Source: Octopus sinensis (Eukaryota). Taken from it: a DNA stretch of 64,000 nt. The DNA lies in the NCBI RefSeq assembly GCF_006345805.1, contig NC_043004.1, positions 56,482,001-56,546,000 of the forward strand, in the 5' to 3' direction. The translations under genes were made by a program, and so were the position numbers. Shown here one piece after another: positions 1 through 64,000 of this stretch. The notes beneath the pieces were generated by a model that ran no database searches, was not told the DNA's origin, and saw nothing but the letters and a program-made list of their open reading frames with translations. Numbering within the stretch: the stretch's first letter is position 1; every line of letters begins with the position of its first letter.

Positions 1-31
1 ATGACCCTGTCACAACCATCTTCATCTTCTC

Positions 32-87
32 AATAATAATAATAATAATAATAATGATAATAATAATAATAATAATAATAATAATAT
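32..87. repeat. (AAT)n microsatellite
   Basis: Direct run of AAT units with one GAT variant. Confidence 0.95.
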
Positions 88-190
88 ACTACGTATACTA
101 TGAGTTTCTTTGCCCTAGGATTCGAGAAGACACTCGGCAAGAAATGGAAGCAAATTTGAAAGAAGAAGAAAAAAAGATAACAATAATAAT
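88..190 (+). mobile_element. 3' UTR remnant of an R4/Dong-like non-LTR element inside an (AAT)n tract
   Basis: GAAGCAAATTTGAAAGAAGAAGAA followed by AAT units matches the reverse complement of 30790-30845, where the same tail follows an R4-like C-terminus. Confidence 0.5.
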
Positions 191-1451
191 ATACATAACC
201 CACGATCTCTCTCTCTCACATACACACATATACACACACATGCACACACATACGCGCTTATATGTGTACATAAATATGTACATCTGTTTATTTCATGGGT
301 CAGAGGTAAACGACAATTCTTATATTCTCTGAGGGCCTTTCATGACCATTGAGACTGATACAGTGAATATTTCGTTCAAATACTGAAGTTCAACACCAAA
401 GGAACATAAGTCAATAAGGAATGTATTTACAAAGCGCCCAATCTCTGAGCACCCTGTCACGTTTGTAAAGCTTAAGAAGTGAGGCTATGTAAATGGTCAG
501 CTGATTCACTATACCAGGTGATGCTTGTATTAGAGTGCTTCTAATCTACTGTATGTATAGTAAGCGTACACAATACATTGTTGGTACTTTAAATTATTAA
601 AGAAAAAAGTTGGAGAGAATTCACCGAATCAACGACAGTAATACAAAACTACTAAACATGGGTCTACTAAGATGTTTAGATATATGTCGCTTCAATTCTG
701 TTAAGTCATCTAAGACATTAACCAGGGTCTGTCTAAAGGTTCAATTAATCATTTAAAATAACATTCAAAGGTATCTCTGAGTAGAGACAACATCCTATCT
801 CTTTGAGTTAATAACAGCGATATAAGCAGATGATCTTACCAGTCTTAGATATGGGTGGGGCATGAAGATATTGAAGGCAGAGTCTTTTTTGCTTACCAGA
901 AGAATCAATAAAAGAGGCATGCATGCAACTCTAATTGGGTCACCGTTCATACAGTTAAAAGTACCATCAGCAACCACAGTTGTGCATAAGCTTTCGGCTG
1001 GATAGTCATGAGAAGATAAATGTGTCCACTTTCGTGCTCGGTGTGCGTATTTGCATGTCGAAATGTGTTGGGGCGATTGAAATATTTAGGCAATTGGAGA
1101 CAAACTTCATGATAATATTTGGTCAGAAAATATTAAGATGAATTTAGAACATGAGAAAAATGCGCCCGAGTGAGGACCGATCAACAGAATGTTGGTAAAA
1201 CGTGAGGAATATTATTTGACTTGCGTTTCTATTGAAGAAAATTGGAAGGTAGCATCACCAGAAGTCGGTAATTTGCAATCAGACAATACCTGCTGCAATT
1301 TATATATCAGAAAGGCTTATATAGACACGAATGCTATTTTTGTGTGTTTATCTGCATTAACATATTTCTATATACATCAGCATATTAATTTATATTTACA
1401 AATGTGTGTATATACATATGTATGTATATATATATATTATATATATATATT

Positions 1452-1483
<32 letters not shown>

Positions 1484-1750
1484 CGCGTGTGTGTGTGTGC
1501 GTGTGTGTATGTATGCATACATATATATATACGCACATAAAAATTTTCAATGAATAATTCGCATAAGATATGAATATTATTTATGTGTGTGTTTATCGAG
1601 TGATTTGTTATTTCATTCATGTCTGAACTGCATTTGAAATAAACAGGGCCATCAATTACAAAAAATATAATGCAAGAGCACGTACGCATGCATGAAATCA
1701 CACACAAACCCATACACGCATGTGAAATAGACTTGCACTTCCAACTATGC

Positions 1751-1804
<54 letters not shown>

Positions 1805-2221
1805 TTACATACAGAAAAAGAGACTGCAAGAGAGAGAGAGAGAGAAAGAGAGAAAGAAAGAGAAAGAGAGATGTAGATTGAGTTAGATATTTCGGGCGAT
1901 TAATAATTTTTAGGATTTTTATCAATTTCTGTTTTGTGCTATGTTAAAATTGTGATTATTTTTAGTATATGATTTTTTTCTTCTCTTTTTTACTGATAGT
2001 TGCGTGATGTGAATAAATGGATGACTGAAAGTGAAAATATACAAATGAATAAAGGTAAATGGCATTAAATAATGGTAAACAGCAATAAATACCGAACCAT
2101 CGTATGAATATGTCAGTATAAATACTATATTATCACAATGAATATCCCATATAAAGTCATTGAATATTCAATAGGTACATTATTCAAAATAGCTTGACAC
2201 CTAGGTTTATTAACATTACAC

Positions 2222-2404
<183 letters not shown>

Positions 2405-2866
2405 TGCTTCAAACATACGTACATAAAAATTTCTATATTTATGACCGATCTTGCAATCCAATCGTGGATTCTTCGAGTTGTTTTCAGGTACCATAATGTC
2501 AGTCCTTTTGAGTTGTACTTCTCGTAGTGTAGCTGTCTATTAAGGTTACTGACGAGGGAACAACTCATGATTTATAACCGCGGTACACATGTAGACACAG
2601 CTTTGCATAGCTCATAAGATGTTTCCACTACAAGTGGACTTACAAGAAAATGGTCACTAACCCGGAAAGTCAATGTCGCTTAGAATTAATTGATAGTCGT
2701 TGAATCTAAAAGTTGAATTCCTTCGTCCTTTTGATGAAATATTTACTTTCTATTCTTCGGCGTTGCTAGCATCACTCCTGACCAGATAAGCCTGGTGGTG
2801 TTTATGGTCCCAGTTAAATTCTCGAGGGAGACACAGAGTCGCACGCATATACTCACATATACATTA

Positions 2867-3313
2867 CTAGCAGTATAGCCCGGCGTTGCTTGGGTTTGTT
2901 TTTTAGTCGCGCTTAAAGCGGCAGACTTTGATGTCACGTTAACAAAACTTTGACATAGTTCCACTCTATTTTGAAAAGTAAAAATTTTGCATTATGTAGC
3001 TTGTTATTCTCTTTAAGGAAAACATTTTCCCGGTTGAAATACACCGAAAAATGGCGACACAGCAGTCAAAAAATTGTAAAAAATAGGGGTTTTCATAGAT
3101 AAAAAGCACCTTTTTTTATGTAAATAATTTTTGGTCTTAACATGGTTCGATTTGAATTTTTTCTACTACGGAATGAAGAGCAAGCCTGCTTCTATCATAC
3201 TCTCAATTTTGATCAACTTGCGCCACAGGGTCTCGGAGGAGATAGTGTTAGTTGAAGGCTATTAAACCAGCCACACACACACACACAGAAAACTTCAACT
3301 GTATATGTATAGA
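2867..3313 (-). mobile_element. Non-autonomous Helitron
   Basis: On the minus strand it starts 5'-TC (3313-3312) and ends CTAG (2870-2867), inserted between A and T, with a GC-rich subterminal hairpin. The terminus nearly matches that of 16346-16734. Confidence 0.75.
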
Positions 3314-3882
3314 TTATTTGAATCTGATTTAGTTATGTACTTTGAATAAACATATATGAATGTGTAGTAAATATATCCCATCTATAATAAACATATATTT
3401 TGTTTATTTTCCAAATAGGTAGCGTAATTAACAGATATCATTCGACAACTTCATCTCGGTTATGGTCACTCTGTGGTTGGTTGCTAATGTCTTTGTATAC
3501 TTATAATTGAATATATTCTCTTGTGCAGAGATAGCTATCCGTAACATAGGTTTTGCTGGACATAGAGAACTGGAGGCCTTTGGTGAACTGTATTTATTTT
3601 TCAGGAAGAAATGTTATCAGAAGAAATAAACCTTTAACCAAAATAAAACCAGTGATGCAACGCATTCTCTCTCTGTATAATGGGATCGATTGATATCTGA
3701 CATACGACAAATCATTATCTACACTGAATACACAGCCTATAATTAGTTTATTACTTTCAAAGCCGATGCTGCTGCATTTATGAGCGAATAAATGTGCACA
3801 TATATATATAATATATATATATAATATATATATAATAATATATATAATAATATATAATATAATATATATATATAATATATAT

Positions 3883-4243
3883 ATATAATAAAGGCTCCCA
3901 AATAAGAAAGCAAGTGCTAGAAATACAAAGAGAGATAAATTCATCAATGGAATGAAAATCAAACACATTTACCATTACAGATGTATCCCAGACTGATCAG
4001 TTTCTACCTCTTTCTAGCAAAACTTACAGAATATGTTTGCTAAGGCAAGGTTTGTCAGTGGGTAGCCTTCTAAATCCTAGATACACAGAGCGTTAGAGCA
4101 CGTGTAGCTCTAACGGTTTGTAGAAACTGATCAGTCTGGGATACATCTATAATGGTAAATGTTTTTGATTTTCATTCCTTTGATGAATTTATCCCTCTTT
4201 GCGTTTTAGCACTTGCTTCTTTATTTGGGAGCCTTTATTATAT
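3883..4243. mobile_element. MITE-like foldback with ~125-bp terminal inverted repeats
   Basis: ATATAATAAAGGCTCCCAAATAA...CAGACTGATCAGTTTCTAC (3883-~4004) is the near-exact reverse complement of ~4119-4243. Internal hairpin CGTTAGAGC-N7-GCTCTAACG at 4091-4115. Confidence 0.75.
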
Positions 4244-4331
4244 TTCTATATGAATAATATATTGTCTAATGACTAATTCGTCTTTTGTGCTAGGCCACTG
4301 GTAATAATAACTTATGTTATTACCCTTTTTG

Positions 4332-4387
<56 letters not shown>

Positions 4388-4390
<3 letters not shown>

Positions 4391-4624
4391 GTGCCCTTTT
4401 AAAGCCTAGCCAGGATCATGACCCCGGTTTCCGGGTTTCATGGCGCATGTGTTCCCCTGCTGGACGGGACGCCAGTCCATCGAGGTGTTACTCATTTTCG
4501 CCAGCTGAGTGGACTGATGCAACGTGAAATGAAGTGTTTTGCTCAAAGCGTCGCCCGGTCCAAGAATCGAAATCACAATCTTAAGATCATGAGGCTGACA
4601 CCCTAACCACTAAGCCACGCGCCT
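4388..4624 (-). mobile_element. tRNA-derived SINE (family C, working name)
   Basis: Minus-strand head GGCGCGTGGCTTAGTGGTTAG with a B-box-like segment. The core TTCACGTTG..CAGT.CACTCAG is shared with 25530-25860. Confidence 0.75.
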
Positions 4625-4716
4625 GCACACACACACACACACACATATACATACACACTCACAGGCATACATATACATATATGCGTTTATGTATTTATAT
4701 TATGATCTTGCTTTGA

Positions 4717-4829
4717 CATGGTTCCAGGTTCAGTCCCACTGCGTAGCACCTTGTTGTCTTCTACTAAAGCCTCGGGCCGACCAAAGCCTTGAGAGTGGAT
4801 TTGGTAGATGGAAACCGAAAGAAGCCTGT

Positions 4830-4900
<71 letters not shown>

Positions 4901-5124
4901 ACATGTATGTGTGTGTATATGTTTGTGTGTCTGTGTTTGTGCCCCCAACATCGCTTGACAACCGATGCCGGTGTGCTTACATCCCCGTAACCTAACGGTT
5001 CGGCAAAAGAGACCGATAGAATAAGTACTAGGCTTACAAAGAATAAGTCCTGGGGTCAATTTGCTCGACTAAAGGCGGTGCTCCAGCATGGCCACAGTCG
5101 AATGATTGAAACAAGTAAAAGAGT
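4717..5124 (+). mobile_element. SINE family A (working name), 5'-truncated
   Basis: GGTTCAGTCCCACTGCG...GTGGATTTGGTAGA.GGAAAC, internal (TA)n, tail GGCGGTGCTCCAGCATGGCC...AAGTAAAAGAG. Confidence 0.9.
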
Positions 5125-6090
5125 ATATATGTATATATATATATATATATTTACACATACGTATAAGCACAGCCATAGACACGCACATACAGATACGCGC
5201 GCGCACATACACACACACATACACGACTTCTTGCTCATTTAACATAGGAGGAATCGATGGCCTACCCTTAGTCACGAATATAATTCATCAATATGATGCT
5301 CAATAACATCTAATTTGGGTCATGTGGTTGCGTAGATGTTTGCTTAACCTTAAGTGTCACATACACTATGCTTACCATAAAAAAAAAGACAGGCGGAATT
5401 GAGAATTGTCAATATCTCCTAAAATGCATTTTGCGAGGAAATGTAGGTGATTACTTGCCCAGTAATTACTTCATAAACTCTGAAAAACATGAATTATGAA
5501 TTAGGCAGTTAGCGGCGAGAAAATTTGAATTGAAAATGCAGGAGAGACATAATTAAATACCAGAAGACATACACATATTTTTGCTCGGATTTCTACCAGT
5601 TATACTAATTCATCATTTACACTCATAATAGTATGGATCACTATTGTCTTGATGCTCCAAAATTAATAGTAGCTGTCCAAGGTTTCAGATCTCCAAATAA
5701 TTACACAATTACAAAGCTTCAAGAGCAAGTGTGGTTTCTGAAAGCATCTTTAAAAATATATTACTCTGGTTTAAAGAAACTATGTATGAAATCTGCACAC
5801 CTAAAATATAATTGCTCCCGTGAAGATAAACAAATAAAACTAGTTAACCATGGTTCTGCTGATGCGTCAAATATTTTCTTTGTTTGAGTAAACTTTTAGA
5901 ATCAGTTTCGTATGAGAATGTTTTTGCTATTTTCAACGAAATTCGTTTTTTCTCTATAAATATTTGATGACCGCTTTGGTCGAAAGTGTTTTGGAGAGGA
6001 AAATAGAATTTGCTAAAGACAAGCGTTACAAGTAATATCCGTATGACTTGTAAAATGGCGACAGATATCTCTCAAATCATCAGTTTCTTA

Positions 6091-6478
6091 TACTCTCCCT
6101 TTTAGTCTGTTACTTGTTTTAGTCATTTGGCTGCGGCCATGCTGGAGCACCGACTTTAGTCGAGCAAATCGACCCCAGGACTTATTCTCTGTAAGCCAAG
6201 TATTTTATTCTATCGGCTTCTGTTGCTGAACTGGTAAGTTACGGGGACGTTGTGGGGACAAACACAAACACATAAACATACACACACACACACACATATA
6301 TATATACATATATACAACAGGCTTCTTTCAGTTTCCGTCTACCAAATCCATTCACAAAGCTTTAGTCAGCTCGAGGCTATAGTAGAAGACACTTGCCCAA
6401 AGTCCCACGCAGTGCGACTGAAACCGGAACCATGTGGCTGGTAAGCTAGCTACTTACCACACAGACACTCCTGCGCCT
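6091..6478 (-). mobile_element. SINE family A
   Basis: Reverse complement of the family A head GGCGCAGGAGTG.CTGTGTGGTAAGTAGC through to the tail. Target site unoccupied. Confidence 0.9.
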
Positions 6479-6639
6479 ATATTCATGAAAAGAAGATAAT
6501 ACATAATATAGTTCTGGATGCACTTAGTCAGACGTATAAAAGTACACCTGAGTGTTATAGTTTGAACGTTATTCATCAAAGATCTGCTAAAACAGAAAAT
6601 TAGAAAAAAACAAAAACCACAAAAAAATGTGTCATATAC

Positions 6640-6848
6640 GAATGTCGACATAGGGTGAATATTAAATGCAATAAATGTCGGACAGTTAGTGTCGAAATAT
6701 TTTAATTGCTTTAACAGCAATGGTTCAGCACCATTCTCGAAGATGTTAAGGCGATTGTTTTCAATGTAACTGAACATCAGAAGTAGTATTTCACATTGCT
6801 TAATGAAGGTGATATCAATAATATATGTGTCTCGAAGAGAGGACGGAT
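6640..6848 (-). CDS. Candidate host exon with a segment resembling an armadillo-type helical repeat
   Basis: Lies within a 139-aa stop-free frame in AT-rich DNA: CEILLLMFSYIENNRLNIFENGAEPLLLKQLKY. AG acceptor at 6850-6849; no clear donor, so the end is approximate. Confidence 0.25.
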
Positions 6849-6917
6849 CTATCATTTTAAACAATACATTCATTTGAAAAGTATGAAGATATTCTTATGA
6901 ATGCTTAATAATAGCCA

Positions 6918-7285
6918 CAGGCGTGGGTGTGTGAGAAGAAGCTTGCTTCCCAATTAAATGTTTATGGATTCAGTCCCATGCGTGATACTTTAGGCAAGTG
7001 TCTCATATTGTAGCCTTGGGCCGACCAAATCCGTCTAAATAGATTTCGCAGATGGAAACTGAAAGAAGCTCGTGGTATATAGATATATGTGTGTGTATCC
7101 ATATTTGTATGTTTTATGCGTGTGTGTGTCTTTGTGTATGTGTTAAAAACCGGTGTCGATATGTTTAAAACCTCGTAACTTAGCGGCGTGGCAGAAGTGT
7201 CCGCTAGAATGAGCACCGGGTTTTATAAGAAAATATTAAGTACTGGGGTCGATAAGCTAGACTAAAATTCTTGAAAACGGTACCC
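6918..7285 (+). mobile_element. Diverged SINE family A-like copy
   Basis: Degenerate head, GGAAACTGAAAGAAGC core and GGGGTCGAT tail motif. Confidence 0.75.
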
Positions 7286-7553
7286 TTCCATAGTTCATTT
7301 TTACTTTAAATGTGGACTAAATATAACCACTGTTGCTGCTTAGTCTTAGGTTTTGAACATGACGACCCTTATGTCATTTAATTCAGCGGGTTTTAAAACA
7401 GTAAATAATAGCGTCCTCTATATTAAAGACATATTGTCACCACTGACACTCTTTAGGACAAAATACAACTTGCATTCATAGAATTCGTTCAATGCTGATG
7501 CGTTGGACAATTTTGAAAAAAGGTTAATAGTATGTGATGTATTGAAAGAAGGT

Positions 7554-7938
7554 GGAGGCGCAATGGCCCAGTGGTTAGGGCAGCGGACTCGCGGTCATAG
7601 GATCGCGGTTTCGATTCCCAGACTGGGCATTGTGAGTGTTTATTGAGCGAAAACACCTAAAGCCCCACGAGGCTCCGGCAGGGGATGGTGGTGATCCCTG
7701 CTGTACTCTTTCACCACAACTTTCTCTCACTCTTACTTCCTGTTTCTGTTGTACCTGTATTTCAAAGGGCCGGCCTTGTCACTCTGTGTCACGCTGAATA
7801 TCCCCGAGAACTACGTTAAGGGTACACGTGTCTGTGGAGTGCTCAGCCACTTACACGTTAATTTCACGAGCAGGCTGTTCCGTTGATTTGGGTCAACTGG
7901 AACCCTCGTCGTCGTAACCGACAGAGAGCTTCCAATAA
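7554..7938 (+). mobile_element. tRNA-derived SINE (family B, working name) with 23-bp TSD
   Basis: A box TGGCCCAGTGGTTAG and B-box-like GTTTCGATTCC. Perfect flanking repeat TATGTGATGTATTGAAAGAAGGT at 7531-7553 and 7939-7961. Confidence 0.9.
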
Positions 7939-9878
7939 TATGTGATGTATTGAAAGAAGGTCATTTTGCCAATACAGCAGCACGGTGTTCATATTTCACT
8001 TTTAATTACAGGTCAGTTAAGAATAGTGGTTTGGCAGCATTATTAAGGAGTCAGACAAAATGGTTACCAGGTTTTTATCTCGAATGTTCGAATCGTGCTA
8101 TGGTCAACTTCGCCATTTATCTTTTCGGGGCGATAAAAAAAAACAACAAATTATTGAAATTTAATTGACTAACTCCGACCAGCTAAACATTTTAAAAAAT
8201 CAATTGCCTGACGTATCATTTAATCAATGACTCGATTATTTTACCAATTATTTGAAGAAACTGTCAGCCGTTTTATCTCGGTAGTTTCGCTGCCATCTCA
8301 AGAGCCAGTGGTACATACTCATCAGCCCTGATCTGCAAAAATCTACGTTCATTGTGTTATCTCAGTAATTAGGATTACCTGTATTTTATCAATTTTATTA
8401 AAAGTTGCAGTTTTGATATCCCTCTTTCAATTGTCAAAGGCATTAACCCCTATGCGGAGCACTGCCTTAGTTTCTCACATGGTTTGATTTCAAACCTTGG
8501 TTCCCCTTTCAAATCTTTGCAGTTGCTATACTAAATAGCAGATAAATAAAGCGACATTTGATTCGATAACACATAGTGGGGACACACACACACACACACG
8601 TGTGTGTGTGTGCCTGTGTGTATATATGTATCTTAATGAATGACTAAGGAGCATCTTAAATCTCTTTCTACTAAAAGATTTAGTGTAGTCAGATCTGACC
8701 TTATGGTTAACGTCATATTTTGGAGAGCAGTTAAACATGCATACACACATACATAGATACATACAATATAAGCTAACACATACATACACACACATATGCT
8801 AACACATGTAAATATATATATACGTGTATTTGAATGTATATAGCTGGCTACATAGATAGATATTGTGACACGGATAGAAATACCTAATATAACAGTTCTA
8901 AACTATCAACCAGCACCGTTAATTAGAGAAACGTAAATGTAAAAACTCAAATATATTTGTTTACTATTCACTTATTAGCTAATTAATTAACTTATTTATT
9001 TATTCATTCATCCATTCTTTTCTTTATTCTATTTGATCTCCGCTTTGTACAACATTAATTTCTCTGTTAATTACTTTGTCGCTAAACTAGAAAATGGTTT
9101 TCTTTCTAGTCATACATTTTCCTGCCGTCGATTAGGTGGTGAGGTTAGTTGTTTCTCAACGTATTTAAGACACAGGGCGTATCAGAAATGGTGCGACACA
9201 AACGAACAAGATGCCTTCAACCAAGGAGCTATTCCTTTTATCTATTGGAACTCTGCAGTTCTTGATATTGTATAGCTTAAACATTTAAATCAAAGCGTGT
9301 TTTCTTACGGGGAGGGAATATAACATAAACAAAATCGATCAGCTGAGATGAAGAAGAAGAAAACGTTTGATATTATAACAAATCAAAAACTCTACGCATG
9401 TATTTCTCCCTATAGGAAATTTCCGAAACGGAAGATCAATAACACCGGTTAGGAACTGAAATCACTTAAATCCTATTACCTGGTTTATCGCTTGGAAATA
9501 ATAAAACAAGTGGATTAGAAAGTAAAGCCGAGGTCATTTTATCAGCGTGCTGCTATGTTGATGGTGTTGAAGGGTAATAACGATAACCCGGCTTTCAGAT
9601 GACCAAAGTGAGGCGACATATTACTAGTATTGGAGCGGAAATAAATAGCTGTGACCTTCACATTTCTTCTCTCCATTTCTGATCAATAAGATTATACGTT
9701 GTCTTCTTTGATTATCGACGAATGCAATTGTACGCCTAGAAAATCAGTGCCAACCACATCGATACATAACACTGCGCATTTATTTACTTGTTGCCTCATA
9801 CCTGTTCTAATCTTATATACACACAAACAAACGCGCGTAAGGAACAAATACTTGTGTGTGTGCGTGTGTGGATATAAT

Positions 9879-9952
<74 letters not shown>

Positions 9953-9978
9953 CACTCCACCCCATATATAAATAGGTG

Positions 9979-10290
9979 GGGAGGCACATGACCTAGTGTG
10001 TTAGAGCAGTGGATTCGTTTTGTCGATATATTGCGGGTTCAATCTCAGACCGGGTGATATGTGTGTTTATGCGCGAAACACCTAAGTTCCACACGGCGCC
10101 GGTAGAAGGTAATGGTGAGGTGACTCTTTCGCCACAACTTTCTCTCACTCTTTCCTCCTGCATCTAGCAGCTCACCTGCGACGGACCGGCGTCCCGTCCA
10201 GGTGGGGAACCTACACGCCAAGGAAACAGGGAAACCGGCCGTAATGAGCCAGGCATGACTCGAAATGGAACAAACAAAACAAACAAACAT
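9979..10290 (+). mobile_element. SINE with family B-type head/core and a tail resembling family C
   Basis: CCACAACTTTCTCTCACTCT core shared with 7554-7938. The GGAAACCGG..ATGAGCC tail resembles the minus-strand tail at 4388-4450. Confidence 0.7.
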
Positions 10291-10305
10291 ATAAATAGGT
10301 AATAG

Positions 10306-10339
<34 letters not shown>

Positions 10340-10374
10340 CGTTGACACAAAGTCAGCAAAATCGGGAGAGGAGT

Positions 10375-10515
10375 ATAAGTCGATTAGATGAATTCGAACT
10401 GGTACTGTTCTTATCACTTCCGAAATGATGAAATGCGAAGTCGACCTCAGCAGAATTTGAGTTCAGAATATAAAGACGGACGGAATGCCGCCAATCATTT
10501 AGTCCAGCTGCCGTG
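10375..10515 (-). mobile_element. Degenerate Meta-domain-like SINE (family D) fragment
   Basis: Reverse complement of TTCTGA.CTCAAATTC.GC.GAGGTCGACTT.GC.TTTCATC. Confidence 0.65.
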
Positions 10516-10953
10516 CAGACGAATCTGACAGCCTTACATAGGTATATGTACATATATTAAGGCAAAGTGGTGTGAGAAATATAGAGATTGGCTGAAAGCA
10601 AATTAAACCGTTTTTGATGTAGATCTCCATAAAAATATTCTGAAATTAAAAAAAGTACTGATTTACATTTCTCAGGGAAATTTAAGAGGTAAAAACAAGA
10701 GTGTATATACACTGGTGATAGAAATATAAGTATAAAGGTATAAATGGTTATACATACATACACACACATACCACTGTGTGTATGTGTGTTTGTTTGTTTG
10801 TTTGTGTGTGTGTGTGTGTGTTTCCGTGTGTATATTTGTAATTGAGGCGTTTGGCAGTGCCATTTTGATGACATTAATGTTTTATAGAATCTACGCACAG
10901 ACGTGCTTTGTGATAAGAATGTGTGTGTGTGCGTCTGTGTGCGTGTGCGTGTG

Positions 10954-10984
<31 letters not shown>

Positions 10985-11255
10985 GTATTAGTGTGTTTGT
11001 GTGTATCTGTGTGTGCTCACCTTTGTATATCTACTTCACAACCGGTGTGTGGTATATTTACGTCTTCGTAAAGAACCGATGAAATAAGTACCATACCTAA
11101 GAATAATACAAGTGCTGGGAGGCGATAAGTTCGACCAAATATTCCAGTACATGTGGAATCCTATATCTGTCACAATATATGCGTACCTTTAACGATAATG
11201 ATTAGGTGTGTACAGCAGATTGCCGTTTTTGTATGTACTCGACAAACTAGTGAAC

Positions 11256-11287
<32 letters not shown>

Positions 11288-11499
11288 AATATATATAGTA
11301 ATATATATATAGATATATATATATACATATATATATATACATAACATATATATATATACATATACATACATACACATATATATGCATATATATGTATGTA
11401 TATACAACAGTCATATATATATATATGTATGTATGTATGCATATATATACACAACTCACATAATATTTGTGTAGATATGTATGTATATATATGATTTAT

Positions 11500-11547
11500 A
11501 AAACATAACTAAAACATAACTAAAAACATAACTAAAAACATAACTAA
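11500..11547. repeat. 11-bp minisatellite (AAAACATAACT)x4
   Basis: Seen directly. Confidence 0.9.
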
Positions 11548-11589
11548 ATGGATAATATATATTTGTGTATGTACGTATTTATGTATGTA

Positions 11590-11699
<110 letters not shown>

Positions 11700-12051
11700 T
11701 AGAAGATATGTATATATACACTTTTTTTGTAGGTTCTGTTTACATTAATCTTGTTTAGATCATAGAGTGTAAAAGTAATATAATTGAAGGGCCAAGGATG
11801 AACGACTCAGAAACAAGAAACGTAACCCGTACTTGACCCTGAAAATCACCAGCGACCTTTCCGTCACCTTACAGAATTATTATACGAGGGAGACGCGACT
11901 GATCTTCGTTTCTGTCTTGAGAACAATAATGGAAACTGAATGGTTTTCGTTTGTATACTTTTTAGTTTTGTGTATTCTCACTCATCCTTCACGGCATTAA
12001 TTATATTTTCCTTATATTTCTATACGTATATGTAATATATATGTATGTATG

Positions 12052-12085
<34 letters not shown>

Positions 12086-12122
12086 TGTATGTATGTATGT
12101 AGTATGTATGTGATGTATTATA

Positions 12123-12169
<47 letters not shown>

Positions 12170-12294
12170 ATGTGTGTATGTGTCTATGTATGTATGGGTT
12201 CAGGTATCCTTGCATGCGCACACATTTATAGTTGAATATATGTATATATATATATGTGTGTGTTTATATATATAATCACTATATATGTTATATG

Positions 12295-12325
<31 letters not shown>

Positions 12326-12739
12326 CGTAGATGCATATGTAAACGTGTTCAAATATATATATATGTGCGTTTGTGTTGGTAAATGTTTCTCTGGTTGTGT
12401 TTATGGTGGATTGTGAATATATGAGTGAGGTATAGAGACTGAGTCACAGACAACGGCGAAGAAATGCCAGATTAAAATATCATGTATATTTGAGAAATGC
12501 AAAGAGACTCACACACAAATAATACAACGAGAAATGAGATTGGTGATAGCAATAGAAAAGTTTTATTTAGAAAAGAGATTAAGTGTGATGTGGTAAGAAT
12601 AGGCGATGAACACCTACTTAAACTTATTCGTTCATGATTTGCACACTGATTAATGCATAACCATAGGCTTATAATCACTTATATACTCTTGTGCCGAGAA
12701 ATACATGCATATTTATGTGGTATGCTATGTACTACTGTC

Positions 12740-13107
12740 GCAATCATCATCATGATATTCCTGATCATGATCATCATCATCATGATCATCATAATCATCA
12801 TCATCATCATTTTCACCACTACCATCATCGTCATCATCGTCGGCATCATCAACGTCGTCGTCGTTGTCGGCGTCATCGTCGTTGTCATGGTATCGTAGCC
12901 GAGTCCGTCGTCATCGTGGCCGTGTTCGTCGTCGTCGGAGTCGCCGTCATCGTTTCCAAAGCCTCCGTAGTCGTTGTCTTCATCATCATCAACATCATCA
13001 TCATCGCCATCATCGTCATAATCGTCATCATTGTTATTGTCATCGTCATCGTCATCGTCGTCATCGCCGTCATCATCGTCATTATAGCCATCATCATCAT
13101 CATCGTC

Positions 13108-13138
<31 letters not shown>

Positions 13139-13150
13139 CAATCATCGTCT
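12740..13150. repeat. Imperfect (CAT)n/(CGT)n trinucleotide tract
   Basis: Seen directly; explains the poly-His/Ile/Met ORFs. Confidence 0.9.
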
Positions 13151-13832
13151 TTATTGTTCTAATGGCCATGTTTCCGTACTTAAATACATCACACGGATTT
13201 AATTGAAGGATACTTTTCACAGCCGGATGACGTGAGCCATATTTTTCCACGACCTGTTTCCATAGAAGATTCGAGACTAGTGACAATTCCTGATCATAGC
13301 CGCTATAAACATTTACAAGAATTACACTATTTCAAGTTACGGCAGCACATACGCACATACATACTTATACATACAAACATCACACATTCGCACACATATA
13401 TCTTTTAGTTTCCATCTAACGAATTCACTCTCTTGTCTTTTGTCTCGTTTTTTATATACACACATGTACATAGGCATACGTGCATACTTGCATAAAAAAT
13501 TTTGGTAACTTGATTAAAATTGACCAGTATGAAAATAGAAGTCAGGATGACCATTACAAAATGATGATTCACTTAACCACCAGCACAATGTAGGTGTCGA
13601 CTATCTTTACTGTTTGATTTGACCGATTTTCTTGGACCAACAACTTTCAGCTGACTTATTTATTTCGGCATTTCTTCAACAACACGTGGATCATTTAAAA
13701 ACTATCCTGCATTGAAAACCCTAAATATAGCCCTTAATGAAACTTAAAATACACATTTGGAAAGTTACGAGGCACGAGTAAAAGACTGCAAAATCTCAGA
13801 ATCACTTACTCTTTCCAATTCGAGGAGTTTAG

Positions 13833-14403
13833 GGCGGTGAGCTGGCACAAACTTTAGCTGGCACAAACGGGCGAAATGCGAATCCGAGGTCGACTTTGCC
13901 TTTCATCCTTTCGGGGTCGATAAATTAAGTACCAGTTACGCACTGAGGTTGATGTAATCGACTTAAACCGTTTGTATGTCCTTGTTTGTCCCATCTGTGT
14001 GTAGCCCCTTGTGGGTAGTAAAGAAATAGGCATTTCTTCTGCCGCTACGTTCTGAGATCAAATTCCGCCGAAGTCAACTTTGCCTTTCATCCTTTCCGGG
14101 TCGATTAATTAAGTACCAGTTACGCACTGGAGTTGATGTAATCGACTAAATCCGTTTGTCTGTCCTTGTTTGTGCCCTCTGTGTGTAGCCCCTTGTGGGT
14201 AGTAAAGAAATAAGTATTTCATCTGTTTTTACGTTCTGAGTTCAAATTCCGCCGAGGTCGACTTTGCTTTTCATCCTTTCTGGGGTCGATTAAATAAGTA
14301 CCAGTAACGCACTGGGGTCGATGTAATCGACTTAATCCCTTTACTTATCCTTGTTTATCCCCTCTATGTTTAGCCCCTTATGAGCAATAAAGACATAAGA
14401 AAC
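13833..14403 (+). mobile_element. Family D (Meta-domain-like) SINE: one head plus three tandem ~183-bp body+tail units
   Basis: GCCTTTCATCCTTTCGGGGTCGATAAA..AAGTACCAG occurs three times. It resembles the MetaSINE central domain as I recall it. Confidence 0.85.
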
Positions 14404-14529
14404 ATGAGAAGTTGGCGAATGTGATTCCTGCTCTGGAATTCTAATATGGTAAGGGGTGTAAATGATAGTTGTAATGTATGCTAAATAAGCGACAAGAAAG
14501 TAGGAGTGGTTGGAACATTTAGTATATTG

Positions 14530-14675
14530 GTTTCATTATAATATTTCGGGGTAGAGGCTAAGTGCATCATATCGAATCCAGTGCTTCACTACTACTTATT
14601 TTATTGACCCCAAAAAGATGAAAGGCAAAGTCGCCCTCTGCGAAATTTTAACTCAGAGCTTAAAGACGGACATTT
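14530..14675 (-). mobile_element. Degenerate family D SINE fragment
   Basis: GATGAAAGGCAAAGTC and AACTCAGA are reverse complements of the core and B-box region. Confidence 0.65.
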
Positions 14676-14764
14676 TTGATCAGACGTCTAAAGACATGGT
14701 ACCCACCGAGTAGAAACCTTTGCTTTGGCATTCCAATGAGCATAATATCCTCAACTTTCACTCG

Positions 14765-14970
14765 GGATATGCTAATAGCTCCCCGGGCAAAATGCTTAGT
14801 AGCATTTCGTCTGACTCTACCTTCTGACTCCAATATCCGCTGGGGTCGACTTAGCCTCTTATCTTTTCGGGCTCGATGTAATAAGTACCAGTTGAACATT
14901 GAATTCGATGTAATCGACCTATAGCTTCCTGTAAATTTGCCGGTCTCGTGCCAAAATTTAAATCCAATAT
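14765..14970 (+). mobile_element. Degenerate family D SINE
   Basis: AAATGCTTAGTAGCATTTCGTC...GGGGTCGACTT...TAAGTACCAGTTG...GTGCCAAAATTT. Confidence 0.7.
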
Positions 14971-15126
14971 CTTCAGTCTTCCTTGGAGTAATTGCCAAAT
15001 AATGCCAAGTAGCTTGTTTGAACGAATGAAGTATCTGTGTAAATTTTTTTACAGTTCATATTTGTAATTTTTCCCTATCGAATTATTTGCTATTTATATG
15101 TATTTTGGATGTAAAAACGAAAGAGT

Positions 15127-15312
15127 GAATGAGTGAGAGAGGCACAAACAGAGGGAGAGAGAGTGACAGAGAGAGAGAGAGACAGAGGGAGGGAGAGAGA
15201 GGGGGAGAGAGAAAGAAAGAGAGAGAGAGTGACAGAGAGAGAGAGACAGAGGGAAATAGTGAGTGTGAGGGAGGGAGAGAGAGTGGGAGAGAGAAAGAAA
15301 GAGAGAGAGAGT

Positions 15313-15348
<36 letters not shown>

Positions 15349-15413
15349 ATAGTGAGTGTGAGGGAGGGGGGGAGAGAGAGAGTGGGAGAGAGAAAGAAAG
15401 AGAGAGAGAGAGA
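15127..15413. repeat. (GA)n-rich tract with internal higher-order duplication
   Basis: Repeated GGGAGAGAGAAAGAAAGAGAGAGAGAGTGACAGAGAGAG and ATAGTGAGTGTGAGGGAGGG blocks. Confidence 0.85.
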
Positions 15414-16047
15414 TAAATTAAGTTTCTATGAAATCTATTGTATTCTGTTTGAAAATATCCGTTGCTTTTGAGAAATGTTTTGGCTAGAATAAAATATACG
15501 ATAGTATTCCATTATGCATGGTATATAAATATATATCGAACTCGTTACTAAGCCTATATTCCCTTCCTACTACCGGCAGAATAAGAAATGTATCGATAGT
15601 GGTTTGTTATTCACTTACCCTGCTTTGATTGTTGTAATTACAAAAATAAAAATATAAAGATCCATAATGCAAACAATTGATCCAAACAAACACATTTTCT
15701 AAAAATAAGCATCAACAAATCATTAATTAATATTTAATAGAAAACCTTATTTGCCACCTAACACACATTCTCTCTCTAGTTGATTTCCCTCAACAGATAG
15801 GATGTACAACTGCTTACGTATTGTTAAGGATGTTCGGTGCTACACTGTTGAGTAGATGTTTCCATTTGATGTGGAAACTATATTAATTACGAACACCACA
15901 TACTCGCTCATTTGCAAATAGACTGACATCTTCTGTTGGTTACGCCCTTTACAGCCACAGCCAAATATTTTACAAGTTGGATGAAATGACAAAATACGAA
16001 ATTTTAGATTATCACAGAAGTGAAGAACGTATTGATTATAATAACAA

Positions 16048-16344
16048 GGCGGCGAGCAGGGAGAATCATTCGCTCACCGTTCTGAATTGAAATTCCACCG
16101 TGATCTAATTTGCCTTTCATTCTTTCGGAGACGATAAAACAAATACCAGTTGCTCGATGGCGTCGATGTAGCTAAATTACCACCTCACAAACTTGCTGGC
16201 CTTGTGCCAAAATTTGAAATCATTATAAATTACAATAACTGCATGCTTAGCAGCATTTCGTCCTCTGCCTTTCATCCCTTCAGGCTCGATAAAATGTGTA
16301 CCAGTTGATTACTTGCTGGCCTTGTGCCAAAAATAGAAACCGAT
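16048..16344 (+). mobile_element. Two degenerate family D SINE pieces
   Basis: Two GCCTTTCAT..GATAAAA..TACCAGTTG cores, each ending CTTGCTGGCCTTGTGCCAAAA. Confidence 0.65.
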
Positions 16345-16345
16345 A

Positions 16346-16734
16346 TCTTTATATATAAAAGTGAAGTTGTGTGTCTGTCTCCTACGATTTAGATTCCTAA
16401 CTACTCCCACATTTTGCGGTGCAGTTAAACCAAAACCGGGTATCTTATAGTCGTGATTCATATCGAGCCCTTCTGGGTATTAGCGCGCGTCTACGATGAG
16501 TCTACGATTAAAAAAAAAATTATCATCATGTTTTTCCATTTTAATGCATTTTTTTCGCTAAGAGAAGTAACTCTCTAAAAATGTCTACGATGAGTCAACG
16601 ATTTAAAAAAATTTACCATCATTTTTTTCCCATTTTTAATGCATTTTTTTGCTATTTTTTAGCTATAACTCTCTAAAAATGCTTATATAGTTATTTCCCT
16701 TACAAACCCGAGCAACGCCGGGCGATACTGCTAG
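16346..16734 (+). mobile_element. Non-autonomous Helitron
   Basis: A|TC start at 16346, subterminal hairpin CCCGAGCAACGCCGGG, CTAG|T end at 16734, and an internal ~95-bp direct repeat (CTACGATGAGTC.ACGATT...). Confidence 0.8.
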
Positions 16735-17168
16735 TTATTTATAATAACAGTTTAATTGAAATGCATTCAAAAAAAAGTTTTGTGACTATAAAATCCAGCA
16801 TCAACGTATCTCATCGAGTAGATTCAAGAGAAACGTCGTACAATATATTCTCTTCTTGGTCTGTTTAAATCACTTATTTGACTACAACGTATCTAATCAG
16901 CTCAGGAAAAAAAACTATTGTAAAACCTATCCATCTAATATTAAGAGATTATAATGTACTTGTTTACTTTAACCTGAAGTATATAGAAGAAGCGTACCGC
17001 ATTCCATGTGAAGCTATCAAACTCATATTAACTGGATAGACAAATACAGTATAAAACAGCATTTAAAACACAACATGAATGTTTTCCTTTTAGCGATATT
17101 CTTAAGGCATATAAACTCGAAGAAGCCAAAGATGTGCAATCCTTCTCTGAAATATTAAGAATAATTAC

Positions 17169-17342
17169 GTCTCCAATTTTGGCGGAGTGGGTGGTTCCCT
17201 CTTCTGGAAATTAATGCAAGGAAAAATATCTTGTATATATCTCAATGGATACAGAAAATACGTATCCTCCCACTCACAAAGCAGAAGCCAAGCTCCTGAT
17301 AATATTGTAACCAGAATCCTTGAAATATTGGTGCACTAAGGT
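17169..17342 (-). CDS. Candidate pair of host exons (17342-17278 and 17203-17169)
   Basis: 74-nt GTGAGT...TTTTTCCTTGCATTAATTTCCAG intron between them. Two spliced frames are open (TLVHQYFKDSGYNIIRSLASALRGNHPLRQNWR or LSAPIFQGFWLQYYQELGFCFKREPPTPPKLE). The upstream acceptor is weak. Confidence 0.25.
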
Positions 17343-17430
17343 CTATATTCAGATCCGAATTTAACATGCATGCATGCATACATGAACACATACATACATA
17401 CATACATACATACATACATACATACATACA

Positions 17431-17462
<32 letters not shown>

Positions 17463-17680
17463 AATACATCCCTTGATCACACATTGCTCGACGAACGGCA
17501 ACGTGAAACTCTGAGTAGCAGATTTTTGTGATTTTTTGTGATATTTTTGCAGGTGTAATAATTAACCATATTATTCTTCCTAGGGTATCGTGTACCATTT
17601 TTTCCCACCTTGTTTCACATCTATGTGCTTACTCGGTTATCTATACACATGATTGTATGTATGCACACACACACATAACA

Positions 17681-17719
<39 letters not shown>

Positions 17720-18001
17720 ACACGCACACATTATTCCAGAATTGCAAATGTAAACGCGTATTTAATCGTGTTAAATCACTGAAACTTTTATATTCATTCA
17801 GATACCTATTTTTTACAAAACAGTTGCAGAAAAATGAAAGTATATGTTTTAGTTGAAAACATATACTTACTAGCATACATATATATATATATATACTAAC
17901 AATATAGGATGAAGTCCCTTTCTCTACAGAAAAGGATTCATTCAGAAAGCGTGGCAGTATATTAAAAAAACCTTTACGGTTGAAGTATAAACATTTTATA
18001 G

Positions 18002-18148
18002 TTAAGAGCTAAAGAAGGTTATTCTAAAGCCAATACACTGATTTATCCACTTATAATCCACTTGTTACAGTTCAATTTTCCTGTAACAAGTAGATTATAA
18101 GTGGATTAATCAGTGTATTGGCTTTAGAATAACCTCTTTAGCCCTTAA
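18002..18148. repeat. Near-perfect foldback (arms ~69 bp, 10-nt loop), TTAA at both ends
   Basis: 18002-18070 vs 18081-18148 differ by three mismatches and one indel. Confidence 0.85.
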
Positions 18149-18158
18149 TTATAATATT

Positions 18159-18215
<57 letters not shown>

Positions 18216-18374
18216 TGCACACACACACACAAAACACACACACAAAATCACACACAACATATATTCATCTGTGCTGTTTATCCTTCCGTTGTTCTGTCAT
18301 ATGGGATATTTACCAGTGGGTGGATTCGTTTTTCTAATTGTCAAAATACTTTTACGCTATCCTTATCGGGGTAA

Positions 18375-18774
18375 GGTGGCGAGCTGGCAGAAACGTTAGC
18401 ACGCCGGGTGAAATGCGTAGTCGTATTTCGTCTGCCGCTACGTTCTGAGTTCAAATTCCGCCGAGGTCGACTTAACCTTTCATCCTTTCGGGGTCGATAA
18501 ATTAAGTATCAGTTACGCACTGGGGTCGACGTAATCGACGTAATCCGTTTGTCTGTACTTGTTTGTCCCCTCTATGTTTAGCCCCTTGCGGGTAGTAAAG
18601 AGGTAGGTATTTCGTCTGCCGTTACGTTCTGAGTTCAAATTCCGCCAAGGTCGACTTTGCCTTTCATCCTTTGGAGGTCGATAACTTAAGTACCATCTGC
18701 GTACTGGGGTAGATCTAATCGACTGGCTCTCTCCTTTAAAATTTCGGGCGTTGTACCTAGAGTAGAAAAGACTA
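18375..18774 (+). mobile_element. Family D SINE, dimeric form (Tx1-like tail, then a second body with a different tail)
   Basis: Head GGTGGCGAGCTGGCAGAAACGTTAG, B box GAGTTCAAATTCC twice, two Meta-like cores. Confidence 0.85.
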
Positions 18775-19278
18775 TTTTTTATCAGTGTGTCAATCATCAA
18801 AAATCATTTGCTCTTCTCGTAATAGGATGTGCGTTATTACAGGTCTGCGTATATTGCTATTTTCACCAGCAGACATTCCTTCTGCATAAAGCACAGACAC
18901 TCAGACACAGGAACTAACTACTTGCATTCATACACACATATATGTACTCATTTCTAAACAAATATCCATTAATACACACATGCACATATATATAAATATG
19001 CTTATACACACTGAAATAGCTTAAGTCATGAGACATTGTGCGCATAGCAACAATGTGAGAGAATTAGGTATTAATATATGTTAATACAAATGTGTATTAA
19101 TCTCTGCTGCCTGAATATACCGTGTGTTCAAGCCAAACGTCTTTGTCTACTGAACGTGCATATTAATGTATCGCACAGTTAGATTTTGTGATTTTATTGT
19201 TTCATATACTCACATAACTGGTCGGCAGAGATGATATTGTAGTATCACTGCCATTGTGACTGGATCTCAGCTGAAAAC

Positions 19279-19378
19279 NNNNNNNNNNNNNNNNNNNNNN
19301 NNNNNNNNNNNNNNNNNNNNNNNNNNNNNNNNNNNNNNNNNNNNNNNNNNNNNNNNNNNNNNNNNNNNNNNNNNNNNN
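19279..19378. other. Assembly gap (100 N)
   Basis: Run of N. Confidence 1.
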
Positions 19379-19630
19379 ATCCGACGTTATAATTCAAATG
19401 CCCCAACCAACAGCGCGCCAAACTTTCACGGAAAACAAATACAGCATTTAGAAATAAATGCAGCATAATTATAATTAATTAATAAGGGTGAGAGAATTAG
19501 ATACTAATTTAATAGTATAATAGTATATATATATATATATATATAAGGATACGATCGTTAATTTAAAATAAAATAACGAACTTATCAAATGGTCAGCATG
19601 GAAAAAATAACCTTCAAAGGTAATAATTAA

Positions 19631-19787
19631 TAAAATTATAAATTATGCTATCTACAAGATACCACCATGCTGAATATAGCAGCCATGGACCGACTCTAGA
19701 ACCACCTTAAGGTAATTTTAGAGTCGGTTCATGGTTGCTATTTTTCACAATGGTGGTATCTCGTAGATACCCTAATTTATAATTTTA
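19631..19787. repeat. Imperfect palindrome / hairpin MITE-like element
   Basis: Arms ~78 bp centred on ACCTTAAGGT (19704-19713); for example CCATGGACCGACTCTA pairs with TAGAGTCGGTTCATGG. Confidence 0.8.
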
Positions 19788-20381
19788 ATATATATATGTG
19801 TGAGTGTGTGTGTGTTCTATATATATATATATATATGTTCTATAAATGGCAATTTCTCTCATTCTGTGTCTACCCGTTACCAATAGCATATATGACGAAA
19901 TTAACATCCAGCTCAATAAGAGGCGAATTGGATTTCAATATTAATGTGCCCCCTAAGTGTTGGGGCGAATTATATCATAAAATGAGAAGGGTGGAAGAGT
20001 ACTAGAGTGAAGGAAATATGGTGATAGAGTTAGGGTTATTTACATCAAGTAAGGGGAGACAAGCGTTTTTTTAAGCGACAATTAGGGAATGGCAATAGGA
20101 TGTAAACGTTATAGAGCTTTCATATACATGAGACGCTGAATACATACGTTTGTAATTACATAGATACATGCATGCACACACACAGACACACACATGCTCA
20201 TAAGAAACTTTTAAAGCGCCCAGTAAGGGAGAAAATGTGGGTGTGAGGAATGCGTAGATTTAAGGAGAGAGGTGCCTTTTTTACTGTCCATCAGAAAGAA
20301 ACACTCGACCATCGACACACACACACACACATACATGTATATAAATACGTACATACATGCATACATACATACATACATGTA

Positions 20382-20439
20382 GGCGCAGGAGTGGGTATGT
20401 AGGCACAGGAGTGGCTGTGTGGTAAGTAGCTTCTTACCA
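20382..20439 (+). mobile_element. 5' head of a SINE family A copy split by element 1
   Basis: GGCACAGGAGTGGCTGTGTGGTAAGTAGCTTCTTACCA, preceded by a 20-bp duplicated head start. Confidence 0.85.
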
Positions 20440-22583
20440 GACAGACGTGTTGTTTTTTGCTCCTGCAAATGTCACGTGTTTGAACGTGAAATGTTGAACT
20501 TTTGACTCGGCGACAGGTAAGACGTTCTGTATTTTTAGAAGCATAGTGAAGTTTATTGCTTGCTTAATGTTATTTAGCAGTTAACGTTATCTAGCATTAA
20601 TATTTTTTTGCGGGTAATAGACTTCACTTTACTTCAGATATATTTCAGATATATTGTGCTTTGTGAGGAGGCGTAGCCCCTCCGCAAAAATTAATTTGTT
20701 TGCTTGTGTTTTACTACTTCGCAAGAAAATTATAAAAATAAGCCACTATTGGATTACCTTTCGGACCCATTTTTGTGGCGGTTGTGTTGCAGTTGCGGCG
20801 TTCCAGGTTCAACCCAGGCCGGGAGTACCGCAAGGCCAGAATATTTTTGCTGTGTTTTTTCTGTTTATTAACTTTCTTTTGAACTTCATTTAACCCCCCC
20901 CCCCTTTTGTTTTTTTTCTTTATTGCGACTTTCCGTTAATTTCTTCCCTTCTGTCGTGCTTTCTCCTTTTTGGTTTTTTCAAAAATCAAATTTTATTTGA
21001 CTTTTGAACTTTTTCTTCCTGCTTTTGAGTTTAATTTGAATATATTTTAAAAAAAACATGGCAATGAAAAATAACAAAATTTTGGAGTGGGAAATCATAC
21101 CACCTAAAAAGTGGTTAAAAGACCGTGAAGATAGGAAGGTGGTGTTGAGAACCTACTCCAAGGCACTTGACACCATCGCCCTATTCGAAAAGACGCCAAT
21201 TGAAAAGGAGTTGGAAGAGTATTTGCCAACAATTAAATTCATTTCCAGGGGTGTCAAATATGCAACGGCGTTGTTGCTATTTGACACCCCTGAAGAGGCT
21301 TGCAAATTTGCTAGCAAACCCTTGGAGGGTAAGGAAATCGTATTCCTGCCCACGTACAAAAAAAAGAAATTGATGAAAGCTTGGATCTGCGGACTGCCAC
21401 CCGACATAGAATCCGAGTGGATAGAGGAGACTATCCGCCGGGATCTGGGTGACAGCGAAACTAAGCTCCTCAATGTAAAAGTTCTTCCTGCGGCTGCTTG
21501 GGTTGGATCAAAAGCAATTTTGACCCTGTGGACCCAATCAGCCAATCTGGTTCTTCCAGATTTTTTGAAAATGGCCGGGTGCAGGTACCCGGTGATGCTT
21601 GAGGGTCGCCCCCCTAAGTGTCATCGGTGCTTGGAGTCCGGCCACATAAAGAAGAACTGTCCTCGGGAACAAAATAGGATCCCGGAACAGTTAAGTAAAA
21701 CCCCTCTAGAAGAGGGAACGATAACGGCCGAGAAAGCAGAGGACTCCTCAAACAGAGGCGAAAGAGAAGGTGAGCAACAATGGGTGCTCACCAAAGGATA
21801 ATAGGATGAGGAGAGGAAGGCGAATCTTCCAGCCACGAGGAGACGCACCCTCCCTCAGTTGAAAAGGGAAAAAAAAGAAAAAGAGGAAGAAAAACGGGCT
21901 GTCAGTGTAGCACCGGAATGTCGCGGAACTACGTCGGTTGGGGTTGTGCCACCGACAAGAGAAGGAATACTGTTGGCGGAAACTGTGCCACCAACGAAAG
22001 AGCTGAATGTATTGGTCCTCTTCTATAGAGGAGGAGAAATTGAAAAGTGATGGAAGAGCACTACAAGGGAGCACCTTTAGCCTTCACACAGGACCCCGAA
22101 TGGCCTCCGCAGGTAGCTGTGGAGGCCGTGGCGTTCGACGTGACGCTAGGGCTAAAGGAGCTCAATGAAGATTATAACTTGGTCCCGGGCGACGCGAACT
22201 CGGAACTTGACTACGTTCTGAGGAGGCGTGGTTGATGGTGGAGGGCGCGGGCACAAGCTATTTCGAGGACGATATGTATTATTAGTAATGGACTTAAGTC
22301 CAAAAATTGAAAAATTGTAAGAGGATTAATACCTCGTTTTGTATTAATAATGGACTGCTAAGTCCAAAAATTGGAAAAATTGTAAGAGGTTTAATACCTC
22401 GTTTTGTGTTTATCTTTTTAAAAAAGAACAATGTTTTAGAGAAGCAAAAGTCGGCGGGCGCTTTCTGTCTTCTCCCATCCTTATCATCTTTCTTTCATTA
22501 TCATTCACCTCATTAATGTCCTCGTCCAGCCCGCAAAGCTAACTTAATCTGTGTACTGCCTTTATGGCAAATGTTTTGAAATA
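20440..22583 (+). mobile_element. Element 1: ORF1-only Tx1-type non-autonomous retrotransposon (~2.1 kb)
   Basis: Flanked by AAGTAGCTT.(C/T)(T/C)TACCA duplications (20424-20439 and 22584-22600). It has a 5' UTR, a gag-like ORF1, a short 3' UTR ending AAATAA, and no EN/RT sequence. Confidence 0.85.
21058..22235 (+). pseudogene. ORF1/gag-like protein with CX2CX4HX4C zinc knuckle, disrupted after codon 247
   Basis: LEGRPPKCHRCLESGHIKKNCP. The downstream pieces (21859-22050, 22047-22235) align by eye with the element 2 ORF1 C-terminus. Confidence 0.85.
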
Positions 22584-22978
22584 AAGTAGCTTGTCTACCA
22601 ACCACACTGTTCCAGGTTCAGTCCCACTGCGTCGCACCTTGGGCAAGTGTCTTCTACTATAGCCTCGGGCCGACCAAAGCCTTGTGAGTGGATTTGGTAG
22701 ACGGAAACTGAAAGAAGCCCGTCGTATATATGTATATATATATATATGCGCGTGTGTGTATTTGTGTGTCTGTGTTTGTTCCCTAGCATTGCTTGACAAC
22801 CGATGCTGGTGTGATTATGTCCCCGTTACTTAGCGGTTCGGCAAAAGAGATCGATAGAAAAAGTACTGGGCTTACAAAAAAATAAGTCCCGGGGTCGATT
22901 TGCTCGATTAATGGCGGTGCTCCAGCATGGCCGCAGTCAAATGACTGAAACAAGTAAAAGAGTAAAAGAGTAAAAGTG
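22584..22978 (+). mobile_element. Remainder of the SINE family A copy split by element 1
   Basis: Resumes AAGTAGCTTG..TACCAACCAC..GTTCCAGGTTCAGTCCC and ends (AAAGAGTA)n. Confidence 0.9.
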
Positions 22979-23311
22979 TATACATGCATACACAAGTCTA
23001 TTATACACCATTTTAAAATCGTGATTACCTATCTGTACGTTTGTAACTGTGTGTATGTGAGTATGTGTGCGTTTTTATGTGTGTCTGTGTGTGTCACATC
23101 CTCCCTAATTTTGTAAGATGTGCCCTGTTGCTGTCAAATATTGTAAAAATAAAATTACGTAAAATGTTCAAATTCGGTATTTCCCACTTAAAAGAAAAAT
23201 TGCAGAAATCTGTCCAGATGAAGGGGCCTATCTATTGGGAAAGATATGGTCAGACATGAAATAAGCAAAAGTTTACATAAGTCATGTTATTGTAAAAATT
23301 GCCCCTCAACG

Positions 23312-23380
<69 letters not shown>

Positions 23381-23479
23381 TAGGTGAATAGCCCGATCTC
23401 GGAATCATAGGGTTAGTAGCCCGCACTAGGATTAGTATGCCGGTTTGAATTGTTTCCAAAGTAATTTTTGTCCATTCTT

Positions 23480-24326
23480 CAGATAAAGCAGTCTCCAGTT
23501 CTTGTAGTCATGACGGTGGAGGATATCGACATATTTTGTTCTAAAATACACCATAAGCTTTCAATAATATGGAGATCTGGGGACTGTGGTGGCCAGATAA
23601 AATGTTCAACTTCACTAGAATTTTTCTCGTGTGTGAATTTCTGTATCATCTTCCTGAAACAGTTCCGAAAACAGTTCTGCAACCATAGATCAATTTGATC
23701 AGATAAAATGCTTAAGTTGACTAGACTATTAATTCTGCCAAGAAAGGAAACCATTGGGCCGGCGGATTTCCAATATATAGCCCCCACCCCCGCATCATCA
23801 TAGATCTTCCATGTTTAGCAGTTGGAAGAAGGCAATCTGGGTCAGATGCTTCTTTTCGTTGTCTTCACACGTGTACTCTATCGGTGGTCGGACATGGGGT
23901 AAAGGATGACTCGTCTAGGGACCAATTCTGTAGGTATTTATTGCAGTCGAAACGCATTGCAATGTTTGTTTATGAAAGTAGTGGTTTTTTGATTGGATCC
24001 CTCCAGTGAAATCCGGCTTTGTGCAGCTCCTGGCGAACATGTTTTGTAGAAAATGGGTTCTGAAGGTGTTCCTTAATCTCAGAAGTAATTTTGGGAGCTG
24101 TACATTTGTAATCCTTTCTCTCAATTCAGGTAAGAGTCAGACGGTCGCCATCGGAATGTTTTGGTTTTCTTCTGGAGTTTTGCTCCGAGGAGGAGGTTTT
24201 TCCCTCTTACTCAAAGGCTGTAATTACTTTCGAGACAGTACTTCTGGATACACCAATCATTTCGGCTGCTTCCGTTACGCTAGCACCAACAATTTGACCT
24301 CTTTGAAAGTCCGATAGATCTGTCAG
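23480..24326 (-). pseudogene. Tc1-family transposase relic
   Basis: N-terminal DLSDFQRGQIVGA...GVSRSTVS (paired-like HTH), then DESSFT, then WPPQSPDLHIIESLW. Contains stops and frameshifts. Confidence 0.85.
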
Positions 24327-25529
24327 TTTAATGAATTTTAATTACCTTTTTCTGATGATAAAATATACTTGCTATTCTCGTGTTCAAAAAATGTAACGTA
24401 AGGAAAAGACGGAATTAAAATGTTGAGTATCTTTGATACATAAAAATTAATTAGGTACAAAACATGAAAGAAACATATTTGAAAGCGAGGTCATGTAGAG
24501 TACATTGGCTGAAAGGTAAAGAAAATATAATTTATGAAATAAAGCCACGAAGTAATAATTACAAAAAATGTCACAAAGAACATTGCTGCAGGGTTAGAAA
24601 TAGCAAGATTTACTTGTAAGGCAAAAAAAAAAAAAAAAAAAGCACTTCCTTTCTTGTTCTTGCAAAAACGCTAAGACACGGATATTTCTAATTTCTCCTG
24701 AATATTTTCGTAATCGCAGCATCGTAATACAGAATATAGTCAATTAAATGGAAAGCATTTACTATATTGATATTTTGTATCAATATATACATCCATACAT
24801 CCATCCATCCATCCATCCATTCATGCATACATCCATCTTGTCTCGCTATTCCTGGAAGGAAGGTGTGCGTAATATCCTCTTGGTGTCCACAGGGTCCTAT
24901 CAAAAGTAACCGTCATTACAGTCCCCGAATGGATTTCCAAAGGTGACATTTGAAATTATAGATACAATACAACCATGTCATTCCAGATTTACACCTAGCC
25001 CTCCAACGGGTTTGGCCGAGTCGAAGGATCCGTCTTGCAATTGTTTCCTGCTACATTCTAAACACGTCTGTAATATTGCATCTGTGACCTCGGAATGCAG
25101 AGAAATAGCGAATCATTTTAAATTTATGCCTGTGTAAAAGTCGGTACCATTACGAAAGGAAAAATTGTCAGAACAGCCTGGTACACCATATTAGTCTGTT
25201 CAGTTTCGACCAAATTAGAATAAACACGTTGACATGTATGACACTACCAACGATAAAAACGGTTATATAAATTTGTCAAATGCTGTGTTGAGCGAAGTCA
25301 CAAAACAATAGGCTAGGCAAAGCTAAAGTGAACGAAGCATCAAATAGACGGAGTGAAGTATATGGTTGTTTTAACGGAACAACATTCGTAGTGAACAGAA
25401 CTTACTCAAAAAATGGCTGCGTAATTACCAGACACTTCCAAATACAGGCGCGCGCACACAAACAAACACACACACACAGTCTCTCTCTCTCTCTCTTTCT
25501 CTCTCCTTCTTTCACACACATATATACAG

Positions 25530-25857
25530 TTCTGCGGCCCCCTTCAGTCACAACACAGACCATGGGATTGCACCTAGAAAGTTACTCTCCCAGGCACAAG
25601 TCCGGGCAAGGTTGTTTATGGAAGACCATGGATACCGGCCTTCCTTCTGTATGCCACCAGTGTTATCCAAGGGAAAGGCAAAGGGGCCGATACAGCTTGG
25701 CACCTGTGACTTCTCAACTCATTTCTACAACTGAGTGAACTACAGCAACGTGAAATAAAGTGTCTTGCTGAAGAACACAACAAGCAGTCCGGTCCGGGAT
25801 TCGAGTTCACAAACTCACGATCGTAAGCTCGACGCTCTAACCACTGAGCCATGCGCC

Positions 25858-25860
<3 letters not shown>
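25530..25860 (-). mobile_element. SINE family C
   Basis: tRNA-like head GGCGCATGGCTCAGTGGTTAG. The core GTCACAGGTGCCAAGCTGTATCGGCC is shared with 45662-45940. Confidence 0.85.
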
Positions 25861-25891
<31 letters not shown>

Positions 25892-26269
25892 TATACAGTA
25901 TATAAATATATATGTGTATATTTAATGAAATACAGTTCTACCTTTTGCACACCCGCCAATAATCAGCAAAAGCATAGCATCAGATAAAATAGCTTAAGCA
26001 TGAAAGAGACAACTAGACAAGAACATACACTTTGTCATCTCTGTTCAACATGATGTAGCTTAGTAAAGTAAGATTCGAGAGGAATAGTTTCCTACTCAAG
26101 TAGTTCTGTCTGATTAATTAATCAAATGAAGAATCGATTGAATATGTAAACCAAAATGAAACCCAGATGCAGTCCTAAATTATTTGAAATGCATGTATGC
26201 CAAATAAATCTTTGACATCTTTATTCTTTATTTCTCGCTCTCTCCCTCATTCTCTGTATGCATTCCCTC

Positions 26270-26655
26270 TTTTACTCTCTTTTACTTGTTTCAGTCATTT
26301 GACTGTGGCCATGCTGGAGCACCGCCTTTAATCGAGCAACTCGACCGGGACTTATTCTTTGTACTTATTCTATCGGTCTCTTTTGCCGAACCGCTAGATG
26401 ACGGGGACGTAAACTCGTAAACACACCAGCATCGGTTATCAAGCAATGCTAGGGGGACAAACACACACACACATATACACATATATACATATATACTACG
26501 GGCTTCTTTCAGTTTCCGTCTACCAAATCTACTCACAAGGCTTTGGTCGGCCCGAGGCTATAGTAGAAGACACTTGCCCAAGGTGCCACGCAGTCGGACT
26601 GAACCCGGAACCATGTGGTTGGTAAACAAGCTACTTACCACACACCCACTCCTGC
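26270..26655 (-). mobile_element. SINE family A
   Basis: Reverse complement of head, core and tail; target site unoccupied. Confidence 0.9.
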
Positions 26656-26705
26656 ATGTATATATTTAGGTATGTATGTATGTTTTTATGCGTATGTATA
26701 TATAC

Positions 26706-26740
<35 letters not shown>

Positions 26741-27244
26741 TGTATGTATGTATGTATGTATATACAAATATTTACGAGTAAATACGAAAGAAAAATACCG
26801 ATGAGAACTGATCAGTCATAACAATTGTATTTACACATTTTAAAGCAGTAAATTTCGGAATCAATCTTCATTTGCAAGCAAAAATATTCCCAGAAAAATA
26901 TCTCTAGTTCCCGTTCTCACCGCAGTAACGGAACCTATAGAAAATCGGGAACTATATCAGCGCAGATCAACAGAAATCTTATTAGTTGAAAAATGATTCG
27001 TTTCAATATAAAAATATAAAATTGGATAACAGTACATGTAAAATGGTGGAAAATACTTTATATGGATGACTGATTGTTACTTGCGCCAGATCACAGCTTC
27101 TTGTACTGGGTGAGGTTACAGTTCGCTATTTTAATCATTAATATAGCAACCGAGTATCTTTAACAAATGTTATTTGTGCCAGCCATACATATCTTGACTT
27201 ACAGAAATTTAAACATTGCCAATGCGTATACGTTTATATACATA

Positions 27245-27301
<57 letters not shown>

Positions 27302-27313
27302 GCACACACACAC

Positions 27314-27356
<43 letters not shown>

Positions 27357-27524
27357 CATACACACATATATATACATATATGTTTTCACATATACACATA
27401 CACACACACTCACATACTCACACACAGACAAGGAACTCTGCAACACAAAACCCCGAGGTTAGTGTTTCAGGAGGAACAGCCTTAATATAGAAGACAGACT
27501 AATGGTATCTTTGATTGGCAAGGG

Positions 27525-27720
27525 GCCACAAGTTAAAGAGGAGAAGTACGATCAATCGATTTGACCCCGGTATTTTCATGATACTTATGTTATCGATTTT
27601 AGAAGGATGAAAGGCAAAGTCTACACCGGAGAGATTTAAACTCAATTCATAACAGAGCATTATTGTACAATGAAAAGCATTTGCCGACTACTCAGTAAAT
27701 TCCGCAACCCACCCCTTAAA
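27525..27720 (-). mobile_element. Degenerate family D SINE
   Basis: GGATGAAAGGCAAAGTC core in reverse. Confidence 0.6.
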
Positions 27721-27994
27721 ATGTATGATATTCAGCACCCCAAAAAATAATATTAATAATGGTTTGTGGTATTGGCACACGGCCACCGACTTCTTTGTAT
27801 GGCAAAATCGAATGCTCTGACACTTTGACTGCAGTACCTATCGACTGCTACTTATTTGATCAAACCTAGTGGTTAAAAGAACATTTTAACGCCGGTGGTA
27901 ATTTTGTTAATTAATGTAACGAAAGACTATAAAACATTTCCATGTTCTGTTATTTCAATACCGTTTGGAATTGATAATAACAATAATAATAGTT

Positions 27995-28190
27995 TTAGAT
28001 TTTGGCAGAAATCCAGGAAAAACCAGGAGAGGAGATAAATCGATTATATCGACCCCCAGATTTCTAACGGAACTTAATTTATCGACCCTGAAAGGATGTC
28101 AACATTATCTGCATTTGAACTCAGAAACTAAAGGCGGACGAAATGCTGCTAATCACTTTGTCCGGCATGTCTATCGACTACTCCTGGTTA
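27995..28190 (-). mobile_element. Degenerate family D SINE
   Basis: TTTATCGACCCTGAAAGGATG and TTTGAACTCAGAA..GGACGAAATGC in reverse. Confidence 0.6.
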
Positions 28191-28666
28191 ATTTTTATTC
28201 CTGTCACCGATCATGTGGTAGGTAATCGTTTTAGAATTAGTATCCCTAATAAAGCACTCTCGCGACTGGGTTAATTGGATAGCCTCTGGAGAGTAAGTCA
28301 AACCAAACTGCTACGTAGGCAAGACCCTTGACAGGACCCACACGGAAGAACTGGAAATGACTTCGTCAGGCAGGGCAGGTGTGTGGGGGGTGCTATTAAC
28401 ATCTCGGCTCAGATGGTACAGGTACTCGTCATATGACTGTATCACAAAATAAACAACAGGATTATAATCGCAGGAAAATAAAACCACGCAATGAAAGCGG
28501 ATGCAGAATGAAATGGAGCAAAGAATATAAATTTGTAGTCAAGTAGAACATTTATGCAAAAAATAACCAAAGAGCACGCGGTCGGGCCGACAGGCACTTC
28601 AGTTTTGGAAAAGTATTGAAATGACTGAAATTGATGTATATAATTTTTTGGGACAGATATACACTT

Positions 28667-28907
28667 ACTCTTTTACTCTTTTAGACTTTTACTTGTTTCA
28701 GTCGTTTGACTATGGCCATGCTGGAGCACCGCCTTTAGTCGAGCAAATCGATCCCAAGACTTATTCTTTGTAAGCCTAATACTTACTCTATCGAAATCTT
28801 TTGCCGAACTCCTATGTTACTGAGACGTAAACACACCAGCATCGGTTGACAACCGATGTTAGGGAGGACAAACACAGACACACGAACATATACACACACA
28901 CACACAT

Positions 28908-28978
<71 letters not shown>

Positions 28979-28983
28979 TATAT

Positions 28984-29037
<54 letters not shown>

Positions 29038-29178
29038 GTACGACGGGCGTCTTTCAGTTTCCGTCTACCAAATCCATTCACAAGGCTCTGGTCGGCCCGA
29101 GGCTTTAATAGAAGTGCCACGCAGTGGGACTGAACCCGGAACCATGTTGGTAAGGAAGCTACTTACCACACAGCCACT
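28667..29178 (-). mobile_element. SINE family A with expanded internal (CA)/(TA) tract
   Basis: Reverse complement of head, core and tail. Confidence 0.9.
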
Positions 29179-30420
29179 CCGAAAACTTAGAAGTAGGTTT
29201 TTATTGAGCAAAGTTGAATTAGTGTCCCTGGAAGTTAAAGTACAAAATATGAAGTTTAACATAGAAGGTAACAGAGATTTCATAATAAAAATGAATCTAC
29301 CCAAGAAAGATGATGATAATACAGAAAATATTGAAATGTGGAGTGAAAGGAGAATCAAGTGATCTAGACATCGAAAAGTTGAATGCAAATGAAGAGGGAG
29401 AAGCCAGATTGATTATCAAAAAATTAAGATATGGATTTCATGATACTCGACTTGATAATATAATGAAATAATATAGTTTAATGATTCAAGACTATTGAAA
29501 AGGTTGCAAGACGCAACGAAAATTTTAGGAAAATAAAAATAAGAAATAAGTGGAAATTTTTACCGGTGAGTGTGTTACATTATAAGGCACAAAAAGAAAA
29601 TGACTCTCCCCAGATACAACAGAATATACTTCAACACACGAACTCAAATAAAGAATCTTGCAAACCAAATCCAAAAGCGAGATATAGTTTAATGATTTTT
29701 TAAATTAAAACTATTCTTGTGGTTATAAAATATCGAGTATGTGATCGTCAATAGTGTATCTTTTGATATATTTCGGAGCACTTTTTGCCCTACTTTGTCT
29801 GTTTCTATTAAAAACGTATTCTGGTTATTGCTAAAGGTATCATTTAATTTATTCAGATTGATATTCTTCGTGTACTAAGATTAAGCGTCATAAAATTAAA
29901 TATGTTTTTACCTTTTATATGTTCGTTCTCTGTGTAGTTATGATCATTCTAAATTAATATGTACTTTTAAAATAAAAGACAACAAATTTTTTCTCCAATA
30001 AATTTAACTTGATAAACAGAGACCTTACACAAGACATTTCTATCCACCGCTGCTCACGGTAAAACTCATAATATTAATACTACTAATAATAATGTAAGCA
30101 AGAATAACAATGAAAATAATTAGCATCGATCTAAAGACTATCACTTCCCGCATGGGAAAGGAAAGTTACAGAGGTTAGCTTTTGTACCATACTTATGGCG
30201 ACATACATTCTGCTTTGGGGAATGGAGATTAAACGATAATACTACATTTTCAATTTCTTATCGTTTTATATTGATTTTTTAATATATATTATTCCTTATG
30301 TTATCTATTATTTTGTTTTCAGAAAGAGTAAGTTGATGAATAGTATTTAAGATTTCAGGTACATGGCAGAGAATTATCATCATCATCATCGTCGTCGCCG
30401 TCGTCGTCACCACCACCACC

Positions 30421-30454
<34 letters not shown>

Positions 30455-30789
30455 TCATCATTATAGCTGTCAATCTGTGAAGTCATACAAGCTGGAGCTC
30501 CGCAACTTAGGTTTAATGAAGTATTTTGGCTGGTTGCAACCCGTTCCTTCAAAATTTTAGTTAACGAGTGTTTTGCTTACCGTGTCTGGATCATGTTGGT
30601 TTTGTGTAATTGCACCTCCTTTTGCTGGGTGTAATAATTATGTTGTATTTTTTTTGTGAACACGGGATTCTTATTCATATTTCCAATTTTAAAAATATTT
30701 TGGATTACGAAAAAAATAATAATAATCGACCAAGAGCAGCGTTTCTTTGACTCAGTTGTAACTCCGATTAGTCAAAGTCTCAGAGGATT

Positions 30790-30980
30790 ATTATTATTAT
30801 TATTATCATCTTTCTTTTCTTCTTCTTTCAAATTTGCTTCTTTCAAATTTACATGGGTCGTAATAGTTCTCACATCGACAATGCTCTTCTCAATACGTGT
30901 GATGTACCAGTTAAGACAATCTTTTGCACTTCTTGCAGGGATCGTAAACCAGGGATCATTCTCATATAATTTTCGGTTCC

Positions 30981-30981
<1 letters not shown>
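30790..30981 (-). mobile_element. 5'-truncated R4/Dong-like non-LTR retrotransposon 3' end in an (AAT)n/(AAG)n tract
   Basis: 30980-30870 encodes GTENYMRMIPGLRSLQEVQKIVLTGTSHVLRRALSM*, which resembles the QK..L.GT.HILR C-terminus of restriction-like-endonuclease elements. It is flanked by TAA-type repeats. Confidence 0.7.
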
Positions 30982-31011
<30 letters not shown>

Positions 31012-32103
31012 TTATTATTATTATTATTATTATTATTCTTATTCTTATTATTATTATTATTATTATTATTCTTATTGTTATTGTTATCATCATCATCATC
31101 ATCATCATTTATTGTTATTATTACTCATTGATGTTAAGAGAATTGTGAAAAGAACGCATTAAGTAAACATTTTACTTGAAACGTCAAGCTGAAACAAAAT
31201 TAAAAAAATAGCGCACTTGAAAGTATATTTTAAGAGCAAAACGTAAGAGATTTGCTTGGTGAGTCAATACACTTGGTAACGTTACCTATTGGTTATACGC
31301 CATAGATTGTACTAACTCCATTTTATTTACTCCGTTAACAACTTTGAACGTTAGCATAAAAATTACTCAAAGAGTTAATAGGAAAGGAGCGGCTGGAAAT
31401 CACGAACAGAGGCCACGGGAATATTTGCATCACATTTTATAGACCTAAGGAAACACTCAAAGAATTGATCTATAAATTGGTTCACTTCCCTACATTGCAG
31501 AAAGTTCCTTTCATTTAACGCTTAAATAAATTACACACACACACACACACACACATACTCACACACACACGCATGCACTCATGCATACACACACACACTC
31601 ACACACACACATACACAATCATGCACACAGACATACATACACACACTAACATATGTAATGGACTATATCTACATCTATCTATATATACGAATATATGCAT
31701 TGTTTTAAAGAACTGGGTAAGCGATTTTTTCCTAAATTTTATATCATCTTCCAAAACATATATGCACACAATAGTTACTTCAAAAGTAAAATAGGCTCGA
31801 ATTAACTGAATGATCAAAAGCTTGCAACAGAGAATGCCTGAATTATGGGCCTTTCATTTATAGTGTATTAAACAATACTCTACGCTAATAATGTATTGCA
31901 TTCTGTTAGTCATCGCTTGTCAGTGAATCAACAATTGTCTAGTCTTCCTAAAAAGGCTCATAAAATTAGAGTGTGTATTTGTGGCTGAATACTACATTGA
32001 CTCACATAATTTTAATGTAATTGTCAATCAAAATCTTCGTGATTCGGTGTAATCAGATTTTGGAATGACAGAAACCATCCATCCGACAAGGCAGTTCTAA
32101 AAC

Positions 32104-32324
32104 TTAACCCTTTAGCATTTAAACGGACCATATCAAGTAAAAACATTCTACCCGCTTTATGTTCAAACCGGCCAGATCCGGCCTCTGACACTTAATGTAA
32201 AATGCCATCCTTATAAACAAAGGCCTCATTAAAATATCGAAGCTACGAAATATCGCTTGATTAACTCAAAACAAGCTGAATAAACATTACATTTGACAGA
32301 GCAATCTGAACGCTTACGGTTTAA
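32104..32324. mobile_element. piggyBac-type (TTAA) MITE, degenerate
   Basis: TTAA-CCCTTTAGCATT at the left end, degenerate complement AATCTGAACGCTTACGGT-TTAA at the right end. Confidence 0.5.
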
Positions 32325-33657
32325 ATTTATTTTAATTCTCCGGATTTACTTTCGGTTGCTCATAACATAGTTATTGTTTAAATAACGACAGGTCGTCAAA
32401 TCCCAAATATGCAAATTCAGATATCCACTAATATTTCTAACCCAATTTACACTGTAGCTGAACTTGGCCCCTGACTGAGGGAAGGAACCGAGAGTGTTTT
32501 CAAGAAATATTGAATACAACTGTTAAGGTATGTTGAAACAAGACGTGGAGATAATTTCCACAGCCAACAACATTCCTATGATGGCATACTACTTGGTAGA
32601 TGAGCAGTGCCATAACTGACAGCTGTATTAAGTGTCAGCAATGCCTTTAACAATGTTTCACTTGAGTGCGGCTTGTACAACAACGCAACGAATCTCTTTA
32701 GCGATACCGAGAAGCGTAACCACAAGTATAGCGCAAGATGTCCAACGCAGGTTTTATATACGAGTTAACCTTCCCATGAGGGATACCTTGACAAATACTA
32801 GAGGTCCATCATTCCCATTGAGCTAAGCACTCCAGACCCCAACTAAATCTCAAAATCCCAGTGGATACAAGAAGATATAAGGCTAAATGTATCGAAAATA
32901 TAGGGCAGCTCTCAATACCAGCTTACTCCTCCTTGACTGCAAGTGTAACTAGACTACAAGCAGACCACAATACGTTTGGGACCTTCAATATTTTACCTAA
33001 TTACATTTGAAATAGCGCTAGTGATGTAACTCAAAATGGCTATATACATAAACTTCGATATAAATTATGGATAAATTTTTATCAATTACCATAGGAAGAA
33101 TTTTTTTTAAAATTCGTTTTTCTTCGTGTGAAAACAAATGTTAAGTGATAATAGCGACCAACTACAAATGAAAAGAGGGGATTTATACCAAGAATGAAAA
33201 ATTCTCTGAAATTAAAAAGGAAAAGACAGTATGAGAGGAGATACTTTGACATGTATAGAGTAGAAAACATGTATGGTTTAGAATATTGTGCATGATTTAA
33301 ACGAAAATGTGATTAGACAAACAGCTTGGCCTACCCTTCGATGGATTACCGCATTTCGATTATATCCTTATTTATTATTACAGTATCGCTGATTTTCAAA
33401 TAATACCATTTTCGTATGCACTACGTCCGTCATTCAGTGTGCGTTAGGAAGCATACAGAATAGGTATTTATAGGATTTACCATATGGTGGCGGTGTGAGC
33501 ATATGCCATTTACGCTTCACACTTTTGCCGAGAGCATGTTTTCTTACATGGATTTCCAGTTGCACTTCGTTTACGAGATTAGAAACACTGTACCGAACGG
33601 ACTATATTTCATGTTATGATTTATTCTACGTATTTTTGCTCTGAATCTATATATATA

Positions 33658-33695
33658 GGCGCAGGAGTGGCTGTGTGGTAAGTAGCTTTGCTAAC
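33658..33695 (+). mobile_element. 5' head of a SINE family A copy split by elements 2 and 3
   Basis: GGCGCAGGAGTGGCTGTGTGGTAAGTAGCTTTGCTAAC. Confidence 0.9.
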
Positions 33696-35687
33696 TGCGC
33701 ATGTGCGAGTCAGTGTTGTGTTTGCCACTGAAGCAGTGAAGATGTGCTTTTGAAGCCGTCTTGAATTGAAAACTTTGGAAGCCCCATGTAAGGTAAGATT
33801 CTGTTTTCTGGGTCCAGTGGGAGTTTTTGTTGAGAATTATTTTTTACATGCAGGAAGTCCTACTGGATTCAGAATTCTGATTCTGCCGACATGTGGCAAA
33901 TATATTTTTCTCGCTGAGAAAATTTTTTGGGGCGTATCCGTCTTCGAATTGTGAGAATTGCATTGTGCTGTGAAGAACTACCAATTTTACACCAATTCAT
34001 GTGGAAGTTGTGCGATCCTGGTTCGATTTAGGCCGGGAGTACCAAATGGCCAAAAGGATTTTGCTGTGTTTTTGACTTTCTTTTTAACTTTATTTGACTT
34101 TCTTTTCAACTTTATTTGACTCTCTCCTTTTTTCATTGTGACTTTCTTCGGATTTCCTTTTCTTCTCGTTTTTTAGTTTTATTCTAAATACATTAATTTA
34201 AAAAAAAAACAAAAAAACATGGCAACAAAAGAAACCACCGCTTTGGAATGGGAGGTCGTCCCACCCAAGCAGTGGATTGAAAGTCTTGAGAAGAGGACGG
34301 TGGTCCTACGAACCTATTCTAGGTCGCGTGGAGCCATTGCCCTCTTCGACAGGAATACTATAGAGAAAGAGTTGGGGGACTACCTGCCAACTATAAAATT
34401 TATTTCTCGGGGGACTAAATTTGCAACGGTGTGGTTGCTGTTTGGTACCCCCGAGGAAGCTAGCAGATTTGCTAGCGAGCCACTGGAGGGATATGAAATT
34501 TTGTTCCTCCCCTCGTATTGTGGCAGAAAAGTGAAAAGAGCCTGGGTGTGTGGGCTGCCCCCGGGCACGGAGGCGGAATGAATCGAGAAGACCATCCGGC
34601 GAGGCCTGGGGGATAGCGGGCCCAGACTGCTGAGTGTGAAGGTGGCTCCCGCGGTCGCCTGGGAGGGGTCGAGGGCAACTTTGACCCTGTGGACACCGGT
34701 AGCCGTGGGAGAAATGAAATTCACGGACTTCCTGAGAATGGCTGGGCACAGGTACCCGGTGATACTCGAGGGTCGCCCCCCCAAGTGTCACCTGTGCTTG
34801 AAGCCCGGACATATCAGGAAGAATTGTCCCAGAGGCCGTGGTGGTGCCCCGGAGCAGAGAGGGGAAAAGGCGCCCGCCGCCCCCTCATTGGAGGGGGAGA
34901 CGATGGAAGTCGTGGAGGAGGTTGCCTCCCCGAAAAGAAAGAGAAAGGCGAGCAACAATGGTTGCCCGCCAAAGAACGCTCAAAGGGGCGAAGGGGGATA
35001 GCAATCCCCCGTGTCTGGTGACGGAGTCCTCTGGGTCAGCAGTCTCCCCCAAAAGAAGGAGGAGAAAAAGGAGAGGTCGGACGACTGACGTTTCTGTGTC
35101 GCCGACGGAGCCGCGGGTGGGATGTGTGCCACCCGCGGACAAGGCTCCGCCAGTAGGAAGTGTGCCACTGACGGAGCAGTGTGAGGTCCCTCCCTGTGAA
35201 GAGGAGATGCTTCTCCTCCTTTACCACAAGGGAGGGGAGGTGGAAAGATTCTTGAATGGCTTGGGTGACCGAGAGCGTAAGGGCACGGTCGGCTCAAGTA
35301 GTCCGTTATGGCCTCCGCGGGTAGCTGCGGAAAAAGTAACAGAAGATACTTTGTCAAGGGTCGCAGAGACCTTTGAAAAGAAAGACTTTACTTTTCTCTT
35401 TGCAGGCCCCGACTTGTCGTCGCAGAGTTGTCTGCAGGCGGCAAGACAATTTGCTTCGGGGACCTGACAAGAAGAATTGTTGAACATTTGTTATGTAATT
35501 TGAATCATTGTGAACATTTTATTAAATGTATTTATTGAAACATTGTTTTAGAGAAGCGAAAGTCGGCGGGCGCTTTCGACTTCTCCCATCACCATCTTCA
35601 TCCACCACCACCATCATCCATTAATGTCCTTGTCCAGCCCGTAGCTACTACTCTGTGTGCTGCCCTAGTGGCAAATTATATAAAATA
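33696..35687 (+). mobile_element. Element 2: ORF1-only Tx1-type non-autonomous retrotransposon (~2.0 kb)
   Basis: Bounded by AAGTAGCTT(T)GCTAAC duplications (33680-33695, 35688-35703). ORF1 and both UTR motifs are homologous to element 1; no EN/RT sequence. Confidence 0.88.
34219..35467 (+). pseudogene. ORF1/gag-like CCHC protein with one nonsense codon (34579-34581) and one frameshift near 34990
   Basis: MATKETTALEWEVVPPK...LEGRPPKCHLCLKPGHIRKNCP; collinear with element 1 ORF1. Confidence 0.85.
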
Positions 35688-36093
35688 AAGTAGCTTGCTA
35701 ACCTCACTGACTGAAGAGTGACTTTGCTTACCGTACTACGGTTTGGACGCGTTTTCTTCCCGGTAAGAATTTTGCTGTGTTGTTAATTGTTGAATTTCTA
35801 CTACTGAAAATTTGTCTTTAAACGTTGCTGAACTGTCTTGTTCTCCGGTTTTACCGGGGAATAATTGGATAATTTCTTACCGTTGAACTGTTAGCCATTG
35901 TGGCTTTTTTATTTACGTGACTATATATAGTCCTGCCAGACTATTTTCGTGCCCCTCCCCCGAATGGGGGTGGGAATTGGAATTTTTGAACTGCTTTTTT
36001 GAACTACTTTGGAAGAAAAACTTTCTATAGGTTTCCCAGTTTTGTGGGAAACCAATACTCGTAATTTTTGTGTTGTCTAATTTCAACAGAATA

Positions 36094-37496
36094 ATGTCTG
36101 TTGAAATTATTCACGAAAGTAGTGCTCTTGAGGAGAGCAATGTTAAAAAGTTTTCTGAGGTAGCCGCAGTGGCTACCGAGAAAATTGACATCGATGTCAA
36201 CCAGCTCGTCGAGCTATTTAAAAGAATGCAAGAGGGGGTGGTGATGTTAAAATATCACCCTCCGCCAGTATCGTGGAGACCGAGAAGCGGACCGTAGTGT
36301 TTAAAACTTTCTGTCCACAAAGCAGAAGGTTCAAACACTTTGAAAAAAGTACCATCGAGAAATGCCTGTCCCCGATTTGGAAGGACATCGTGTACGTCGC
36401 CAGGGGACGGGCATATGGCACTGTGGATGTCCGCTTCTCAGGGGAAGAAGTGGCCCGCGGGCATTCTGTAAACCCCCTAAAAACCAAAGAGGTGGTACTT
36501 TTCCCAAGCTATAGGGGACGCAGGACGTCCCGGGTCAGGATTGTAGAAGCCCCGCCGGAAGTAGATCCGGTAGAGGTAGTGGCCGCCCTATTATATAAAA
36601 GGGCGGACAAAATAAAAATACTAGAAGTAACATGCTCTACCCCTCGATTTTGGCTCGGGCGTAACATTAATATATTAATTCAAGGAACAGCGGAGGACCT
36701 ACAGCTCCTTCCTGAGAGGGTGCTCGTGGGCGAGAACGTAGCCCTCAGGGTACAGGTCGAAGGCCGAAAACCCACCTGTTACGCCTGCGGCAAAAAGGGC
36801 CACATTCGTGTAGACTGTCCAGACAAGCAAAAGAAACCGCAGACACCAGGCCCCTCAGATAATAAAAAAGTCCCTACCCTTGCAAACACACCTACCCCTA
36901 CAAAAACAAAAAATCCCACTCCTGCTGTTAATGGGCCAACCCCAAAACAGACTGAAGAAAAAACCCAGCCCTCGCACTCACAAACCCCTACACTATTAAA
37001 ACCTCCCACCCCACTAAAAACTGCGGCGCCTACCGAACAAACTATTGCTACCCCAGACGATACCATGGAGGTATCAGAGGGGGGATTTACACCAGTTCGT
37101 AAAAGAATTCGTGCAGCATCCCCGTCCACATCCCCTACAAAAAATAATAAAAACAAAGACACACCACAGACACGAAAAAAAAAATCCCGCTCAACTGGCC
37201 CAGAAAAAGAAGACAAAAAAGAAAATGAACTCATATTAATTGAATTCGACACACAAGACAAATACTTAAACGATATTGTGGTTCAGCATCAGTCAGCAAG
37301 ACTGTACAACAAATACAAAGATCGAAATAGACACGCGTGGATTGCGGAAACAACGTTCAAACAATTAAAAGACAGACACCCAAACGCCATCCGGGATGTC
37401 GCGAACTTGCCGGACTATCTGAAGAAAGAGGAGAAAGAAGGGGCCCACAAACGTGTGGTGAGGTCGGCTCCCACCTCTCCAACGAAATGTAAGTAG
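36094..37496 (+). pseudogene. Element 3 ORF1 copy a (~467 aa if one homopolymer frameshift near 36235 is repaired)
   Basis: MSVEIIHESS...VEGRKPTCYACGKKGHIRVDCP...; has G5 where copy b has G6. Confidence 0.85.
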
Positions 37497-37513
37497 AACT
37501 TTTACTTTTTGTA

Positions 37514-38530
37514 ATGGCTTCGTTTAACCTTGGTTGTTTATCGGCGCCTAGAGGGCTTTCTCGTGACGTCGAAGACTTTAGTGATATTAGGGGACTTTAA
37601 TGCTATCGTTGACGTACACATCGATAGCCTTGGCTCGATCTATAGGAAAGTGAACTCACGTCTCGTGGATCTGCTTAAGCGGTTTCAGCTAGCAGATCGT
37701 TACAGACTTGACCATCCGAACGTCCCAGAGTGGACCTGGATGAGTGGCGACGGAAGGTTCAAGTCTTATCTAGACAGGATAGTGATAAGAACTAGAGATA
37801 AGTCTAGTTTTAGTTGTCCACAGCTCGTCCAGGTGCCCTATATTGACCATAGAATGGTCACGTGTAGACTGGACATAGATAGCACACTTAAGATAGGAAC
37901 CGGCTACTGGAAGCTGAACAAGTCTATTTTGACACGCGAGGCATACCGTAGCCGGATTAAGGTGTTAGTGCAGAGGGCGTTAACCGGAGCCGTGGTTAAT
38001 AACCGGTGGTGGTTCGCCCTCAAAAGAGCCATTCGATTCGAGTCCATTAGATTTAGTAAACAACTAAGACTAGATAGGGCTAGAATAGAAGGGCAACTAG
38101 TTAAGAACTTAGAGGAGGCGTTGAGGTTGGGCTCTGCATCTCACATTTTAGCGGCGAGAACGGCATTAGACCGTCACCTCAAAACCAAACATGAGGGATG
38201 TAGAGTTCGGGCTAAAGTACGAGCATTGGGCCGTGAGGGAATTAATGTTGCCGGATGGGCCCGTACGATAGAAACACAGCGTGGAAACGATGTCACAATT
38301 GGGTCTCTTGTTGATGAAAACGGATGCACGATCAAGAAGCGGAACGAGATGTGTGAGGCACTTCACAAGCACTTCGCCGAGTTGTTCGGGAGGTGCGGGA
38401 CGCTGGATCATGGTGAGGCCCTTAGGGACTTCCTGTCTGGTGGCCCGCGCCTCCCTACACGAGAGGCTGAGTGCTGTGAAGGGCCAATCACAGCCGAGGA
38501 AGTAATCGAGGTATTGGGCAAGTGCCCCGG
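37514..38530 (+). pseudogene. Element 3 ORF2 copy a, partial (start MASFNLGCL, internal deletion, ends at the duplication junction)
   Basis: Jumps at TTTA microhomology (37537-37540) to sequence matching 40525 onward. Confidence 0.85.
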
Positions 38531-38859
38531 TAAGAATTTTGCTGTGTTGTTAATTGTTGAATTTCTACTACTGAAAATTTGTCTTTAAACGTTGCTGAAC
38601 TGTCTTGTTCTCCGGTTTTACCGGGGAATAATTGGATAATTTCTTACCGTTGAACTGTTAGCCATTGTGGCTTTTTATTTACGTGACTATATATAGTCAT
38701 GCCAGACTATTTTCGTGCCCCTCCCCCGAATGGGGGTGGGAATTGGAATTTTTGAACTGCTTTTTTGAACTACTTTGGAAGAAAAACTTTCTATAGGTTT
38801 CCCAGTTTTGTGGGAAACCAATATTCGTAATTTTTGTGTTGTCTAATTTCAACAGAATA

Positions 38860-40200
38860 ATGTCTGTTGAAATTATTCACGAAAGTAGTGCTCTTGAGGA
38901 GAGCAATGTTAAAAAATTTTCTGAGGTAGCCGCAGTGGCTACCGAGAAAATTGACATCGATGTCAACCAGCTCGTCGAGCTATTTAAAAAAATGCAAGAG
39001 GGGGGTGGTGATGTTAAAATATCACCCTCCGCCAGTATCGTGGAGACCGAGAAGCGGACCGTAGTGTTTAAAACTTTCTGTCCACAAAGCAGAAGGTTCA
39101 AACACTTTGAAAAAAGTACCATCGAGAAATGCCTGTCCCCGATTTGGAAGGACATCGTGTACGTCGCCAGGGGACGGGCATATGGCACTGTGGATGTCCG
39201 CTTCTCAGGGGAAGAAGTGGCCCGCGGGCATTCTGTAAACCCCCTAAAAACCAAAGAGGTGGTACTTTTCCCAAGCTATAGGGGACGCAGGACGTCCCGG
39301 GTCAGGATTGTAGAAGCCCCGCCGGAAGTAGATCCGGTAGAGGTAGTGGCCGCCCTATTATATAAAAGGGCGGACAAAATAAAAATACTAGAAGTAACAT
39401 GCTCTACCCCTCGATTTTGGCTCGGGCGTAACATTAATATATTAATTCAAGGAACAGCGGAGGACCTACAGCTCCTTCCTGAGAGGGTGCTCGTGGGCGA
39501 GAACGTAGCCCTCAGGGTACAGGTCGAAGGCCGAAAACCCACCTGTTACGCCTGCGGCAAAAAGGGCCACATTCGTGTAGACTGTCCAGACAAGCAAAAG
39601 AAACCGCAGACACCAGGCCCCTCAGATAATAAAAAAGTCCCTACCCTTGCAAACACACCTACCCCTACAAAAACAAAAAATACCACTCCTGCTGTTACGG
39701 TGCCAACCCCAAAACAAACTGAAGAAAAAACCCAGCCCTCGCACTAACAAACCCCTACATTATTAAAACCTCCCACCCCCCTAAAAACTGCGGCGCCTAC
39801 CGAACAAACTATTGCTACCCCAGACGATACCATGGAGGTATCAGAGGGGGGATTTACACCAGTTCGTAAAAGAATTCGTGCAGCATCCCCGTCCACATCC
39901 CCTACAAAAAATAATAAAAACAAAGACACACCACAGACACGAAAAAAAAAATCCCGCTCAACTGGCCCAGAAAAAGAAGACAAAAAAAATGATGAACTCA
40001 TATTAATTGAATTCGACACACAAAACAAATACATAAACGATATTGTGGTTCAGCATCAGTCAGCAAGACTGTACAACAAATACAAAGATCGAAATTGACA
40101 CGCGTGGATTGCGGAAACAACGTTCAAACAATTAAAAGACAGACACCCAAACGCCATCCGGCATATCGCGAACTTGCCGCACTATCTGAAGAAAGAGGAG
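38860..40200 (+). pseudogene. Element 3 ORF1 copy b (nonsense at 39745-39747; C-terminus deleted)
   Basis: Near-identical to copy a; TCA to TAA change. Confidence 0.85.
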
Positions 40201-43200
40201 TTCGAAGTGGAAGCAGGCTTGTTTCCTCGAAGACCTCAGATCACATGATATACATGTGATGGTTGCTACAGAGACCAAGCTGGACAGCCTACAAACCTTC
40301 TCGCCTCTCCTGAATAGCTACGAGAAAATCATGTCTCCTGGCCAGACCGGAGGGCGAGGGGGCGTAGTGGTACTGATCCGTAAAGACTTGGCTCTGCAGA
40401 CAAGTACAGTCTATGTAGACCCAGAAGGTGGGCTGGTCGTCCTTGATGTGACATACAGCAGAAAGGCCTTCAGGTTGATCGGACTCTATGCACCTTGTGC
40501 TAGAGGTTTCCAAACTGATTTTTATCGGCGCCTAGAGGGCTTTCTCGTGACGTCGAAGACTTTAGTGATATTAGGGGACTTTAATGCTATCGTTGACGTA
40601 CACATCGATAGCGTTGGCTCGATCTATAGGAAAGTGAACTCACGTCTCGTGGATCTGCTTAAGCGGTTTCAGCTGGCAGATCGTTACAGACTTGACCCTC
40701 CGAACGTCCCAGAGTGGACCTGGATGAGTGGCGACGGAAGGTTCAAGTCTTATCTAGACAGGATAGTGATAAGAACTAGAGATAAGTCTAGTTTTAGTTG
40801 TCCACAGCTCGTCCAGGTGCCCTATACTGACCATAGAATGGTCACGTGTAGACTGGACATAGATAGCACACTTAAGATAGGAACCGGCTACTGGAAGCTG
40901 AACAAGTCTATTTTGACACGCGAGGCATACCGTAGCCGGATTAAGGTGTTAGTGCAGAGGGCGTTAACCGGAGCCGTGGTTAATAACCGGTGGTGGTTCG
41001 CCCTCAAAAGAGCCATTCGATTCGAGTCCATTAGATTTAGTAAACAACTAAGACTAGATAGGGCTAGAATAGAAGGGCAACTAGTTAAGAACTTAGAGGG
41101 AGCGTTGAGGTTGGGCTCTGCATCTCACATTTTAGCGGCGAGAACGGCATTAGACCGTCACCTCAAAACCAAACATGAGGGATGTAGAGTTCGGGCTAAA
41201 GTACGAGCATTGGGCCGTGAGGGAATTAATGTTGCCGGATGGGCCCGTACGATAGAAACACAGCGTGGAAACGATGCCACATTTGGGTCTCTTGTTGATG
41301 AAAACGGATGCACGATCAAGAAGCGGAACGAGATGTGTGAGGCACTTCACAAGCACTTCGCCGAGTTGTTCGGGAGGTGCGGGACGCTGGATCATGGTGA
41401 GGCCCTTAGGGACTTCCTGTCTGGTGGCCCGCGCCTCTCGACACGAGAGGCCTAGTGCTGTGAAGGGCCAATCACAGTAATCGAGGAAGTAATCGAGGTG
41501 TTGGGAAAGTGCCCCGGGGAGAAATCACCGGGTCTCGATGGTCTGCCCTATGAATTTTATAAAAGTATGCCAGACTTGTTCGGGCACCTACTGGCTAGCG
41601 TCTACGCCAACTGGCAGCAGAATGGGAGAATTTCCAAGTCTGAAGCCGGGGGGCGGTGACGTTGATCAGGAAGGACCCGAACAAGGGAACGAGATAGGGA
41701 ACTTCAGGCCCATAACTCTGTTGAACACAAAGTTAAAGATTCTGGCCAAGGTGCTAGCAAAAAGGTTGGCGCGGGTCGTGGACAAACTTGTCGGGGAAGC
41801 GCAAACGTGCGCTATCCCCGGCAGAACGATCTCCGACAATCTCCACCTTATACGCTACTCCTTAGAGAGGGTGGGGAAGCTTTCTGGCGCAGGGGGAGCA
41901 CTGGTACATTTAGACCAGTCCAAAGCATTTGATAGGGTCGACCATCGGTACTTGGCGGCGGTCCTCGGAGTGGCTGGCCTAGGCCCGACCTTTCGAGGTT
42001 GGATCGCTGCTTTGTATAGCGACATCGAGTCTGTAGTCAAGGTGAACGGTTCCTTTTCGAAGCCGTTCAGGATCGAGCGTTCAGTTCGTCAAGGGTGTCC
42101 CCTGTCCTCGTTCCTATACGTATTGGCTCTTGAGCCTTTGCTGCGGAAGTTGGAGGCACTAGGGGGCGCGCCGCATGATCTATGGTGTGGAAGAGGAGCT
42201 ACGGCGTATGCGGATGACACCTCCATCATCGTGGCAGACGAAGGCCAGCTTCCAGTGGTGGAAGAGGCCATCTAAAGCTACGAGGCGGTGGCAGGAGCAA
42301 AGGTTAACAAGGACAAGTCAGTCGGTTTGCAACTCGGCACCTGGAGGGGCAAGCCGATGCCGTCCAATAACGTCGTAGGGCGTTGGACGGAAGGTCCTGT
42401 TAAGCTGCTCGGAGTCTGGTTCGGGCCAGACCTCCAGATTGAGAAAAATTGGAGTGAGGTGGCCAACAAGGTGACCGCTCTAACCCAGACCTGGTCTGGG
42501 CGGGCGTTTTCCCTGCTAGGGAAGGCGGAGGTGGTGCAGATGTTTATAGCATCAGTAATCATCTACCGTCTGACCGTGGTGCCTTGCCCCGATTTGTGGC
42601 TGAACAAGTTGGAGGGAATCCTTTTCCGATTTTTGTGGAAAGGTGGAAAGCCACTTGTAAAGCGCTCTGTCTGCTGCCAGAAACCGCTAAAGGGTGGGCT
42701 TGGGATGCCTTGGCTGAGGATGCGAAAACTCGCGTTAAGGTTGAGGCACCTCTGGCTTTACCTGGATGGAGAGCAGGTGTGGTCACCGCACGTCCGGTTC
42801 TACCTTCCCCAGTTAACATCCCTAACGGACATCGGTGCATGGATCAAGCGGGGACCTAAACTGAGTGAATGGCATTTGGAGTGCCATCAGGCGCTCCAGC
42901 TACTATCTCGGGTGGGCAACGCCGGCCACAGGAGTTCCACCACGGATTTCTATAGCGGGTTAGTTGAGATTAAGTCCGAAGACGCCTTGGGGGAGACCCT
43001 GGGCTACGATGAAAATCAGTTGGTCAACCTGTTCCGGAGGACGTTCGGGCCGGGGTATCTGGATAATTACCAGAAATCCCTGGCCTGGCAGTGTTTCCGT
43101 GCGGCTTTACCTGTTCGCGACAAGCTGTCAAGGCACGGTAGTGCCGTCTCGCCGACATGCCCGCGATGTGAGCAGGATAGGGAGACCGTCTTGCACGCAT

Positions 43201-43559
43201 TCGTGGAGTGTCCGGAGTTATCGGGACTGATAGCTTTTGTTGAACAACTGTTGTCAGTGATGGGAAGTGTACAGCTATCAGCTGAGTCTATCATCGAGAT
43301 TGTGCCGCCCCCTTTCCTTAACAGGGAAAGAAAGGCTTGTTTTTTCTGTGTAGTAGCCATACTGAAAGAAACAGTATGGAAGACGCGTACGAAAGGTATA
43401 GTGACAGGCACCTTTGTCACCGGCCAGGGGTTGATTAACTTTTTTAGTTACCACCTCAGTAGCAAAATCAGGCTGGAGAAGAGGTGTCTGTCACGAAATA
43501 TGTTTGTGAAAAGATGGAAGCCTGTGGTGTGCAAGATGGGTATGTTTGGCACCAGGTAA
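40201..43559 (+). pseudogene. Element 3 ORF2 copy b: APE endonuclease-reverse transcriptase-zinc finger, disrupted
   Basis: ORFs 40256-41455, 41538-42275 and 42288-43559 are collinear; only the first ~15 codons are missing. Confidence 0.92.
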
Positions 43560-43787
43560 GAGTGACCGGATCAGAAAGTAAAGGTTCTACCCGGATGGCT
43601 GGGTGTCCGTCCTTCGACATGATCATTAATATTTTTAAACATTGTCTTCGTAAAATTCATTGTTTATAATCTTATCCGTAATTTCATTCGAAAATTGCAA
43701 CTGTGTTAAGCTACTTCACCCTTTATATTTGTCTGTCCTTATTTGTCCCCTCTTTGTAAATGCCTAAATGGCAAATTATATGAAATA

Positions 43788-44133
43788 AAGTAGCTTGCTA
43801 ACCAACCACATGGTTCCGGGTTCAGTCCCACTGCGTGGCATCTTGGGCAAGTGTCGACCAATGCCTTGTGAGTGGATTTGGTAGACGGAAACTGAAAGAA
43901 GCCTGTTGTATATATGTATATATATGTATATGTATGTATGTGTATGTGTTTGTGTGTCTGTGTTTGTACCCCTAGCATTTCTTGACAACCGATGCTGGTG
44001 TGTTTACGTCCCCGTCACTTAGCGGTTCGGCAAAAGAATAAGTCCCGCGGTCGATTTGCTCGACTAAAGGCGCTGCTCCAGCATGGCCGCAGTCAAATGT
44101 CCGAAACACATAAAAGAGTAAAGAGTAAAAGAG
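43788..44133 (+). mobile_element. Remainder of the SINE family A copy split by elements 2 and 3
   Basis: AAGTAGCTTGCTAACCAACCACATGGTTCCGGGTTCAGTCCC...(AAAGAGTA)n. Confidence 0.92.
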
Positions 44134-44198
44134 TATATCACAAGTCCTAGCTGCAATCTAACATCGTCTACCAGTCTCAATCTAAGAAGAATACACAC

Positions 44199-44341
44199 CA
44201 TTGGTATTCCATATTCTGTGTCTTGGAAAAGCTGTGATCTCAATCTTTGCTTTATCCCAGAGAGAATATTTTCGACCACCCCATTGGATTCCTTCTTGGT
44301 GTTCGAAGTTAGAAAATAATTCAAGTGCCTATTTACTCTCA
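44199..44341 (-). CDS. Candidate internal host exon (143 nt)
   Basis: Acceptor CCTTATTTTCAG and donor ATG|GTGTGT. Only one frame is open: RVNRHLNYFLTSNTKKESNGVVENILSGIKQRLRSQLFQDTEYGIPM. Confidence 0.35.
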
Positions 44342-45602
44342 CTGAAAATAAGGATGGTGCAGTTTACTGTTTTTGTTTTTTTTTTTTCAATTTAAACTAT
44401 TCTGCTTCAATTTCCATTTTATTGGCTCCGGAGTTGGTATTTATGTGTTAAACTATTCAGCTGGCAAACATCCTATTTTCACTCGACATGTTGTCAATGT
44501 GGTTAAAGGAATTGTTTATTGATAATAACTATCAACCTGATATTGACCACTTTTCCAAAGTCTTTCAATGCGACGTTTAAAATTCGTTAAAAATACTCCA
44601 TCAAGTAACGACGAGAAGACAGCTGTATCGGAAATTAACGTTCTATGATACCAGGTCCCACGAATGGAAAATGTATGCCTTTGTTTCTCAGATAACGTTG
44701 ATGATTATGTATATGTTAGTGATTGCGAATAACTTTGCATACAGCACCTTATTAAATGCCCATCTTTGTAGATAACGATGATGTTTGAAAACCCAGTAGG
44801 TAAGTATTAGAATATAACATGGCTTGCTTTAGTTTCATGTAGAGAATATTTCAAATTTGTGGATGATGCTTTTATTTTATATCCAGAGACATTCTGTAAA
44901 AAAAACATCACCACTTAACGGGGTCGTCAAATGGTGCTTCTTGCACTCCGTTACATTTTGGAAGCACGTGTGCGTATGCATTTGCGTGTGTGTTCGCGCG
45001 TGAGTGTATGTTTGGTTCGGACGACAAGAAACGAATACAATCACATGTAAGGGTTCCTAGTGTTAATTATTCTACAATCGTTTTCATAATCGTTGGACGA
45101 TCTGAATATAAATATAAAAATTGAATTACATCCAAATGAAGGAAATGTTTCTTAAGTGCTTCCTTTCCTATTCAGATACATACACATATACACAGCAAGA
45201 AATAGTTACATTGAAATGTAAAAAAAAAATAAAATGCTTTTATAGACACCATCTGTTTTCCATACATAACGTATATGCAGTATTGACAGGCATAATGGCA
45301 TAAATTTGTCTGCGAGAAAAACTTTCATAGACATGTTAACTTAATACACAATATACATAGATATCTCAGGAGTAAATAACACTATCATATTTTAGAGATT
45401 TATTGCTAGAAGCAATGCAAAATCATTTGATGTATTTAAGTATTTGATACAGTATTTAGTGGGCATAGATTGTGCGTAGTACGTCAAAAGGTTTGCAGCA
45501 ACTAGTTAGGGTCAGGACATATAAAACAGTATAATTAGGGTTGTTCAATTACTTATGAGATATCTACCCCGGCCTCTCTCTCTCTCTCCCTCTCTTTCTC
45601 TC

Positions 45603-45659
<57 letters not shown>

Positions 45660-45661
45660 AT

Positions 45662-45940
45662 TCCGTGGGTAGTGATTAGAACGTCGGGTTTACAATCACG
45701 AGGTTGGGATTTCCATTCCCAGTCAGGGCGTGTTGGGCTCTTGGACATTTCACCAGTTCCCTCACCTATAGATATGAGTTGTGACGTCACTGGTGCCAAG
45801 CTGTATCGGCCTCTGCTTTCTCTTTGGTTAAATAACATCGGTACAACTGCTGAAACAAACTTGCCTGGACTTGTCCCTCGGACGGGAACTTTCTAGGTGC
45901 AATCTCATGGACATTTATGACCGAACGAGGTCTTTACCAT
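45662..45940 (+). mobile_element. Degenerate SINE family C
   Basis: GTCACTGGTGCCAAGCTGTATCGGCC core and CTTTCTAGGTGCAATC.CATGG tail. Confidence 0.75.
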
Positions 45941-45966
45941 TTTCATACATAGATTCATACAAACCT

Positions 45967-45967
45967 A

Positions 45968-46045
<78 letters not shown>

Positions 46046-46050
46046 GTCTA

Positions 46051-46081
<31 letters not shown>

Positions 46082-46132
46082 GCCTGTCTGCCTGTCTGTC
46101 TGCCTGTCTGTCTGTCTGTCTATCTTTCTATC
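45967..46132. repeat. Compound (CT)n-(CTAT)n-(CTGT)n microsatellite
   Basis: Seen directly. Confidence 0.95.
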
Positions 46133-46440
46133 TTTCTCATGGTATGACATTCTTGATCGGCTAGGTCAAGGGCTCGAAGTTCCGAAGTGAACCTACGCAT
46201 GCGCATAACACCATATGTACCTTAATAGGCCAAAGCGAGTTACAAGCAATTAACAATCGTTTGCAAGGGGCGCTAAATCTAATATGAATGTGCATGTGTG
46301 TGTGTGTATATATATGCTTATATATATATATATATATATATACATATATATAAACACATGTATATTTATATATATATGTATGCACATACAAATATAAATG
46401 TATAGATATAGGTATGCATATCTATTAATCTAACTAACTT

Positions 46441-46538
<98 letters not shown>

Positions 46539-46587
46539 ATATGTATATATATATACATATATATATATATTTGTATATATATATATT

Positions 46588-46618
<31 letters not shown>

Positions 46619-46756
46619 ATATATTTATATATACATAGTAAAACATTTCACGTATACACTCCCATTTATGTACATATACACAGTAATGGTTTTGTGTACA
46701 TGTATGTGTATATGCCTGATAAGTATAATACGTATATTACGGAAAATAAATATTTC

Positions 46757-46759
46757 TAC

Positions 46760-46798
<39 letters not shown>

Positions 46799-46817
46799 AT
46801 CTATCTATCTATCTATA

Positions 46818-46852
<35 letters not shown>

Positions 46853-46908
46853 ATCTATCTATCTATTCTATCTATCTATCTATCTATCTATATCTATCTA
46901 TCTATCTA

Positions 46909-46970
<62 letters not shown>

Positions 46971-46992
46971 ATATCTATCTATATATCTATCT
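46757..46992. repeat. (CTAT)n microsatellite, no insertion
   Basis: Seen directly. Confidence 0.95.
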
Positions 46993-47109
46993 ATAATATA
47001 TATGTGTGTGTATGTTCGACGTTTTCTATACACTTTTTATGAATGCTTTGCTGTAATATTGCTTTTTGATTTTGGTAGAAGACTGCAATTTTAGGGAAGA
47101 GGTTTCTCC

Positions 47110-47273
47110 GTCTACACCGCCGCCAGTGCTAAAGCGGTTGTTATTTTATCGATACTGAAATGTAGAAATGCAAAATCGACGTCAGTGGAATTTGAAATCA
47201 TAACGTAAAGGTGGACGAAATGCCATTAAGTCTTTTCTCAGTGTGCTAACGACTCTGTCAGTTCACTGCCTTA
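47110..47273 (-). mobile_element. Degenerate family D SINE
   Basis: GGAATTTGAA.TCA.AACGTAAAG..GGACGAAATGCC..TAAG and GCTAACGA.TCTG.CAG.TCAC.GCC in reverse. Confidence 0.6.
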
Positions 47274-47785
47274 TATTTTCCAATAATATTGTAAGTTAAA
47301 TTATTTACTTCATCTTTATCATATCAACAAACTCCTGATAATTTACGTATTTTCATTATAGAAATATCGTTGTTTGAAAACCAACCACCCTTCATTCTCT
47401 TGTTCCAACATTTCAAACTTAACAACTTCTTGGACTTAGTTGCTCATTACCGAAATCTTTCTTCCGGCCTTTTATATTTCTTTCTTTCTATCTTTACCCC
47501 TCTTACTAATTCATATACGTTTCTGTGTTGGAAATCTGATTTGAAATTCAAACAAATAAACTATACTTCTTCGTGACGAATATATATACACACGTGTACA
47601 TGCACACATTCACACACCCAGGCGCATACAAACGCACATACACACACACACACACAAACACACACACAAAAGCAAAACACTCGCAGACCAGACAAACATC
47701 TGGGCATAAATATGTAAGCACACACACACACACAAATATATCCGAAGCAACGTTTGCAAAATGACAGCACCCAAACAAACATCAT

Positions 47786-47793
47786 TAATAATG

Positions 47794-47834
<41 letters not shown>

Positions 47835-48062
47835 TAAATAATAAATAATAATAATAAATAATAATAATAATAAATAATGATAATAAATAATGATAATAAA
47901 TAATAATAATAAATAATAATAATAAATAATAATAATAATAAATAATAATAATAAATAATGATAATAAATAATGATAATAAATAATAATAATAAATAATAA
48001 TAATAAATAATAATAATAAATAATAATAATAAATAATAATAATAATAATAATAATAATAATT
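47786..48062. repeat. Imperfect (AAT)n/(AAAT) tract
   Basis: Seen directly. Confidence 0.95.
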
Positions 48063-49000
48063 GCCACAGTTACTACAACGAGGCCTGTCATAACAATGAT
48101 AGCAAGCAAGCATAAAAATATAAAACCAAATATAAACATTAAAGAAATCGTGCCCTGAGGATTTCAGTTTTATTTTGCTGAAAGATTCATGTTTTAGAAA
48201 AAAGGAAAAATAACAACAAAAAATTGAAGTCTGTTTTATAGACATATGTGAGAGAGAATCATCTCTGCTGATGTTTATACTGCGTCCATTATCATATATC
48301 TCAGAATATTTGATATAACTTAATTTCTGAAGGAAATTTCCTAGAAAGTCTTCATTAAATTTTATTGTCCTTTTTTTTTTCTGAACTAAAAAACAAAAAA
48401 AAAGCATTCTGTTTTTCTTGCTTAACTCTGAGATATGTTGTCAGTTTATATAGAAACTAAATTAAAATGACTACAGAAATAAAACTATCAGCAATAAGAA
48501 ATACGTTTCCAGCGACAACAGCAACATCAGCAAAATGGGCAAAGAACAAAGAGTAACAATAACGTTTGTCATAACACAGATCTCTGAAAAGTAACACAGT
48601 TTTATCGTTCATATCGAGGCTTTTCCCTTGGGTAAGTAAGGGAGAAAGAAGAGACTTACTGAATTGAAATGTTTAATATTATTATTTTTTTTTTATCAAT
48701 TATTGTTTTTTTATTGTCTGCCTGTCATTGATCAAGAATGCACTAAATCTGGTAGGACTAAACACAAACTCTGAAGCGTGTCTCAATTCACGCCACACGC
48801 ATACATAGACATATAGCGATACACAAGACACAAGCTGATTGAAATAGATCTTTCAAAGAATTTTCCCTCAAATAGACAAACATAACACACAAAATACGCA
48901 ATCATAGAAAACATATGTTCATATACATATCGTCACTCTCTCTCTCTCTCGCACTCCTTCTCTCTCATTCTCACTCTCACACAATGCATACCTATTTACC

Positions 49001-49056
<56 letters not shown>

Positions 49057-49341
49057 TAAAAATATCCATACATATATATACACACATATATATGTATATA
49101 TATACCTACGTAAGTATGTATGTTTGTACGCGTGCGTTTAAGTTCAGACATCACACACATATACAAAACTGAATACGTCTACTGAATGCACACAAGTTTC
49201 CTGGGAATTTTGTGGAAATTCTTTTATTGTCATTTAATAATTCTTTAGAATATTTAATTTCTTCTCTCTCTTTTCTCTCTCTCTCTCTCTCTCTCACTTT
49301 CTATATATATATATATATGTATTATATATATATGTTATATA

Positions 49342-49391
<50 letters not shown>

Positions 49392-49757
49392 TATATAGAT
49401 ATATAGATATACATGCATACATTCATATATGTATATATTTAAGAATTAAATTGGAGCAGACATATATACATCCATATATATCCATAAATACTTATATAGA
49501 GAGAAACGCAAAGTAGATATGCACACGTACAGAAAAAGACGCGCGAACACACACCCAAGACGCACATACGCACATACACAAAAACACACAGATATACATA
49601 TATTCATTCACACTGAGACCTTACTACATCTCATTTATAACGTATATTACTTTTTAACTGCTTCTCTTTATTATTTTATTTTTAGCAATTGAATATCCTA
49701 ACACGAAAGAATTGGTAATTTATTTAATGAATTCTTAAGTACAGTTGGATCATGGAA

Positions 49758-49792
<35 letters not shown>

Positions 49793-51103
49793 ATATATAT
49801 ATATTCATATAAATTAAACATATCATGAATAGCGATAGCGAAACCGGTCGATATATTAAAAATTATATTAAAACCATTTAAGTGTGCGTATTTTCCTTTT
49901 TTAATTTCTTATATATATATATCATAGTGCATAAGATTTCATACACGGAGAGGAATCAATCATATGAATTTATTACATGCTAAAATGGGCAGTCAAGACC
50001 CATACCACGAAAAGGAAGATTCTCCTATAAAGGCACGTTGCTTGTAGGTTGCCGGGATATTTAAATGAATGAAAGAAATTAGTTAATCTTATACCCATGA
50101 TTTTCACCTCATTGATCAATTACGTCAATTAATTAGTTAATCAATTGATTAATTAGCAATCCACAATACATAACGAAAAAACACATGCATACCTAGTTCC
50201 AACTTTATACATCATGAATTCAAATTAAATATCCTCAAAGTATCGCTCCTAGTCACATTTTTACCACAGTGAATAAATTCGACAGCGTGAAACCCGGCCG
50301 AAGAATCGAAATATTCAACTGTATAAATACAGGCTACACATTATTAAAAAATAATAATAATTTTCACCAGTGGTCAGCATGCGTAAGAAAAAGTCAGAAG
50401 ACAAATATTTCTATATAATATTGTATAATATTTCACACAATTTTTGTTTCTTCCATGTCAGACAATGACTTCCCCGAAAGATAGGCCTTTTGATCAGGAG
50501 AGATTTGTGAGATTTTTAGCAAAAAGGCTTCGTTTAGGATTTTTAACATTTTAAATCATGAACATGTCTGTTCGAGCATTTCATATGAATTTTTTCATTA
50601 AAACCTATTAAACCTTCAGACGTTCTTATGAATTACGTCGTCGTAATGCATTGCTTTCGTTTGGTTAATAAAAATCCAAACCCGTTAATGATTTTGCATT
50701 CATTTTGTGATAGGCGACTATACAAAAATGCATAAACAGTCAACGTCCAAATCCTGTTTACTGATTATGTGAAATTGATTAAATTTAAAACCCAGTAAGA
50801 TTTTTCTGCAATTTTTCTGAAACAAATAAATAACAAAATTGGATTTAACGTGGAGAATTTATTTCAAAATAACAAATTTCAAAATTTTTGCCTAATTTTG
50901 AAATTTCGCAATATGTAACAGCAACAGGGAGGACCAAACAAAAGTAGAGAGACAGACAGTTACAGGACGTGACGCACACACACACACCCACATTTGCAAA
51001 CTTACACACAGGTAATAACGAGTTTACAATGGTGAACAATAGACATATATTTGTATGTATGTATGTATGTATGTATGTATGCATGCATGTATGTACGTAC
51101 ATA

Positions 51104-51163
<60 letters not shown>

Positions 51164-51519
51164 ATGTATGTATGTGTGTATCAGTGTGTCAGTGTTTCTT
51201 TGCGATGGGCAATAGAAAAGCTACCTATTCCGTCCCTCCTTTAAGCTATTTAAAAGTGCGGTTTAAAAGTACTTATGTGCATGTGTGTGTGCAGTGAGTG
51301 TGTGAGTGTGTGCAGTGTGTGCGTGCATGTATATATGCATTTATGAAAGAATGTATACAGCGTTGTGTGTATATGAGAGCTGTATTAACGTTACATCCCA
51401 CTGTCATTCCACATTTGTTACTTACACAATGCTGTTCTTCCCTTCCCTGATATCAGTTACATTCACTATGCCACTATATTTCCCTTGCACTAACACTTTT
51501 TGCACCCTACTCATTTTAT

Positions 51520-51692
51520 CAAATAATAGCCCAGCTCCTCTTAGGTTGTGGTTGGGCCCATTATAGATATTTATTTAAATCCTATTAGCGTATAATTAAC
51601 ATGTATGCAAAGTTTCGTGAAGATTGGTTCAATGGTGTAGCCTGCAAGACGGTAACAGTTAGACAGACAAAAATTGTCATTTATATATAAGA
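51520..51692 (-). mobile_element. 5' part of a non-autonomous Helitron-like element
   Basis: Minus strand A|TCTTATATATAAATGACAATTTTTGTCTGTCT..., the same style of start as 16346. The 3' end was not found. Confidence 0.5.
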
Positions 51693-52022
51693 TAGTCGAA
51701 CTTTAGGTTCGGTGAAATATGTAACATATTTAAACTTGTAAAGGCAGATCCACTGCCTTTAAAAGTTCCGTTTTATGATAAAATCACCATATTTGCCCAA
51801 TATTGCTTCCTGTCAGATTCGTAGAGGCAGCTTCATTATTAATCGTGAATACCAAAGATAGATAACTCTGCTGAGGTTTTTTAAAACTTTTTGACCATAA
51901 AATTTACTCCATTGTAGTGGGAGTGAATTTGCGCTTAGAAGCTGAAATATATCACAACTGTGGTTTAACTAACCTAATGTTCGTAGATGCCTTAATGTTA
52001 GTTGGCGACAATATTGCTGAAT

Positions 52023-52072
<50 letters not shown>

Positions 52073-52325
52073 ATATATATATACACACTACCTTAAAACC
52101 GCCCGGTTGAGAGCTCAGCATTGTGTATTGTACCCCACAATGACACTTTGATTACATATAAATATTTTATTAATCTTGACCAATGTTTTTCAAGTAATGA
52201 GCAATTTTCATCAAAACAATGATATAATTTGTCGACTTGGAGCATATTGCAACGCTGCATGATAAACAATTTTTTGTCTTCCAATTCGGAAGTGGGGGTG
52301 CAGTATATATTTTCTTGTCAAACCG

Positions 52326-52359
<34 letters not shown>

Positions 52360-52786
52360 CTATCTCTCTTTCTGATAATTGGTTTCAATTATCACCGTCA
52401 TCAATATCACGACCATCGCCACTACAACTGGCATACACACGCCATTCAGACTCCTGACGCCACCACCATCAACACCTATGACTTCGCCGCCTTCTCCTCC
52501 ACTACTGTCTTTCACATCATTTACTATCAACGTTATACCTAAATTTCCCGGTGACCATCACCGTCACTACCACCACCGCCATCATCATCACCATCGCCTC
52601 CGCCTGTATCACAACTACACCTTATACTAATACTGTCACCCCCATTTCTATCACAACCGTCAAACTACTACCTCCCTCACCGTCTCTATACCTACTGTTA
52701 CTCTCACCCGAACAAGAGGAATAATAGAAGTGTCACTGAATAATGAGAGAGGTGGTCAAAGTGTGACAGAAATTCGTATTGGAATT

Positions 52787-52829
<43 letters not shown>

Positions 52830-52856
52830 ATGTGTGTATACATATATAATCTCTTA

Positions 52857-52903
<47 letters not shown>

Positions 52904-53089
52904 TATATATTATATATATACACACAAAGCGTTTGAAGTAATTTGACTATTTTATATCTATTTTCTTCTGGTACAACTTGATGAGTGGGTGAACAGTCAA
53001 CGGCGTTGGTCAGCATAAACGTTAAAGTTCTAGATACCTGGCACAGGAGAGTTGAAACAATCTGCATATTGGAAAAAGAGATACATGTA

Positions 53090-53660
53090 TCATGAAGATT
53101 CACACCAGTTGTCCAAGTGCCGAGATCATGACTGCTGGTCAATATCCTATGAACACTAGAAATACTATAAGACGTGACATGGACAGATGCCACGGACTCT
53201 ATGAAGATGTGGCCAGCAGTGAGACGCAGTACAGCATTTTCACTGTCAGCATACTGGAATTCATCCAACAACTTATGAATAGTGCTTAGGCTCATTTCAG
53301 AGGGCTATCTAAAACTGCTGGTGTCAATATTCCAACCCTTACTTTTGGAAGGCCATATGAGTGGGCGCATGTTTCCGCTCTTGCAATACTTCCGGAAACA
53401 AACATGAGTGGTTTTCGAAGAATTTCTATGAGTTTACAACCCTCAGCTTCTGTCCTACAAGCCCCGATTTTAATGTCTTCGCTTAGTATCGGTGGGACGC
53501 TTATGAGAAAGACAACAACACCAACGCCGAGCTGGAGACCAAAATAAAAGAGGTGTTCGAGGATGTTTCAAGCAGCAAGTTAATTAAGAGGAATATATAG
53601 GTCAGGTTCCGGAGTAGTCTTATGACCATGGGAGAGGCTGAGGGCAGCTTCTTTCAGTAA
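53090..53660 (+). pseudogene. Tc1/mariner-superfamily transposase relic (C-terminal half)
   Basis: FCPTSPDFN (SPD.N motif), then NTNAELETKIKEVFEDV and RFRSSLMTMGEAEGSFFQ*, which resembles mariner/maT-type C-termini. Confidence 0.6.
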
Positions 53661-54186
53661 ACTATTCTTGGTCATACACTAGATGATATTTTTGGAATTT
53701 TTTAAACATATTTATGTTTATATAAGATATCGTATTTTCCTCTTTTTGTATGCAGACAGTCAACTTTATCTCAAACTCTGAATGTATACATGCATACATT
53801 CATACATACATACAAATCTCTCTCCTTCACCCTCTCTCCCTCTCGCTCATTCCGGTATAATGACCCTCCATGTTTGTTTTCGTTCGGTTTCCTTGTATAT
53901 CTCCACTGTAATTTGTTTTGTTCCCAACTTTGACCCTCCATAAATCCAAAATTTTCTTTTAGAATTTACGGAGTAACTGTCTTTGAAGACTCATATTGTC
54001 GTTGATTGCTCGAAATGAGGAACAGATAGGCATCCGACAACTGATGAAGGGCCCTTTCTCTGTGTTTACTTGTCCAGTTTCCCACCTATTTTTCCTCGTT
54101 TACGCATTTCACTCGTTTTCCCTCGTTTGTTTACGCATTTCATTTCATTTGCACCGTCGGTGACGTTCTGTTCCCATATAAGCATG

Positions 54187-54229
<43 letters not shown>

Positions 54230-55074
54230 ACGTGTACGTGTGTGTGTGTGTATGTGTTTGTGTGTGCTTGTGTGTGTATATGTGTGTATGTGTGTGTGTG
54301 TGCGTGTGTTTATGTAATGTTTATTAAGTAGTGTAACTGATAAACTTTTCATCCCCTGAAGGAAGTGAATGCATAGCCTATCAGCAATTAGGGCTCCGAT
54401 TGAAAGAGGAATTGGGACTAACTCCGATTGAAAAACGATAATAGAGTCACTAAGTGTAAAATCCAATCTATCTCTTTTTCTGTAATTTTCACAGTCATTG
54501 GATTCTCTACCAATGCACCATATTGCAATATTGCCCGGTATATCTTTCTCCCGAGCAGCAACTCAGTTATTCGCCCTCAAGGATACACAGCTTTCTACCA
54601 TTATTTCAACAAAAATTTCGGCCACAATTTTTAAATAATTATGTCCCACATACTTGCCATGCATGTAATTTCAAAACAGAAAGCAAGAAAGAAACCTAAA
54701 AATAAAAAAAACCCTGCGTAACGACCATGACTTTTAGAACATTGTTCCACACTCAGAATTATCGAAGCATGTGACAGTCTAACTGTGGCAGTGAGCTATT
54801 ACGATCCTTCAAACATCAAAAATTCCATGCTTCGCCAAATTCGTCAACATTACTTCTGACGTGCCTATGCATTCTTTCTTCTTTGTGACACTTTTATTCT
54901 TCAAATTTTGTGTTTTATTTTCAGTGCTTTATTCTGTGTATGGCATGCGTATTTGGCTTTCATTCCTCTCTCTCTTTACTTCATTTATGATTGCATTTCT
55001 ATCTTCTCTCTTATGCAAGCTACAATGCATTTGACGCCGCATACAATAACTTCATTGTTATTATTATATTATAC

Positions 55075-55478
55075 TCTTTACTCTTTTACTCTTTTACTTG
55101 TTTCAGTCATTTGACTGCGGCCATACTGGAGCATCGCCTTTAGTCGAGCAAATCGACCCCGGGACTTATTCTTTGTAAGCCCGGTACTTATTCTATCGGC
55201 CTCTTTTGCCGAACCGCTAAGTGACGGGGACGTAAACACACCAGCATCGTTGTCAAGCAATGCTAGTGGGATAAACACAAACACACACATATATATATAT
55301 ATATATACATATATACGACAGGCTTCTTTCAGTTTCCGTCTACCAAATCCACACACAAGGCATTGGTCGGCCCGGGGCTATAGCAGAAGACACTTGCCCA
55401 AGATGCCACGCAGTGGGACTGAACTCAGAACCATGAGGTTGGTTAGCAAGCTACTTACCACACAGCCACTCCTGCGCC
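55075..55478 (-). mobile_element. SINE family A, full length, target site unoccupied
   Basis: GGTTAGCAAGCTACTTACCACACAGCCACTCCTGCGCC is the reverse complement of the intact head. Confidence 0.92.
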
Positions 55479-55782
55479 TAACATATAGCCTAATGTACCT
55501 AAAGTAAGTCAACACCGTGGCTACCTTTGACATATCTTACAACCAAACTATCTTGAAAAATAGCTACAGATGCCATGAAGAAACAAACTTTCCAGAGACT
55601 GTATAAATCTAAAATAAAAACTAAATATACTACAGTCCGATATATAAAGAAAGGCAAAAATCTTCAAAATCTATCACTAGTTTTCTTAAAATATATGTGC
55701 TCTGCAAAAATGATTAAGTAATTCTTCAGCGTAACATCCCTATAATTCGACTGACAGACTATCTAACTGTTTGCATGTCTGC

Positions 55783-55819
<37 letters not shown>
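55783..55819. repeat. (CTAT)n microsatellite, 5' flank of element 4
   Basis: Seen directly. Confidence 0.95.
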
Positions 55820-56035
55820 ACAATGGACGGACGCTAGTCATATCGGCTCCAAGTAAGTTGGCCACTTTTACATGTTTAAAACTCCTTGTTGTCAAATATT
55901 TGTTTTAATCGTTGTGCAAATTCATTCACTAAAAAACCTGAGAATTATTCACGTAGAATTCCGCCCCTGTATGGGCGAAATTAAAAAAAAACTTTCAAAA
56001 TTTCGTGGGTTTTTTAGCCATTTTTCATTTTGAAA

Positions 56036-58045
56036 ATGGCAACTAGAAACCACGTGGCTAGCCCGCCAGTCATGCAGAACGGTAGCAAAACACTATTGCT
56101 ACCACTAGCTGCTAAACATCGCAGCGTGAACACCGCTGTCACCACCATCACCACCACCAACAACAACAACAACAAATCTAACGTCGCATTCACCATCGCC
56201 GCGACCAAAGACATTAACTTAGATTTTCCCCTCACTCCCCACACCACTTGTTGATGATAAAGGGACAGAGAAAGGGATTTCAAAAATGAATACAAACGAA
56301 AACATGAATGCCAGCACCACCACCATCACCACCAACAACAACAACAACGAAATTGGCACAAAGCCGCCTACCAAAGACAACACCGCCAACACCAACACCA
56401 CTACTACGACTACTCAAATGCTACATCCAAGCCTTCTGCTGCTAATACCGCCCACACCAACACCACTACCATGACTTCAATTAACACTGCCACAATAACA
56501 CTTCTACTGCCAAATTCAAAACGAATTTTGCGGACGTAACAAAACAAAAAAGAACAATTGTAACATTCACCACACAAGAGATAAACCGCACAAAGGCACT
56601 CTTCTCCAAAGAAGGAGACAAATTGCACCTTCATATTCCACAACACATCGTGGAAAACACGCAAAAAAAAACAATAATTTATAAAGTAATAAACAAAAAA
56701 ACAAGAAGAACAGAAAATGCACCGCAGGAAAAAATCGATAAATGCCTTCGTCCTGTATGGGACTCCAAGGAATATATCAGTTGGGGAAACAAATTTGGTA
56801 CAGTCCAAGTACGTTTCCTCAACGAAAGTTTAGCAAAACGTTTTTCCACATTGGAGCTACATTCGGACGACTTGGTAATGATACCAGTCTATTTAAACAA
56901 AAGGGTCACGAAAGTCCAAAAAAAAAACATACCATTTGATGTCGAAACACAATGGGTGGTCTCTGCCATCTGCTTTGAAATGTCAGAGACAATGTCAGAG
57001 ACAAACATCCTGGAAATCGCGGTTCTAGGAGAGAAAGACTATGTGGGCAAATCAATCGAATTCCTGCTTCAATTGGATGAAGCAGCAAGAGAGAAGATAC
57101 CCACCGCTATAGAACTGCCAGGAGGCTACACAAACTCTATATAGTGGTAGAGGCAGGCGACCACGCTGCTATTTGTGTGGAAGCGAAACACACTTGAAAA
57201 AGACGTGCCCAACCACTGCACACCAAGAGCAACAACAACAACCACTACCACAACCAAAGCACTCCGGAAAAAAAAAAAGCTCTATACCCACACCACCATC
57301 AACACAGAAGACGACAAGAGAAGCACACCAAGCTAATCCGTCATCAACCAAAAACCACTCGACACCTGGAAAAATACCAACACTACCATCAACAGCAAAA
57401 CCCAAAGGAACAGAAAAACAAAGAAAACACACACAAACTGATCCCCATCCCTTATACCGCACTCAATCACACACACAAAACTCAACAACCAACAACAACG
57501 AAAACAACAACACAACCACTTACACAGACATACATAGAAGCCCACAACATACCCCTACCCCCTTCTGATTCCTCAGAAATTTCGTCGGAAGACGAAACCA
57601 GTGAGGAATGGCAAATAGCTACAAAAAGAAGGAAAATAAAGAGCAGAAACACAACCAAACCAAATGCAAACACGAACAAAGCAGGGGGAAATACATCTCC
57701 CGAAGACATTTCAAAACCCAACGCAAACAACAGCCACCCACCACACAAAAAACATATACAGCAAACATGCTCACAGCCATAGACACCAAAAACACAAATT
57801 TGATGGAATACATCCAATCAAAAACAAACATAACAGAAGATGACATAAAAACAAACAACCACCCATACACAACACCACCAGACCACATCAAAATAATACA
57901 CATCTCCAAAAGTCTGCACCACACACTCAAAGGCATTTTCCCCAGTGCGGTTGGTAAATGCCAAAAATATCTCACAAAGAAACTGTACTGGGATCTTCTC
58001 GAGGACAAACCAACGGAGGAGAAAGCAAAAACTTTCGAGCAGTAA
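56036..58045 (+). pseudogene. Element 4 ORF1 (low-complexity Thr/Asn N-terminus, RRM-like region, CYLCGSETHLKKTC knuckle), frameshifted
   Basis: Read on the plus strand from ATGGCAACTAGAAAC. The fragment KKTIIYKV...GNKFGTVQVRF parallels element 3 KRTVVFKT...GRAYGTVDVRF. Confidence 0.8.
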
Positions 58046-58076
58046 GTAACCCTCTGTATTCTAATTCATTAGAACT

Positions 58077-61000
58077 ATGATCAAGATTGGTTGTGTAAAT
58101 GCGCGTGGCTTGGGGTCCCCTTGGAAACAAGGGTACCTCTTAAATGACATAAAGTCACATAAGTTAGAAATCATAGCCATAAGCGAGACCAGACTCCACA
58201 ATCGCGGGGCCCTAAAGACCATGTTTGGCGGACAGTTCAACATTTATTTTTCCCCTGTCTGCCGAGAATGGGCGGTAGTGGCACCGCGGTACTTTTTCAC
58301 AAGAGTCTGGATCTCAATGTAAGGACAATATTCGTAGACCCGGAGGGTAGACTGGTCGTCCTGGATGTCGACGGCAGCAATGGGTGCGCTTTTCGGCTCG
58401 TATCAGTTTACGCACCGCCCTTAACAGGTCGGGCGGATTTCTTTCAACGTCTAGAAGTTTTCTTGGGAACGTCTCGTCCTTTACTCTTAGTGGGGGATTG
58501 GAATGCTACCTTGGACACGCATGTAGACTACGTGGGTAGAGATAGGAATAGGGGATGCAAATGCCTCAGAGACCTGCTCAGACGCTTTCAACTGTCTGAC
58601 AGGTTTCGACTAGACCACCCGAATGCGCCAACGTGGACATGGAGCAACCGCATCGGGTCGTCGAGATCGTATCTAGATAGGATACTGTGTAGGACAGTAG
58701 ATAGAGATAGCATAGGATGTCCACAATTCCACATAGTCAGCTACACGGATCACAAACTTGTGACATGTACGCTAGACTTAGGTAAGACACTTAGGCAGGG
58801 TCCCGGATACTGGAAACTAAACGCGTCTTTCCCATCGAGACAAGTTTTCAGAGACCGGATTAGCACACTAGTAAAGAGGGCTTTGACGGGAGCCATCATC
58901 AACAACAAATGGTGGTTTGCCCTCAAGAGAGCAGTAAAAGCAGCGATTAGCGATTAGTACAGCAAAGCACTAGCCATAGATAGAAATAGAGTAGAGGGTG
59001 AGCTAGTTAAGAAGCTAGAAGAGGCAATTAGAAGCGGCATCGCATCCGACGTTTTGGCGGCGAGGTTGGCCCTCGACCAACACTTCAACGCCAAACACGA
59101 AGGATGTGCTGTCAGAGCTAGGATGCGTGCTCTAAGGAACGAAGGTGTTGGAGCCGCGAGAGAGGCCCGGGTGGCAGAGGCGCAACAGGGCAACAAAGCC
59201 ACCATTCGGTCACTGGTAGATGAACAGGGGCGCGAATTGCTCGAGCCAAGTAAAATGTGTGAGGCCTTTCAGCAGCATTTTGCCCGACTGTTCGGAACGA
59301 GTGGAGGGCAAGAACGTAGGGTGGACTTCAGTGCCTACCTACATAGCCTACCACGACTCTCGACAAGAAAGGCAGGGTGCTGCGAAGGTGCCATCACGGC
59401 GGCGGAAGTGCGGGAAGCGATGGCAGAATGCTCGAGGGACAAATCACCGGGTTTGGATGGTCTACCCTACGAGCTTTACAATTGTATGCCAGACTTGTTT
59501 GGGGATCTCTTGGCGGCGGTGTACTGCAACTGGCAGCAAAACGGGAGCATTCCTGGTTTTGTGAGCCGAGGAGCCGTAACACTGCTGAAGAAAGATCTAA
59601 ACAAGGGAAATGTAATAGATAACTTTAGGCCCATCACTCTGCTTAATGCAGACTTGAAAATTTTGGCCAAGGTGCTAGCCAAGAGGTTGGCGCTTGTCAT
59701 CGAGAAACTGGTCGACAAGGCGCAAACATGCGCCGTGCCAGGCCGGACCATCCATGACAACCTCCATCTGATGCGCTACATCATAGACAGGGTAGTTAAC
59801 GAACCTGGCATGGGTGGGGCCCTGATCAACTTGGATCAATCAAAAGCCTTTGATAGGGTAGACCATCGATACTTGGAGGCAGTCCTGAGAGCGGCTGGTT
59901 TCGGTCCCGTCTTCCGCGGCTGGATAGCTGCCTTGTACAGAGGCATCCGTTCGGTAATTCGCGTAAATGGACATCTATCGAGACCTTTCGACATTGCACG
60001 TTCGGTCCGTCAGGGATGCCCCCTCTCGGCGCTTCTATACGTATTGACTCTTGAGCCACTACTGCGGAAGCTGGCGACTCTAAGGGGCATCCCGCGAGAA
60101 TTGGGATGCGGGACGAGCGTGTCTGCATACGCGGACGACGTCACCGTCATAGTGTCTAGCCACGAGCACATCGAGCTGGTCGGCGAGACACTGAAAAACT
60201 ACGAAGCGGTGACAGGAGCGAAAATCAACCGGGAAAAGTCAGTGGGCTTGCGACTAGGCACCTGGAGAAGCAAGCCCATGCCGTCCACCAGCGCCTCCGT
60301 CGTGGGACGCTGGACCGACGGCCCGGTTGAGTTGCTCGGGGTCTGGTTTGGTCCGGACCTCCAAGTGGAGAAGAACTGGAACGAGATAACGAGTAGGGTG
60401 GTGACTCTCGCCCGGCAATGGGCCGAGAGGAAACTGTCCCTAAAAGGTCGAGCGGAGGTGGCGAACACGTACATCGCGTCCGTCATCTACTACCGCCTGA
60501 CCGTCGTACCTTGTCCCGACCCTACCATCACCAAACTACAACGCATCCTCTTTCGCTTCTTGTGGAAAGGATGCGTCCCGATGGTCAGGCGATCCATTTG
60601 CTGTCAACACCCGTTAAAAGGAGGCTGGGCATGCCGTGGTTGATGATGCGCAGACACGCGCTGAGACTGCGACATCTCTGGCTCTATGTAGACGACGGTG
60701 AACAGGTGTGGTCGCCGTTTGTGAGGCACGCTTTCCCGCAGCTCGTCTCCATGACCGAACTGCAGTCGTGGATCAAAAAGAGGCCGAGGAAGGGCGAATG
60801 GCACCGCGAGTGTCGCGTTGCTCTCAAGCAACTCTGCCGTCCTGGGTCGACCTTAAGTGACTTCAACACACCAAAGCATTCTATAGGGGTTTAGTGGAGG
60901 GGAGGTACGACGACGAGCTCGGAGCGAACCTGGACGTCGACGAGGAGTACCTGACCCGCCTGTTCGGGACGACTTTCGGGCCAGGGCCCATGGACAACTC

Positions 61001-61507
61001 CAGAGATCCCTGGCCTGGCAGTGCTACCGAGAAGCGCTACCCGTTCGGGATAAGCTCTACAGACACGGCTCGAGAAACAGGGGCCGACCTGCCCGAGATG
61101 CGGTCAGAGCGACGAACCGTTCTGCACGCACTCGTTCAGTGTCCAACAATTTCCGACCTTTGGCTTATGTCGAACAACTGCTGTCACGTGTGGGACGAGT
61201 CGGTTTATCAGCTGAGTCTATCGTCAATATTGTCACGCCTCCTTCCTTCAAACGGGAAGGAAGAGCTATTTTCATCATCCTTGTGGCTATGGCGAAAGAA
61301 TGTATCTGGTGGACGCGTCTGAAAGGATTGGAGACAAACACTTTCCTCTCTGGTCAATCTCTCATCAACTTCTTCAAGTACCACTTGAAAAGGAAAGTGA
61401 GAGTAGAGAGGCAAGTTTTGTCTAGCGAATGTTTTAAAAAAAGATGGGTGAATGTAGCAAGAATGGCACGTATGAATGACGAAGCCACCTTGAGCATAGT
61501 CCTATGA
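58077..61507 (+). pseudogene. Element 4 ORF2: APE endonuclease-RT-zinc finger, frameshifted
   Basis: MIKIGCVNARG, GDWN, SYLDRI, TDH, DQSKAFDRV, SVRQGCPLS, YADD. Confidence 0.92.
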
Positions 61508-61912
61508 ACCCAGAAATCGAAAACAGAGAGTTGCTTATTTGCAAAAAAAAAAAAAAAAAAAAGAAATATAAAATGTGACTTCATTGACCGAGGTTACCGT
61601 GGTCTTTTCCGCAGGCTTTTCTTTCCACGGGTAAACCTCACCTGTCCTCCCCTTTACACTTCATATTGACATTTCTGTGATAACGATCCCTATTGATCAT
61701 TTTTTTTCCTCCCCCCCCCTTTTTTTTTTTTTTTTTTTAACCCCCCTTATTTTTGTCCTCTTTCTCTCCTTTTACGATCCCTTTTGATCGAACCTCCCCT
61801 TCCTTCTTTTTTTTTTTTTTTTTTTTTTTTTAATACCTTCAAAAGAAAAGAAAAGCTCTACCTTGTAATTTGTTCTATCTGTGTGCAGCCCTGTGTGGCT
61901 AATAAAGAAACA

Positions 61913-61925
61913 TATCTATCTATCA

Positions 61926-62012
<87 letters not shown>
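61913..62012. repeat. (TATC)n microsatellite between elements 4 and 5
   Basis: Seen directly. Confidence 0.95.
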
Positions 62013-62014
<2 letters not shown>

Positions 62015-64000
62015 GGCCAAGGTGCTAGCCAAGAGGTTGGCGCTTGTCATCGAGAAACTGGTCGACAAGGCGCAAACATGCGCCGTGCCAGGCCGGACCA
62101 TCCATGACAACCTCCATCTGATGCGCTACATCATAGACAGGGTAGTTAACGAACCTGGCATGGGTGGGGCCCTGATCAACTTGGATCAATCAAAAGCCTT
62201 TGATAGGGTAGACCATCGATACTTGGAGGCAGTCCTGAGAGCGGCTGGTTTCGGTCCCGTCTTCCGCGGCTGGATAGCTGCCTTGTACAGAGGCATCCGT
62301 TCGGTAATTCGCGTAAATGGACATCTATCGAGACCTTTCGACATTGCACGTTCGGTCCGTCAGGGATGCCCCCTCTCGGCGCTTCTATACGTATTGACTC
62401 TTGAGCCACTACTGCGGAAGCTGGCGACTAAGGGGCATCCCGCGAGAATTGGGATGCGGGACGAGCGTGTCTGCATACGCGGACGACGTCACCGTCATAG
62501 TGTCTAGCCACGAGCACATCGAGCTGGTCGGCGGACACTGAAAAACTACGAAGCGGTGACAGGAGCGAAAATCAACCGGGAAAAGTCAGTGGGCTTGCGA
62601 CTAGGCACCTGGAGAAGCAAGCCCATGCCGTCCACCAGCGCCTCCGTCGTGGGACGCTGGACCGACGGCCCGGTTGAGTTGCTCGGGGTCTGGTTTGGTC
62701 CGGACCTCCAAGTGGAGAAGAACTGGAACGAGATACGAGTAGGGTGGTCACTCTCGCCCGGCAATGGGCCGAGAGGAAACTGTCCCTAAAAGGTCGAGCG
62801 AGGAGGTGGCGAACACGTACATCGCGTCCGTCATCTACTACCGCCTGACCGTCGTACCTTGTCCCGACCCTACCATCACCAAACTACAACGCATCCTCTT
62901 TCGCTTCTTGTGGAAAGGATGCGTCCCGATGGTCAGGCGATCCATTTGCTGTCAACACCCGTTAAAAGGAGGGCTGGGCATGCCGTGGTTGATGATGCGC
63001 AGACACGCGCTGAGACTGCGACATCTCTGGCTCTATGTAGACGACGGTGAACAGGTGTGGTCGCCGTTTGTGAGGCACGCTTTCCCGCAGCTCGTCTCCA
63101 TGACCGAACTGCAGTCGTGGATCAAAAAGAGGCCGAGGAAGGGCGAATGGCACCGCGAGTGTCGCGTTGCTCTCAAGCAACTCTGCCGTCCTGGGTCGAC
63201 CTTAAGTGACTTCAACACAACCAAAGCATTCTATAGGGGTTTAGTGGAGGGGAGGTACGACGACGAGCTCGGGGCGAACCTGGACGTCGACGAGGAGTAC
63301 CTGACCCGCCTGTTCGGGACGACTTTCGGGCCAGGGCCCATGGACAACTTCCAGAGATCCCTGGCCTGGCAGTGCTACCGAGAAGCGCTACCCGTTCGGG
63401 ATAAGCTCTACAGACACGGCTCGAGAAACACGGGGCCGACCTGCCCGAGATGCGGTCAGAGCGACGAAACCGTTCTGCACGCACTCGTTCAGTGTCCAAC
63501 AATTTCCGACCTGTGGGCTTATGTCGAACAACTGCTGTCACGTGTGGGACGAGTCGGTTTATCAGCTGAGTCTATCGTCAATATTGTCACGCCTCCTTCC
63601 TTCAAACGGGAAGGAAGAGCTATTTTCATCATCCTTGTGGCTATGGCGAAAGAATGTATCTGGTGGACGCGTCTGAAAGGATTAGAGACAAACACTTTCC
63701 TCTCTGGTCAATCTCTCATCAACTTCTTCAAGTACCACTTGAAAAGGAAAGTGAGAGTAGAGAGGCAAGTTTTGTCTAGCGAATGTTTTAAAAAAAGATG
63801 GTGTGAATGTAGCAAGAATGGCACGTATGAATGACGAAGCCACCTTGAGCATAGTCCTATGAACCCAGAAATCGAAAACAGAGAGTTGCTTATTTGCAAA
63901 AAAAAAAAAAAAAAAGAAATATAAAATGTGACTTCATTGACCGAGGTTACCGTGGTCTTTTCCGCAGGCTTTTCTTTCCACGGGTAAACCTCACCTGTCC
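62013..64000 (+). mobile_element. Element 5: 5'-truncated copy of the element 4 family (runs off the window in the 3' UTR)
   Basis: Starts TTGGCCAAGG, matching element 4 position 59663. Near-identical to element 4 thereafter; ORF2 stop at 63862. Confidence 0.92.

What the first reader, a model, noticed from the sequence alone, without database searches (positions are those of the whole stretch)
14155..14210. Meta-like SINE carries a Tx1-derived 3' tail
Seen: SINE D tail 14155-14180 TTTGTCTGTCCTTGTTTGTGCCCTCT matches the element 3 3' UTR 43728-43753 at 24/26 (18548-18573 also matches 24/26). The next part, 14178-14210, matches the element 4 end 61878-61910 at 28/33. Known: SINE tails usually derive from the partner LINE, mostly CR1/L2/RTE types, and L1-clade partners generally use poly(A) instead. 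Inference: this SINE subfamily is mobilised by a Tx1-clade LINE, adding a third tier (LINE, ORF1-only element, SINE) to the same machinery.
Basis: partly seen in the sequence, partly recalled or inferred. Interest (0 to 1): 0.75.

Follow-up and report, generated by a model that had tools for sequence, protein, structure and literature searches.

The report
Octopus SINE with Tx1-like LINE tail
A short parasitic repeat (SINE) in this octopus-type genome ends in about 60 bases copied from the 3' end of an L1/Tx1-type LINE family, so it very probably hitch-hikes on that LINE's enzymes; this is a new example of a well-known trick, with a partner type for which I found no reported case.

Summary
The matches are real: 24/26, 24/26 and 28/33. 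They exceed chance: the SINE tail scores 45 against each LINE end, and the best of 4,952 control windows scores 33.

The matched segment is the 3'-terminal module of an L1-superclade LINE group: TGTCCTTGT..CCC..TCTGTGT, a GCC/GGC hairpin, then AATAAAGAAAT. It sits at the 3' end of four LINE-type elements in the window and three LINE copies in Argonauta hians. It also ends bona fide Argonauta SINEs that carry 13-17-bp target-site duplications.

LINE-to-SINE tail capture is therefore well supported, and so are the three tiers (LINE, ORF1-only element, SINE).

Caveats:
- "Tx1" rests on domain architecture, a CCHC-containing ORF1, target-specific insertion and literature. No RT phylogeny was possible.
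- Neither element 3 nor element 4 is the exact partner.
- "Meta-like" is unverified; the core is probably Deu/Nin-type.
- The SINE units in the window lie in tandem arrays. I think self-targeted insertion made them, but this is unproven.

Side finding: the element-3 family and both ORF1-only elements sit at one precise site in the head of another SINE, and element 4 sits in a (TATC)n microsatellite.

The parts
13832..14399 (+). Tandem array of three 'SINE D' units (period about 184 bp). Unit 1 has a head with an internal deletion. Units 2 and 3 start at SINE position 47-49. Every unit ends in tail A.
   Evidence: TRF 13884-14399, 2.8 copies, 87% matches
13968..14030 (+). Tail A of unit 1 (LINE-derived 3' module)
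14152..14212 (+). Tail A of unit 2, the segment named in the finding (14155-14210)
14337..14398 (+). Tail A of unit 3 (more diverged, ends AATAAAGACATAA)
18375..18606 (+). Full-length SINE D: tRNA-like head with B box, conserved core, and tail A at 18545-18604
18607..18772 (+). SINE D positions 47-163 with a different tail ('tail B'), directly after tail A. Read as the resident copy that received the tail-A unit.
38526..43790 (+). LINE element 3: ORF1 with a CCHC knuckle, APE, RT, zf-RVT. The reading frame is broken. It lacks the first 56 nt present in element 2.
43725..43790 (+).
35704..38527 (+). LINE element 2: 98-99% identical to element 3, 3'-truncated, joined head-to-tail to element 3
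55820..61912 (+). LINE element 4 (about 66% nt identity to element 3), flanked on both sides by (TATC)n
61850..61912 (+). 3'-terminal module of element 4 (..TCTGTGTGCAGCCCTGTGTGGCTAATAAAGAAACA), co-terminal with the SINE tail
62010..64000 (+). Element 5: a 5'-truncated copy 99% identical to element 4, inserted in the same (TATC)n array. It runs off the window.
20439..22586 (+). ORF1-only element A. Its ORF is 28% identical to element 3 ORF1. It ends in the same module (22520-22586).
33696..35690 (+). ORF1-only element B. Its 3' module is at 35622-35690.
43791..44137 (+). Rest of the interrupted target SINE ('SINE2'). Its head is at 33656-33695. The 13-bp TSD TAGCTTGCTAACC occurs at 33683-33695 (as TAGCTTTGCTAAC), 35691-35703 and 43791-43803.
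22587..22982 (+). Rest of the second interrupted SINE2 (head at 20400-20438), with TSD TAGCTTCTTACC / TAGCTTGTCTACC
55783..55819 (+). (CTAT)9 upstream flank of element 4. The downstream (TATC)25 is at 61913-62013.

Best explanation
One subfamily of a tRNA-derived octopod SINE has swapped its original tail for about 60 nt copied from the 3' end of an L1-superclade, Tx1-like LINE lineage. The tail reads TGTCCTTGTTTGTCCCCTCTGTGT, then a 4-bp GCC/GGC hairpin with a CTTGT loop, then (A)ATAAAGAAAT, with no poly(A). The same module ends the autonomous LINEs and their ORF1-only derivatives.

Proposed mechanism (inferred). The LINE ORF2 protein recognises this terminal module on RNA ('stringent' recognition). 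It nicks a preferred target: CTAT/YATTT-type sequences, (TATC)n for element 4, and one exact site in a SINE head for element 3. It then primes reverse transcription directly on the tail, leaving 13-17-bp target-site duplications. SINE RNA and ORF1-only RNA carrying the module are copied in trans.

The actual donor and partner is probably another, older family of this LINE group, not element 3 or element 4 themselves.

The tandem arrangement in the window is best read as tail-A SINE RNA inserted into a YATTTCGTC site at position 47 of a resident SINE D head. The 5' end would be joined through the 13-nt homology, which gives seamless tandem units. I put about 50% on this last step.

Shown: tail homology, conservation of the module in the LINE group across two genera, SINEs with TSDs ending in the module, and target specificity of the LINEs. 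Inferred: trans-mobilisation, hairpin recognition, Tx1 clade, and the origin of the arrays.
For: 1. The matches are exact and above chance.

2. MAFFT aligns the tails of four SINE units with the 3' ends of elements 3 and 4 and ORF1-only elements A and B as one module.

3. Elements 3 and 4 are only about 66% identical in nucleotides, yet both end in the module. The ORF1 of A and B is only 28% identical to element 3 ORF1, yet they end in it too. The module is therefore ancestral to the group, not a capture by one copy.

4. Argonauta hians LINEs are 56-68% identical in protein. They end in ..TTCTGTGTCGGCCCTTGTGGCTAATAAAGAAAT and ..GTCCCCTCTATGTTTTTGCCCTTGTGGCTAATAAAAGAAATAA. The second shares an exact 15-mer, GTCCCCTCTATGTTT, with the window's SINE tail.

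5. Argonauta holds 7 copies in 27 kb of a SINE of about 235 bp with the same conserved core and this tail. They have perfect or near-perfect 13-17-bp TSDs, for example CTATTTCAAGGAA. A second SINE of about 155 bp is a tRNA-like head joined directly to the tail.

6. Other SINE D copies in the window carry a different tail, which gives the polarity of the tail swap.

7. AATAAA is kept in 6 of 7 LINE-type ends. It has decayed to AGTAAA, AATAGA or AACAGA in most SINE ends. This is expected if the signal matters only for Pol II LINE transcripts.

8. The hairpin: 86.7% of cells pair, against 72.9% in shuffles (0 of 500 shuffles reach the observed value). Two of four pairs show changes on both sides (GC/CG; GU/UA/GC).

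9. LINE identity: APE, RVT_1, zf-RVT and a CCHC ORF1. The RT is closest to human LINE-1 ORF2p (E 6e-41) against R2 (1e-20).

10. Target specificity: three insertions at one site in SINE2 heads with a 13-bp TSD, and element 4 flanked by (TATC)n on both sides.

11. Literature: L1-Tx1 is the L1-group class reported in octopus and molluscs, and a type I CCHC ORF1 fits Tx1.

12. Argonauta SINEs form dimers and trimers that sandwich a TSD, as described for Tx1-mobilised SINEU.
Against: - No reference Tx1 or L1 sequences were available, so clade assignment lacks a phylogeny.
- No database name gave a clade.
- In the window the tail-A units occur only at two loci, both arrays, and their TSDs are weak. 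A genuine terminal position with a clean TSD is shown only in Argonauta.
- Neither LINE in the window matches the whole tail well (27/30 for one half, 39/47 for the other).
- The LINE copies are young (98-99% identical) while the SINE units are about 87% identical, so the partnership with these particular families is not contemporaneous.
- The hairpin is only 4 bp. I derived it from these same sequences, which inflates the controls.
- Only 64 kb plus 27 kb were examined, so a better match to a non-Tx1 LINE elsewhere in the genome cannot be excluded.
Confidence: 0.75

Rival explanations
1. The similarity is chance, or reflects T/G-rich low-complexity sequence.
For: Block 1 (TTTGTCTGTCCTTGTTTGTCCCC) is T/G-rich. 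The best control windows (scores 28-33) are TG-rich stretches inside SINE2, such as TGTGTGTCTGTGTTTGTCCCC.
Against: Both LINE ends score 45, against a control maximum of 33. The element 4 alignment is co-terminal. The same module recurs at 7 LINE-type ends and more than 12 SINE ends in two genera.
Confidence: 0.02
2. The direction is reversed: individual LINE copies captured SINE sequence at their 3' ends.
For: Template switching can add SINE sequence to LINE copies. Only one 3' end per LINE family is visible in the window.
Against: The module lies at the exact terminus of four diverged LINE-type lineages in the window and three LINE copies in Argonauta, including a 3'-UTR-only truncated copy. 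SINE D relatives without it carry another tail. AATAAA is intact in the LINEs and decayed in the SINEs.
Confidence: 0.04
3. In this genome tail A is only an internal linker of a SINE-derived tandem or satellite repeat, or of a multimeric master copy. The repeat would have spread by unequal crossing-over, so the tail is not used for retrotransposition here.
For: Both loci in the window are arrays with the same tail-to-position-47 junction. TSDs at the array borders are weak. Within-array identity (87%) equals between-locus identity.
Against: The second locus joins a tail-A unit to a tail-B unit. Duplication of one unit cannot produce that, but an insertion into a resident tail-B SINE can. The junction sequence GYATTTCGTC resembles the target starts seen in Argonauta (CTATTTCAAGG, TATTTGTCC, CATTTTGTCC). 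Argonauta SINEs with this tail form arrays by repeated insertion, sandwiching TSDs. This rival would also not change the LINE origin of the tail.
Confidence: 0.2
4. The tail is shared with, and the SINE mobilised by, a LINE of another clade (CR1, RTE, L2 or Dong-R4) that lies outside the window and carries a similar 3' module.
For: Octopus genomes hold abundant RTE, CR1 and Dong-R4 LINEs. Only a tiny sample of the genome was seen.
Against: Every LINE end found with the module belongs to the same L1-type group. No other place in the window matches the tail.
Confidence: 0.06

Closest known systems
SINEU families mobilised by Tx1-Mar LINEs in crocodilians (Kojima 2015, PMC4494074)
   Same: Non-autonomous SINEs attributed to Tx1-clade LINEs. 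SINE and LINE share a target preference. Tandem SINE copies sandwich a TSD. The same is seen here for the LINE and ORF1-only elements in the SINE2 head, and for Argonauta SINEs.
   Different: SINEU has snRNA-derived heads and poly(A) tails, and no 3' sequence shared with the LINE. Here the head is tRNA-like, there is no poly(A), and about 60 nt of the tail are shared with the LINE.
Stringent-type SINE/LINE pairs with a common 3' tail, e.g. UnaSINE1/UnaL2 (Kajikawa and Okada 2002) and the 58 pairs listed by Ohshima (PMC3747384)
   Same: The SINE 3' end is copied from the partner LINE 3' end. There is a short conserved stem-loop near the terminus and variable tails within one SINE superfamily.
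   Different: The listed partners are mostly CR1, L2 and RTE. Tx1 does not appear in that table. The end here is AATAAAGAAAT rather than a short tandem repeat.
Stringent L1-clade pairs in plants and algae: maize/sorghum SINEs with monocot L1, and Chlamydomonas SINEX-3_CR with L1-1_CR (Ohshima 2012/2013)
   Same: An L1-superclade LINE with a conserved 3' end and hairpin that it shares with SINEs.
   Different: The hosts are plants and algae, the elements end in poly(A), and they are not target-specific.
Target-specific Tx1-clade LINEs: Tx1L in Tx1D, Keno in U2, Kibi and Koshi in (TC)n and (TTC)n, crocodilian Tx1 in (TTCC)n, DNA transposons and LTR elements
   Same: Precise insertion into a repeated sequence or a microsatellite. 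Element 4 sits in (TATC)n, and the element 3 family sits at one site in a repeat.
   Different: The target of the element 3 family is the tRNA-derived head of a SINE, and the microsatellite unit is TATC. Neither is in the target lists I could read.
MetaSINE superfamily (Nishihara et al. 2016, PMC4824008)
   Same: A tRNA head, a conserved central domain and interchangeable LINE-derived tails. The partner LINEs of MetaSINEs are still unknown.
   Different: Octopus is not among the described hosts. The Meta domain could not be compared here. Octopus SINEs are classed as tRNA-Deu and tRNA-Core in the literature.

Membership tests
SINE/LINE pair sharing a 3' tail (stringent type) | The 3'-terminal region of the SINE is homologous and co-terminal with the 3' end of a LINE | tested here: met
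   39/47 co-terminal with element 4, 27/30 with element 3, control maximum far lower. In Argonauta the SINE tail aligns to the LINE tail over about 60 nt.
SINE/LINE pair sharing a 3' tail (stringent type) | The tail is a conserved feature of the LINE family, not of single copies | tested here: met
   Seven LINE-type ends from four diverged lineages and two genera carry it.
SINE/LINE pair sharing a 3' tail (stringent type) | SINE copies end at the tail and are flanked by target-site duplications | tested here: met
   Met in Argonauta hians with 13-17-bp TSDs at four copies. In the window itself this is inconclusive, because both loci are arrays and their TSDs are weak.
SINE/LINE pair sharing a 3' tail (stringent type) | The SINE has an internal Pol III promoter (tRNA-derived head with A and B boxes) | tested here: inconclusive
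   A B-box-like GAGTTCAAATTCC / GTGTTCGAATC is visible. ARAGORN calls no tRNA in the window. The short Argonauta SINE has a clearly tRNA-like head.
SINE/LINE pair sharing a 3' tail (stringent type) | The LINE protein mobilises the SINE through the tail | not testable with these tools
   This needs a retrotransposition assay.
Tx1 clade of non-LTR retrotransposons | The RT domain groups with Tx1 references in a phylogeny (RTclass1/Repbase) | not testable with these tools
   No Tx1 reference sequence could be obtained, and database names gave no clade. Only L1-superclade affinity is shown: human L1 ORF2p at E 6e-41 against R2 at 1e-20.
Tx1 clade of non-LTR retrotransposons | ORF2 with an APE endonuclease, RT and a C-terminal CCHC; ORF1 of type I (RRM/CCHC) | tested here: met
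   Pfam Exo_endo_phos, RVT_1 and zf-RVT in ORF2, and zf-CCHC in ORF1. Type I ORF1 is stated to fit Tx1. No RRM was detected by Pfam.
Tx1 clade of non-LTR retrotransposons | Target-sequence-specific insertion (typical of the clade but not universal) | tested here: met
   Three independent insertions at GGTAAG|TAGCTTGCTAACC in two SINE2 copies, with a 13-bp TSD. Element 4 is flanked by (TATC)n on both sides, followed by a second copy in the same array.
MetaSINE superfamily | The 66-bp Meta domain directly after the tRNA-derived head | not testable with these tools
   No Meta-domain sequence was available (figures are not held). Octopus is not listed as a host. The literature classes octopus SINEs as tRNA-Deu and tRNA-Core. 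From memory only, the core ..TTTCGGGGTCGATAAAATAAGTACCAGT.. looks like the Deu/Nin domain.

The most novel reading that the evidence does not exclude
Octopod Tx1-like LINEs use stringent recognition of a hairpin plus AAUAAAGAAAU terminus and have no poly(A). Through this tail they drive several SINE families: the conserved-core SINE, a minimal tRNA-plus-tail SINE, and ORF1-only elements. Their endonucleases have evolved to use SINEs themselves as landing sites. One family hits a single position in the head of the abundant 400-bp SINE. The tail-A SINE re-inserts into the head of its own family, building seamless tandem arrays that could seed satellite-like repeats. This would link the octopus-specific SINE expansion to Tx1-type LINEs rather than to the RTE or CR1 LINEs usually assumed.
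Probability: 0.35. Interest if true: 0.65.

Novelty: new member of a known kind. Interest (0 to 1): 0.5.

Why it matters
SINEs make up roughly a tenth of the O. vulgaris genome and are the largest repeat class in octopus genomes, and their expansion is considered octopus-specific. No partner LINE has been reported for them in the papers I could read.

A shared 60-nt tail gives a concrete, testable partner: L1/Tx1-type LINEs. It also extends sequence-specific ('stringent') 3'-end recognition to the animal Tx1 branch of the L1 superclade. In that superclade, poly(A)-based 'relaxed' recognition is usually taken as the rule.

The linked target specificity offers an explanation for clustered and tandem SINE copies in these genomes. 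The targets seen are a SINE head, (TATC)n, and CTAT/YATTT starts.

The general principle, a SINE borrowing a LINE tail, is textbook. The advance is therefore incremental.

Tried and rejected
1. I first thought the 3' end of element 3 extended through the SINE2-like sequence to 44137. Both it and ORF1-only element A are followed by SINE2 starting at the same base. I rejected this when the missing SINE2 heads turned up directly upstream of the ORF1-only elements, with a 13-bp TSD. These are insertions into SINE2.

2. Two protein searches and a cluster look-up aimed at a clade label returned no Tx1 or L1 names.

3. A search for printed Deu or Meta domain sequences in papers returned only primer coincidences. 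The MetaSINE paper has no supplement held as text.

4. Two DNA pattern scans of metagenome contigs for the tail gave 0 hits and then 84 chance hits, with no upstream module.

5. The contig of the closest element 4 relative (L003) stops before the 3' end.

6. The 3' end of a distant relative (L088, about 41-52% identical in protein) could not be interpreted.

7. ARAGORN found no tRNA genes in the window.

8. I tested whether the 36-nt deletion in the first array unit marks a truncated insertion at the proposed target. Its left edge lies 5-6 nt from the junction and does not fit a 13-bp TSD, so it gives no support either way.

9. The control for the Argonauta tail alignment was contaminated by further SINE copies. 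Those copies became evidence themselves.

Full report
OBSERVATION

- 14155-14180 vs 43728-43753: 24/26.
- 18548-18573 vs 43728-43753: 24/26.
- 14178-14210 vs 61878-61910: 28/33.

A Smith-Waterman comparison of the whole tail (14150-14210) with the last 100 nt of each LINE-type element extends them. Against element 3 it gives 27/30. Against element 4 it gives 39/47 plus one 3-nt gap, running to the last base of both sequences. Each alignment scores 45. The same tail scored against 4,952 control windows of 100 nt, on both strands of the window, gave a mean of 12.9, a 99.9th percentile of 31 and a maximum of 33. The top controls are TG-rich stretches inside another SINE. BLAST of a full SINE copy finds only 43728-43757 outside SINE copies.

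WHAT THE ELEMENTS ARE

The window is very SINE-rich and looks octopod. The nearest database relatives of its LINE proteins come from Argonauta hians.

'SINE D' has three parts:
- A tRNA-like head with a B box.
- A conserved core (..TTTGCCTTTCATCCTTTCGGGGTCGATAAATTAAGTACCAGT..GGGGTCGATGTAATCGAC).
- A tail.

Most copies in the window carry a tail of the type ..CTTGTGCCAAAATTTGAAA ('tail B': 14776, 16078, 10532, 28144, 47264, 18607). Only two loci carry 'tail A', CCGTTTGTCTGTCCTTGTTTGTCCCCTCTGTGTGTAGCCCCTTGTGGGTAGTAAAGAAATA. One is a three-unit tandem array at 13832-14399 (period 184, 87% identity). The other is 18375-18606, which is followed directly by positions 47-163 of a tail-B copy.

The LINEs map as follows:
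- Element 2 (35704-38527) joined to element 3 (38526-43790). The two are 98-99% identical.
- Element 4 (55820-61912), followed by a 5'-truncated copy 99% identical to it, element 5 (62010 onward).

Elements 3 and 4 are only about 66% identical in nucleotides. Both encode an ORF1 with a CCHC knuckle and an ORF2 with an APE endonuclease, RT and the C-terminal zf-RVT domain. The RT is far closer to human LINE-1 ORF2p (E 6e-41 over residues 47-524) than to R2 (1e-20).

Two ORF1-only elements are also present: A at 20439-22586 and B at 33696-35690. They are 63% identical to each other in protein and 28% identical to element 3 ORF1 (E about 1e-21).

THE SHARED 3' MODULE

MAFFT aligns the four SINE tails with the 3' ends of element 3, element 4, A and B as one module. 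It consists of T(G/A)TGTCCTTGT..CCC, then (C/A)TCTGTGT, then a short inverted repeat (xGCC..loop..GGCy), then AATAAAG(AAAT).

Lineages as far apart as elements 3 and 4 and the ORF1-only elements all end in this module. It is therefore a property of the LINE group, not something one copy picked up.

I fetched two Argonauta hians loci that encode relatives (P0003 and P0009). Their LINE 3' UTRs end in:
- ..TTCTGTGTCAGCCAGGTGGCTAAGAAAGAAAT
- ..TTCTGTGTCGGCCCTTGTGGCTAATAAAGAAAT (a 3'-UTR-only truncated copy)
- ..GTCCCCTCTATGTTTTTGCCCTTGTGGCTAATAAAAGAAATAA

. The last shares the exact 15-mer GTCCCCTCTATGTTT with the window's SINE tail.

The same 27 kb of Argonauta contain seven copies of a SINE of about 235 bp with the same core and this tail. 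They have perfect or near-perfect TSDs of 13-17 bp: CTATTTCAAGGAA, TATATTRCATGAYATCC, TTTTAMCGATAAA. There is also a SINE of about 155 bp that is a tRNA-like head fused directly to the tail. This is what shows that the module works as the true 3' terminus of retroposed SINEs.

On a 15-sequence alignment, the 4-bp stem is paired in 86.7% of cells, against 72.9% after shuffling (0 of 500 shuffles reach the observed value). Two pairs show changes on both sides (GC/CG; GU/UA/GC). This evidence is modest, because I derived the structure from these same sequences.

AATAAA is intact in 6 of 7 LINE-type ends. It has decayed in most SINE ends to AGTAAA, AATAGA or AACAGA. That fits a Pol II signal needed only by the LINEs, and a LINE-to-SINE direction of transfer.

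TARGET SPECIFICITY, WHICH BEARS ON 'Tx1'

I first suspected that element 3 extended into the following SINE2 sequence. Instead, the missing SINE2 heads lie directly upstream of the ORF1-only elements. The junctions read as follows:
- Intact SINE2: ..GTGGTAAGTAGCTTGCTAACCAACCAC..
- A: ..GGTAAGTAGCTTCTTACC|element|..AATAAAG|TAGCTTGTCTACCAACCAC..
- B plus elements 2 and 3: ..GGTAAGTAGCTTTGCTAAC|B..AATAAAG|TAGCTTGCTAACC|element 2-element 3..AATAAAG|TAGCTTGCTAACCAACCAC..

So three insertion events used one position in two SINE2 copies, each with a 13-bp TSD. Four other SINE2 heads in the window are empty.

Element 4 lies between (CTAT)9 and (TATC)25, and element 5 follows in the same microsatellite. 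Downstream flanks in Argonauta almost always begin with CTAT or YATTT.

Target-specific insertion into repeats and microsatellites is the hallmark of the Tx1 clade. L1-Tx1 is the L1-group class reported in octopus and other molluscs. A type I CCHC ORF1 fits Tx1. I could not obtain Tx1 reference sequences, so clade membership stays inferred, at about 0.75.

HOW IT MOST LIKELY WORKS

The LINE ORF2 protein recognises the terminal module on its own RNA. It also recognises it, in trans, on ORF1-only and SINE RNAs. It nicks a preferred target and primes directly on the tail, without poly(A), leaving 13-17-bp TSDs. The tail homology, the TSDs and the target patterns are shown. Recognition and trans-mobilisation are inferred by analogy with experimentally studied stringent pairs.

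The donor is probably not element 3 or element 4. The match is mosaic, and the SINE units are about 13% diverged while the LINE copies differ by only 1-2%.

THE ARRAYS

In all three internal junctions, tail A is followed by SINE D position 47-49 (G(C/T)ATTTCGTCTGCC).

The second locus joins a tail-A unit to a tail-B unit. Simple duplication of one unit cannot produce that. The junction also resembles Argonauta target starts (CTATTTCAAGG, TATTTGTCC).

Argonauta SINEs with this tail form dimers and trimers that sandwich a TSD, as described for Tx1-mobilised SINEU.

I therefore favour, at about 50%, insertion of tail-A SINE RNA into that site of a resident SINE D. The second strand would be primed through the 13-nt homology, which would give seamless tandem units. 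Unequal crossing-over or a multimeric master copy remains a live alternative.

COMPARISON WITH WHAT IS KNOWN

SINEs sharing LINE tails are textbook. Ohshima's list of 58 pairs is dominated by CR1, RTE and L2, and Tx1 does not appear in it. Stringent L1-clade pairs are known in maize, sorghum and Chlamydomonas. SINEs mobilised by Tx1 are known (crocodilian SINEU with Tx1-Mar), but those have poly(A) tails and no shared tail. The partners of MetaSINEs are unknown, and octopus is not a listed host.

The 'Meta-like' label could not be tested. The literature classes octopus SINEs mainly as tRNA-Deu and tRNA-Core.

VERDICT

Its core, a tail derived from a Tx1-like LINE group and three tiers sharing it, is well supported. 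The clade, the exact partner and the SINE superfamily label are not established.
- This is a new member of a known kind.
- Interest is about 0.5. The linked finding of SINE-head-specific and (TATC)n-specific LINEs, and the possible self-targeting arrays, add value if confirmed genome-wide.

Noticed in passing
window 20400-22982 and 33656-44137: The element 3 LINE family and both ORF1-only elements are inserted at exactly one position (GGTAAG|TAGCTTGCTAACC) in the tRNA-derived head of the abundant 400-bp SINE ('SINE2'), each with a 13-bp TSD. That is three events in two SINE2 copies, two of them stacked at the same site. Four other SINE2 heads in the window are empty. A SINE head as a specific LINE target was not in the target lists I could read.
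   Followed up: yes
window 55783-62013: LINE element 4 is flanked by (CTAT)9 and (TATC)25. A second, 5'-truncated copy 99% identical to it follows in the same microsatellite. This looks like microsatellite-specific insertion of the Kibi/Koshi type, with a TATC unit. Three other (TATC)n arrays in the window (2224-2363, 46755-46994 and part of 45965-46138) are unoccupied.
   Followed up: partly
window 35704-43790: Elements 2 and 3 form a head-to-tail '1.5-mer'. Element 2 is cut off inside ORF2 at 38527, exactly where element 3 begins, 56 nt short of the full 5' end. One TSD pair flanks the whole. This suggests one retrotransposition event with a template switch between two RNAs. Element 2 also lacks the segment 40200-40521 of element 3.
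   Followed up: partly
window 20790-20860 and 34010-34070: The 5' UTRs of both ORF1-only elements contain a tRNA-3'-end-like motif (GGTTCGATTTAGGCCGGGAGTACC / GGTTCAACCCAGGCCGGGAGTACC) followed by TTTTGCTGTGTT. The latter is also at the 5' end of elements 2 and 3. GGTAAGA motifs resembling splice donors lie further upstream. No explanation.
   Followed up: no
L002 905-1355; L001 10819-11304: In Argonauta hians, a minimal SINE of about 155 bp (tRNA-like head joined directly to the LINE tail) occurs as three tandem copies separated by (C/T)ATTT(T)GTCC. The 235-bp SINE occurs as a dimer sandwiching CTATAGGCCAGCAC. This indicates repeated insertion at one site.
   Followed up: partly
protein P0004 / P0176: A protein deposited as 'MAG: zinc-binding domain-containing protein [Herbaspirillum sp.]' on a 1,775-bp contig is 55% identical to the C-terminal part of this cephalopod-type LINE ORF2. 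It is almost certainly animal LINE DNA mis-binned into a bacterial MAG.
   Followed up: no
window 43940-43975, 4900-4950, 54200-54310: The internal TG-rich segment of SINE2 (TGTGTGTCTGTGTTTGTCCCCCTAGC) resembles block 1 of the LINE tail (TTTGTCTGTCCTTGTTTGTCCCC). It gave the highest control scores (28-33). This may be only low complexity.
   Followed up: no
window 19279-19378: A run of 100 N (an assembly gap) lies between the second SINE D locus and the first interrupted SINE2.
   Followed up: no
window 61690-61830: The 3' UTR of element 4 contains long homopolymer and low-complexity runs (T8CCTC9T20.., T26) shortly before the conserved terminal module. Element 3 has nothing comparable.
   Followed up: no

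What the first reader, a model, noticed from the sequence alone, without database searches (positions are those of the whole stretch)
20382..43803. Tx1-clade retrotransposons that appear to target one position in a SINE's tRNA-derived head
Seen: three different elements (1, 2, 3) at two separate loci all interrupt SINE family A at the same site, between its A box and B box. All lie in the same orientation as the SINE, with ~16-bp duplications of AAGTAGCTTGCT(T/A)ACC (20424/22584; 33680/35688/43788). At locus 2 all three duplicates carry the same GCTAAC variant, which supports them being TSDs of that copy. Known: Tx1-clade APE elements include sequence-specific families (Tx1 into a DNA transposon, Keno into U2 snRNA genes, Mutsu into 5S rDNA, Dewa into tRNA-array spacers, Kibi/Koshi into microsatellites). 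Inference: this lineage uses an abundant SINE as a dispersed safe-harbour target and breaks its Pol III promoter on insertion. I do not know of a description of this in cephalopods but cannot search.
Basis: partly seen in the sequence, partly recalled or inferred. Interest (0 to 1): 0.9.

Follow-up and report, generated by a model that had tools for sequence, protein, structure and literature searches.

The report
Octopus LINEs that target one SINE site
Several related L1/Tx1-type jumping genes in an octopus genome insert at the same nucleotide position of an abundant short repeat (a SINE), which adds a SINE to the kinds of target known for site-specific retrotransposons.

Summary
Three different non-LTR elements (E1 20440-22583, E2 33696-35687, E3 35704-43787) interrupt two copies of one SINE family. 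All three sit at the same position and in the SINE's orientation, with 15-17 bp duplications of AAGTAGCTTGCT(T/A)ACC. Joining the flanks rebuilds an uninterrupted SINE at both loci.

E3 encodes ORF1 (CCHC), an AP-endonuclease, RT and zf-RVT. E1 and E2 are a colinear 2-kb family with ORF1 only. The three share only their last ~28 nt.

An ORF1 search, blind to flanks, brought in two Octopus sinensis loci. In both, an E2-like 5' end abuts the same SINE head at the same position. That makes five junction sets at four unrelated loci.

A sister family in the window (E4/E5, 53-70% aa identity to E3) and one O. sinensis copy lie in (ATCT)n microsatellites.

My reading is a sequence-specific L1/Tx1-type lineage whose endonuclease nicks the SINE head one base after the A-box-like motif. 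The L1 superfamily is shown. Tx1 clade membership is inferred from published octopus LINE trees and was not tested here.

No genome-wide count was possible. Tx1 elements that target other transposons are known, and I found no report of a SINE target. I rate it a new member of a known kind, of moderate interest.

The parts
20400..20439 (+). Locus 1: 5' part of the SINE-A copy (head with the A-box-like motif TGGCTGTGTGG). The upstream duplicate AAGTAGCTTCTTACCA is at 20424-20439.
   Evidence: SINE positions 3-43; joined flanks rebuild the SINE.
20440..22583 (+). Element 1 (E1): a 2.1-kb element with ORF1 only. It has a 5'UTR, ORF1 at 21058-21801 (RRM-like region plus CCHC knuckle) and a 3' end ...TGGCAAATGTTTTGAAATA.
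   Evidence: zf-CCHC, below the Pfam cutoff in E1; colinear with E2, no ORF2 homology.
22584..22982 (+). Locus 1: remainder of the same SINE-A copy. It starts with the downstream duplicate AAGTAGCTTGTCTACCA (22584-22600), followed by the B-box-like motif GGTTCAGTCCC.
33656..33695 (+). Locus 2: 5' part of a second SINE-A copy. The first duplicate AAGTAGCTTTGCTAAC is at 33680-33695.
33696..35687 (+). Element 2 (E2): a 2.0-kb element with ORF1 only, of the same lineage as E1 (~70% nt, 63% aa in ORF1). ORF1 starts at 34219 and has an in-frame stop at codon 121. The 5' end is TGCGCATGTGCGAGTCAGTG and the 3' end is ...TGGCAAATTATATAAAATA.
35688..35703 (+). Middle copy of the target-site duplication (AAGTAGCTTGCTAACC), between E2 and E3.
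   Evidence: family D5.
35704..43787 (+). Element 3 (E3): an autonomous-type element, now defective. ORF1 with CCHC is present twice (36273-37496 and 38836-40206). The other pieces are APE 40256-41455, RT 41538-42275 and a zf-RVT C-terminal part 42288-43559. A 2.77-kb internal duplication joins 35759-38536 to 38526-41523. The 3' end is ...TGGCAAATTATATGAAATA.
43788..44137 (+). Locus 2: remainder of the SINE-A copy, starting with the third duplicate AAGTAGCTTGCTAACC (43788-43803).
55060..55482 (-). Intact, unoccupied SINE-A copy, used as the reference. It carries the same GCTAAC subfamily variant. Other unoccupied copies with the site are 6088-6479 (-), 26267-26655 (-), 28666-29180 (-) and the diverged 6912-7266 (+).
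55820..61911 (+). Element 4 (E4): a sister family with ORF1, APE, RT and zf-RVT, 53-70% aa identical to E3. It is flanked on both sides by (CTAT)n/(ATCT)n (55783-55819 and 61912-62013). The 3' end is ...TGTGGCTAATAAAGAAAC.
62014..64000 (+). Element 5 (E5): a 5'-truncated copy of the E4 family (RT onward). It begins right after the (ATCT)n tract and runs off the window end.

Best explanation
[quoted passage not shown] Their integration machinery recognises a short sequence in the head of one abundant octopus SINE.

**Proposed steps**
1. Inferred: the element's endonuclease nicks the bottom strand at 5'-...AGCTACTT^ACCACAGCC-3'. On the top strand this lies between GGT and AAGTAGC, one base after the A-box-like motif.
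2. Inferred: the freed 3'-OH primes reverse transcription on the element RNA. That RNA ends in a conserved ~28-nt tail (TGCC-loop-GGCAAAT...AAATA). Its last bases may pair with the target (AAG).
3. Shown as outcome: the top strand is cut 15-17 bp downstream, after GCTAAC / ACC / ACCA. This gives the 15-17 bp duplication and full-length 5' ends.
4. Shown as outcome: the intact site is regenerated on each side, so a second element can insert there. This yields the tandem E2-TSD-E3 arrangement.
5. Inferred: the 2-kb E1/E2 family has ORF1 only and no endonuclease or RT. It must borrow ORF2 protein from an autonomous SINE-targeting relative, and the shared 3' tail is the likely handle.

**Consequence, inferred from position only:** the A-box-like motif stays upstream and the B-box-like motif is moved 2-10 kb away, so that SINE copy loses its internal Pol III promoter. 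The element gains a large supply of presumably harmless landing sites.
For: - **Same junction, three families, two loci.** Three elements that BLASTN does not align across families, at two loci with unrelated outer flanks, share one junction and one orientation.
- **3' ends.** All three TGGCAAAT...AAATA ends in the window are followed by AAGTAGCTTG.
- **Empty sites.** Joined flanks rebuild a continuous SINE at both loci.
- **Independent replication.** Two O. sinensis loci found by ORF1 homology alone both have the SINE head ending at GCTTCC / GCTTCCAC, directly followed by an E2-like 5' end (alignment A2).
- **Domain content.** E3 has zf-CCHC, Exo_endo_phos, RVT_1 and zf-RVT.
- **Nearest solved structures.** Human L1 ORF2p is the best match for both RT (1.4e-18) and endonuclease (1.4e-8).
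- **Sister families.** E4/E5 and an O. sinensis copy lie in (ATCT)n. A JGI relative ends at (ATT)n.
- **Published classification.** RTClass1 and a tree put O. sinensis and O. bimaculoides L1-superfamily LINEs in Tx1, sister to Tx1_XT and Koshi (PMC10294476 supplement).
- **Known Tx1 traits.** 16-bp TSDs, tandem copies sandwiching a TSD, and transposons as targets are described for Tx1-Mar (PMC4494074).
- **E1/E2.** They are colinear over their whole length and have no ORF2 homology.
Against: - Only five junction sets were seen. The three in the window were picked because they looked alike.
- Both O. sinensis copies have lost their 3' parts, so only their 5' junctions count.
- No genome-wide tabulation was possible. 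No octopus DNA was found in the viral or prokaryotic collections. My metagenome scan used too loose a pattern and returned only chance hits.
- Every copy seen is defective, so current activity is unknown.
- Tx1 clade membership was not tested by phylogeny. E3 RT scores only slightly better against a curated bivalve L1-Tx1 ORF2 (83 bits) than against human L1 ORF2p (71 bits).
- The nick position, RNA-target pairing, trans-mobilisation and loss of the Pol III promoter are inferences.
- tRNA detectors do not recognise the SINE head.
Confidence: 0.8

Rival explanations
1. Chance nesting. The SINE is very abundant, so unrelated LINE insertions fall into SINE copies by chance, without any site preference.
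For: SINE-A is dense: eight copies in 64 kb. SINEs make up ~11.6% of the O. vulgaris genome (PMC13282606).
Against: Chance predicts scattered positions and both orientations. All five junctions fall within a 3-nt range of one SINE position and in one orientation. At the window's density of sites the estimate is ~1.6e-4 per insertion. All three matching 3' ends in the window are at the site.
Confidence: 0.01
2. One ancestral insertion was copied. A SINE that already carried an element was spread by segmental duplication, by gene conversion between SINE copies, or by retrotransposition of the composite. The junctions would then not be independent events.
For: Ectopic conversion between dispersed repeats occurs. 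Both O. sinensis copies lack the SINE 3' half, so they do not prove a complete insertion there.
Against: E1 and E2 are ~70% identical, and E3 shows no nucleotide similarity to either by BLASTN. At least three separate insertions are therefore needed anyway. Flanks outside the SINE are unrelated at all four loci. The host SINE copies belong to different subfamily variants. The lone 16-bp duplicate between E2 and E3 is the signature of a second insertion into a regenerated site.
Confidence: 0.04
3. Targeting by tethering, not by DNA sequence. The integration complex is drawn to SINE heads by bound Pol III factors (TFIIIC/TFIIIB), as for Ty3 or Dictyostelium TRE elements. The fixed position would reflect the geometry of that complex.
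For: The site lies between the A-box-like and B-box-like motifs. Retrotransposon targeting to Pol III genes through transcription factors is well known (review PMC5911963, listed but not read).
Against: Tethered elements insert upstream or downstream of the Pol III gene over a range of positions, not inside it at one nucleotide. Sister families 53-70% identical sit in (ATCT)n or (ATT)n microsatellites, which have no Pol III factors. That points to endonuclease sequence recognition. The host SINE heads vary outside the core target.
Confidence: 0.07
4. The 5' SINE head is carried by the element RNA. Copies would be transcribed from the upstream SINE start or by read-through. The head would be re-copied at each transposition, and the 5' junction restored by homology, as proposed for R1/R2-type elements and for Tx1-Mar families with U1 or U2 heads. 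Targeting would still be real, but the top-strand cut and the TSD would be partly apparent.
For: Both O. sinensis copies keep the SINE head but no SINE 3' half. Some Tx1-Mar families carry target-derived or snRNA-derived 5' heads, and co-transcription with the target is discussed in PMC4494074. The sequence AATAAA spans the 3' junction (GAAATA|AAGTAGC), so the element end and the target overlap.
Against: At locus 2 the piece between E2 and E3 is only the 16-bp duplicate, not a 43-nt head. The 5' halves share subfamily variants with their own 3' halves. The 5' junction positions vary by 1-3 nt, as expected for a staggered cut.
Confidence: 0.08

Closest known systems
Tx1-Mar families of crocodilians (Tx1 clade), which insert into the Mariner-N4_AMi DNA transposon, and their SINEU passengers (Kojima 2015, PMC4494074)
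   Same: An APE-type LINE lineage that uses a dispersed transposon as a fixed target. It has ~16-bp TSDs, tandem copies sandwiching a TSD, several related families sharing a target, and non-autonomous elements sharing the same target.
   Different: The target here is a SINE with a tRNA-like head, hit inside the Pol III promoter region. The non-autonomous partners are 2-kb elements that encode ORF1, not snRNA-headed SINEs. The host is a cephalopod.
Tx1L of Xenopus laevis, inserted in the Tx1D piggyBac-type transposon
   Same: It is the founding case of a Tx1-clade element whose target is another mobile element (as cited in PMC4494074). In a published tree, Tx1_XT lies in the group sister to the octopus Tx1 clade.
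   Different: The target class differs (DNA transposon versus SINE).
Kibi and Koshi (Tx1 clade, teleosts), specific for (TC)n and (TTC)n microsatellites
   Same: The sister family in this window (E4/E5) and an O. sinensis copy lie in (ATCT)n, and another relative ends at (ATT)n. KoshiTn1 is in the reference group sister to the octopus clade.
   Different: E1-E3 have a complex 16-nt-plus target rather than a simple repeat. Specificity for (ATCT)n rests on three copies.
Keno (U2 snRNA genes), Mutsu (5S rDNA) and Dewa (tRNA-array spacers), Tx1 clade
   Same: Sequence-specific Tx1 elements aimed at small-RNA-related multicopy sequences.
   Different: Those targets are functional gene arrays of low or moderate copy number. 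Here the target is a dispersed, very abundant retroposon.
Ty3 (yeast), TRE5/TRE3 (Dictyostelium) and Dada DNA transposons: mobile elements aimed at tRNA or other Pol III genes
   Same: They exploit Pol III-type sequences as gene-poor landing sites.
   Different: Ty3 and TRE elements are tethered by Pol III factors and land outside the gene. Dada elements are DNA transposons. Here an APE-type LINE lands at one nucleotide inside a tRNA-like SINE head.
HAL1-type 'half-L1' elements (ORF1-only L1 derivatives in mammals; from my own knowledge)
   Same: E1 and E2 keep a 5'UTR, ORF1 and the 3' tail but have no ORF2. They have diversified as a lineage.
   Different: E1 and E2 are site-specific. Their relation to an autonomous parent is unknown, since their ORF1 is only ~28% identical to E3 ORF1.

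Membership tests
L1 superfamily (L1/Tx1 group) non-LTR retrotransposons | AP-type endonuclease N-terminal to a non-LTR reverse transcriptase in ORF2 | tested here: met
   In E3, Exo_endo_phos scores 1.1e-9 and RVT_1 scores 1.3e-23, in that order. E4 has the same domains. The best solved relatives for both domains are human L1 ORF2p and L1-EN.
L1 superfamily (L1/Tx1 group) non-LTR retrotransposons | C-terminal Cys/His zinc-binding motif after the RT (zf-RVT) | tested here: met
   PF13966 scores 2.7e-9 in E3 and 3.2e-8 in E5.
L1 superfamily (L1/Tx1 group) non-LTR retrotransposons | Separate ORF1 with a nucleic-acid-binding module (here a CCHC knuckle after an RRM-like region) | tested here: met
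   zf-CCHC scores 1.9e-5 in E3 ORF1 and 0.0044 in E1, which is below the Pfam cutoff. The ORF1s of E1, E2, E3 and E4 are homologous. The RRM fold itself was not tested.
Tx1 clade | The RT domain groups with Repbase Tx1 references (Tx1_XT, Keno, Koshi, Mutsu) in a phylogeny or in RTclass1 | tested here: inconclusive
   No reference RT set was available. E3 RT scores 83 bits (36% identity) against a curated bivalve L1-Tx1 ORF2, and 70.7 bits against human L1 ORF2p. Indirect support: RTClass1 and the tree in PMC10294476 place the sampled O. sinensis and O. bimaculoides L1-superfamily LINEs in Tx1. L1-Tx1 is the only L1-like class listed for O. vulgaris.
Tx1 clade | Target-sequence preference, with TSDs of about 16 bp and frequent tandem insertions separated by one TSD (typical of the clade, not universal) | tested here: met
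   for the SINE target. for the (ATCT)n sister family. The comparison is with PMC4494074.
Target-specific LINE family in Kojima's operational sense | One sequence type is found in more than 20% of the flanks of the family's copies genome-wide | tested here: inconclusive
   All copies seen meet it. That is 3 of 3 3' ends in the window and 2 of 2 O. sinensis copies found blind to flanks. However n=5, and no genome-wide search was possible.
tRNA-derived SINE (the target) | Head with A and B boxes of a Pol III internal promoter at tRNA-like spacing | tested here: met
   Read directly from the sequence. TGGCTGTGTGG fits TRGCNNAGTGG at 10 of 11 positions. GGTTCAGTCCC fits GGTTCRANNCC at 10 of 11 positions. 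The two motifs are ~32 nt apart. Function was not tested.
tRNA-derived SINE (the target) | Head recognisable as a tRNA (cloverleaf or covariance model) | tested here: not met
   ARAGORN finds no tRNA in the window. Rfam gives no tRNA match even at E<=10 on an intact copy. The head is at best a degenerate tRNA derivative.
ORF1-only non-autonomous LINE derivative (for E1 and E2) | ORF1 and the LINE termini are present, ORF2 is absent, and the structure is shared by diverged copies | tested here: met
   tblastn with E3 APE, RT and C-terminal pieces finds nothing in E1 or E2. E1 and E2 are colinear end to end at ~70% nt. The O. sinensis copies have the same layout. Trans-mobilisation cannot be tested with these tools.

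The most novel reading that the evidence does not exclude
A whole radiation of octopus Tx1-type families may be specialised on a single nucleotide position of the genome's most abundant SINE. It would include at least one autonomous family and a long-lived parasite lineage with ORF1 only. Close sisters at 53-70% aa identity are instead specialised on microsatellites. If this holds genome-wide, two things follow. It would be the first SINE-specific LINE lineage, with a huge supply of landing sites, and each insertion would disable a Pol III promoter. It would also offer a natural pair of AP-endonucleases whose specificity switched between a complex 16-nt-plus site and a simple repeat. That pair could be used to map what sets LINE target choice.
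Probability: 0.5. Interest if true: 0.6.

Novelty: new member of a known kind. Interest (0 to 1): 0.45.

Why it matters
**New target class.** Site-specific LINEs are the natural models for how an AP-type endonuclease plus RT machine picks a DNA address. They are also being explored as guides for targeted insertion. Targets named for the Tx1 clade in the papers I read are snRNA and 5S genes, microsatellites, satellites, DNA transposons and LTR elements. A SINE would be a new class of target. It is also one with very many copies, so target supply does not limit the element.

**Octopus genome biology.** SINEs and LINEs are the largest repeat classes in octopus, and L1-Tx1 is among the recently active LINE groups (PMC13282606). 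A LINE that specifically disables SINE promoters is an interaction between two parasites. It could shape both populations, and it would confound repeat annotation and age estimates.

**Annotation.** At least one RefSeq 'gene' in O. sinensis (LOC115225585) is the ORF1 of such an element.

Tried and rejected
- **Metagenome scan for the 3' end.** I scanned metagenome contigs with TGGCAAATKWTWTRAAATA to tabulate downstream bases. The pattern was too AT-rich and degenerate.
- **SINE head in other collections.** GGCTGTGTGGTAAGTAGCTTGCT gave 0 hits in viral contigs and 0 in genome contigs, so these hold no octopus DNA.
- **Exact look-up of E1 ORF1.** It is not on record.
- **ORF2 C-terminal and RT searches.** The best relatives are only 55-70% identical and carry no informative names. 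They come from JGI and ENA short contigs, Argonauta hians and Acanthosepion.
  - Contigs L123 and L124 stop before the 3' end.
  - L128 ends ambiguously.
  - P0004 is not on record.
  - L127 has no SINE-A and no clear element end.
- **Clade assignment by database names.** No hit carried a Tx1 name.
- **Clade assignment by score.** E3 leans only 12 bits toward a curated bivalve L1-Tx1 ORF2 over human L1. The stored part of the published alignment supplement holds no Tx1 or octopus sequences.
- **tRNA identity of the SINE head.** ARAGORN and Rfam both found nothing.
- **Rejected reading: E3 as two target-site insertions.** The internal junction has no TSD. It is a CCCGG microhomology joining element position ~2833 to position ~56.
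- **Rejected reading: the SINE is mobilised by these elements.** Its tail (...AAGAGTAAAAGAGTAAAGAGTAT) is unlike their 3' end.

Full report
**1. What is in the sequence**

The window is AT-rich animal DNA full of one SINE family, which I call SINE-A. I used the intact copy at 55482-55060 (minus strand) as reference and masked its internal (TA)n(TG)n tract. BLAST then finds eight copies:
- 4717-5125 (+), 5'-truncated
- 6479-6088 (-)
- 6912-7266 (+), diverged
- 26655-26267 (-)
- 29180-28666 (-)
- 55482-55060 (-)
- two split copies, at 20400-20439 / 22584-22982 and at 33656-33695 / 43788-44137, both (+)

In both split copies the 5' piece ends at SINE position 41-43 and the 3' piece restarts at position 27. 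So 15-17 bp are present twice.

The junctions read as follows:
- Locus 1, 5' side: ...GGCTGTGTGGTAAGTAGCTTCTTACCA|GACAGACG...
- Locus 1, 3' side: ...TGGCAAATGTTTTGAAATA|AAGTAGCTTGTCTACCAACCACA
- Locus 2, 5' side: ...GGTAAGTAGCTTTGCTAAC|TGCGCATGTGCG...
- Locus 2, between the elements: ...TGGCAAATTATATAAAATA|AAGTAGCTTGCTAACC|TCACTGACTG...
- Locus 2, 3' side: ...TGGCAAATTATATGAAATA|AAGTAGCTTGCTAACCAACCACA

I joined the flanks and removed one duplicate. The result aligns straight through the junction to three intact SINE copies at both loci. Both halves at locus 2 carry the same subfamily variants (GCTAAC, GGCATC, CCAATGCC) as the copy at 55482.

The 3'-end motif TGGCAAATn6AAATA+AAG occurs exactly three times in the window, against 0.13 expected. 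Every occurrence sits at this SINE site.

**2. Are the events independent?**

E1 and E2 align at only ~70% identity in ORF1 and 78% in the last 150 nt. E3 shows no BLASTN similarity to either; by eye it shares only a ~28-nt 3' tail with them. The 1 kb outside the SINEs is unrelated between the two loci. At least three separate insertions are therefore required.

At the window's own density of sites (seven copies with the site), a random insertion has about a 1.6e-4 chance of hitting the same position and orientation.

**3. What the elements are**

*E3.* It encodes these pieces:
- an ORF1 with a CCHC knuckle
- an AP-type endonuclease (Exo_endo_phos, 1.1e-9)
- an RT (RVT_1, 1.3e-23)
- a C-terminal zf-RVT domain (2.7e-9)

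The closest solved proteins for both the RT and the endonuclease are human LINE-1 ORF2p and L1-EN, ahead of R2. E3 is defective: ORF2 is split by a frameshift and a stop. A 2.77-kb stretch (35759-38536) is repeated at 38526-41523 at 97-100% identity, joined at a CCCGG microhomology with no TSD. Two origins fit. The RT may have switched template during reverse transcription. Alternatively, a deletion may have fused two tandem copies.

*E1 and E2.* These are colinear 2-kb units, each with a 5'UTR, ORF1 and 3'UTR (tblastx). Neither has any similarity to endonuclease or RT. Their ORF1 is 63% identical between them and ~28% identical to E3 ORF1. They form a diversified non-autonomous lineage with ORF1 only.

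**4. Independent replication outside the window**

ORF2-based protein searches gave only 55-70% relatives from short metagenome contigs, Argonauta hians and a cuttlefish.

A profile of E1 and E2 ORF1 gave two Octopus sinensis proteins. Their loci are L125 (CM016886.1) and L126 (CM016865.1). This search knew nothing about flanks.

In both loci a SINE-A head is followed directly by an E2-like 5' end:
- L126: ...GCCGTGTGGTAAGAAGTTTGCTTCCAC|TGCGCATGTGCGAGTAAGTG
- L125: ...GGCTGTGTGGTAAGTAGCTTGCTTCC|TGTGCATGCGTTGATTAG

See, and alignment A2. Upstream flanks differ from each other and from the window.

Both copies have lost their 3' part. No SINE 3' half lies directly after either copy; L126 has none downstream, and L125 has only a short SINE 3'-end fragment (positions 326-392) about 10 kb further on. 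Only the 5' junction is informative there.

The total is five junction sets at four unrelated SINE loci, from one or two genomes.

**5. The lineage is made of target-specific families**

*E4 and E5 in the window.* At 55820-61911 lies E4, with ORF1, APE, RT and zf-RVT. It is 53-70% aa identical to E3. It is flanked by (CTAT)n on the left and (ATCT)n on the right. Right after that tract comes a 5'-truncated second copy, E5, which runs off the window.

*Copies elsewhere.*
- In O. sinensis L126, a 170-nt 5'-truncated copy of the E4 family lies inside (ATCT)n.
- A JGI metagenome relative ends ...TGTGGCCAATAAAAGAAATC and is followed by (ATT)n.
- Another O. sinensis relative (L125, 5-634) and the Argonauta copies end in AATAAAGAAAT-type tails next to other sequence.

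*Shared 3' tail.* All these 3' tails share CTGTGT..(T/A/G)GCC-loop-GGC(A/T/C)AAT...AAA. The small hairpin shows a covarying outer pair: U-A in three sequences, A-U in two as RNAalifold aligned them (three when paired by eye), G-C in one. Its predicted energy is weak, so this is only a hint of a common RT recognition element.

*Junction overlap.* In E1-E3, AATAAA is completed across the junction (GAAATA|AAG). The last bases of the element and the first bases of the target therefore cannot be told apart, and the true TSD may be 12-14 bp.

**6. Mechanism**

The simplest account is target-primed reverse transcription started by a sequence-specific endonuclease. The 3' junction puts the bottom-strand nick at 5'-GCTACTT^ACCACA-3'. 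That is one base 3' of the A-box-like TGGCTGTGTGG. The 5' junctions put the top-strand break 15-17 nt downstream.

The A-box-like motif stays upstream of the insert. The B-box-like GGTTCAGTCCC is moved 2-10 kb away. That this kills Pol III transcription, and that the SINE acts as a safe harbour, are inferences from position.

E1 and E2 must be mobilised in trans. The shared 3' tail is the candidate handle. Their autonomous parent was not seen.

The rivals are scored in the Rival explanations section. Briefly:
- Chance nesting fails on the fixed position and orientation.
- Spread of one ancestral insertion fails on the three unalignable families and the unrelated flanks.
- Pol III-factor tethering cannot be excluded. 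It fits poorly with single-nucleotide precision inside the promoter and with microsatellite-specific sisters.
- A SINE head carried by the element RNA would change only how the 5' junction forms.

**7. Clade and novelty**

Membership in the L1 superfamily is shown. Tx1 clade membership could not be tested by phylogeny, because I had no reference RT set.
- E3 RT scores 83 bits against a curated bivalve L1-Tx1 ORF2 taken from the PMC10294476 supplement, against 71 bits for human L1 ORF2p. This is only a weak lean.
- In that paper, RTClass1 labels O.sinensis_4, _50 and _124 as L1/Tx1.
- Its tree puts the O. sinensis and O. bimaculoides L1-superfamily LINEs sister to a group of Tx1_XT, Tx1-1_CPB, Tx1-2_PM, KoshiTn1 and L.fortunei_1.
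- The only RTClass classes listed for O. sinensis are RTE, R4, CRE, Tx1 and CR1.
- The O. vulgaris repeat paper lists L1-Tx1 as the only L1-like group, with 13 recently active families.

Tx1 is therefore the likely clade by elimination.

Kojima (2015) documents Tx1 families that target piggyBac, Mariner and Harbinger transposons, LTR elements, satellites, microsatellites and U2, U5 and 5S genes. He also describes 16-bp TSDs and tandem copies sandwiching a TSD. The behaviour seen here is that of a known kind.

In four full-text searches I found no report of a SINE as the target, or of this in cephalopods. Repbase Reports and subscription journals are not in that library.

**8. Verdict**

This is a new member, with a new target class, of the known target-specific Tx1-type LINEs.

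Confidence that the SINE site is a true preferred target is about 0.8. The decisive genome-wide flank count could not be run here.

Noticed in passing
window 55783-64000 (+): A sister LINE family lies in a microsatellite. E4 (55820-61911) is flanked on both sides by (CTAT)n/(ATCT)n. A 5'-truncated second copy, E5, starts at ~62014 right after the repeat. A third, 170-nt copy of this family lies inside (ATCT)n in O. sinensis (L126 32100-32266).
   Followed up: partly
window 35759-38536 and 38526-41523: E3 contains a 2.77-kb internal direct duplication covering the 5'UTR, ORF1 and part of the endonuclease, at 97-100% identity. The first copy lacks ~217 bp. The junction is a CCCGG microhomology with no TSD. 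It could be an RT template switch, a deletion between two tandem copies, or an assembly artefact.
   Followed up: partly
L125 10001-10846 (Octopus sinensis CM016886.1): The annotated O. sinensis protein 'uncharacterized protein LOC115225585' (P0182, 281 aa) is the ORF1 of an E1/E2-type element inserted in a SINE head. It is a transposon ORF annotated as a host gene. A second O. sinensis gene model ('K02A2.6-like', P0183) spans 26 kb and includes part of another such ORF1.
   Followed up: partly
window 22550-22583, 35654-35687, 43754-43787, 61879-61911; L126 32234-32266; L001 8252-8283 and 8617-8650; L002 1986-2019: All 3' tails share a 4-bp hairpin ~15 nt from the end. Its outer pair covaries: TGCC/GGCA in the SINE-targeting elements, AGCC/GGCT in the (ATCT)n family and one Argonauta copy, and GGCC/GGCC in a JGI relative. 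The predicted energy is weak (-1.8 kcal/mol consensus).
   Followed up: partly
window 22578-22590, 35682-35694, 43782-43794: The polyadenylation-signal-like hexamer AATAAA is completed across the element/target junction (GAAATA|AAGTAGC). In the sister families AATAAAG lies wholly inside the element tail. This suggests 3'-end/target microhomology, and it makes the TSD boundary ambiguous by ~3 nt.
   Followed up: no
window 20380-20399: Just upstream of the locus 1 SINE there is an extra partial copy of the first ~20 nt of the SINE head: TAGGCGCAGGAGTGGGTATG, then TAGGCACAGGAGTGGCTG.... The origin of this short tandem duplication is unknown.
   Followed up: no
window 33696-33715; L126 15742-15761; L125 9489-9506: E2-type elements begin with a near-palindrome, TGCGCATGTGCGAG (TGTGCATGCG in L125). 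It resembles an NRF1-type GCGCATGCGC site. This may be part of an internal promoter.
   Followed up: no
L001 8234-8650 (Argonauta hians BAAFZT010000001.1): The Argonauta relative (56% aa identity to E3) is followed ~120 nt downstream by a second, 5'-truncated copy of its own 3'UTR. The spacer contains a B-box-like GGTTCAATC. This looks like repeated insertion into one small region, with the target undefined.
   Followed up: no
window 47561-48407 (-), 12691-13206 (+), 28856-29362 (+), 30656-31162 (+): ORFs of 168-265 aa elsewhere in the window have no Pfam match. The 28856-29362 ORF overlaps a SINE copy. They are probably not genes.
   Followed up: partly
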